Below, in pieces: positions 1-41,051 of a stretch of 41,051 nt of DNA. Position 1 is the stretch's first letter. Each line of letters begins with the position of its first letter. This DNA comes from Candidatus Bathyarchaeota archaeon RBG_16_48_13 (GTDB taxonomy: Archaea > Thermoproteota > Bathyarchaeia > RBG-16-48-13), in the NCBI GenBank assembly GCA_001775995.1, contig MEZH01000016.1, positions 10,263-51,313 on the forward strand, read 5' to 3'. Both the position numbers and the translations under genes were made by a program. The notes below the pieces were generated by a model. That model saw only the letters and a list, made by a program, of their open reading frames with translations, ran no database searches and was not told the DNA's origin.

Positions 1-181
1 AGTCGCAATAAAGTAAACAATAATCTCTTCCTTTTTTTTGAAAGAGACTCTCAGAACTTTTCCTCCGTTGTCGCTATGCGTGCGCACGCCAAAGATAGCA
101 ATTCTCTTCATGCCTCCTCGAATACTGGTCCTAGAGCATGCGTGCGACAAACGGAGTTGTCCAAAAAATCACTCTTTTGTT

Positions 182-1381
182 TTATCTTGTCATCATTCTT
201 CTGAACACGGGTACCGCTATTGCGGTCATTACCACCCCAAACGCTATCAGTACCGTTAGCTCTGTGGTAATTTCGGGTATTCCTGCTCCTAAAACCATGA
301 CTTTCCTAAGGGCTTCCGATGCGTAGGTGAGGGGAAGCACCTTTGAGATATCTTGCATATACCATGGCATTTGCTGTATTGGGAAGAATACGCCGCTGAG
401 GAACATCATCGGGAACATCAGCGTCATCATCATCATCTGCGCTGTCTCCTGGTCTTTTGCGAAGGAGGTTATTACGATGCCGAGCCCAACGAAGCTAAAT
501 ATACCCAGCAAGAGCAGGCCGAATACAAGCAGGATGCTTCCCTGAATTGCGACACCGAACAAGCCCACGGACAACACCAGTATTAGGACCCCTTGGATCA
601 GGCCTCTTGCAGTCTGGCCGAGGGTTTTCCCGAGTATTATGGACAGTCTGTTGATTGGTGCGACCATCATTCCGTCCAATGTGCCAATTTCTTTCTCTTG
701 GGATATGGCCACGGGGAGCCCAGTCATGACGCTCATCATCACGGTCATAGCCATTAACCCCGGAGCGATGAAGTCGAAGTAACTAGGGTTTCCGCCAACA
801 ACTCCTTCCGTCTGAACCTTGTAGGGTTTTACGATCGCCAGGGAATTGTTCGCGTTGACTGCTGGACTTAGCATCTGAACTTTCTGTTGAGCCAACATTG
901 TGCCCATTTGATCAAACACCGCGGACAAAACGCCCTGAATGGTCACTGATATTTGAGGATTAGACTGGTCAGTCACAATGATCAAAGTCCCCTGTTTCCC
1001 ATTCAATATGCTCGTGCTGAAATTGCTTGGGACGACTATGCCCCCATAAATATCGCCTTTCTGAACCATACTCTTGATGTCACCAACACTCGACGCGTTA
1101 GAAAAGACCATTATCCCTGTCTTATCGTTGATCTGCCGCAAGACCATGGTAAAAGTTTGGCTTGCAATAGTGGAATTGCCATAACCCACATCCTCATTCA
1201 CCAGCGCAACAGGCAAGTTGCTCATAGAGCTGCCGTTAGATGGATAAATGAAGCCTACCATGACCATCATGAACATCGGCATTAGCACAAGTAGGACCAA
1301 CCCCAATCGATTCCTGAACAACTCCATTAGATCTTTCCAAGCGATCCTAAAACTGTGTGAAAGTAGAGTTCTTGCACCCAT
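182..1381 (-). CDS. ABC-2 type exporter permease
   Basis: N-terminal TM, large extracellular loop, then YFDFIAPGLMAM and EKEIGTLDGMMVAPINR motifs and five more TM segments; 6 nt downstream of ABC ATPase. Confidence 0.9.
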   Translation of the reverse strand: MGARTLLSHSFRIAWKDLMELFRNRLGLVLLVLMPMFMMVMVGFIYPSNGSSMSNLPVALVNEDVGYGNSTIASQTFTMVLRQINDKTGIMVFSNASSVGDIKSMVQKGDIYGGIVVPSNFSTSILNGKQGTLIIVTDQSNPQISVTIQGVLSAVFDQMGTMLAQQKVQMLSPAVNANNSLAIVKPYKVQTEGVVGGNPSYFDFIAPGLMAMTVMMSVMTGLPVAISQEKEIGTLDGMMVAPINRLSIILGKTLGQTARGLIQGVLILVLSVGLFGVAIQGSILLVFGLLLLGIFSFVGLGIVITSFAKDQETAQMMMMTLMFPMMFLSGVFFPIQQMPWYMQDISKVLPLTYASEALRKVMVLGAGIPEITTELTVLIAFGVVMTAIAVPVFRRMMTR

Positions 1382-1387
1382 AGCGCC

Positions 1388-2407
1388 TCACCTTGTCCTT
1401 CCCTGTGGTGCCCCAAAGCGACGATGCGTTGCCATTGGCATCTTCTGATCCGCGGTGTCCCTCACTTGGTGACCCGTTAGGTGCAGGAACACATCTTCAA
1501 GCGTGGGTTGAAGGTTTTCCATAGAATCTATCTTTCCGTTTTTCGCCCTTATCGCATCGATCACAGAGTCGAACGCCTCATCCCCATGAACAAGAATCTT
1601 CAAATGGGTCGAGTTTTCTTGAGTCACAGAATCCGCGCATTTAAGCGCCCGAACCGTTTCGACAAGCTCTGAAGTAAGATTTGCCATCTCCAGGTTCAAT
1701 ATCGTAGTACCAACTCCTGAAATCAGTTTTTTCAAATTCGTTGAGGTATCAAGCGCGACAATCTTGCCGTGGTCCATAATGCCTATGCGATCACACAATA
1801 AATCAGCATCAACCATCATGTGCGTCGTTATTATTATGGTGGTTTTGTTTTCTCTATTGAGTTTCTTTATGAACTCCCTTATCTCAACAGACGATTGAGG
1901 ATCCAAACCCATTGTTGGTTCATCTAAGAACAGCACTTGGGGCAGGTTAAGGAGAGCCCGTATCACGTTCATCCTCTGTCGCATGCCTGTCGAAAACGTG
2001 CCCACCTGAGAATCCTTCCATTTGGTGAGTTGGACCAGCTCTAGCAGTTCCTCAATTCTCTTCGCCAAGACATCTTTCGGAATGTTGAAGAGACTCCCAA
2101 AAAACCGCAGGTTCTCTCTGGCCGTCAAACGATTGTACATTATCATCTTCTCGGAAACGATGCCTATCAGTTTTCGCACATTGGTGTCGTTTTTCACGAC
2201 GTCGTATCCGCCAATCGTTGCAGTTCCCTTTGTGGGCCTTGCTAACGTGGAGAGCATGCGTAAGGTGGTGCTCTTGCCAGCTCCGTTAGGACCGAGTAGG
2301 CCAAGTATCTCACCTTTCTTAACGTCAAACGAGATGTCGTCAACCGCTACGAAATCGTTGAATGTTTTCGTGAGGTTCTCAACCTCGATTATTGATTCGT
2401 TTTCCAA
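1388..2407 (-). CDS. ABC exporter ATP-binding subunit (DrrA-like)
   Basis: Walker A GPNGAGKST, signature-like FSTGMRQR, Walker B LFLDEP, H-loop TTH; start moved to TTG 2407 because GGTGA SD lies just upstream. Confidence 0.9.
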   Translation of the reverse strand: MENESIIEVENLTKTFNDFVAVDDISFDVKKGEILGLLGPNGAGKSTTLRMLSTLARPTKGTATIGGYDVVKNDTNVRKLIGIVSEKMIMYNRLTARENLRFFGSLFNIPKDVLAKRIEELLELVQLTKWKDSQVGTFSTGMRQRMNVIRALLNLPQVLFLDEPTMGLDPQSSVEIREFIKKLNRENKTTIIITTHMMVDADLLCDRIGIMDHGKIVALDTSTNLKKLISGVGTTILNLEMANLTSELVETVRALKCADSVTQENSTHLKILVHGDEAFDSVIDAIRAKNGKIDSMENLQPTLEDVFLHLTGHQVRDTADQKMPMATHRRFGAPQGRTR

Positions 2408-2469
2408 CGGGAAATCACCGAATATATTCTTCGGTGCAATATATACGAGCAAAATATAAATATTTCGGA

Positions 2470-2479
2470 TACAATTGTA
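2470..2479. promoter_or_regulatory. 10-bp palindrome TACAATTGTA in the divergent ABC/PadR intergenic region; candidate operator
   Basis: Perfect palindrome in an AT-rich 85-nt gap between divergent starts. Confidence 0.3.
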
Positions 2480-2492
2480 CATTCGAAATGCC

Positions 2493-3059
2493 ATGTTCGC
2501 CCAGAACGTAGAGGAGAATCAGAGAACTGCACGTTGGCTGAAGGAAGCTCAAAAGGGATACATTCGCGTCGCGGTGCTCATCCTCCTAAATAGGAAACCG
2601 GCTCACGGCTACGAAATCATGAAGGAAATCAAGGACAGAACCAAAGGTTTCTGGAAGCCGACCGCCGGCGGCGTCTACCCAATCCTCCTAGACCTAGAAA
2701 AAGCAAGATACGTCGAAGGAGAATGGTCCACCCAAAATAACAGAAAGATAAAAGTCTACAAAATCACTGAAACAGGCAGAACGATTCTCAGAAATGCAAT
2801 TGTCAAACAAAACGAAATTGCCAACAACATGAACACCCTGTTTGGAGAATTTGCGAGAGACGTTTTAAACCTGGAACAAACAACATTACCCTTCCCAATA
2901 ATGCCCACCCCTTTCTCACCCTTTCTTGAGGAGAAAGATCGTGAATCTGAAGATAAGACAGAAGACTTGGAGCGAAAACGTATCGATCTTAAACGCATGA
3001 TCAAAATGTTGCAGGATGAGCTCCAGACAACAAACAAAAGACTAGCCAAAGCGAAATAA
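2493..3059 (+). CDS. PadR-family transcriptional regulator with C-terminal coiled coil
   Basis: HGYEIMKEI...WKPTAGGVYPILLDLEKARYV...RKIKVYKITETG winged-helix signature; ATG 2493 preferred start. Confidence 0.88.
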   Translation: MFAQNVEENQRTARWLKEAQKGYIRVAVLILLNRKPAHGYEIMKEIKDRTKGFWKPTAGGVYPILLDLEKARYVEGEWSTQNNRKIKVYKITETGRTILRNAIVKQNEIANNMNTLFGEFARDVLNLEQTTLPFPIMPTPFSPFLEEKDRESEDKTEDLERKRIDLKRMIKMLQDELQTTNKRLAKAK

Positions 3060-3230
3060 CCGAGACGGATCAAATTCAGCCGCATGACCAGTGCTCTGCG
3101 ATCTTATGAGCCCACACAAGAATCCAATTCAGTTAGGCAAGAACGAAATCGGGCAGTTTTGGCTAGCGCGCGCCATTCTTCCGCAAGAACTATTAGCCCA
3201 TTCCACCTGTGTTCTTTGTGGCGACAACCT

Positions 3231-3596
3231 GTGAAAACATTGAAGAAACGCTTTGAAACAATAGACGAATATATCGCTACATTCCCCCGAAGCGTCCAAG
3301 ATATTTTAGAAGAACTGCGACAAACAATCCAAGATTCAGCGCCGGATGCCAAAGAGACAATCAGTTACCAAATGCCCGCTTTCAAATTGAATGGCAATTT
3401 GGTGTATTTCGCGGCGTTCAAGAATCATATTGGATTTTATCCCACTTCATCTGCCATTAGTGAATTCAAAAAAGAACTGTCTCATTATGAAGTAGCAAAA
3501 GGCACCGCCAGATTTCCCATAGACGGGCCGATCCCTTTTGACCTGATAAGGAAGATTGTGAAGTACAGAGTAAAACAGAATTTAGAAAAAAGGTGA
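3231..3596 (+). CDS. DUF1801 / YdhG-like protein
   Basis: TIDEYIA..., ETISYQMPAF, VYFAAFKNHIGFYP, KGTARFP motifs; the listed upstream extension looks non-coding, so GTG 3231 is used. Confidence 0.85.
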   Translation: MKTLKKRFETIDEYIATFPRSVQDILEELRQTIQDSAPDAKETISYQMPAFKLNGNLVYFAAFKNHIGFYPTSSAISEFKKELSHYEVAKGTARFPIDGPIPFDLIRKIVKYRVKQNLEKR

Positions 3597-3734
3597 CAGC
3601 GGAGCGCGAGCTACAGACGTCTAAAGCTGCTGCAGCAACACCCCGATATCCTTGTTTGAATATTCTACCTCAACAATGCCTGGTGACAGCGAATCGAACT
3701 AAATCTTGATCCAAAGGCCTAGGGATCTGTTGAA

Positions 3735-4460
3735 CTATGCGATTTGCCATTTCTCTTTGAGTTTTCCCGCAGGACAATACTTGAGGCAGGGGGCGGGACA
3801 AAGCTTGTACGGTGTGCCAGGGATGGGTTCGCCGAGTTCCATTTCCGCTCGCCAACACGTCTCGACATTGTTCCGGCCTTCGTTGATGGCTTTCGCGATG
3901 CAGACCTTTTCGCAGACCATGCATTTGCCGCAGGGATCCCTTTCCAAGGGCTTGTCAGGGGTGAGCGGCGCGTTGGTGATTATGGCCGCCAAGCGGACGC
4001 GGGGTCCATACTGCGGAGTGATGAGTAGGCTGCTCTTGCCCACGGCTCCGAGGCCCGCCAATTGAGCGGCATGTTTCAGGGAGATCGATCCCCGCATGTA
4101 TTCCCAGTCCGTGGACAGGCTTTTCGAGGTCTTGGATGACTCGGGAGTCTTGTAAACAGGAGAAATCGCCGTGACGCCTTTGAAACCGTTCTCCGCGAGA
4201 ATTCCTATGATCTGGGTGCCGACTCTGGCCAGCTCATCCTCTCTGGCTTTTTTGACGATCCGCCTCTCCTCCGGGGAAGCCTCCTCGATCACTTTGTCAG
4301 GCATCTGAATTGCCATTACTATGACGCTCTTGGCGTCTGGAAGCACATCTCTGGGCCTGCGGCCCTCGGTGACGTTCCATCCTTTGGCGGACGCTATGCC
4401 GACGAGGCTTATCCCTTCAAACATCGCCAGGGCTTTGATCACTGAAGTCAGATCATGCAC
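3735..4460 (-). CDS. Epoxyqueuosine reductase (QueG)-like cobalamin / 4Fe-4S protein
   Basis: SLKHAAQLAGLGAVGKSSLLITPQYGPRVRLAAIIT, then CGKCMVCEKVC and a second Cys cluster; substrate not assignable. Confidence 0.75.
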   Translation of the reverse strand: MHDLTSVIKALAMFEGISLVGIASAKGWNVTEGRRPRDVLPDAKSVIVMAIQMPDKVIEEASPEERRIVKKAREDELARVGTQIIGILAENGFKGVTAISPVYKTPESSKTSKSLSTDWEYMRGSISLKHAAQLAGLGAVGKSSLLITPQYGPRVRLAAIITNAPLTPDKPLERDPCGKCMVCEKVCIAKAINEGRNNVETCWRAEMELGEPIPGTPYKLCPAPCLKYCPAGKLKEKWQIA

Positions 4461-4700
4461 GATGAATCAATAAATCAGTGTTCACGCTGTTCTTTAATTC
4501 TTTTTGTATGCTTGTTTTCAGAGGATCAGTAACCTGAGGCACAGGCAGCGTCTTCAAAGCATCTGCTACTGACTTGCCAACCCGTACGTCCTTTCATTGT
4601 AACAATTAGCAAATGCATCATGAGTCCTCTTCTCAACCCTTTTATAATTCCTCGATAGAATTGCCCCCGATTAACACAAGAGACTTTGAGGTTTCAAAAA

Positions 4701-5042
4701 ATGCTGTTCCTGAACATATTGAAGGCATATATGCCTTTGCCGATACCTCTGGCCCAATTTGCCGAGCTGGCGGTCAAGCACCGGGACTACCTGAGGAGGC
4801 TCGAGAAAGAGGGAAAGATAAAGTTCACCGCCGCCTTCCTGGGGAAGCGGGCTAGGGTGATAATCTTCGACGTCGAGTCCGACGAGGAGCTCTTCGAGTG
4901 CATAAACGCGGACCCGCTATTCAACTACATGGAGCGGGAGACCCACGCGCTCATCTCGAACGAGAAGGTCTACTCCATATACGAAGGGATCGAGAAAGCC
5001 TCGTCCAAGAAAACACCTGCGAAGAAATTCAAGCGAGAATGA
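4701..5042 (+). CDS. Muconolactone isomerase / YciI-like small alpha-beta barrel protein
   Basis: YLRRLEKEGKI...IIFDVESDEELFECINADPL pattern; GAGG SD before ATG 4701. Confidence 0.6.
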   Translation: MLFLNILKAYMPLPIPLAQFAELAVKHRDYLRRLEKEGKIKFTAAFLGKRARVIIFDVESDEELFECINADPLFNYMERETHALISNEKVYSIYEGIEKASSKKTPAKKFKRE

Positions 5043-5165
5043 ATTGAGAGCGAGTACCCAAAAGGCTCCTGCTGCAGGGAATGCAGGCAGTTTAGAGCGC
5101 ACACATCGCATGACTTAAAAGGCGTCAGCAACCAAAAGATACCTATTGGTTGGGATCGAAGAATC

Positions 5166-5732
5166 ATGCGCCCATATCCGGTCATCCTGTGTTTTGTGCT
5201 GGTCTTCTCATCTCTGGCAGGCCTTGCGTTGCCCCCCGTGAGGGCCGCGGACTGGCAGCAAGTGACCCGCTTCACCGGGTCGGGAACCCAGCAATTGAAC
5301 ACCACAGAGTTCAGCATAGCCGGGTCCGAGTGGCGCATAGTGTGGAGCTACACTCCCAATAGCATCGAGCCGAGCCTTACGATATTCAGCTTCTTCATCG
5401 TCAGGCACGGAGAAGGGGCTCCCTTCGGCGAATACGTATACGAGTCTGGGACCGACACGACGAGCGGCGTCCTCTACATCCATGAGGGACCCAGACCCTA
5501 TTACCTGATGATCTTGGCGGCCAACACCGCGGGGTACACGATCACTGTGGAGTCTGACAGGAGTACCGAGGTCGGGACGGGGATGCTCACCCTGATAATC
5601 GCGTTGGTCATCGCGATCCCGGTGGCTCTCATAATCGTCATGGTGTACATCCTGAGGAAGAGAAAGCGCACACAGAAGGCACCGACCTTTGCGGAATATC
5701 CGCAGCCTCCCCCTCCGCCTCCCCCCGCTTAG
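5166..5732 (+). CDS. Secreted protein with C-terminal membrane anchor and poly-proline tail
   Basis: Signal peptide ending PVRA, beta-rich ectodomain, TM LTLIIALVIAIPVALIIVMVYIL, RKRKR stop-transfer, QPPPPPPPA end. Confidence 0.7.
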   Translation: MRPYPVILCFVLVFSSLAGLALPPVRAADWQQVTRFTGSGTQQLNTTEFSIAGSEWRIVWSYTPNSIEPSLTIFSFFIVRHGEGAPFGEYVYESGTDTTSGVLYIHEGPRPYYLMILAANTAGYTITVESDRSTEVGTGMLTLIIALVIAIPVALIIVMVYILRKRKRTQKAPTFAEYPQPPPPPPPA

Positions 5733-5842
5733 TCTCGCGCGAATGCTGTAGGAACAAAGCGCCATTCAATGGTATTAGTGTCATCAGATGTCAGCATATG
5801 AGTGCGCGCGCTATGTCAGTGGAAACATTGGTCGCGAGAATA

Positions 5843-7171
5843 TTAATCTAGCAATCGTATTCTCAGGCTCCTTCTTCGGGATGAAGGATCTGATTTTAGA
5901 GTCTCCGTTGCGGAAAGAGAAACTTCACGATCGCTGTCTACATGTATCACAAACTCGATCTGAGGCACACCTCGAGGTGACGGCGTTATCCCTGTGAATT
6001 GCACCCTCCCCAGAGACACATTTTTCTCTATCTTCTGGTTCTCTCCAAATGCTATGTGGAGGTTCATTTCAGTTTGATTGTCAGCCAAGGTTGAAAAGAT
6101 TCCTCGATGCTCTAATGGCAATGAGCTTCCCATCTTGATAAGAGGGGTGAAGACCCCTCCCAATGTCTCGACCCCGATGGAACCGCGATCTAAGTTGATC
6201 CTTCCGAGCCTCAAGCTTTCTTCAGTTGGCTTTGCAGGAAGATTAGTCTCAACATACGCCTTGTTGTGCAGGGTTTCTGCGTGTTGCGGGTTGATTTCCA
6301 GAGCCTTATCAAAGCACCTTAACGCTTCATCAATATGGCCCAAACCCGCCAGAACAATTCCTTTACTACTCCAGGCATCCGTGTACTGAGGGCTCATTCG
6401 CAGTGCTTTGTCGAAGCATTCTAAGGCCTCACTCAAACGATTGATACTATTGAGACTGTTCCCTTTTGCGTTCCAAGTCTCTGTGTCTTGTGGGTTGATC
6501 TTCAGAGCTTTGTCGAGGCATTTTATTGCTTCATCGAAGCGTCTCAACTCATGGAGCATAGTTCCTTTCTTATACCATGCCTCTCTAAGTTGCGGATTTG
6601 TTGCCAGAGCATTATCATAACAGTTCATTGCTTCATCAAGACGACCCATCTTACGGAGGTCGTTTGCCTTGTTGTACCAAGCCTTTGCGTCTTGTGGGTT
6701 GATTCTCAAGGCCATATCGCAGCATTCTATCGCTTCATCAAGACGGCCCAAATAGTAGCAGCTCGCTCCCTTGGCATTCCATGCACTTGCATCTTGTGGG
6801 TTGATTTCCAGAGCTTTGTCGAAGTATCTTATTGCTTCATCAAAACGATCGAGACTATTGAGCGCAGCTCCCTTCCCGTACCAAGCTTCTTCGTAACGAG
6901 GGCTAATTGCCAGAGCGCTCTCGTAACGTATTGCCGCTTCATCAAAACGACCATATTCGTAGTGAATCGATCCCTTGTACCACAAAACTTCTGCGTCTCG
7001 CGGGTTGATTTCCAGAACCTTATCGAAGCATTTCAAAGCCTCATCAAAACGTCCAGAATCCGCAAGGTCCTTTCCCTTTTTCTTCCACTTTTTCGTTTCA
7101 TTATCTGGCAATTCGTCTGGTTTTGGAGTGTCAGTTGCCTCTTTTTCTTTCTTCCGTTTGAAGATGTTCAT
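5843..7171 (-). CDS. TPR-repeat protein (8 full repeats) fused to a DnaK/Hsp70 substrate-binding beta-domain
   Basis: 34-aa repeats (AWY.KG..L..LGRFDEA..CFDKAL.INPQD); C-terminal SIGVETLGGVFTPLI...FSTLADNQT...SLGR...GITPSPRGVPQIE matches the DnaK SBD-beta consensus. Confidence 0.85.
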   Translation of the reverse strand: MNIFKRKKEKEATDTPKPDELPDNETKKWKKKGKDLADSGRFDEALKCFDKVLEINPRDAEVLWYKGSIHYEYGRFDEAAIRYESALAISPRYEEAWYGKGAALNSLDRFDEAIRYFDKALEINPQDASAWNAKGASCYYLGRLDEAIECCDMALRINPQDAKAWYNKANDLRKMGRLDEAMNCYDNALATNPQLREAWYKKGTMLHELRRFDEAIKCLDKALKINPQDTETWNAKGNSLNSINRLSEALECFDKALRMSPQYTDAWSSKGIVLAGLGHIDEALRCFDKALEINPQHAETLHNKAYVETNLPAKPTEESLRLGRINLDRGSIGVETLGGVFTPLIKMGSSLPLEHRGIFSTLADNQTEMNLHIAFGENQKIEKNVSLGRVQFTGITPSPRGVPQIEFVIHVDSDREVSLSATETLKSDPSSRRRSLRIRLLD

Positions 7172-7469
7172 ATATCAGTCACCTTGTAGTTCAAACAACG
7201 CTTCTTCGTTGAAGGCTTACGTGTTTTTTGCGAGCGCTCATACCAAATCAAGGTGTCAAGATTCCAATTCCAGCTTAGAAAATGATTGTGAATAATGAAC
7301 CCGCCTAAGAAGGGAATAGAAAGCCCAAACATCAAGGCCTTGATTCTGTCAGAAAAAGTATGGGTCAATCAAGACACTGATTGTATTATGGAATCGATAG
7401 ATTCTTAATACTTCTGTCTGTTGCTTGTTTCCGAGCGCGCTTACAGCAGGTGAGGTCCAGGGGTGTGAA

Positions 7470-7910
7470 TTACTTGCCTCTGCCGCTGCATCTCTTGCAA
7501 ATGCCGTGAATGTCGAGGCGCTGCCCTGTCCGCGTGAACTCCTTCTTGGCAGCAAATTTCGCAACCATTTCCCTAGCGGCAGGATCTTCCATGTCCTCTA
7601 TGCTCCCGCATCGGAGGCAGACCAAGTTTATGTGGGGCTCCATGCAGGAATCGAACCTCGCCTGGCTTCCGGGGAAATCCAGCTCCTGGACCAACCCGTG
7701 TTCAGTCAATATCTGAAGCGTCTTGTATACTGTCGCGAGGCTGACGGTGGGATGGACCTTCCTCACTTCATCGTAGACCCTCTGCGCGGTCGGATGGTCT
7801 CGACTCTGGAGCGCGTACCGGCACACCGCTATCCTCTGGGGAGTGGCCCTGTACCCCTTCTTGCGGAGGCTCTCGATAATCAGCGCGTCTGACTTGAGGA
7901 AGCTGCTCAT
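7470..7910 (-). CDS. Fur-family (PerR-like) regulator
   Basis: TPQRIAV, HPTAQRVY, SLATVYKTL, two CxxC motifs (CLRC, CKRC); divergent from catalase. Confidence 0.9.
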   Translation of the reverse strand: MSSFLKSDALIIESLRKKGYRATPQRIAVCRYALQSRDHPTAQRVYDEVRKVHPTVSLATVYKTLQILTEHGLVQELDFPGSQARFDSCMEPHINLVCLRCGSIEDMEDPAAREMVAKFAAKKEFTRTGQRLDIHGICKRCSGRGK

Positions 7911-7914
7911 AGCT

Positions 7915-7933
7915 CTTATTAGATAATAATAAG
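7915..7933. promoter_or_regulatory. Inverted repeat CTTATTA-N5-TAATAAG; candidate Fur/PerR operator
   Basis: Perfect 7-bp arms in the 93-nt gap between the regulator and catalase; AT-rich like Fur/Per boxes. Confidence 0.5.
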
Positions 7934-8003
7934 TCTTAAATAACCTTTGAGCCAGTCAAATGCTTGGAATACTCAATAATGTGAAGAGGGAGGTTCCTCA
8001 AAA

Positions 8004-9452
8004 TTGAAGAAAAGATTCCTTACAACGAACCAGGGCGTTCCCGTCTCCGACAACCAGAGCTCGCTCACAGTCGGCGACCGCGGACCCGTCCTGCTGCAGG
8101 ACGTCCATCTGATCGAGAAGCTCGCGCACTTCGACCGCGAGCGCATACCCGAGCGCGTCGTCCACGCGAAGGGCGCCGGTGCGCACGGCTACTTCCAGGT
8201 GTACAAGAGCATGGAGAAGTACACCTGCGCGAATTTCCTCCAAGACCCGAAGAAGAAGACGCCGGTCTTCGTCCGCTTCTCGACGGTCGTCGGCGCACGA
8301 GGATCAGCGGATTCGGCGCGTGATCCCAGGGGCTTCGCGGTGAAGTTCTACACCGAGGAAGGAAACTACGACCTGGTGGGCAACAATCTGCCGGTCTTCT
8401 TCATCCGAGACGCGATAAAGTTCCCCGACATGGTGCACGCCTTCAAGCCCGCCCCAGACACAGGATACCCCACGAGCTCTTCGGCGAACAGCCGCTTCTG
8501 GGACTTTATCTCCCTCCACCCGGAATCGACCCACATGATCACCTGGCTCTTCTCGGACAGGGGTACGGTGAAGAGCTACAGGAAGATGGAGGGGTTCGGC
8601 GTCAATACCTACAAATGGGTGAACTCCAAGGGCAAGGAGGTCTACGTCAAGTACCACTGGAAGCCTAAAGAGGGGATAGAGACAATCGACCGCCATGAAT
8701 CCACCCGCCTCGCTGGCGAGGACCCTGACATCGCGACCCGCGACCTGCGAGAGACGATTGCCTCCGGCAAGACCGTAGAATACGAGTTGCGCGTCCAGAT
8801 CATGGAGACGGCCGACGAGCTGAAACTGGATTTCGATCCACTCGATGCGACGAAGACCTGGCCCGAGGACAAGTATCCGCTGATGCCGGTGGGAAAGATG
8901 GTGCTCGACCGCAACCCCGAGAACTTCTTCGCAGAAACGGAGCAAGCCGCCTTCAGCCCGGGCTCCATCGTCCCGGGAGTCGACTTCTCCACCGACAAGC
9001 TCCTCCAAGGAAGAGTCTTCTCCTACGCGGACACGCAGAGGCATCGACTCGGCGCCAACTACCTGCAACTGCCGGTCAATCGGCCAAAGGCGCAGGTGGA
9101 CAACAACCAGCGCGACGGCGCCATGCAGTACGCGCCCTACGGCGGAGGAACGGTCAATTACGAGCCCAACACCCTGGCGGGCGGGATGCCACAGGAAGCA
9201 TCGGCCATCGCCGTGAGCACGCCGAACATCGAGGGCAGAATCATCCGCAAGAAGATCGGTCTGACGAACAACTTTGAGCAGGCAGGCAAACGCTACTGCT
9301 CACTTAACAAGACGGATCAGGACCACCTGGTCGGGAACATCGCGGACTCGCTGGGCCACGCGGACAAGCCGATCCAGCAGCGCATGGTCGAGAATCTGAC
9401 CAAAGCCGACAATGAGCTAGGCAAGAGAGTAGCAAAAGAACTTAAGCTCTAA
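8004..9452 (+). CDS. katA: Monofunctional heme catalase (small subunit)
   Basis: FDRERIPERVVHAKG (distal His), RDPRGFAVKFYT, DLVGNN, RVFSYADTQRHRLG (proximal Tyr). Confidence 0.97.
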   Translation: MKKRFLTTNQGVPVSDNQSSLTVGDRGPVLLQDVHLIEKLAHFDRERIPERVVHAKGAGAHGYFQVYKSMEKYTCANFLQDPKKKTPVFVRFSTVVGARGSADSARDPRGFAVKFYTEEGNYDLVGNNLPVFFIRDAIKFPDMVHAFKPAPDTGYPTSSSANSRFWDFISLHPESTHMITWLFSDRGTVKSYRKMEGFGVNTYKWVNSKGKEVYVKYHWKPKEGIETIDRHESTRLAGEDPDIATRDLRETIASGKTVEYELRVQIMETADELKLDFDPLDATKTWPEDKYPLMPVGKMVLDRNPENFFAETEQAAFSPGSIVPGVDFSTDKLLQGRVFSYADTQRHRLGANYLQLPVNRPKAQVDNNQRDGAMQYAPYGGGTVNYEPNTLAGGMPQEASAIAVSTPNIEGRIIRKKIGLTNNFEQAGKRYCSLNKTDQDHLVGNIADSLGHADKPIQQRMVENLTKADNELGKRVAKELKL

Positions 9453-9483
9453 AACGCGCCAATCACGGCGCGCTTTTTCTTTC
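9451..9483 (+). terminator. Hairpin CGCGCC/GGCGCG followed by a T-tract
   Basis: 6-bp GC stem (9455-9460 / 9467-9472), 6-nt loop, then TTTTTCTTT, directly after the katA stop. Confidence 0.5.
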
Positions 9484-9690
9484 AAGGTTCAGCGTCAGCG
9501 CGCGCTTGAAGCAGAGGAAAAATTTCAAATAGCTGCTTTCTTCCTAATTTTTGAGAACTCACGATCTCTCGAAAAGCGCATGCCTAACGGTTCGTAGCGA
9601 AGAGTAGGCCCAACGCTCGCTTACACTGGGATTGGGTAGCCCTTGGGGCACGTAGAGCAAGAATGCTTCGTCGGAGAAGAGGGGAGCCCT

Positions 9691-10260
9691 ATGTTTAGAA
9701 ATCGAGAAGGAATACGCCAACGAGTTCAGGAGATTGTAGAGAGATTTCGCCAAAAAGGAGCCACAAGTCCAGAAAAGGCCATGACGACCCAAGAGCTAGG
9801 GTTGCCGCCGCGTTTTGAAGATGCCATGCATCGAAGACTCGGTCAATCAGGCATCTTCGTTGAGGTGAACGGCAAATACTACTTGAATGAAGAACGACTC
9901 AAACGGGTCCAAGAGCAACGCGCCAAGGCGGGGTCTAGAATCGACGGAAGCATCGGAGCGGGTCAACCCACCTGGTTCCGGATTGCCGGGATTCTGCTCA
10001 TGCTGCCGATCGGCGTCATCGTCGCCCTTGCCCTGTTCTTCATTCTCGGCTCAAGAATAGGGTCCTTTCCTGGGGAATTCCTCATTATCGTGACGGCCAT
10101 CTTGCTGGCGTTGACCGTGGCCAGGCTGTTATTCTGGAGGTCTAGAAGGAGATATTGGCGGGGGCGCGGCGGTTCTGGTGGATTGTTCTCCAGCGCGCGG
10201 ACGCTTCAAGAATGGCTCAATGCGAGCCAAGACTTCAGGATCTCAGTGTGGCCGGATTAG
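9691..10260 (+). CDS. Hypothetical membrane protein: N-terminal winged-helix-like region and two TM helices
   Basis: GATSPEKAMTTQELGL...FVEVNGKYYL, then two hydrophobic segments; ATG 9691 preferred. Confidence 0.6.
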   Translation: MFRNREGIRQRVQEIVERFRQKGATSPEKAMTTQELGLPPRFEDAMHRRLGQSGIFVEVNGKYYLNEERLKRVQEQRAKAGSRIDGSIGAGQPTWFRIAGILLMLPIGVIVALALFFILGSRIGSFPGEFLIIVTAILLALTVARLLFWRSRRRYWRGRGGSGGLFSSARTLQEWLNASQDFRISVWPD

Positions 10261-11249
10261 ACGGCTTCGCACATCGCTATGAACATGGCCTTCACCTGCT
10301 TGAACGTCGCACCGCTGTTCAGGCTGGTTTTCTTTGAGCTTGAGCTGTCCCACCCACTCATGACTTCCGTCATGAATCCCGCCGCGCCTTTGCTCGCCGC
10401 ACCGCCGTACGAATTTCCTGACCCGCAACCGCTGCCGACCGAGAACGTCCATTTACTTGTTACACCCAGCGCTGATTGTATTCCGGAGAGAAGGCTCTTC
10501 ACTTTGTTTGCGTCCGTCTTCGCTTGACTGGTCGTGGCGCTACACCATGTTTGCGGAGATGCTCCCTGATGCAGGTTCCAGTATATCCGGGGGTGGTACT
10601 TGTTCCAAGCGTTTATGAGAGCTTGAGCCTCCTTTTCGCTGTTCGCGGAGGTCCCGGAGTATGAGTCGGTGTTCGAATGGCTCAGCGAACTGGGCCAATT
10701 CGGACCGAAGTTCCTGTTGAGGTTGACGCCGCATTTCCCTCCGTCTTTGGCCGGGTCTTTCGCAGTCATCCAGGAGGGCACGTTGTAGTTGGTTCTCCCC
10801 CACCTGTAGTCAACGATTGGGACGATCAGGACGTAGTTGTTTTGGAGGATTTGTTTTGCGTAGGTATCGCCGCTTGTGAGGAGCCATTTGACCAGTGAGT
10901 AGAGGACTTCTTCTCCGTAGAACTCGTTGCCGTGAAGGTAGCTGTCCACCATCACCGGGGCGCCGTTGGGGTTGCCGAACTTGAAGAGGATTATGTCCCA
11001 GCCGTATGTGCCGCTGCTCTTGCCTATGCTCTCATAGGTTCCGCGGTACTGATTGGCCAAGGACATGAACGCTGGGATCACCGCTTCTTTCTTGGTCCAT
11101 GGCAGATAGCTCGAAGGTACTCCCCCGTAGGAGATCTTGCCGGTTGCCGGATATGACAGAGCCACGGCTTGCACGGGCTGCACTTGGATGCCGAATGACG
11201 CCACTGCGATGATGACCAGCAGTATGGCCAATACCTTAAGCATTCTCAT
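10257..11249 (-). CDS. Secreted M14-family zinc carboxypeptidase
   Basis: Signal peptide; HGNE (HxxE), NLNRNF, NLHQG and TEV motifs in M14 order. Confidence 0.82.
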   Translation of the reverse strand: MRMLKVLAILLVIIAVASFGIQVQPVQAVALSYPATGKISYGGVPSSYLPWTKKEAVIPAFMSLANQYRGTYESIGKSSGTYGWDIILFKFGNPNGAPVMVDSYLHGNEFYGEEVLYSLVKWLLTSGDTYAKQILQNNYVLIVPIVDYRWGRTNYNVPSWMTAKDPAKDGGKCGVNLNRNFGPNWPSSLSHSNTDSYSGTSANSEKEAQALINAWNKYHPRIYWNLHQGASPQTWCSATTSQAKTDANKVKSLLSGIQSALGVTSKWTFSVGSGCGSGNSYGGAASKGAAGFMTEVMSGWDSSSSKKTSLNSGATFKQVKAMFIAMCEAV

Positions 11250-11260
11250 TGCTTGTTACC

Positions 11261-12937
11261 TCAGACCGTGGGCCCGCTGGACAGGCTGTCGCCGTAGACC
11301 GTGAGCCCAGCCTGCACGTTTGTCGCTGATAATATGCCGAAGTCCACGTGGGTCGCAGCGGCGCCGCCCGAGTTCACAGTTAGCTGAAGCACCTTCGTCC
11401 CGTCGACGTACATCTCAGCAAGTCTCTGCCCGGCGTCGTAGCGTATCTCTACGCTGTGCCAGCTGTTGGCAGACACTACTTTGGAGGAAGTCACGTATGA
11501 CCCTGCGGCGTAGAGCTCCCACCTGTTGGTGCTTCCCGTTCGCCTTATCCCGGCCGTTGCGAGGGATTTTGTTCCGTCAGAGAGGCGGATCAGGTAGAAC
11601 CTGTCACCCTCGTCTCTGAGCCAGCTGGAAGTGGAGCTGACGATGCGGACGTATCCCTTTGCGAAGGCCTTCTGCAGAGGGTCCACATTTTCGTACAAGT
11701 AGGCGTTCTCGGTCCCGCTTGAGGTTCCAGAAGTCGTGAATCGAGCGCTGTAAGCGCCCTGGTATGGCGTGTATTTCCCGATAGTTACGGTCTCGCCCGA
11801 AGTCTTGCTTGACCCGCTCCAGGCGCCGGCATCTCCAGATTCAAAGTTGTCTTCAAACGCATCGTCCGAAGGCGTAGGGGCAGGCGTAGGCGAGGGCGTA
11901 GGGTTGGGTGTTGTGCTCGACGACTCAGGGTATTTCGTGAGCTCGTAGTACGCGGGCTTCGGGGCGGTTCCGCTGTAGATGTTGAAGGCCATGCTGCTCG
12001 CTTCTCTGGCCTGCCACATCCAGGCGTAGGTTATGGTAATGATCCCGGCGCTTAGGAATTTCTGGAGGCTGAGCTTGTAAAACTGCGTGACGAAGGCGCT
12101 GTCCTTGCTGTCGCTGCCGTACTCGATGACCCACAGGGGGACGCCGGCCGCTTTGACCTGCGACACGAGGGTGTTCCAGTCGCTCCAGGTGACGTGGTAT
12201 CTCGTGCTGCTCGGGTCGGCGGGGTCGAGATATTCCGTGACCGCGAATGCGTCAAACATCTTGTACACGGACTGATCGTATTTGCCAGTCGCTGGGGTGT
12301 AGGACAGGGTGAAGCGGCAGGCTACCATGTGCTTCGGGTCCACCGATTTCACCGCGGTGTAACTATTCTGGAAGAGGGTCTGGAATTGGCTTTTGTCTTG
12401 GCTTGTCCAAGGATACTTCCAGGGCTCGTTCATCACGGCCCAATTATCCACGGCAGGGTAGTCTTTGAGCTGTGCGACCACGGCTTTCAGGTACCGGAGA
12501 TAGTATCCCTGGACGGTAGAACTGGACACGATGTCATAGTAGTCGTTCACCCACGTCGGTAAGCCGAGGTCGTAGGTGAACTGCGTCCAGAAGGTGATCC
12601 CCACCTTTATGCCGTACTTGTCCGCTATCTGGAGGACGCGCTTGTAATTGTTCATGGCCGTGGTCGACAGACGAGCGCTGCTGCTGGAGAATGTGGGCTC
12701 CGTCACGGACCAGAGTATCCGCACGTTTATGTGTTTGATTCCGTCTTTTGCGAACCGCGAGAAATCCGCTGTCAGAGTCGAGTTGGGTTCGCCCCAAGCG
12801 TTTCCTGAAGACAGGTAGTTGATGCCCGCGACCAGCGTAGCCTGTGCCTGCGCCGGCCTCACTTGAACGCCGAAGGATGCCAGTGAAATAAGGAGCAGGG
12901 TCACCAGCAGCGTCAAAGGCGCTTTGTGCTTCATCAT
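11261..12937 (-). CDS. Secreted clan GH-A (GH5/GH42-like) glycoside hydrolase with PT linker and C-terminal beta-sandwich domain
   Basis: Signal peptide; VMNEP acid/base and VIEYG nucleophile motifs; TPNPTPSPTPAPTP linker; ConA/lectin-like C-terminus (FEDNFESG...WHSVEI...MYVDG). Confidence 0.8.
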   Translation of the reverse strand: MMKHKAPLTLLVTLLLISLASFGVQVRPAQAQATLVAGINYLSSGNAWGEPNSTLTADFSRFAKDGIKHINVRILWSVTEPTFSSSSARLSTTAMNNYKRVLQIADKYGIKVGITFWTQFTYDLGLPTWVNDYYDIVSSSTVQGYYLRYLKAVVAQLKDYPAVDNWAVMNEPWKYPWTSQDKSQFQTLFQNSYTAVKSVDPKHMVACRFTLSYTPATGKYDQSVYKMFDAFAVTEYLDPADPSSTRYHVTWSDWNTLVSQVKAAGVPLWVIEYGSDSKDSAFVTQFYKLSLQKFLSAGIITITYAWMWQAREASSMAFNIYSGTAPKPAYYELTKYPESSSTTPNPTPSPTPAPTPSDDAFEDNFESGDAGAWSGSSKTSGETVTIGKYTPYQGAYSARFTTSGTSSGTENAYLYENVDPLQKAFAKGYVRIVSSTSSWLRDEGDRFYLIRLSDGTKSLATAGIRRTGSTNRWELYAAGSYVTSSKVVSANSWHSVEIRYDAGQRLAEMYVDGTKVLQLTVNSGGAAATHVDFGILSATNVQAGLTVYGDSLSSGPTV

Positions 12938-13061
12938 TTGTAGTGTTCCTCCGTTGAGTCAACCCCGTGTTCCGCTTTGCTGCCCCAAGCGCGACATGAG
13001 TTGCCCTCGGAATCTTTGGCGCATGGTTTTTAGCCTTTTTTGAGAAGATCCATTGAGATGA

Positions 13062-13083
13062 TTAGTCAAGTGCACTTGACTAA
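13062..13083. repeat. Perfect 22-bp palindrome TTAGTCAAGTGCACTTGACTAA
   Basis: Exact self-complement, read directly; flanked by an outer inverted repeat TTTTTAGCC (13027-13035) / GGCTAAAAA (13093-13101). Confidence 0.9.
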
Positions 13084-13191
13084 GCTTTGGCTGGCTAAAA
13101 AGCGCGAGCGTTCCAGCGCTGTTCTATAGAAATTGCCATGCCTGCGCCGTGATTTTCCATGCCAAAAAGCTCGGTTAGGAAGTGGCGTTGG

Positions 13192-14007
13192 CTAGGAGGA
13201 AGACTTGGTTTCAGGCGCCGGAGGGGCCTCAATTTGGCTCTCTTCGGGCTTCTTAATTCGATGAGGAAGATGGGGAACAAGCGCGCGGGCGCTGCGGGGG
13301 ACCCTGAGCTTGGGCTGCACGTCGGTGACCGTCGTGCCGGAGTACTTGTCGAAGAACCTGAGATATCTTTCGTCCTTAAGCCTTCTCCCGGCCCAGAGAT
13401 CGACGGGCAAGAGGAAGACCTTGCCCAGGTTCCTGACGGCCGCCTGGTCGTAGGACAGCTTCTTGCCTTCCACGTGTATCGCCTTGATGCCTATCAGGAA
13501 CTTGCCCAGCGTCTGCCCAGAGAAGCCCTCCAGCAGAGTTGAGTAGAGGAAGAAGAAGGCGAGAAAGAACATTATGCTGATGTTCAGCATGCCGAGGGTG
13601 ACCGGGAAGAGGAGGAAAGGTATGCTGGGCAAAGCAGCGGCCACGACGAGGGATAGGCCGAAGTCAATGAGAAAGGCGAAGACCCGCTTCTTTACGTTGG
13701 AGACAGAGTAGATGAGCTTCCTGCCCACGGACTTGACGTCGAGCCGCCACTCCTGTATGTATTTGATGACGTTGATCGCGTTCTGACCAGCGATGCTTAG
13801 CCGATACCTGCCTTCCGGTGTCTGTTCCAGGAATTCCTCCTGGGTCCTCAGGTGGAAGCTCAGTTTCCCTGTGCCGACGCCGAAGGTCTTGGCGAGTTCG
13901 GTGAAGGAGCACTCCTTCTTCTCGTCAAGGTAGAGAATGATCTTCCTCCTCAAGGGGTGCGACAGTACCGAGAGGACCCTTGAGACTATGTCTTCATCTA
14001 CATGCAT
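13192..14007 (-). CDS. ArsR-type HTH fused to an RDD-family membrane domain
   Basis: LSHPLRRKII...FTELA...GKLSFHL; KRVFAFLID...YSTLLEGFSGQTLGK...RNLGK; ATG 14007 preferred. Confidence 0.85.
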   Translation of the reverse strand: MHVDEDIVSRVLSVLSHPLRRKIILYLDEKKECSFTELAKTFGVGTGKLSFHLRTQEEFLEQTPEGRYRLSIAGQNAINVIKYIQEWRLDVKSVGRKLIYSVSNVKKRVFAFLIDFGLSLVVAAALPSIPFLLFPVTLGMLNISIMFFLAFFFLYSTLLEGFSGQTLGKFLIGIKAIHVEGKKLSYDQAAVRNLGKVFLLPVDLWAGRRLKDERYLRFFDKYSGTTVTDVQPKLRVPRSARALVPHLPHRIKKPEESQIEAPPAPETKSSS

Positions 14008-14321
14008 TGCTAGTCTTCCGCTGAAACCGAACAAACGGTCACAATGCCGTTATACCGCGATCGTGTTTAAACGTTGCTGTTTTGACTGGTTACCCTGACG
14101 ATTCCGTCTGGGGATGGAGGAATAAGTCAAGAAGACCCCAAAAAAGGAAAAGAGATGAGGCTCGCAAGAGGGGTCTGCGTGGAGTCTCCGATTCACGTTC
14201 CTCATAGGTGAGGAGGGACGAATGAGGCGTGTTGGGGGCAACTCCGGAGAGTCATATTGGCATCCCTGAGAGGATGTTGGCAAAAAGAAAAAGGATGTGG
14301 ATAGCGCTTCCATGAACTGAT

Positions 14322-14585
14322 CTACAAGAGCTTCAGAGCTTCTTCCCTTGGGATAGCTATCAACGTCTCTGAGGTCATTACCTCTCTCATGTCAATGGCC
14401 AGCTTCATTGCATCTTTCTCGCTGGGTGCCTCAAAAATCAAGACGCCATCATATCGTCCCAGAGTCCAGTAGGATCCGATGATGTTTATCCCTTTCTTCT
14501 TGAGTTCGCTGAACATTTTTGTGACTTGGCTAGTGCTTTCTTTGGCTGGCTTCACCTTGGACTTGCTCAACATTATGAAAATCAA
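14322..14585 (-). CDS. GYD-domain protein
   Basis: YWTLGRYDGVLIFEAPS signature; TTG 14585 preferred start. Confidence 0.8.
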   Translation of the reverse strand: MIFIMLSKSKVKPAKESTSQVTKMFSELKKKGINIIGSYWTLGRYDGVLIFEAPSEKDAMKLAIDMREVMTSETLIAIPREEALKLL

Positions 14586-14652
14586 AAAACAAGCCCCACA
14601 TAAATTATCCAGAGAAATGCTTTTAGAGTTTCCTCCGCGCGCATAGGGAAAG

Positions 14653-15042
14653 TCAGTGACCGCGCCCCGAGCATGGGGGCTTGTGCCTACTCTGGCGTAT
14701 CCCCTTCGGAGGCACGAACATGCCATTCTTAGCCGGCTCGAAATCTATGACCTTCACAACTGCATTGATGTTCAAAGGCCCGTAAATGTGAGGATAAAGC
14801 TCACTACCTTCAGCGCCTTCGTATCTGATTTCTGATTGTACTCTGCCAGTTTCTATAGAGAGGAGAACGAGCCCTTTCTGAGAGCGGAACAGTGTATTTG
14901 CCACCTTGACTATCTGTTTTGAGGTGGAACAATGTACGAAGCCCTCCGAATCCAGCGTATCACCGCGATAGACACCTTCCAGCTTTGCATTTTCCCACTG
15001 TTCACATCTTGTGATGTGGAAGATGATGCTCACATTAATCAC
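14653..15042 (-). CDS. DUF952-family protein
   Basis: IFHIT...EGFVHCST..Q...YPHIYGPLN. Confidence 0.85.
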   Translation of the reverse strand: MINVSIIFHITRCEQWENAKLEGVYRGDTLDSEGFVHCSTSKQIVKVANTLFRSQKGLVLLSIETGRVQSEIRYEGAEGSELYPHIYGPLNINAVVKVIDFEPAKNGMFVPPKGIRQSRHKPPCSGRGH

Positions 15043-15207
15043 CCTTCGGACATGCTGAAACCTTCATGCTAGCAGTTATTTCTGTCTAGCTGCAATCTCT
15101 CCGCAGCATCGCAAGAGTCGACTCGCAGGCTCCACCGGCTCGAAATAGCTTTCTTGCTGACCAAAAGAGCGCGCGCGGATAAGTAAGTCAATGGGTCAGC
15201 AAGGAGT

Positions 15208-15723
15208 TCAGGGACAACTGGTGCGTTTCTCTACTTCAGTGAATGGAAGGGTGTCGACCGCTTGATGGAAGAAGAGCTTCATGAAGTAGCGCATAACGCG
15301 GAACGCGACTCTGGTGTGCCCATCTTTCTTTGGTTTAGGCTGGAAAAATCCTTTCTTCGTCATGTAGAATATCACGCTCGGGAAGACACCCTCAAGGGCA
15401 CATGGTATCTCCTTCTGCCCTAATTGACGGTAGGCATGGTATCTGTGGTGACCATCCACCACGGCATATAGATCGCGCTTCGGATGCTTGATCACGATGA
15501 TCGGTTCAAGGTCTTGGCCCTCCGCTATTCTTCTACCATATCGGCACACCACGTCGCTTTGAACCTTCGAATCCGAAACGATTTTCTCAGCAGGCAACTT
15601 AATCACGTACTTCGCTGGATTAACGTACACGTCGGGGTTGAACAAGTATCCGGCTTTCTGAAGGGCAACCTCAGTCCGCTTGGGTAACTCAGGGATTGCA
15701 GTCTTTGACATGGATAATTGCAC
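15208..15723 (-). CDS. Stand-alone ParB/Sulfiredoxin N-terminal-domain protein (paralogue 1)
   Basis: EPIIVIKHP..DLYAVVDGHHRY; no HTH or dimerisation domain. Confidence 0.8.
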   Translation of the reverse strand: MQLSMSKTAIPELPKRTEVALQKAGYLFNPDVYVNPAKYVIKLPAEKIVSDSKVQSDVVCRYGRRIAEGQDLEPIIVIKHPKRDLYAVVDGHHRYHAYRQLGQKEIPCALEGVFPSVIFYMTKKGFFQPKPKKDGHTRVAFRVMRYFMKLFFHQAVDTLPFTEVEKRTSCP

Positions 15724-15938
15724 CGCCTATCTCCCGGGTCCTAGAAATGGACTATCGGAAACGCCAGAGGTCTTGTCCTCAGACCCCTTCAATCTCATGT
15801 TGTGAACTGCACAGCCGGTTCCCGGTGCAAGGCTGAACATCAATTTGTTGCGAGCCATTTTGCGCATCTTCGCTGAACAGGATGATCTTTTGACGGGCGG
15901 ACCATGGAAGAGGAGAAAAAGGGGCCGCCGCAGTCGTT

Positions 15939-16316
15939 TTACTTCTTTTTCGACATTGCCTCCATGTTTCGCATCATGACTTCCATGCTTTTTTTCAGTT
16001 TGTCGTTCGGGCTGAACTCCCAGAGCTCGGTGCCCGCTTCAAATATGCCCGAGTGGCCCGGCGGCGCATAGTACGCGTCCCCAGCTTTGACGATTTCCTT
16101 TTTCCCGCCAACCATCATCGTCACTTGACCCTTCAATACGATGCCCCAGTGTGGACAGGGATCACGGTCATTAGGCAGACCCTTCAGCAGTGGGGTAACG
16201 TCAAAGCGTTTCTTGAAGATGTCGTACTCGACGTGCATCTCGCCCCAGACGCCTTCGAACATGGTCATTTCCTCGGTATCCATCGTCTTGGACATTTCAC
16301 TCTTAGAAGCTCGCAT
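15939..16316 (-). CDS. Cupin-domain protein
   Basis: CPHWGIVLKGQV...AGDAYYAPPGH; ATG 16316 (MRASK) follows an SD-like AAGGTG. Confidence 0.8.
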   Translation of the reverse strand: MRASKSEMSKTMDTEEMTMFEGVWGEMHVEYDIFKKRFDVTPLLKGLPNDRDPCPHWGIVLKGQVTMMVGGKKEIVKAGDAYYAPPGHSGIFEAGTELWEFSPNDKLKKSMEVMMRNMEAMSKKK

Positions 16317-16555
16317 TCTTTCACAACACCTTCTATCTGTCACTAGTTGATGGGCGCCGCGTTTATGCCTTTGTGGTTGACGCCTCACTACCACAAGCCT
16401 ATTGTCATGTTCTCTTACCGTCGTTTTCAGCGCGCTTGGGAGAATTCATTGGTACCTGCTCAAAGCTAGGAATGAAATGGATAACAAATGCTATGTTAGA
16501 GATAAGAAGTTGGATTGGCTGCCATCAAACCGACACCAAGTGCGCGCTAAGTTGG

Positions 16556-17629
16556 CTACAGTTTCTTGCCACAGCTTCCACAGAACTTCATTCCGACCGG
16601 ATTCTTTGTTCCACAATTCGGACACACGAGCTCTTCCTGTTGAAGGGGTTTTCCGCAGTTCCCGCAGAACTTCATGGTTTCAGGATTCTCTGTTTGACAG
16701 TTGGAGCATTTTACCGTTCGAGCGGGCGCCAAACTAGTTCCGCAGTTCCCACAATATTTCTGTCCGAGGCTATTTTGGCTTCCGCATTTGTTGCAGATGA
16801 TGACTTGTTCCGGCTGAGCCTGGGTTTGAACCGACTTCATCATCTGAGCCCCAAACGCAAGGCCTATCCCTGCCCCGAGTCCAGCTCCCGCTGCTCCGCC
16901 TGCTCCACCGTCGCTTGGCAGAACCGCAGCCGTCTCTTTAGCATATTGCATGGTCATGGCCTGCTGTCCCATCCCCGAAGCGAATCTCCTCGCCTCTTCA
17001 GGTATCTTCACACCTTCGAAGGTTGTGTCAATGATTGTAAGGCCTATCCTGCGGGCTTCATCATTAATAGTTAGAGCGATCTTGTCCGTGGTCTCGTCAA
17101 CGTTCTTCACCAATGACGAGGTTTCATATTCAGCGAATGCGTCGATGACCCGTTCAACTACGAAGCCACGAATATAATTCTCGACGTCTGATGAGGTGCT
17201 CGCCTTACGGTTCCCGAAAAACTCCATTACAAAAAGCCGGGGGTCATCCACCTTGTAAAGTGAGTAGCCGAAGAACCCTATCTCTGCTTGATACTGAATC
17301 TGTCCGCTGGGTGCAGAATATGCTGATCCACCAAAGTTGGCGCGCATCTGACTATTGTTTACGAAGATGACTTCGCATTCAAAGATATCTCCGATCAACT
17401 TGACGCCCTTCAGCAAATCTATGAGAAGGGGAATATTGTTGCTGGATATCGTGTGGCGACCGGGTCCAAAGACGTCAAGGGCCTTTCCGTCTCTGAAGAA
17501 GACGGCCCACTGATTTTCCATAACAATGACCTGGCTTCCAAACTTAAGTGAAACATTTGGATACCTGACCGCGATTTGGTCTGGTGTGGCATTTTGCCAT
17601 GATATGGCTTCAATTAAGGGCATTTCCAT
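16556..17629 (-). CDS. SPFH (YdjI-like) domain protein with three C-terminal zinc ribbons
   Basis: GSQVIVMENQWAVFFRDGK...FGPGRHT...N.P; six CxxC motifs in three pairs. Confidence 0.88.
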   Translation of the reverse strand: MEMPLIEAISWQNATPDQIAVRYPNVSLKFGSQVIVMENQWAVFFRDGKALDVFGPGRHTISSNNIPLLIDLLKGVKLIGDIFECEVIFVNNSQMRANFGGSAYSAPSGQIQYQAEIGFFGYSLYKVDDPRLFVMEFFGNRKASTSSDVENYIRGFVVERVIDAFAEYETSSLVKNVDETTDKIALTINDEARRIGLTIIDTTFEGVKIPEEARRFASGMGQQAMTMQYAKETAAVLPSDGGAGGAAGAGLGAGIGLAFGAQMMKSVQTQAQPEQVIICNKCGSQNSLGQKYCGNCGTSLAPARTVKCSNCQTENPETMKFCGNCGKPLQQEELVCPNCGTKNPVGMKFCGSCGKKL

Positions 17630-17635
17630 TCTCTC

Positions 17636-18178
17636 CTACATTTCTTTTGATCTGAAATATTCTTCTCTTTCCTTCCATCTTTTCTCAGTGCTGTCGAGCA
17701 CTTTTTTCATACTATTGATTCCGTCAGACACTGCATCCCAATCCTCTTCCTCTACGCTTTTTGCCACGTTGTCCTCGGATTCTTTGAGTCGAACCAAGTA
17801 TTCACCGAATTCCTTGTCGTAGTTGAAGACTCTTGCGAGTTCGTTTGATTCTATCTGTCCTCGCCTATTGAATAGCGGTGCATAACCGTAGGTGGCTCTG
17901 TTAACCTGCTCCTGGATCCTGTCGAGGGTCTGAATCACAGTCTTGGTTTTTCTGTTGAGCGAGGGTTGTTTGGACTCGAGTATCTCCAGATAGATTTCCT
18001 CCCATCTTTTTCGCAAATCGGATAATTCTTTATGATAATCCTCGCGTAGCTGCATGTCAAATTCTTTCAGGTCTTCCCTTGTACCTTTTCCCAAGAGAAG
18101 AGAATCCTGTATCTTAGACATCCAACTCTGTTCTTCCTTGGCTTTTTCAACTGTTTCCTTTTCACTCAAATCAATCAC
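17636..18178 (-). CDS. Conserved all-helical hypothetical protein
   Basis: Amphipathic helices and an RATYGYAPLF motif; 2-nt and 6-nt gaps to its neighbours. Confidence 0.75.
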   Translation of the reverse strand: MIDLSEKETVEKAKEEQSWMSKIQDSLLLGKGTREDLKEFDMQLREDYHKELSDLRKRWEEIYLEILESKQPSLNRKTKTVIQTLDRIQEQVNRATYGYAPLFNRRGQIESNELARVFNYDKEFGEYLVRLKESEDNVAKSVEEEDWDAVSDGINSMKKVLDSTEKRWKEREEYFRSKEM

Positions 18179-18180
18179 TC

Positions 18181-19314
18181 CTAGTTACTGGAAACGGGAA
18201 TGGTTGCGCCGCAGTACTTGCATTGCAAAGAAGTCTGTCCTCTGTAAATCTCCTCCGAATAAGGTGCGCTACATCTTGGACAAACAATTGGGACAGACGG
18301 CCGCTCATCTGTCTTGGAGCCTTCCGTTGCATCAAGTTCTTGATCGGCCTCCCCATTCGAAATGAAATTGTGAAAGCGCAAGACTAGATCTGCGTCTTCG
18401 CCATCAGTATCGAGTTTCATCTCCTGTTGCCCGCTGTCAGGTTTGAATGTGACGTACAAACCTTGTCCAGCGAGGATGCCAACTCTGCCTTTCACAATAT
18501 TATCAATCATGCCGATAGGTCTGTCAACAGTGGTCTCACGAATTTTCTTCTTTTGCGTCGCGATGAAAAATGTTTTCTTCAGAACCACTTCTTTCTCCGA
18601 CTCATAGATGAAGCGTTGGTTGGTCAGGCTCAAGACCCCTTCAGCATCAGCGTTCAAGTCTTTTGCTTTGACTGAAAGGATGGGAGATTCACCCTGTTTC
18701 CATTTGAACGATGAAATCGATGTAAGACTGAGTGTCCTCTCCGCCACACCAACATCTCGGTCTAGTGAATGTATCTTATTCAACGTGTCCCCCGTAGCGC
18801 CGGATACTCGGCTTGAGAAATCCGACACGTAAGCTTGAAATGTGGAGACCCTCGCTTCAACACTACTTAGTTGAGAGACGTCATAGTTTGAGGAAAAGCG
18901 TCTTTGAGCCAATTCATTCTCAATGGTTCTTCCCTCCGAAACGAGAACTGGTGCAGTGCTCCCAATGATGCTTGCTACATTGGGTTTTGCTAGTGACCAT
19001 CTTTCTGAAAGAGAGGCAACGTCCTTCTCAAGATTCATCATCACCCGATAATTCATCTTCCTGATCTGCTGAATTCTCGTGGGGAGTCTGTTCAAAGCAT
19101 CATCGATATCAGTTACATTTCTACTGGTTTGATTCAGCTGCTGCACTAAAAGGGAAACTTGGTTAGTTATGACATTAAATCGGTTCATATACGCTAGCTG
19201 TCTATTGTCTACGGTACTCGGGCTGTAGCCCGCTCCACTCGCGCTGTAACCCTTCCTCATAGGCCCCTGGCCACCCATATTCCCACCCATATGTATCACT
19301 GATTCTTGGATCAA
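18181..19314 (-). CDS. Hypothetical protein: coiled coil, PH-like beta domain and C4 zinc finger
   Basis: Heptad-rich N-half; EGVLSLTNQRFIYE PH-like motif; CPRC...CKYC at C-terminus; exact start uncertain. Confidence 0.75.
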   Translation of the reverse strand: MIQESVIHMGGNMGGQGPMRKGYSASGAGYSPSTVDNRQLAYMNRFNVITNQVSLLVQQLNQTSRNVTDIDDALNRLPTRIQQIRKMNYRVMMNLEKDVASLSERWSLAKPNVASIIGSTAPVLVSEGRTIENELAQRRFSSNYDVSQLSSVEARVSTFQAYVSDFSSRVSGATGDTLNKIHSLDRDVGVAERTLSLTSISSFKWKQGESPILSVKAKDLNADAEGVLSLTNQRFIYESEKEVVLKKTFFIATQKKKIRETTVDRPIGMIDNIVKGRVGILAGQGLYVTFKPDSGQQEMKLDTDGEDADLVLRFHNFISNGEADQELDATEGSKTDERPSVPIVCPRCSAPYSEEIYRGQTSLQCKYCGATIPVSSN

Positions 19315-19370
19315 TTATCTATATGAGTTAGCTACCAGTATTAATTTTGTGTCTAAGTAAGTATTTCAGG

Positions 19371-19661
19371 TCATAGCAATGATAAGTTACTTTTCTTGGT
19401 AAGATTGCTCTTTTCCTCATTCAATTCTTCGCTTCTATCAGTATATATCGGAAAGCGCACGCTCGACTGCGACCAGGACATTGGGACAACACGAGGACAG
19501 GAATGCTTCGTGCGGGACATCTTTAGGTCAGAATCGGGACATTTCTTATATGGAGCACGCGCCTTTCCCCTTAATCCCTTAATCCTCATATCTACTTCAA
19601 AATATTTTCTCCCGGCAAAAGTTCCACGACCGAATGTACATTTATATCTCTTCTCAGACAC
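19371..19661 (-). CDS. Possible small basic hypothetical protein
   Basis: Open frame filling an intergenic gap; no recognisable motif. Confidence 0.3.
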   Translation of the reverse strand: MSEKRYKCTFGRGTFAGRKYFEVDMRIKGLRGKARAPYKKCPDSDLKMSRTKHSCPRVVPMSWSQSSVRFPIYTDRSEELNEEKSNLTKKSNLSLL

Positions 19662-19712
19662 GGATAGAGTAACTCCTTTTGCGCGTGCTGAAAAGAGGAT
19701 TGGGATAGGGAC

Positions 19713-20255
19713 ATGGGCAACCTTTGGAGAGACCTTCCAGCCGGGCCAAGACCGCCGAGCAGCGTTTATGCCGTGGTGGAGGTCCCCAGGGAGTGCACGA
19801 ACAAGTACGAATTCGATTGGAAGAACGGGGTCTTCAAGCTCAATCGCGTACTGTACTCAGCCCTGTATTACCCAGGCGACTACGGGATAATCCCAAGAAC
19901 CTGGTACGGAGACGAAGACCCGTTGGACATACTCGTGCTGACCACCAAGCCCACCTTCACCGGATGCGTGTTGGAGGCCAGACCGATCGGGGCGCTGCTG
20001 ACGGAGGATGAACACGGCCAGGACGACAAGATCTTGGCGGTACCGATCAGGGACCCGAGGTGGAACGAGGTCGCAGACATAAAGGACTTGGGAAAACACA
20101 TCCGGTTCGAGATAGCGGACTTCTTCCTCAACTACAAGAAGCTCGAGCCCGAGAAATGGGTCAATGTGAAAGAGTGGATGGACTCCAAAGCCGCGGAAGA
20201 GATAATTCTCTCAGCCATGCAGATGTATACAGAGAAATTCGGAAAAGAATGCTGA
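19713..20255 (+). CDS. ppa: Family I inorganic pyrophosphatase
   Basis: NKYE, YPGDYG, DEDPLD, EDEHGQDDKIL and YKKLE motifs. Confidence 0.95.
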   Translation: MGNLWRDLPAGPRPPSSVYAVVEVPRECTNKYEFDWKNGVFKLNRVLYSALYYPGDYGIIPRTWYGDEDPLDILVLTTKPTFTGCVLEARPIGALLTEDEHGQDDKILAVPIRDPRWNEVADIKDLGKHIRFEIADFFLNYKKLEPEKWVNVKEWMDSKAAEEIILSAMQMYTEKFGKEC

Positions 20256-20473
20256 GCTCGATTGTGCCAATTTCGATTTCATCTTCCTGGCGCGCGCGAC
20301 CTCGACATGTTCTGCCAGATTCACTTACTCATGTTTGATACGCCAAGGCTGTTGTAACAATTTCCCGAAAACCGCGCACTCCCAGACTCGGAAAGCGTTT
20401 AAAGAATGCCCTTCCAAATTATATATTCGAAGGTCGGACAGCTAAAAAGTGGAAGATAGAAGGGCGTGAAAAA

Positions 20474-20842
20474 ATGAGCGAGGAAGATTCTTCCAGCCTA
20501 AAGCAGACGATAGTGGGGAAAGCCCGGGAGGGCGCTTTCAACAACAACCCACTGCTGAGCGCGGTCCACTCCGTGACATGCCGCGGATGCGGGCACCGTC
20601 AGAGGGCGGTCTTCCTGGAGTTCCTCAGGTCCGGGGAGTTCGAACTGGGAAAGGTCGAGCAGGTCGAGGCCCTCGACACACAAGGTCCCACTGGGTTTGT
20701 CGAGATCCAGAAGGTCACCCCAGTAGTCCTGATGTTCGCCTGCGAGAGGTGCGGTCGCAGAATCGAGGCGCAGCCGGTGAGCGCCGAGTACCTGAACATG
20801 ATAATCAGCAGGCCGCGGGCAGCAGGAACCATGATCGCCTAG
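20474..20842 (+). CDS. Hypothetical zinc-binding protein
   Basis: CRGC and CERC pair; TATA-like TTTAAA upstream at about 20398. Confidence 0.65.
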   Translation: MSEEDSSSLKQTIVGKAREGAFNNNPLLSAVHSVTCRGCGHRQRAVFLEFLRSGEFELGKVEQVEALDTQGPTGFVEIQKVTPVVLMFACERCGRRIEAQPVSAEYLNMIISRPRAAGTMIA

Positions 20843-20927
20843 GGTTCAGCATCTCCACGACCACTCATCGTGGTGACCCCGACACGAGAATGCATGGGAA
20901 CGACTGAGCCGTTAGCGCGCGCTGAGG

Positions 20928-21203
20928 TTAAGTTGGCCTCCTCAGATCTTTGATTGATTTGTCAATTGTGATAACGTCAGACACGGCCTTCACTACGTCG
21001 ACTGGCACCTTGATCTCTACGCGTCCAAGTCTGGGTCTTTTGTATCCCAAGGATTCGACTGAATCATATGACAACTGCACCTTCAGATGAGTTACTTTCC
21101 ACGATGAAAGATCGAATTCAATTCCAGAAACGGTTCCCAGTATTCTTCCACCGGTTTCAATAACGTTCTTTCCTTCCAGTTCAGATGGGCGCATGAACAT
21201 CAC
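20928..21203 (-). CDS. PRC-barrel domain protein
   Basis: SELEGKNVIETGGRILGTVSGIEFD...VKAVSDVITI. Confidence 0.88.
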   Translation of the reverse strand: MMFMRPSELEGKNVIETGGRILGTVSGIEFDLSSWKVTHLKVQLSYDSVESLGYKRPRLGRVEIKVPVDVVKAVSDVITIDKSIKDLRRPT

Positions 21204-21495
21204 CTACTAGCAATGTTTTCTGAATATTTGAGGTTTTGCAGCCTTACTAGGTCTCATTCTACAGCTACCTCTACCTCATCCTTTTTCGGAATACTTCTTT
21301 TCACGGTTGATCTTTTTGTGTTTGTTTTTGCTATGAGAGAATGTGAGTGAGAGAAAGAGAAGGAAAAATAAGGAAAAGAAGAGGTTGTTGTTGGGCGCGC
21401 GGGAAGTTCTTTCTGAACAAGCGAGCTATCAAGATCAATCAAACAGAATTTTTTGTCGATAAATAAATATTCTATTTCCAATTGAAGTATACACT

Positions 21496-22149
21496 ATGGC
21501 CTGTTCCTCGTGTGGAAGAAAAGCCCAACCATTTGAAAGATTCTGTACAGCCTGTGGAGCCCCATTACCAGAGGCGAGCACAATTGCCGGAAACCCACCC
21601 CCTCCGCCTCCTCCTGAAGGTTACTTAAGAGCGGGCACTGAAGTGGTAGTTGGAGTCATACCCCACCTGGTTGTGGCGACAGGTAGCCTGAAGACGAGGC
21701 AGTGGATACTTATCTCGACCAATCAGAGGATGTTGCTGGCGCAGTTCTCCGGTCCCCAGATGCAGGAGGCTCTGGCTCAGTCGAAGGCGCGAGCGAAGGG
21801 GTTTCTATCTAAGCTCTTAGCGGGTAAGGTGTTGCTACCAGCTGATGTGGTCGAATACTGCCGCAAGTACTTCACGATGTCCCCGGAGCAAATATTGGTT
21901 GAGACGCCGGGCAATATCTCATTGAATTTATCGGAGATCCGCAGGGCCTACATTGACTACGAGCAAGATGAAAAGGATCCGGACTCGAGCATCCGAACGG
22001 ATAGGTACTGGTTGACCATCCTATCCAATGTGGGGGAGTACAAGTATGTCTTCGACGCAGATCCTCAAGATATGAAGGTACTGCGAGACGCGCTGGGTGA
22101 AAGGGTCCATGGTGTGAGTCGTGCCAAGGCGATGAAGCCAACATTCTAG
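21496..22149 (+). CDS. Zinc ribbon, poly-Pro linker and PH-like domain protein
   Basis: CSSC...CTAC, NPPPPPPPEG, LISTNQRMLLA PH-like motif. Confidence 0.75.
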   Translation: MACSSCGRKAQPFERFCTACGAPLPEASTIAGNPPPPPPPEGYLRAGTEVVVGVIPHLVVATGSLKTRQWILISTNQRMLLAQFSGPQMQEALAQSKARAKGFLSKLLAGKVLLPADVVEYCRKYFTMSPEQILVETPGNISLNLSEIRRAYIDYEQDEKDPDSSIRTDRYWLTILSNVGEYKYVFDADPQDMKVLRDALGERVHGVSRAKAMKPTF

Positions 22150-22256
22150 TTCGCACGCGCAGCTCGCGCTAGAAGGATGAAACTATCATCCGAAGAAGCT
22201 CTAGCTCGCGCTACGAAGATTTGTTTTAATATGCACGTCTCCTTCAAAGGAAGGAC

Positions 22257-23123
22257 ATGAATGGGCCTGTCTTGGCGTTACTTTCGGCATTGGCTTCAGG
22301 CTTGTCTGTTGTCCTAGTAAGCAAATACTCAAAGAAGTCAAATGCCTTCAACGTCAGCCTAGTAATTACCTGCGTGGGCACGGTAATCCTCTGGCCCCTC
22401 GCGGTTCTACTGACAGATCTCGGATCTGCCAACCTTGAAGGGCTCATACTCTTTGCCATAGGCGGAGTGCTTTCACCGGGATTAGTGAGGCTCCTTTACT
22501 ACCGTGGCCTAAGAATGGTGGGAACATCGGTGAACTCGTCCATCTTCTCAATCTACCCACTCTACGCTTCGCTTCTCGCTGTGCTTATGCTGAACGAAAT
22601 ACTGTCGCTGGAAAACTGGGCAGGCATTCTATGCATCGTTCTCGGTGTCGTTTCCGTGGAAATGAGTTCCCGCGAAATCAGCAGTGGAAACAGATTCGCC
22701 AGAAGAGACTTTATCTTCCCCATATTAGGAGGCTTAACCTTCGGCGTGTCCAGCATAATCAGAAAGTACGCCTTAGACGCTTACAACGCCCCAGTCATGG
22801 GTGTCGCTGTAGCCCACACTTTTGCGCTTCTTCCATACTTGTTGATGCTGATGCTCTCTACGTCGACACGAAATGAATTATCCTTGAAACGAGATCTTCG
22901 GTTCTTCTGGATAGCTGGGATCGGACAAGCGCTTTCGTGGATTTTGAGCTTCTACGCTCTGAGCTATGAGGGAGTCTCAATCATAACGCCGCTGCTTTCA
23001 GTAGAACCGCTGTTTGTGGCATTCTTCGCATACCTTTATCTGAAAGAACTGGAACGCATCTCTCCCAGACTCATAGCAAGCATGATTCTCACAGTTCTCG
23101 GAGTTATTCTTGTCATAACATAG
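22257..23123 (+). CDS. EamA/DMT family transporter
   Basis: About 10 TM segments in two repeats; YPLYASLLAVLMLNE and EPLFVAFFAYLYLKE. Confidence 0.9.
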   Translation: MNGPVLALLSALASGLSVVLVSKYSKKSNAFNVSLVITCVGTVILWPLAVLLTDLGSANLEGLILFAIGGVLSPGLVRLLYYRGLRMVGTSVNSSIFSIYPLYASLLAVLMLNEILSLENWAGILCIVLGVVSVEMSSREISSGNRFARRDFIFPILGGLTFGVSSIIRKYALDAYNAPVMGVAVAHTFALLPYLLMLMLSTSTRNELSLKRDLRFFWIAGIGQALSWILSFYALSYEGVSIITPLLSVEPLFVAFFAYLYLKELERISPRLIASMILTVLGVILVIT

Positions 23124-23278
23124 TGCGCGTTAAGATTTAGCACTCACACACTGACTACTACCACCACTACTACTCTCTCGCACACCTAGCACACACCACA
23201 ACACACCGCATACAACAGAAATCCTGGCAAGCGCGCTAATGGGTTTGAGCCAAAGACGAAATCCGGGTTGAAACGCCT

Positions 23279-23689
23279 CTAGCGGCACGGAACCGAGGCG
23301 CGCGGAGGTGGGTGCTTCTGGGCATCGTTCGAAGTGTGAAACTCTAACGCAGCCCTCGGCAAAGGGTGGGGAAGGCCGTCGTTCTGATACGCATCAACAG
23401 AAAGGATCTGCCAACTCGGGTGAGCCATCTTGAACGCCAACCCGATTGTGGACTTGGTCTTTTCAAGAGGCATCTCTCCGTCGATCATCACATGATAAGT
23501 GTTGACGAAATGTGCCTCAAGGTAAGGCCTCAAATAGGTTACCATAATTCGGTACTCTGTTTCCTCACTCGTATCAGACACATTCGAAGGGGATGACCCA
23601 TTTGGCCTTCTGAAACTCAACAAAGAGCTTGCTGCCCTCATGAGTCTAGAAGCATGCCCGTAGCTTCCCGATTTGTCGACCTCCCACAA
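23279..23689 (-). CDS. Hypothetical protein
   Basis: Central part looks globular (YRIMVTYLRPY...FKMAHPSWQIL); both termini uncertain. Confidence 0.4.
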   Translation of the reverse strand: MWEVDKSGSYGHASRLMRAASSLLSFRRPNGSSPSNVSDTSEETEYRIMVTYLRPYLEAHFVNTYHVMIDGEMPLEKTKSTIGLAFKMAHPSWQILSVDAYQNDGLPHPLPRAALEFHTSNDAQKHPPPRASVPCR

Positions 23690-23986
23690 AGCCGCCTTTA
23701 GAGGGGACGTTTCTTCGTCCAGCTAATAAGACCTTTATGAACGTGCAGTCCATGGAGGAAAAATGTACACGGTTCGAGTGAAGCAACAGTTCTAGCACGC
23801 GATAAGACTTAATCCCACCACAAGAAAACAAAAGACGCACAACTCGCGCACGTGCACACTGTAGGCTAATCTCTTCAAGCGAACGGCGATAATGATTATA
23901 AGGAAGGGGAGCCGTCACATTCAGTCGAGTATAACGACCCTAAGCATCAGTGACTCTGATGCCTGTCTTGAGACCATAGACTCCCC

Positions 23987-24010
23987 GATGGGTGCCTGCA
24001 GGCACCCATC
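23987..24010. repeat. Perfect 24-bp palindrome GATGGGTGCCTGCAGGCACCCATC
   Basis: Exact self-complement; a second hairpin GCATCAG-N5-CTGATGC lies at 23944-23962. Confidence 0.9.
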
Positions 24011-24072
24011 TTTCTGGACCAGAGGTTTCGCAAGTTATTTGAAGTAGCCTATCCACTAATTTCTTAAGGGTC

Positions 24073-24795
24073 GTGCTGAGAGTGCTGTGCTACGTCAACA
24101 TCGAGCATGCTAATATGATGAAGGATCCGATGAGGCGGAGGGCTCGCCTGATCAAGTTGATGGAGGCCAAGCTGCGCTTCGAGGAGCTCTCGGGCGAACC
24201 ATGCCTCATCTCTCACTACCTCGATGTCTCCGCCGAGTCCATCCGGGAGATGCGGATAGGCGCGATCCTCATAAGCGGCAACTCCACCAATTGGCTGGAG
24301 TACGACTTCGAGGGCTTCAGGGGACTATTCCGGCTGATCACGGACAGCAGCATCCCGATCTTTGGTCTCTGCGGTGGCCACCAGCTCATAGCCATGGCCT
24401 ACGGCGCCGAAGTGGCGGCCATGCGCCCGCTCGGGCCCGGCGAAGACGACCCGCTACCCCACCTAGCGCCGGGATTCTACAAGGAAAAGGGTTTCCTCGA
24501 GGTCAATGTAGTGAAGAAGGACCCGCTTTTCAGGGGCCTCTCCGATAGAATCACCGTGAACGAAGCGCACCACGCTGAGATCAAAAGATTACCAAAGGAA
24601 TTTGAGTTGCTCGCCTCCGGAGACGAGTGCGACATCCAAGCGATGAAGCACCGAAGGAGAATCATTTACGGAACACAGTTCCACCCCGAGAACTACGATG
24701 ACCGCCATCTCGATGGGAAAATCATACTTCAAAACTTCTTCAGGATAGCCGGTGTTTCTCCGCGTTACTCTTCAAAGGATCGAAACGACTCATGA
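24073..24795 (+). CDS. Class I glutamine amidotransferase-like protein
   Basis: Catalytic triad motifs GLCGGHQL and GTQFHPE; ILISG oxyanion region. Confidence 0.9.
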   Translation: MLRVLCYVNIEHANMMKDPMRRRARLIKLMEAKLRFEELSGEPCLISHYLDVSAESIREMRIGAILISGNSTNWLEYDFEGFRGLFRLITDSSIPIFGLCGGHQLIAMAYGAEVAAMRPLGPGEDDPLPHLAPGFYKEKGFLEVNVVKKDPLFRGLSDRITVNEAHHAEIKRLPKEFELLASGDECDIQAMKHRRRIIYGTQFHPENYDDRHLDGKIILQNFFRIAGVSPRYSSKDRNDS

Positions 24796-25024
24796 GGTTG
24801 GCATGTTTTGCGGGAGGAATCGGGTTCATCGATTGATGTTCAAAGCATTTTCAATGGAGCATAGTGGGATGAGGATTTAGCGTTCATAAGCGTTATTAAT
24901 CGTGTTGTCAGAAGGTACTATCAATTCGGTTTCCACATGGAAAATCGAGAAGAGATCAGGATTCTGACGAAGAAGCATCTCAGAAATACCATGCGTGGAC
25001 ATTCCAAGAACGAGGCTGTGAGAA

Positions 25025-25438
25025 ATGGAGTTTCTGACCAAGAACATAACTATTGAGGTACCCCCGAAGGTCGTCTACGAAGCACTTAAGGAAATCAACG
25101 ATTCACCTCGGCTTAAGCAATATTGGAATGATCTCGACCAAGGATCCTTCAAGACCGAGTTGGTCGAGTTCGTCCCCAACGAAGAACTTGTCTTCAGCGG
25201 CTCAAACGTTATAGTCAAGGTGGATTGGAAATTCCTCATACGCTCCGTGACAGACTTCAGCGAAATTACTATAACGATCGATTTCAAGCCGAACAACGTC
25301 AAGTTCCTTGCTCACGGACTTGAGAAAGCAGTCGCACAGACACTGATGGCGGACGTGATTACGAGCCTTTTCTTGCTCGAAAAAGGGTACAAGACGAAGT
25401 CACAGTCAGCGGCAACCCCAGATCGAAAGAAGGAGTAG
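25025..25438 (+). CDS. SRPBCC/START-like hypothetical protein
   Basis: ITIEVPPKVVYEAL...ELVEFVPNEELVF...SEITITIDF pattern. Confidence 0.55.
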   Translation: MEFLTKNITIEVPPKVVYEALKEINDSPRLKQYWNDLDQGSFKTELVEFVPNEELVFSGSNVIVKVDWKFLIRSVTDFSEITITIDFKPNNVKFLAHGLEKAVAQTLMADVITSLFLLEKGYKTKSQSAATPDRKKE

Positions 25439-25715
25439 GCGCCTCTCTCGATAGACGCCACAGTGGAATTACCTTACAATTTCTGAGGCATATATCTCGC
25501 AGAACGGTTTTGCGTTCTGTTTCTCTCTCCGCTTTGTAATATAGACCCCATAATATGATTGACATAGAGAAGGAAGAATGAGGCAGAAGACAAGAACGAA
25601 ACAGGACTCGAGATTCGAAGAACAAGAGCATGCAGGTTAGACGCCAGTTCGTTGGATCAGTTCTGCAAGCTTATTTATAGACGGAGGGCACCTCTTAGGT
25701 TGGGGCTCCCTCGAA

Positions 25716-26675
25716 TTGGACATATTAACCATTTTCGTAATGCTAGCCTTTGTTGTGGCCGTAATAATACTGGTCGTCAACAGTTACGCAGTGGTACGAC
25801 CAACGCATAGAGCGTTGATAGAAAGGCTGGGCAAATACAACAGGTTTGGAGGCGCAGGACTAAACTTCAAGATGCCATTGATTGAAAGAATCGTGAGGGT
25901 GGACATAACCGAACAATTGGTCACTGCCGAGCCTCAACAGATAATCACCAAGGACAAGCTCAACGCCACCGTAGATGCTCAGGTGTACTTCAAGGTTCAA
26001 GAAGACGAGAATAATGTAAAGGCTTGTCAATACAACGTCTTCAACTACAGGGTGCAGATAGTGCAGTTGGCCAGAACCACGTTGAGAAACATCATCGGCA
26101 CCCTCACCCTGACGGAGGCCAATTCTCAGAGGGACAAGATAAACACAGAGCTCATGACCACACTGGCTATAGAGACAAAGAACTGGGGCATATTGGTCGT
26201 GCGAACGGAGCTGAAGGAAATCGATCCGCCCCCCGACGTGCAGGCAACGATGAACATGGTCGTGAAAGCGGAGAACACAAAGATAGCAAACTTGGACTTC
26301 GCCACTGCGGCCGAGACAAAGGCAGACGGAGAGAGGAGAGCTCAAATAAAGACTGCAGAAGGACTGAAGCAGGCAGCCATTCTCGCGGCAGAAGGAGACA
26401 GGGAAGCAAAGATACTCAGGGCACAAGGCGACGCAGAGGCCATAAAAATCGTAAACTTGGCTGCAGAAAAATACTTTGTCGATAATGCACAAGTACTCAG
26501 GAAGATACAGGCAGTAGAGACAGCGTTTCAGGGCGCAACGAAGTTGGTCATCCCGGAAGGAACTTCGTTGGTGAACATTCTTTCGGAAGCAGCTGGCGTG
26601 CCGAAGGTAATACCTTTGGTTACCACTCCTGTTGAAGAAAAGAGCAGGAGCCAAAGTCCCACGAGCCCAGAGTAA
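25716..26675 (+). CDS. Stomatin/QmcA-like SPFH (band 7) membrane protein
   Basis: N-terminal TM, ALIERLGKY, QQIITKD, LARTTLRNIIG, ELKEIDPP, AEG-rich coiled coil. Confidence 0.93.
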   Translation: MDILTIFVMLAFVVAVIILVVNSYAVVRPTHRALIERLGKYNRFGGAGLNFKMPLIERIVRVDITEQLVTAEPQQIITKDKLNATVDAQVYFKVQEDENNVKACQYNVFNYRVQIVQLARTTLRNIIGTLTLTEANSQRDKINTELMTTLAIETKNWGILVVRTELKEIDPPPDVQATMNMVVKAENTKIANLDFATAAETKADGERRAQIKTAEGLKQAAILAAEGDREAKILRAQGDAEAIKIVNLAAEKYFVDNAQVLRKIQAVETAFQGATKLVIPEGTSLVNILSEAAGVPKVIPLVTTPVEEKSRSQSPTSPE

Positions 26676-26812
26676 AACTTGATTGCCTTGACTCTCACTC
26701 GACCAGCCACTCGATCTGACTCTTGGGTCAAAGTCCCAGGACCCGAGATTAGACCCACCCGGCTCTATTGAAATGGGGGGGGACTCGAGGGGATAGGCTA
26801 ATTCGGCTTCTT

Positions 26813-27130
26813 TCACAGCGGTTTTCCGCATTTGATGCAGTTGGCTCCGACAGGAGGTTGAACTGTGTGGCAATTCCTGCACTCTACGACGAGATGGGCG
26901 CCGCAGTTCTGGCAGTAGTCATCGAAGAAGGTGAGCTTTCCGCATTTGGGACAACTGATCGACAAGGAGAGGCCGCAACTGCTGCACCTAGCCCAGCCGA
27001 CCTGGATCGGCGCACGGCATTTGGGACATCTGGTCTCCAGGGGGTTCACCTTCCCGCACGCGGGGCATACCTTCGAATTTGGGGGGACGAGCTGGCCGCA
27101 GTACTTGCACGGTTTCTGATAGCTCGACAT
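26813..27130 (-). CDS. Small protein made of four tandem zinc ribbons
   Basis: Eight CxxC motifs in 105 aa. Confidence 0.85.
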   Translation of the reverse strand: MSSYQKPCKYCGQLVPPNSKVCPACGKVNPLETRCPKCRAPIQVGWARCSSCGLSLSISCPKCGKLTFFDDYCQNCGAHLVVECRNCHTVQPPVGANCIKCGKPL

Positions 27131-27253
27131 GGGCGTTCACTTTTGAAGGATTCTTGGATACGCTTCCGTAATATGCTTTTTCGTGGCATCGAGCCGAACA
27201 TAACCTTCTTATAACCCAGGTTTCAATCGCTAAGAATATGGAGTTGTATTGAG

Positions 27254-27913
27254 ATGCCTTTCATACCTTTCACGAGAAATTACGCCGACAATAGCACCGA
27301 GGCAGGGTTCCAGTTCACCTTCTTCTGCGACATATGCAACGATGGCTACAAGACCGGCTTCATCGAGTCGAAGACCTACAAGAAGGCCGGGCTTTTCAGG
27401 GGGTTGGGCAGGGCCGCCTCGATAGGCTCATCCATGTTGGGCCGCGGAGCTGGATACCAGGTCGAGCGGGGCACCGACGTGATCGCCGAGAGGTTCTCTG
27501 GAATGTCGCCAGAGTGGCACAAGGAGTACGAGGAAGCGTTCAAGCTTGCCCAGAACGAGGCCATGGGACACTTCCACAAGTGCCCGAAGTGCGCCAAGTG
27601 GGTGGACGACACGTGCTGGAACGACGAGGACGGGCTGTGCACCAATGATGCGCCGAGAGCCGCGGCGGAGATCGCTGCAGCGAGGGCCACCCAGAGGAAA
27701 GACCAGATATGGAAGAAGGCTGCGGAGACGACCGTCTTCACCGGCGAAGTCAAGGCCACTCAGACCATCTGTCCGCGGTGCGGGAAGCCCGCTGGATCGG
27801 GCAAGTTCTGCACGAATTGCGGAGCCCCACTCATGATGTTGACGTGCTCAAAGTGCGGAGCACAGAACAATCCGGGCACAAGTTTCTGCAGCGAGTGCGG
27901 AAACAAGCTCTAG
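27254..27913 (+). CDS. Zinc-binding protein with C-terminal double zinc ribbon
   Basis: FQFTFFCDIC, CPKC...C...C, then CPRC/CTNC and CSKC/CSEC. Confidence 0.85.
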   Translation: MPFIPFTRNYADNSTEAGFQFTFFCDICNDGYKTGFIESKTYKKAGLFRGLGRAASIGSSMLGRGAGYQVERGTDVIAERFSGMSPEWHKEYEEAFKLAQNEAMGHFHKCPKCAKWVDDTCWNDEDGLCTNDAPRAAAEIAAARATQRKDQIWKKAAETTVFTGEVKATQTICPRCGKPAGSGKFCTNCGAPLMMLTCSKCGAQNNPGTSFCSECGNKL

Positions 27914-27972
27914 TCCACCCAGGGATCAGAAAAACCCTTCGAAAGAAAGCTGATGCCAGAAAGAGATAGGAA

Positions 27973-29307
27973 ATGGGAAGCGCCGAGGAAGAAGAGAAGA
28001 GTACGATCGATTGCCCCATGAGCTACGCTCTCATCGACGAAAAAGGAGGACAAGTGGCCGCAGGTGAGGGAAAGGGGGCGATCACGAGAGAGTATCTAAC
28101 AATCTCCCCGAAGTTCGGCAACATCCTGCCATTTCACCTGAGGGACATAGACGAGATCATAGTAGAAGGCTATCGAATCAACCTGCCGCTGTTCTCGAGT
28201 GAGAAGCTCATTCTCTCCAATCTGGGCCATTGTTTCGAGGACTTTGCGAGGACCCTTTCATACCTTAGAAACGAGGTGATAATATCGGATCTCCTCATGA
28301 ATGAGACCATCCGAAACCCCGACGTCGAAATGGAGTTCGCTTACCTCGACGAGAAGGGAAATGAAGTTCAGAGGGGCGCCGGAAAGGTTCGCCTCTACGA
28401 GACCGGGTTGCTCGTCATACCCCAAAGGGGCGAGATCCTGCGAGTGCCCTACGGCGATGTCGTTGGCGTCTCGGAGGAGGGCCATGGCGTGAAGATAGGC
28501 ACCGAGTTCGGAGAACAATTCCTCTTTCAGAAGATGGGCGCGGAGTTCGACCCGTTTCTCAGGAAGTTCTCGGATGTCCAGAATGAGCTAAGAGCCAAGG
28601 AGGTTTCCTCGGTCAAGGCGCTCTTCCCTGCGATCGACTCAGTCTCGCTAAGAAGGGTCGCAGCGATCGTGAGGGAAGGAAAGGCTGCCAAGCGAGCGGA
28701 AATTGAAGCCATCAGCCCGAGGCTTTGGCAGGAGCTGGAGAAGAGGATAGCCTCGGCCGGGCTCAACGAATCGTACACATTCCTGAAAGAACTCGGTCGC
28801 CAGGAGAGGATAGCCATAGGATTCAAGCGCGGCCTCATAGGGGACCTGACGGGCGAATACATCTGGTTCCTCGTGCCAATCTACGGTGATAGCGAGAAGG
28901 GCTACGGGAACGCCCTCTGCATGGAGGCGGCCGAGGCGACCGGCGAGGAGGCCTCCGGGAAGGCCACCTACTTCTTCAGGATGGGTAGCAGAAAAGAATA
29001 TTCAGTCCATGAAAACGCTGAGCAGCTCGACATCGGGGCGGACAATCTCATCAAAACGGTGAGCCGGTGCATGCTCGACATCAACTTCCGAAGGGAACCC
29101 ATTTACCTGCAGGATGAGGTGCTGAACGAGCCCGACTACGTCAAGTACAGAGTAGCGGTGCGGAGGATCCCTTCTCTTGGGCTCCTCAGGGAGCTCTTCA
29201 TAGGAAGAGTCATACATTCCTCGCCCGAGCAGTGGAGGAATGATGTAATGGATCTACTCAAGTTCAACATGGCAACGCGAGACGACTCTGTTAAGTGGAG
29301 AAGATAA
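27973..29307 (+). CDS. Hypothetical protein with tandem PH-like beta domains and a helical C-terminus
   Basis: Internal duplication (YALIDEKGGQVAAGEGK versus FAYLDEKGNEVQRGAGK), each followed by a short beta-strand pattern. Confidence 0.7.
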   Translation: MGSAEEEEKSTIDCPMSYALIDEKGGQVAAGEGKGAITREYLTISPKFGNILPFHLRDIDEIIVEGYRINLPLFSSEKLILSNLGHCFEDFARTLSYLRNEVIISDLLMNETIRNPDVEMEFAYLDEKGNEVQRGAGKVRLYETGLLVIPQRGEILRVPYGDVVGVSEEGHGVKIGTEFGEQFLFQKMGAEFDPFLRKFSDVQNELRAKEVSSVKALFPAIDSVSLRRVAAIVREGKAAKRAEIEAISPRLWQELEKRIASAGLNESYTFLKELGRQERIAIGFKRGLIGDLTGEYIWFLVPIYGDSEKGYGNALCMEAAEATGEEASGKATYFFRMGSRKEYSVHENAEQLDIGADNLIKTVSRCMLDINFRREPIYLQDEVLNEPDYVKYRVAVRRIPSLGLLRELFIGRVIHSSPEQWRNDVMDLLKFNMATRDDSVKWRR

Positions 29308-29485
29308 GAACGGTAGCAGGACCATCCTCGTGACCTGATGAGCTGAGAGTTTCCAGGAATCTTCTTCGAATGCTCCAACCAAACTCTCTTCCTGTACATG
29401 TGAAATGTTCCTTCGCACTGCTAAACAATTAGTAGCACAGCCGATAGGCTAGGGACGGCAAAAATAGGGGAAAATGGTTCTTAAC

Positions 29486-29965
29486 TCATCCATGGACTTC
29501 TCGCTTTCTCTCATTCATTCTGTCCACGAGATACTCCCAAAACTTGAACATTTCTGCATCGCCAGACTCCTTGCGCATCTCTGATATCAGGGGTTTGAGA
29601 TCATTCCATGTTGATGGAATGATGCCGCCCCAGAAATCCTGTACAATATCCGGTTCGACCAATTTTCTGTAAACGAGAATCCCTATGCCTTCAAAATAGT
29701 TGCCGAGCATTTTGAGTGAAGTATTTTCGGGTTTCCCAGAGTACCTTTCAAGGTAGTCGCTGTAACTTGAGTACTCGATGGAGCAGACCTGAGTAATTGC
29801 CTCCTGCACCTCTCGGGCGTTCAAGTTGAACCATGGAGACAGCCTGATCAGGCTCTCCGTTTGTCTGATTCTGCCCTGATGCCGAATCTCTAGGATATAG
29901 TAGATTACGCCGGCTAGCACACCCGCAGAAGCAATCGCGATAGAAGCAGTCTGTATGTCGACCAT
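29486..29965 (-). CDS. DUF4760-like protein with N-terminal TM
   Basis: TM IAIASAGVLAGVIYYIL; LGNYFEGIGILV...W..LKP.I...FWEYL. Confidence 0.75.
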   Translation of the reverse strand: MVDIQTASIAIASAGVLAGVIYYILEIRHQGRIRQTESLIRLSPWFNLNAREVQEAITQVCSIEYSSYSDYLERYSGKPENTSLKMLGNYFEGIGILVYRKLVEPDIVQDFWGGIIPSTWNDLKPLISEMRKESGDAEMFKFWEYLVDRMNERKREVHG

Positions 29966-30158
29966 CGTTCCCACCCTAGAGGAAATCTTGGTTCGAGCAA
30001 TCTATAACTTTTCTGCGAACGTGAAATCGGGGCGCGCAGGGGAACCAAAACCCATCAATTTGCCCAAACCTCTACCCCCGTCTGTCTTCTTGGGCAAATG
30101 TTATCTCATGTTTGGGCTCTATTCAAGAGCAACGGACAAGATGTGAGGAGGGATTGAT

Positions 30159-30566
30159 TTGCATTGGATCGATCAGTGGATTGGAGTCGGAGACCTCATT
30201 GACGCTAACTACGTCGCAGAGCTTAGAGAGCAGGACGTTGACTTCATCGTGGACGCAAGAACCCTGTTCGAAAGTGCGCACGTTGGATTTCATCACGAAA
30301 ATCGCCCTGTCCCAAGCAAGATACTCAAAGCCGCGAGGCTTCTTGTTGCCCTATCGGATCTCGACGCGAAGATATTGATACACTGCCTCGAGGGCATCGA
30401 TAGAACGCCATTTCTGGCAATGGTATATGTGAGCAGGAAATATAAGATGAACTACGAAGCTGCCTACAAGTTCGTAGCGGAGAAGAGACCGAGCACTCGC
30501 TACCATTGGGATTGGGTGAAGCTGCTGGAGTCCAACGAAAGTGTAGGTGCTGCGTCGCAAGAGTAG
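30159..30566 (+). CDS. Dual-specificity phosphatase-like protein
   Basis: HCLEGIDRT, an intact CX5R(T) P-loop. Confidence 0.85.
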   Translation: MHWIDQWIGVGDLIDANYVAELREQDVDFIVDARTLFESAHVGFHHENRPVPSKILKAARLLVALSDLDAKILIHCLEGIDRTPFLAMVYVSRKYKMNYEAAYKFVAEKRPSTRYHWDWVKLLESNESVGAASQE

Positions 30567-30805
30567 TCCCTTGGTGTGTTTGGGGAATAATGATTCAGTA
30601 TACTTTGTGTTAATGTGAATTGAGGAAAAACCTTGAGGTGTCCTGGAAAAATCTTTTTAGCATTGGTCGGAGCGCGCACTCTGTTTATGGATTACTGGGT
30701 GGCCTCTTTTTCGGTTCGGCTGAACCAGGCGCGCGCTGGGCAAAGCTTTGGCGATGATGCAGCAAGATGGCAGCAGTGGTGGAATGAACAAACCTGAGAT
30801 CAAGT

Positions 30806-31266
30806 TCATTCCTCCCATCTAACGATCTTTTCTTGTTCCGTAACTCATCTAGACTGCAGCTAAAGCATATTCCGTTGTGGCAGCACACCACTTCACCGCA
30901 TTTTGGGCACCGCCATTTTTCCTCTTGAGCCTTTAGAAACTCTGACATACCATTCTTTTGATAGATTCAAGGTTCTCAATTAGGCTCGTTCGAAAAAGCG
31001 CCCTATACCTCTTGTCAATTCCTTTCAGCCTTTCACAGGGGAAGCTTCCACATTCGTGACAGAACTCCACTCTATTGTTCTGCAGCAATTCGCATCTTTT
31101 CTTAAGAAAGGCACATTTCTTGCCTCTGGGTCTGCAACCCTCGCAGTAAGAGATCCTAATCCCCTTGCTCCGAACATCATGTATTAGAGCGAGGTGTCCG
31201 CAGCAAAACAGCGCAATTCATTCCGCAGGGCGCAACGAATCCTGGAGAGAATCTCTCACTTTGCAT
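30806..31266 (-). pseudogene. DUF3795-family Cys-rich protein interrupted by two or three single-base frameshifts
   Basis: APCGMNCAV / CCGHLA...CEGCRP...CHECGSFPC / KWRCPKCGEVVCCHNGICFSC lie in different frames; shifts at 31205-31208, 30956-30959 and probably 30821-30822. Confidence 0.8.
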
Positions 31267-31473
31267 AAGTACTCAGTAATGGGGTGACATCCTAATCCGT
31301 TTTGCTTACGCTAGCTAGCCAACGTGAACCGCGCGCGCCGAAATGCATTTTATTCTTCCCTTCTACTGGACTTCTTGTCTAGTCCCTTTTTTCCTTTTTC
31401 GCAACATGCCCTACACTACTCTACACGCAGAAGGATTATAACGGGTGCGAGAGATATTACTTGGGATACTAAA

Positions 31474-31860
31474 ATGGGCCCGCTGAGAAAGAAGAATGGG
31501 ATGGACATAGTCAAAATTGTCCTGCTCGCCTCGATCATAATAATGGCTGGAATTTCAGGATTCTTGTATTATAGAACCAACCAAATAAGCTCTCAACTTG
31601 CAAACCTGCAGACTTCGTATGATGAGCTGGAAGCGGCAAGAAATGATCTGCAGAATGAAAAGAACGCCTTACAAGCATCCTTCAACGATTTGCTGAGTCA
31701 AAAGAACGCATTGCAAGCATCCTTCGACAATTTGCTGAGTCAAAAGAACGCTTCGCAGACTTCATATGAGACTTTGCAGTTTCAGTACGCAATTCTGCAA
31801 GCATCCTACAACAGTCTGTATGATGATTATCAAGATCTCCTGGCCAGACTTGTGGATTAG
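31474..31860 (+). CDS. Membrane-anchored coiled-coil protein
   Basis: N-terminal TM followed by 14-aa repeats (KNALQASF..LLSQ); ATG 31474 or 31501. Confidence 0.75.
   Translation: MGPLRKKNGMDIVKIVLLASIIIMAGISGFLYYRTNQISSQLANLQTSYDELEAARNDLQNEKNALQASFNDLLSQKNALQASFDNLLSQKNASQTSYETLQFQYAILQASYNSLYDDYQDLLARLVD
31658..31783 (+). repeat. 42-bp in-frame tandem repeat (two near-identical units and one diverged)
   Basis: AAAAGAACGC recurs at 31658, 31700 and 31742. Confidence 0.9.
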
Positions 31861-32341
31861 ACATCGTATGACAATCAGCGCGCACTTGCCTATAGATAGG
31901 GTATTCAATGCTTTCACGTTGACTCGTTTTTGTCTGTTCTTATTCCGCGCGCGCTGACGAAGTCGCCGTCGTCGCTCCAGTCATCAGAGATGCCGTCCAC
32001 GGGGTTGGGCAAAGCATTCGGCGTGTTGAATATGGGGTGCGACGTATAGCGCGCGCTATGTCATTCCATGGTTGTCAAGGGCTAGGATCGGGTAACGTTG
32101 GGTGGGATCGCTGATGTCTATATCGCTCGAGAAGACCAGGATTTGCGGCTCCTGAGCCGTGATAACACGAACCGTTCCCAAGAGAGAGCATCAACAGAAC
32201 TGCCAGAACAGCTACAGTTGTTTTCCTCATATGAATCAAACCCATTTCTCATTTTCTCAGCGATTACCTTGAGAAATCTTATGCCATGTCCGACGCAACA
32301 AAGCTTAAATGAAATGATTCCCCAGTCGGTTTGAAAGAAAA

Positions 32342-33283
32342 ATGGTTCTAATACCAATTCTGCTCGTCTGCGCCGGTTTGGCTATCATAGTGTTTAGCGC
32401 AGATGAGGCGATAAAGAGAGTTCTGAATTTGGCGAGGTACTTCCGCCTCAGTGAGTTCATCACGAGCTTTGTGATAGCCGGCGTCGTTGCGGTCCTTCCC
32501 GAATTGACCATAGGCGTCGTAGCTGCCCTCGAAGAAACGTCGTCGCTTGGTTTCGGAGTAATTCTGGGCTCAAACGTCGCTGATCTGACATTGGTGATCG
32601 GGGTGGCAGTGTTGTTTGCCGGGAAATTGAAGTTGGAGCCCGACACGGTAAGGCTGATACGCAATTCCTTTCTGGCAGTTATCCTTCCGGTTTTTTTGTT
32701 CTTGGACGGAGAGATATCCCGTGTAGACGGAGTCATTTTGCTGCTCGCTTTTGCGATCTATATCTTCATATTGCTCAGGACTGGTCGTTACGGACACAGT
32801 ATTATGGGTGAGGGAGGAAAAAAGCGATTCACCTTTGAAGTCATTCTTTTGGCAGCGAGTCTGGCGGTTCTGTTCTTCGGCGGAAATCTCGTCGCACACA
32901 ATTCCCGGGAACTGAGTCTGCAGCTCGGCCTGCCTTTATTTCTGGTCGGAGTCGTCGTTGCCGTTGGGACATGCTTTCCTGAGATGCCTTTTGCTATTCG
33001 CGCCTCCAGAAGAAAGCACGGCGAGCTTGGATTGGGCAACATCTTGGGATGCGTCCTTGCAGACTCCATGTTCACCATTGGGGTAGTTGCACTCATACAG
33101 CCCATCAAACCCTTGTACCCCGCCTTTCCACTGTCAACTGCTGGGTTCATGGTTTTCTCAGCAATAATTGTATATGGGCTATCAAGGGACGGCGTATTAG
33201 ATCGAAGAGACGGAACGATCCTGGTTACTGCCTACGGTGTCTTCTTGGCGATGCAGCTAGTGCTCAAAGCACTCAGCATATGA
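32342..33283 (+). CDS. CaCA-family Na+/Ca2+ (YrbG-like) antiporter
   Basis: alpha-1 (VLPEL...ILGSNVAD) and alpha-2 (GTCFPEM...LGNILG) repeats; about 10 TM. Confidence 0.9.
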   Translation: MVLIPILLVCAGLAIIVFSADEAIKRVLNLARYFRLSEFITSFVIAGVVAVLPELTIGVVAALEETSSLGFGVILGSNVADLTLVIGVAVLFAGKLKLEPDTVRLIRNSFLAVILPVFLFLDGEISRVDGVILLLAFAIYIFILLRTGRYGHSIMGEGGKKRFTFEVILLAASLAVLFFGGNLVAHNSRELSLQLGLPLFLVGVVVAVGTCFPEMPFAIRASRRKHGELGLGNILGCVLADSMFTIGVVALIQPIKPLYPAFPLSTAGFMVFSAIIVYGLSRDGVLDRRDGTILVTAYGVFLAMQLVLKALSI

Positions 33284-33450
33284 GAGCTCCAGGTCGTGTT
33301 GAACGGACTTGTCAGGAGGAGCTTCAGGAGAACAAGAACGGAAATAGCGTACTGTGTTGCGATCAAAGGGTCACGGGAGTGCATAATAATCCGAATAACC
33401 AAATACCCGAATCCGATTGAACAAGACCTATAAACGGATTTTTCCAGGAG

Positions 33451-33918
33451 ATGCTTTCGATGGTGCCGAGAATAAGCGTGAGAAGGGCGGAGACCCGAGA
33501 TTTAAGCAGAATCGCTGATTTCAACATGAGAATGGCGGAGGAAACCGAACGGAAAAAACTTAACGCCGAGGACGCACTCAAAGGCGTCGAGGCCGTATTG
33601 AATGATCCCGGCAAGGGGTTCTACCTCGTGGCAGAAAAAGGGAACAGCCGGGAAATAGTCGGTCAACTGTTGGTGACCTTTGAATGGAGCGACTGGAGGA
33701 ACAAGAACGTCTGGTGGATGCAAAGCGTCTTCGTTGAGCCCGAAGCCAGGAACCAAGGAGTCTTCACCCAACTCTACAGGAAACTCGGGGATTTGGCGGA
33801 CTCTGAGGGACGGGTCTGCGGTTTTCGACTCTACGTTAAAAAGAGCAATGTTGCAGCTAAGAGAGTCTATGAATCGATCGGGTTCAGGATGACTTTGTAT
33901 GAGATATACGAGAAGTAA
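33451..33918 (+). CDS. GNAT acetyltransferase
   Basis: EWSDWRN..WMQSVFVEPEARNQGVF; N..AKRVYESIGF. Confidence 0.9.
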   Translation: MLSMVPRISVRRAETRDLSRIADFNMRMAEETERKKLNAEDALKGVEAVLNDPGKGFYLVAEKGNSREIVGQLLVTFEWSDWRNKNVWWMQSVFVEPEARNQGVFTQLYRKLGDLADSEGRVCGFRLYVKKSNVAAKRVYESIGFRMTLYEIYEK

Positions 33919-33942
33919 CACCGCTTTCTGGGCGTAGCGTTC

Positions 33943-34233
33943 TCACAGCCTAGCTTTCATCTTCTTGTAAAGATCGGCACCCTTGGATGATTCCCATATT
34001 GGGAACACTTGGATCTTGGCTATTCGGCCGTACTCAGTCACGAAATGCATTATATCCTCTATGTTATCGGTCTCAAAGATTGTGAATCCTTTGTATCCTC
34101 TTGGCGCATCGGCGATCGTGTGAGGCGGGATCAGAGTCTTAACGACGTGCCTTGCTGACACTCTCTTGTCCCAGATGGCGATGAATCCATCGAGGTCGTC
34201 TTCCGCACACTCAATAAAAGCTATAAATCTCAC
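33943..34233 (-). CDS. DUF3303-like small ferredoxin-fold protein
   Basis: KGFTIFETDN.EDI....YG....QVFPI pattern. Confidence 0.6.
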   Translation of the reverse strand: MRFIAFIECAEDDLDGFIAIWDKRVSARHVVKTLIPPHTIADAPRGYKGFTIFETDNIEDIMHFVTEYGRIAKIQVFPIWESSKGADLYKKMKARL

Positions 34234-34471
34234 TTGGAAACTCCTCCCTGTTGCCTCTTTATGCAGAATCGCAGATATTAGTCTTCACCGTCCGATCTGG
34301 GCGCGACAAAGAAATGGCAGTGACATAATTCCAAGAGGAGATAGGGCAACATACTGTTCATGGCTTCGGAGAGAAAGGAGTGGACGGCTCCAAACCCCGA
34401 GAAAGAACTTAATCCAAACCAAAAACCTTTTCATGCCTCAGGTTTGAAATCACCTTCTGTGGTTTAGTCCG

Positions 34472-35296
34472 ATGAACATTTCAGAGAAGTTGAAGATTGA
34501 CCCGCTGAATTATGCCGCTGGTCTTGAATCACCCATCGGGATCTACATCAGAAGGGAAATCTTCAAACATGAACCCAAGAGCGATGCGGCCCTGAAGAAA
34601 AGACTGTATGACCAAACAGTTGCAGACCAATCTATAGATGGGAGTTGGAGCCAACTATTTGTTCGAACAGCCAACAATCTGTGGAACCTGGCTCTACTTG
34701 GCTGTGAAGCAGAGGAGAAAAGCGTCAAGAAGGCATTAGGATGGCTTCTGTCGATTCAAAAAAGCGAATATCGAGGCCATCCGGGCTTCTTTAGTTCACC
34801 CAACAGAAAAGACCCGAGTCTGATGCGTTCAACAACCTATGGAGAATTCGGACCGGGCTGTTCGATTTTCTATCAAACAACCTATGCAGTGCATTTATTC
34901 CACATTTTCGGTCTTCACAACAACGAGAATGTCCAAACGACCGTAAGATCATATTTGGATTTTTGGAATCCAAGATGGTGTGGAGCATGGTGTACGATCA
35001 ACGTGTTACGTATATTGATAGAGCATCCGCTGAGTGCAGAATCCAAACAAGTCAACAGCGGGCTAGAGCATCTCGCAGGACTGCAAACCAAAACAGGAAC
35101 ATGGAGGGGCTTCCCATTCTACCATACACTCCACGCCCTGTCTAGAACCAGACATACCGTGGCAAAGAAACAACTTGAAAGAGCTTTCCCAATAGTCATC
35201 AGGAGACAAAACAAGGACGGAAGCTGGGGGAGAAAGGAACGCGAGACCGAAACTTTTCTTGTACTAGACTCTCTGAAAAATGCCGGCGTCATGTAA
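34472..35296 (+). CDS. Prenyltransferase / squalene-cyclase-repeat (alpha/alpha toroid) protein
   Basis: QW-type repeats QSIDGSW, QTKTGTW, QNKDGSW. Confidence 0.7.
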   Translation: MNISEKLKIDPLNYAAGLESPIGIYIRREIFKHEPKSDAALKKRLYDQTVADQSIDGSWSQLFVRTANNLWNLALLGCEAEEKSVKKALGWLLSIQKSEYRGHPGFFSSPNRKDPSLMRSTTYGEFGPGCSIFYQTTYAVHLFHIFGLHNNENVQTTVRSYLDFWNPRWCGAWCTINVLRILIEHPLSAESKQVNSGLEHLAGLQTKTGTWRGFPFYHTLHALSRTRHTVAKKQLERAFPIVIRRQNKDGSWGRKERETETFLVLDSLKNAGVM

Positions 35297-35625
35297 GCGC
35301 GCTCGTCTCAACATAACTCGAACGCGCATATTGCCCCCAACGCGCGCATGCTTGGAATAGACGTAGGCAGAACCATCGCCTCATTGATCAGAATGAATTT
35401 TCACTCTATGCTGTGCGTCCATAAGCGTCTTATTAGCTGTCTAAGTACCTCTCAAAAGACTGATGTGCCCAAATATCTGAGATGAGTCTCACGAAGACTG
35501 GACGGAGAATCGACTCTGGGCCGGGCGGTGCATCTTCCCGTCTTGACTGACATGCGGAATGTTTTGCGTAGTAATTGGGAGAAAGTGAGGGAATTCGATA
35601 AGAATAATTCCGTGGCTGTGATCTG

Positions 35626-36060
35626 ATGGTTGAGTATCTTGGAGGGCATCTTGCAGAGTCCGCCTTATCATCAGGATTCCTGGTCGGTCGATGCCCCATG
35701 TGCGGCAACTTGACTGCTCATGATTGCAAGGCATCGCACTATGTACTGAACGACCACATTTTGCCGAAGGAGATCGTCAAGGAGAAGAGCCGCTGCCAAG
35801 TCGCATTGGAGATCGACGACATCAGCGTCGGCCACTGCGACCATTGCGACTATCTCTGGTGCCTAGAGTGCCTCACTCAACTGAACGTTGACGAAGGGGT
35901 TTGCCTCCACTGGGAGGTCTGCGCCGTCTGCAATGAGGAAAGGGGATCGAACAAAGGGGAAGAAGGCGACAATGCGCGTGATGTTGAATGCCCCTACAGG
36001 GACAAATTCGAGTGTCCAAAAATTAGGAGTATGAAAAGCGAAAACAACTCAGAAAAATAG
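35626..36060 (+). CDS. Cys/His-rich hypothetical metal-binding protein
   Basis: CPMC, CDHC, CLEC and CAVC plus further Cys/His residues. Confidence 0.6.
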   Translation: MVEYLGGHLAESALSSGFLVGRCPMCGNLTAHDCKASHYVLNDHILPKEIVKEKSRCQVALEIDDISVGHCDHCDYLWCLECLTQLNVDEGVCLHWEVCAVCNEERGSNKGEEGDNARDVECPYRDKFECPKIRSMKSENNSEK

Positions 36061-36226
36061 AAGAGACTCGAATCAGCGAGTTCAACCTTGCATTTGGACC
36101 GGCTATGGAGAAGTTTCTCTTTCAGCCTTCACTTCTCATGCGGTCTGATGGAACGCCAGAACCAATAACGGGCTTCTTGTGGCAAACCTTAAGGGAGACG
36201 CTTGGGTTAGTAGCTTGGGCTTTGGT

Positions 36227-36532
36227 ATGCCCGCTTTTGTTGTGTGTATCCGTCACACCCCTGAATCTCGCCCCACGTTCAACGAGGATGTCAAGAAGAA
36301 GTTCGGGGCTGTCGTCGGAAAGAGACAGGAGGTCGCTGGGAAGCAGGAAGTCAAGATACTGAGCGCGTACACCTCGACTCTGGATCATCTGGCTTGGTTC
36401 ATACTCGAGGCGCCTTCGCAACAGGCGGTGGAGAATTACTTCACGGAGATAGGCTTCGCGTTCTGGAATAGTGTGGAGATCCGACAGGTCAAACCGGTTG
36501 AGGATGTGAAAAAGAAGGTACCAGGAGAGTAG
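36227..36532 (+). CDS. DUF3303/GYD-like small ferredoxin-fold protein
   Basis: MPAFVVCIRHTPES...HLAWFILEAPS...VEIRQV; ATG 36227 preferred. Confidence 0.65.
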   Translation: MPAFVVCIRHTPESRPTFNEDVKKKFGAVVGKRQEVAGKQEVKILSAYTSTLDHLAWFILEAPSQQAVENYFTEIGFAFWNSVEIRQVKPVEDVKKKVPGE

Positions 36533-36548
36533 AAATCTCAAAATCCTC

Positions 36549-36556
36549 TTTTTTTT
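36549..36556 (+). terminator. Oligo-T archaeal terminator candidate
   Basis: T8 run 16 nt after the stop at 36532. Confidence 0.45.
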
Positions 36557-36816
36557 CTGCACGTGCGTGAGGTGCCTTTCTGGGCGCACGGCTCTTAGGG
36601 GAAAGAGAGAAGAATGTAGTTGGATTTTTTCCTAATTTCGTCCCGCTCATGCGACTTACGTTCAATCCATGGCGGTTTTCTCTTAATATATATTAGAAAA
36701 AGAAAAAAGACAAGAATGCAAATAGGTTTGTGATGCCAAAATCAGCAAGGAGTCATTGGAAATCTCGAACTCTTGAGCTAAAATGACAATGAAACGTTGA
36801 GAGATGGTAGGAACTT

Positions 36817-37371
36817 ATGCACCCGGAACGTGATGGTCCAGTGCCGAGAACGGGAGGTATAGAATCGATTAAATCGAAGATTAAAAGTCTACGAAAGCCG
36901 CCGCAGCGAGAGATCAATCTCGATGTTTTCGCCAACCCTAGTAAGTATCTTAGGCGATTGCCCTTGGAGAAGATTGTCGCGGACACAAAGATCTATCGAC
37001 AAGGAGTTGAACGATACAAACGGAAGATCATCAAGGATGAGGACATAGCACCGATTATCGTGGTCAAGCATCCCACTAAAGAAATATATGCGGTTTTGGA
37101 TGGCCACCACAGGTACTTTGCATATGTTGAATTAGGAATAAGGGAGATCGATTGCGCCTTAGCAAGCGACTACTCATCTGTGGTTTTTTATGCGACTAAG
37201 CTCGGTCTATTCCAACCACATCCCGAGATAACAAAAAACGTACGGATCCCAGCACTCCAATTACACGGGAACTTGGAGCTGTTCCTATTGGATTTCCAAA
37301 AGAATCCTTACAGGTTCAGAAAATTGATGGAAGCCTATGTCAAGAGAATCAACGGTAGGCTGAAATCCTGA
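36817..37371 (+). CDS. Stand-alone ParB/Sulfiredoxin N-terminal-domain protein (paralogue 2)
   Basis: APIIVVKHP.KEIYAVLDGHHRY. Confidence 0.8.
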   Translation: MHPERDGPVPRTGGIESIKSKIKSLRKPPQREINLDVFANPSKYLRRLPLEKIVADTKIYRQGVERYKRKIIKDEDIAPIIVVKHPTKEIYAVLDGHHRYFAYVELGIREIDCALASDYSSVVFYATKLGLFQPHPEITKNVRIPALQLHGNLELFLLDFQKNPYRFRKLMEAYVKRINGRLKS

Positions 37372-37460
37372 TTACCTTCTGAGATAAATCCAACACCACG
37401 TCCGCTGAGGGATAGCTGAGGATTCTGAGAAATCTGTCTCACCTTTAGTTTTGCAGCAAA

Positions 37461-37703
37461 TCATCCAGTCTTCTCCGAATATCCTCCGTTTTCAACTCCC
37501 TTTCGTCTATGCAGCATGAGCATGGCTACGGGGTTCTTTCCGCAGAGCGCTTCCATCTCAGGAAATATATCGTTATCATTACTGTCTCCAGTGCGGAAGA
37601 ACGCCACATCCTTGAGGCGTCCTCCGTGCTTTGACATGTAGGTTCTGATTGGAGTCAACAATGTGTGATTCCATTTCGGGGTCCCGAAATACGACGACGT
37701 CAA
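37461..37703 (-). pseudogene. Flavodoxin C-terminal remnant
   Basis: GTPKWN..LTPIRTYM...LKDVAFFRT...EMEALCGKNPVA; upstream DVVVF lies in another frame; N-terminal FMN loop missing. Confidence 0.6.
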
Positions 37704-37829
37704 TTCTCCCTAAATTGCCTAACAGATAAGCCCATTCCACTCTATAGCCACCCTTCATAAGTCTTTTAAACGAAATTTCGGGTTTTTTAATGTAAGTGGC
37801 TCCTGCATGACCACTTCCGCTTAAGGGAA

Positions 37830-38285
37830 ATGCCCACCTTGAACAACAAGAACATATTAGTGATAGACAACGACATTGATCTGTTAAAAGTTCTGCGCGA
37901 GATCCTTACGTCAGAGGGATACAGCGTGGACACCGCTGAGAGCGGAAGGCAGGCCGTGGAGAGATCCAAGACATCTGTCTACGACTTGGCGCTGATAGAC
38001 ATCATGCTCTCGGACACCGAAGGGATCGAGCTCTTGGATATCCTGCGAGAGGATATGCCGAATACAATCAAGATCATGATGACAGGACACCCGACAGTCA
38101 ACAATGCCATTGAGGCTCTGAACAGGGGGGCAGACGCCTTCATAACGAAGCCAATAGACCCGGAGGGGCTCCTCGAACTAGTGAAGGACAAACTGAAGAA
38201 GCGCGAGCAAGCAGAGAATCTGTGCCAAGACAAGGTTTCTGAATGGCTTGAAGATAGGATGCGAAGACTTGAATTGGTGACTTGA
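37830..38285 (+). CDS. Response-regulator receiver protein
   Basis: ILVIDND, LALIDIML (phospho-Asp), MTG, FITKP. Confidence 0.92.
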   Translation: MPTLNNKNILVIDNDIDLLKVLREILTSEGYSVDTAESGRQAVERSKTSVYDLALIDIMLSDTEGIELLDILREDMPNTIKIMMTGHPTVNNAIEALNRGADAFITKPIDPEGLLELVKDKLKKREQAENLCQDKVSEWLEDRMRRLELVT

Positions 38286-38451
38286 GGACATTTCTAGACT
38301 AGAATGAAGAAGCAGGAACGATCTTGTGCATTCATGCGGTCCATGTCTACCTGATACCGAAAGATGACGTCAAACAGGCTGATGAGACGTTGACGCGGCG
38401 ACATTTCTCTCGCACATTGCACTTCTTCTTTTCCGTCCTTGCGGTGAACAA

Positions 38452-40595
38452 ATGAAACAAAAGACTAGCGTTCCCAGAACTGATTTGCTAGATGTCCTGC
38501 TAGTCGACGATGAAAGGCAAGTCCTCAACCTAGCCAAAGAACTCCTAGAGATGCACGGTCCTTTCAAAGTCGAGATGGCTCTGTCCGTTGATGAGGCCTT
38601 TTGCAGGCTTGGTATGAAAGAATTCTCGGCGATTATATCGGACTACGCGATGCCGGCTAAAGACGGGCTGGAGTTCCTCAGGGAGCTGAGGCTGAACGGA
38701 AGCAACATTCCATTTATCTTCTTTTCTGGAAAGGGCGAGCAGGAGATAGCGGCTAAAGCCTCAGGGTTGGTCGCTGACGAATACGTCTGGAAGAGCGGAA
38801 GCCCGGAGGACGTTTACTCAAGATTGGCATGCTGCATAGTACATGCGGTGGAGGAAAGGGGTGTCCACAATTCAACTCACGGAATCGCAATTGATGAGCG
38901 GGCGCTGGATCCAGCCGGCGTAAACGAGCATTCCTCGAATGCCGTAACCGAAAACGAATCGAGCCATCTCTCTGAGGCGGCGAGAGAGTTTAACACTAGA
39001 CTCAAGGAAGACCTGTCGGACGCACATCCCATGGCTGAAGAGGCGCAATTCTCCCCCCAAAAGGTGAACACGGGGGTTCAGAGCGCTCAGCCAGATTCCT
39101 ATGACCTCGAGGTCAGAAAGCTGCTAGAGGGCATCTCGCGAAACGTGGCTGAGCGCAGAAGAGCAGAGAAAGCCCTCCTACAGAGCCAGGAGAGGTTTCG
39201 CAACATAGTAGAAACTGTCAAGGATTGGATATGGGAAATCGACGCTGAAGGCCGCTTCACCTACGCCAGTCCCAGGCTCCGCGACATACTTGGGTACGAA
39301 CCCGATGAGATTTTGGGGAAGAAGTTCTTTGACATCATGCCTCCTGAAGAGGCGAAGCGGGTCGATGATGCCTTCAGGGGGTCACTTGAAGACGAAGGTC
39401 CAGTCGTGTCCCTCGAGAAGACGGTTATTCACAAGGATGGTCACCTCATTGTCTTGGAAACTAACTTCGTCCCCTTCTTCGACCAGGAGGGCAACCCAAT
39501 GGGTTTCAGGGGAGTTGACCGCAACGTCACGGAGCGCAAGAAGGTTGAGCGGGCCATCATGGAGAGCCGCGAGAAGTTCGAAGGGCTATTCAGGAGTAAT
39601 CCCGAGGCCGCATGCTATCTCGACTCTGAATTCAGGGTCATAGATATCAACCCCAAATTCAAGGATCTCTTCGGATACTCTCTAGACGAGATCAAAGGCA
39701 TGAAAATCAGCGATCTGATAGTGCCTAAAGACATGATTGGAGAGGGGGAAACCCTCGATCAGAAGATCCGAATGGGTCATCTATACTTCGACACAGTGAG
39801 AAAGACCAAGGGAGGAAGGTTAGTAGCCGTCTCTATCTCAGCAGCTCCTCTGACTCTAGGCGAGAAAGTTGCGAGCTACACCGCCATATACAAGGACATC
39901 ACGAAGCTAAAGGACGCGGAGGAAAAACTGAAGGAGCTGAATGAGAAGCTGCGCGTCGTCGGAGTGCTGACGAGGCACGATGTCCGGAACAAGTTAAGCG
40001 TGTTGATGGGGTACAGCTACACTCTTAGGAAGAAGCTGGCTGGCAACGATGAGGCGCTTAAGCGATTGCGTGAGGTAGAATACTCGTCCCAACAGATAAT
40101 GAACATACTCAAGTTCGCCAGCAACTACGAGAAGGTCGGGGGGAACAACTGACTGACATCGACTTAGGAGCATGCATTGACGAGGCAGTATCTCTCATCT
40201 CTGACCTTAGAGGCGTGAGGGTAACTAACAATTGCCACGGGCTGTGGGTCCTGGCAGATGATCTATTGAGGCAAGTCTTCTACAACTTGATCGAGAACTC
40301 GTTGAAGTACGGCGAGCGCACGTCCGAGATCAAGATCACCTTCAAAGAGGAGAACAGCCGGCTCAGAGTCGTCTATGAGGACAACGGCATCGGAATATCG
40401 AGCGAATTCAAGAGAAACTTGTTTAAGGAAGGCTTCGGAAGGGGCACGGGCTACGGATTGTACTTGATCAAGAAAATAAGCGAAGCCTACGGGTGGATCA
40501 TCGAGGAGACCGGCATAGGGTATGGAGCCCAGTTCGCATTCACGATCCCAAGAACGGTGAGAGGCAGCGACACGCCAAGGTACGAGGTCAAATGA
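38452..40595 (+). CDS. Hybrid sensor kinase (REC-PAS-PAS-HisKA-HATPase) with a frameshift at G6 40138-40143
   Basis: LLVDD/SDYAMP receiver; two PAS domains; RHDVRNKL H-box; one extra base after GTC GGG GGG gives EQLTDIDLG...NLIENSLKYG...EDNGIG...GTGYGL, joining the 40215 ORF. Confidence 0.85.
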
Positions 40596-40599
40596 AGGG

Positions 40600-41051
40600 A
40601 TGGCCACACAGATCTTGCTTCAATCCTCCCAGGGGATCGCGAGAGTAAGCAAGAGCGATCTAATAGGGCTGTTGAGGAAGAATGGAGTCGGGGAACTCGA
40701 AGCCCTACAGGGAACCGAGGTCACAGCAGAGAACCTGATCTTCCTCCTTAGAAGGAGGAAGTATCAAGTGAGCGAGGAGTTCTTCAAGGATCTAGCGGAT
40801 GTATTGGACATCCCACTGATCCGCGAACAAGACCTGAAGAACAAGGAGAAACTGACCACCCTCCTGCCCTACAACTTCATGAAGGACAATCTGGTTGTTC
40901 CCGCAGAGATCGGGAAGAGTTCCATCACCATCGCCACGGCAAACCCGATGAACACAAAGGCAATCCGGGTTCTCGGCGAGCTATTTCAGGGGAAGAACGT
41001 TTCATACAAGGTGGGCTCCATCGAAACCATCGAGCGGGTCATAGAGGACGT
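40600..41051 (+). CDS. Partial ORF with a GspE/PilB N-terminal (T2SSE_N)-like domain, truncated by the window edge
   Basis: Manual translation from ATG 40600 is open to the end: ...FFKDLADVLDIPLI...LLPYNFMKDNLVVP...ITIATANPMN...IERVIED; absent from the ORF track because it has no stop. Confidence 0.7.
   Translation, partial: MATQILLQSSQGIARVSKSDLIGLLRKNGVGELEALQGTEVTAENLIFLLRRRKYQVSEEFFKDLADVLDIPLIREQDLKNKEKLTTLLPYNFMKDNLVVPAEIGKSSITIATANPMNTKAIRVLGELFQGKNVSYKVGSIETIERVIED

Follow-up and report, generated by a model that had tools for sequence, protein, structure and literature searches.

Alternating-GC runs in accessory DNA of a Bathyarchaeia genome: candidate scars of rejoined DNA breaks

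Alternating-GC runs and their placement in the window

The stretch of DNA analyzed here (41,051 nt, hereafter the window) belongs to an 848-kb MAG of the Bathyarchaeia and is dotted with the palindrome GCGCGC, mostly at the boundaries of its genes, which raises the question of what these runs are and how they came to lie there. An earlier note on this DNA had listed at least 26 loci, ten of them 8–9 nt long, and its coordinates were all borne out. The 26 loci are alternating-GC runs of 6–9 nt obtained by merging 36 overlapping GCGCGC hits, while 100 dinucleotide-preserving shuffles yielded 8.96 ± 2.85 hits by chance (maximum 19). Ten loci are 6 nt and six are 7 nt in length; those of 8 nt begin at 3166, 5804, 9498, 20915, 30729, and 32049, and those of 9 nt at 15169, 20290, 31330, and 31946. 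A strict coding mask divides the window into 9.9 kb of non-coding and 31.2 kb of coding DNA. The non-coding part contains 35 hexamers vs. 2.17 expected from its own dinucleotides, while the coding part is depleted, having a single hexamer vs. 7.3 expected. The intergenic enrichment, which the earlier note had proposed to challenge with a dinucleotide model, survives that challenge, and 25 of the 26 runs lie outside conserved coding sequence under the strict mask. When placement was judged with curated gene boundaries, 20 loci fell within gaps, two within doubtful ORF parts (30729 and 31330), three within non-conserved C-terminal tails, and one within an SPFH domain, which reproduces the 22/3/1 division into intergenic, tail, and conserved-domain positions reported previously. 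The four variant sites (5735, 23124, 78–89, and 19681) also have the sequence originally given.

Stop codons often lie just upstream of the runs. The GCGCGC at 35297..35302 adjoins the conserved stop of a full-length prenyltransferase-like gene (0 nt), with a CGCGCGC run (35341..35347) 44 nt behind the same stop. Within a convergent gap, GCGCGCGC (20915..20922) follows the stop of a PRC-barrel gene by 5 nt; GCGCGC (16542..16547) lies 8 nt behind the stop of the SPFH-zinc-ribbon gene and borders a conserved three-gene module; and CGCGCGC (14636..14642) lies between the DUF952 and GYD genes, 10 nt from the stop of the former and 50 nt from the start of the latter. The catalase stop is followed after 15 nt by GCGCGC (9468..9473), which a T tract succeeds, and after 45 nt by GCGCGCGC (9498..9505). 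The stop of a coiled-coil gene precedes GCGCGC (31878..31883) by 17 nt, and the same 481-nt spacer includes CGCGCGCGC (31946..31954) and an occurrence of the full consensus, ATA-GCGCGCGC-TAT (32049..32056). Spacings of 29–34 nt separate the FUR stop from GCGCGC (7435..7440; 29 nt), the stop of a ParB-like gene from GCGCGCGCG (15169..15177; 30 nt), the TPR gene stop from GCGCGCGC in a convergent gap (5804..5811; 31 nt), and the pyrophosphatase stop from GCGCGCGCG (20290..20298; 34 nt). Each of these distances up to 34 nt agrees with the one claimed earlier.

Other runs are located farther from stops or on the promoter side of genes. In the tandem PadR/DUF1801 gap, GCGCGCGC (3166..3173) lies 106 nt after the stop and 57 nt before the start, while GCGCGC is found 107 nt behind the EamA stop (23231..23236), 105 nt behind a phosphatase gene stop (30672..30677), and 35 nt upstream of a cupin gene start (16430..16435). 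Two runs occupy divergent gaps, namely GCGCGCG at 21395..21401 (starts 191 and 94 nt away) and GCGCGC at 30032..30037 (starts 57 and 121 nt away). Of the two in doubtful ORF parts, GCGCGCGC (30729..30736) is translated as part of the tail if a small zinc-ribbon ORF is real, and CGCGCGCGC (31330..31338) lies ~140 nt upstream of the point where the coiled-coil gene probably starts. The three tail runs are all GCGCGCG: one in the non-homologous C-terminal tail of a 189-aa membrane protein (10193..10199), whose homology to relatives ends at RRRYW, 11 codons upstream; one beyond the RDD domain of an ArsR-RDD gene (13281..13287; residues 250–252 of 280); and one close to where a doubtful 136-aa ORF ends (23298..23304). 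The GCGCGC within the conserved SPFH domain (17340..17345) is probably a chance coding occurrence.

Distribution across the genome and the class

Throughout the genome, GCGCGC occurs in non-coding DNA at 5.5 times the dinucleotide expectation and GCGCGCGC at 37 times, compared with 0.6 times for GCGCGC in coding DNA, and no other GC palindrome was enriched in the non-coding DNA of this genome. The nucleotide preceding a run is A at 63% of sites here and at 70% in a closed relative of 1.98 Mb (G011). However, the runs are far from evenly spread. Their density reaches 11.3 loci per 10 kb on contig C3 and 5.3 on C16 but only 0.6–0.9 on the three large contigs, a roughly 15-fold range, and they concentrate on a small number of contigs with genes that relatives conserve poorly. 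The large contigs are not devoid of runs; theirs have the same A/T shoulders, and C7 has a hot bin. The iterated palindrome described in the earlier note is real, strongly over-represented, and almost absent from coding DNA other than gene tails, but this spread does not suit a uniform genome-wide cis-element. The run-rich window is part of the fast-changing accessory DNA: its two halves were matched in 18/41 and 8/41 relatives, compared with 41/41 for a run-poor core stretch, and it is a mosaic of unrelated modules of one to three genes. Runs are nearly absent from most genomes of the class.

Outside the window, this genome showed less positional bias toward gene ends: the runs in tandem gaps (n = 16) had no skew toward stops, with a mean relative position of 0.47, and convergent gaps were ~2-fold richer in runs than other gaps; over this genome and G011 together, the convergent excess is 1.6- to 2.4-fold. 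In G011, divergent gaps, which contain only promoters, harbor 1.58 runs per kb and tandem gaps 1.57. The only zone that runs avoid in G011 is the last ~40 nt before a start codon, while positions adjoining stops are tolerated, and the closeness to stop codons fits with selection sparing promoters. The strong stop proximity in the window, which is weaker elsewhere in the genome, could mask a secondary function.

Junctions in relatives

Several loci in relatives capture the appearance of a run. The strains of one pair, L039 and L041, are 98% identical and share about 70% amino acid identity with the 444-aa gene of the window. In L039, GCGCGCG takes the place of 1159 nt of L041 sequence, cutting two ORFs, and both edges of this stretch are run-free in L041. 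L041 represents the ancestral state, because its 157-aa ORF aligns end to end with a G011 gene, whereas in L039 the alignment breaks off at the run. A second case is L004 (G014), the ortholog of the window operon 16556–19314, where a deletion has removed about 125 codons from the middle gene. At the junction the sequence is ...cataA-GCGCGCGC-Tggtg..., after which the last about 45 codons of the gene resume. In both the window and L005–L007, this gene is complete and without a run. In the orthologous spacer that separates the zinc-ribbon gene from the 444-aa gene, L039/L041 have a CGCGCGC patch, and the window and four other relatives have unrelated sequence. In the window as in G014, the 189-aa protein has a divergent tail with a run right behind the last conserved residues. 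At one orthologous site, run length varies between (GC)3 and (GC)4. Indels without runs exist as well, since a 5.4-kb indel of L039/L041 is bounded by 14-nt direct repeats and has none.

The closed relative G011 contains 735 runs, 648 of them non-coding. Repeat end points fell ≤5 nt from a run edge in 39 of 1038 cases, compared with 7.0 ± 2.8 (maximum 15) in 200 circular shifts, a 5.6-fold excess, while most end points touch no run. End-point density was 6.5 per nt at 0–5 nt from a run and about 1.2 per nt at 6–50 nt. Among 38 junction pairs, 33 have the run in one copy only, with the partner continuing run-free, and in five both copies have it; three fragments are flanked by runs at both ends. 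The few duplicated segments of the window's own genome have their nearest runs 8, 51, and 89 nt from the breakpoints and none exactly on them.

Origin of the runs and alternative explanations

New runs are present at deletion junctions in relatives, runs coincide with breakpoints in G011, their occurrence is patchy among lineages, and no conservation of runs at orthologous positions was found in relatives. Judged from these sequence comparisons, the data favor joint scars over gene-control signals, and we consider it reasonably probable that the runs are (T)A-(GC)3-5-T(A) patches written de novo at rejoined breaks in some Bathyarchaeia lineages only, with the sealed breaks looking like deletions, gene truncations, and pasted fragments. 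A recombination scar joining gene modules, one candidate offered in the earlier note, is the reading that the L039, L004, and G011 junctions back. The 26 runs of the window presumably arose likewise, an origin carried over from the relatives because the collections searched held no close strain variant: the sole other assembly of this population is 99.8–99.96% identical with zero indels, the next relatives are about 70% identical, and a run-less allele was not found there for any of the 26 sites. The window does contribute a gene remnant, which counts in favor of scars: the spacer between catalase and the 189-aa gene, which bears the run at 9498, preserves, at 9574..9681 on the + strand, the final ~35 codons of a gene paralogous to the dual-specificity phosphatase gene at 30159–30566.

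Runs would also be expected at breakpoints if they pre-existed there, either as fragile or recombinogenic hot spots prone to microhomology deletions or as landing sites or ends of small mobile DNA. The five pairs with runs in both copies, the three doubly flanked fragments, slippage of run length by one GC unit, and TA shoulders reminiscent of target-site duplications are all compatible with this. We nonetheless regard it as unlikely, given the run-free edges of the undeleted L041 allele, the intact orthologs of the gene deleted in L004, which have no runs, the partner copies that are run-free at the matching point in 33 of 38 pairs, and the G011 run flanks, in which no repeated element family was found beyond ordinary paralogs. 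GCGCGC is a restriction and methylation word, and alternating GC favors Z-DNA. Together with the strong lineage-specific over-representation of a single palindromic word, this could speak for a selected site comparable to HIP1, one that binds a nucleoid protein, is modified by a BssHII-type methylase, or serves as a Z-DNA supercoil sink or uptake-like signal. This appears quite improbable, however, as the runs are depleted from coding DNA and unconserved in position, unlike HIP1 (PMC5861425), their density tracks accessory DNA across the 15-fold range between contigs, and the replacement of deleted DNA by runs would be left unexplained.

The termination or RNA-processing signal suggested in the earlier note is not upheld, and a function of the runs as such cis-elements at gene 3' ends seems highly improbable. 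Stops 0–45 nt ahead of many window runs, the convergent-gap excess, and the T tract behind the run at 9468 would suit it, but the equal densities of divergent and tandem gaps in G011 do not, and window runs also lie in divergent gaps and ORF tails. By eye, the T tract is missing after most window runs. A palindrome of 6–9 nt is too short for a stable hairpin, the 200-nt contexts of runs are unstructured (mean z −0.19, best −2.5), run positions are unconserved at orthologous gene ends, and most genomes of the class almost lack runs. There is finally a very slim chance that the uneven distribution is an artefact, with C3, C13, and C16 stemming from another, run-rich Bathyarchaeia population binned with a run-poor one. 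The run-rich contigs have slightly higher G+C and a CpG observed/expected ratio of 0.93–0.95 vs. 0.78–0.83, a tetranucleotide PCA puts them at one edge of PC2, and some window genes are 74–78% identical to relatives of a run-rich family, above typical core genes. On the other hand, the main PCA axis places them inside the spread of the large contigs, estimated contamination is 0.66%, and the large contigs carry A/T-shouldered runs themselves. Even if true, mis-binning would alter whose genome owns the runs, not their nature.

As joint scars, the runs would resemble the filler DNA or N-nucleotides of NHEJ and alternative end joining in placing extra nucleotides, absent from both parental flanks, exactly at junctions. 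The fillers known from end joining have a random sequence or are copies of DNA close by, whereas the runs are one self-complementary word with A/T shoulders in hundreds of copies per genome. This fixed sequence argues for a template, somewhat as de novo telomerase addition at breaks and bacterial DRT10 (bioRxiv 10.1101/2025.10.16.682844) put a fixed short repeat on DNA ends, but the run is an internal joint rather than a chromosome end or free cDNA, and no reverse transcriptase (RVT_1) was found in the five run-rich genomes searched. Searches for a template RNA and for a candidate enzyme or template for scar formation yielded none, nor was a published description of such a fixed-sequence scar found. 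HIP1 and alternate highly iterated palindromes of cyanobacteria are similarly short, GC-rich, and hugely over-represented by lineage, but HIP1 is abundant in coding DNA, conserved at orthologous positions, and tied to methyltransferases (PMC5861425, PMC4390886), whereas the runs are excluded from coding DNA, unconserved, and at breakpoints. The mobile GC clusters of yeast mitochondria share the GC-rich palindromic inserts in AT-richer spacers, strain variability, and TA-type shoulders, but measure tens of bases, fold, and insert as mobile elements (PMC4478555), unlike runs of 6–15 nt that take the place of lost DNA. REP/BIME and integron attC are likewise extragenic palindromes between genes or cassettes, often right behind stop codons; these are imperfect hairpins of 20–140 nt with a dedicated transposase or integrase (PMC12306157, PMC2817692), unlike the 6–9 nt window runs without a fold, and no integrase-type family was detected among 30 window proteins scanned against Pfam.

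For scars to form, every broken 3' end might gain an identical self-complementary extension of about the form (T)A(GC)n. Two such tails would then anneal in variable register, such that any two ends become mutually sticky and the joint keeps A/T shoulders around a run whose length varies. The scars would persist where they are harmless, in spacers, directly after stop codons, and in dispensable C-terminal tails, and would disappear from conserved coding sequence and core promoters. Surviving only at such harmless places, they would therefore seem to mark gene boundaries and would build up in accessory DNA.

Abundance and distribution of alternating-GC runs

The earlier note had counted at least 26 GCGCGC loci in the window, ten of them 8-9 nt long; there are 26 alternating-GC loci of 6-9 nt, ten of which measure 8-9 nt, and each lies where it was said to lie. 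Gene boundaries were curated by combining Pfam scans, the gene calls of a second assembly, and inspection of doubtful ORFs. On the resulting map, the claimed placement of 22 loci between genes, three in tails, and one in a domain was borne out, with 20 intergenic loci, two in doubtful parts of ORFs, three in non-conserved C-terminal tails, and one in a conserved SPFH domain, and every reported distance from a run to a stop codon was reproduced. The 41 kb window holds 36 overlapping GCGCGC hexamers, whereas shuffles that preserve dinucleotides give 8.96 ± 2.85. With a strict mask separating coding from non-coding sequence, the 9.9 kb of non-coding DNA accounts for 35 hexamers versus the 2.2 expected from its own dinucleotides, while the 31.2 kb of coding DNA contains a single hexamer versus 7.3 expected. 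The over-represented intergenic GC palindrome is therefore real in the window, and its intergenic enrichment survives dinucleotide modelling (35 vs 2.2). The runs lie close to stop codons and come no closer than 35 nt to any start, and within the non-coding part of the window they show no significant clustering, with 7 close pairs vs 4.9 expected (P = 0.18). A separate feature is a perfect 24-nt palindrome at 23987-24010, GATGGGTGCCTG joined to CAGGCACCCATC, located ~63 nt upstream of a glutamine amidotransferase gene (24073); this may represent an operator or a hairpin, and it has no relation to the GC runs.

The window lies on contig C16 of a metagenome-assembled genome (MAG) of 848 kb in 16 contigs that is 75% complete. 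Across this genome, non-coding GCGCGC occurs at 5.5 times and GCGCGCGC at 37 times the dinucleotide expectation, coding GCGCGC is found at 0.6 times expectation, and none of the other GC-only hexamer palindromes behaves in the same way. An A at position -1 (and T at +1) accompanies 63% of the non-coding copies versus 27% of the coding copies, and the flank frequencies of the non-coding copies thus yield the consensus (T)A-(GC)3-4-T(A). A genome-wide cis-element, as the earlier note proposed, is not supported as a uniform signal, because the density of run loci is very uneven, with 11.3 per 10 kb on contig C3, 5.3 on C16, ~2.5 on C12 and C13, and only 0.6-0.9 on the three large contigs. This unevenness could in principle stem from mis-binning of run-rich contigs, although tetranucleotide composition does not point to it. 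The densest patch in the genome is found at C3 10990-11340 (L083), where five GC runs occur within 330 nt with short pieces between them, one of which resembles a protein fragment on the reverse strand.

DNA matches for the two halves of the window were found in 18 of 41 and 8 of 41 relatives, versus 41 of 41 for a run-poor 20-kb stretch of contig C7 (the window's own genome is included in each count). The window itself is pieced together from unrelated modules of one to three genes, and the homologs of these modules are scattered over different contigs of the relatives. By these sequence matches, the run-rich window is accessory DNA. Among the 151 genomes of the class, a few contain 131, 119, 106, 94, and 65 copies of AGCGCGCGCT, while most have 0-3; the word occurs 10 times in the window's own genome and the reversed control word 0 times. 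The run phenomenon is lineage-restricted.

Runs at deletion junctions and homology breakpoints

Exact-protein look-ups for strain variants of the window returned only GCA_035256105.1, which is 99.8-99.96% identical and free of indels. It is a more fragmented assembly of the same population (L025, L026) that aligns at 99.75-99.96% to window positions 1-13998 and 26913-30109, with mismatches only. The genome is the sole member of its family in GTDB, with relatives at 66-75% identity. As the collections searched held no strain variant, we turned to the relatives for comparison.

A metagenome scan with the 444-aa protein of the window identified two contigs, L039 and L041, which are 98% identical to each other. 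A GCGCGCG in L039 replaces 1159 nt of L041, covering three-quarters of one ORF at its 3' end and the greater part of a second ORF, and L041 is run-free at both edges of this stretch. L041 represents the ancestral state, because its 157-aa ORF matches a gene of the closed relative G011 from end to end, whereas the L039 match ends at the run. One orthologous run differs in length within this pair, with (GC)3 on one contig and (GC)4 on its counterpart. The pair also differs by a 5.4-kb insertion (L041:2568-7976) bounded by 14-nt direct repeats (TTCTGGAAC[T/A]CAAC), which is probably an integrated mobile element; it carries no GC run, so not every indel is of the scar kind. A further deletion junction is seen in the relative G014, at the locus (L004) orthologous to the window operon 16556-19314. 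The middle gene there lacks ~125 codons, the junction reads A-GCGCGCGC-T, and the last ~45 codons follow, while in the window and three other relatives (L005-L007) this gene is complete and contains no run.

G011 belongs to the same order as the window's genome and is closed, with 1.98 Mb, 39.6% G+C, and 735 runs, of which 648 are non-coding. Of 1038 end points of intragenomic repeats in G011, 39 fall within 5 nt of a run edge, compared with 7.0 ± 2.8 in 200 circular shifts, of which the highest gave 15. End points are sharply concentrated at the run edges, with 6.5 per nt at 0-5 nt versus ~1.2 per nt at 6-50 nt. In 33 of 38 junction pairs the run is present on one copy only and the partner continues as unrelated run-free DNA; three fragments have runs at both ends. 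By the gene caller used, ~67% of G011 DNA (L099-L197) falls in confident genes and 30.6 kb is N; this low coding density may stem from an abundance of gene fragments or from shortcomings of the caller. In these relatives, runs occur as newly arisen filler of fixed sequence at deletion junctions and homology breakpoints.

Weaker traces of the same history can be seen in the window's own genome. The spacer between the catalase gene and the gene for a 189-aa membrane protein holds two runs and also the ~35 last codons of a gene paralogous to that of the dual-specificity phosphatase at 30159-30566. This remnant, at 9574-9681 upstream of the 189-aa gene, retains ~70% DNA identity to the phosphatase gene, and it was the only gene remnant found in the window's non-coding DNA when queried with the proteins of this genome, G011, and the collected loci. 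The 189-aa protein (9691-10260) is homologous to its relatives as far as RRRYW, beyond which its frame continues through a run. The homolog in G014 (L031, contig C91, 141-612) has a run two codons past the same point and a different new tail, and a run-poor relative stops there. On contig C13, 8 nt separate the end of a duplicated segment from a run. The nearest runs to duplication breakpoints in this genome are at 8, 51, and 89 nt, although its 35 pairs of duplicated segments are too few for statistics.

Terminators, regulatory sites, or probable joint scars

A termination or RNA-processing signal was one of the readings offered in the earlier note, and a bias toward stop codons does stand within the window. 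It is absent from tandem gaps in the rest of the genome (mean relative position 0.47, n = 16), where enrichment by gap type is confined to convergent gaps, so the stop-codon bias of the window is partly local. In G011, runs number 10.4 per 10 kb of non-coding versus 0.66 per 10 kb of coding DNA. By gap type, divergent gaps have 1.58 runs per kb, matching tandem gaps (1.57), and convergent gaps have 2.49; the 10th percentile of run distance is 11 nt to a stop and 44 nt to a start. Such distances and gap densities would be expected if purifying selection had cleared runs from core promoters, and they are not those of a terminator. Archaeal or intrinsic terminators are found only downstream of genes and have an oligo-T tract and/or a stable hairpin; they are likewise contradicted by the runs in divergent promoter gaps, two of which lie in the window, and by the lack of an oligo-T tract beside most window runs (judged by inspection of the flanks), with 9468 as the clear exception. 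No structure was detected in 200-nt run contexts of the genome (mean z -0.19, best -2.5), and the window has no Rfam matches.

Run positions are also not conserved at orthologous sites. The prenyltransferase-like gene whose stop codon abuts the run at 35297 is full length, which rules out its truncation at this run, and the homolog in G014 instead has a run ahead of its start codon. Similarly, the conserved spacer that precedes the 444-aa gene contains a CGCGCGC patch only in L039/L041 and is of unrelated sequence in the window and four other relatives. With divergent gaps matching tandem gaps in G011, unstructured contexts, and unconserved positions, the termination or RNA-processing reading is not supported, and annotators should be wary of calling the runs terminators or regulatory sites. 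Thus, of the readings offered in the earlier note, the comparative data from relatives favor a recombination scar over a genome-wide signal or a terminator, and joint scars are the best explanation, one that probably applies to the window's own sites as well.

A candidate rejoining mechanism and its relation to known systems

Joint scars of this form could arise if both 3' ends of a break were given the same self-complementary tail, approximately (T)A(GC)n, and the tails then annealed in variable register before the joint was sealed. Such tails would explain the palindrome, its variable length, and the A/T shoulders. The behavior of the runs resembles that of end-joining filler DNA, since the junction nucleotides are missing from the undeleted allele in relatives (L039 vs L041, L004 vs the window and L005-L007, and the 33 one-sided G011 pairs). 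Known filler, however, is random or copied from nearby, whereas the runs are one fixed palindromic word, always (GC)n with an A/T shoulder. HIP1 (PMC5861425), which has cognate orphan methyltransferases, is similarly a single palindromic word over-represented against a Markov null, as are GCGCGC (5.5-fold) and GCGCGCGC (37-fold) in non-coding DNA here, but HIP1 is abundant in coding DNA and conserved, while the runs are depleted from coding DNA (0.6-fold; 0.66 vs 10.4 non-coding runs per 10 kb in G011) and not conserved. The runs also recall the mobile GC clusters of yeast mitochondria (PMC4478555), whose polymorphism is by simple insertion with target duplication. The runs are much shorter and, in the few cases seen, take the place of lost DNA: the L039/L041 CGCGCGC patch substitutes for ~15 nt of spacer rather than being added to it, and the large cases are deletions. 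REP/BIME and integron attC elements are imperfect foldable palindromes of 20-140 nt, whereas the runs are 6-9 nt (up to 15 nt in G011) with no fold found. Templated addition as by telomerase or DRT10 (bioRxiv 10.1101/2025.10.16.682844) is a possible analogy, but no reverse transcriptase was found here, RVT_1 (PF00078) being absent from five run-rich genomes.

A primase-polymerase of the archaeo-eukaryotic type (AEP) with a 3' template RNA, its gene lying next to a run-bearing RNA, finds no support as the candidate system: the AEP families surveyed are not distributed as the runs are. PF09250 is absent from the window's genome and from G011, G014, G016, G022, G094, and G100; it occurs in 7 of 151 genomes, just one of which is run-rich (G082, 30 copies). 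A compact 262-aa AEP, encoded by 27 of the 151 genomes, shows no correlation with run load and is lacking in G011, G014, G016, and G022. No AEP-linked run pattern was found at the two PF01896 genes of the window's genome, the relatives' 29 PriS loci, or six further paralog loci, a few of these loci carrying isolated GCGCGC hexamers only. Scanning for AEP motifs by regular expression yielded a single match, a false positive in a transglutaminase-like ORF. An enzyme family that Pfam cannot see, or one missing from the incomplete (75%) MAG, may still be responsible. The window's genome does encode a compact 262-aa AEP paralog at C7 45950-46735 (L028:1306-2094, minus strand). Its closest homologs (up to 69% identity) belong to other families of the class, and none was found when the remaining 22 genomes of its order were searched, a pattern that suggests transfer or loss. 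In the search for a template, no run-bearing non-coding element common to G011 and the 75%-complete MAG was found, and the genes with a run nearby in both genomes are ordinary enzymes (SDR, radical SAM, amidohydrolase, luciferase-like, ETF, and PaaK-like ligase).

We tentatively propose that some archaeal lineages may possess a dedicated DNA-rejoining system, although we regard its existence as rather doubtful. Such a system would use a protein or RNA template to add one fixed self-complementary tail, approximately (T)A(GC)n, onto broken ends, so that any two of them could stick together. The GC runs, numbering hundreds per genome, would be traces left by the system, and gene-by-gene turnover of accessory regions would be driven by it. 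Searches of the open literature found no account of such an archaeal GCGCGC filler or Bathyarchaeota palindrome. If the runs are written scars, they would point to an end-joining chemistry with a fixed palindromic filler, for which the literature searched gave no description either. The enzyme should be findable by phylogenetic profiling, because the runs are so patchily distributed, with >100 perfect 10-mers in some genomes and 0-3 in most. In practical terms, the runs can serve as flags for gene truncations, pseudogene remnants, and module borders. If they are written scars, they would provide a legible record of where and how often the genome of an uncultured archaeon was cut and rejoined.
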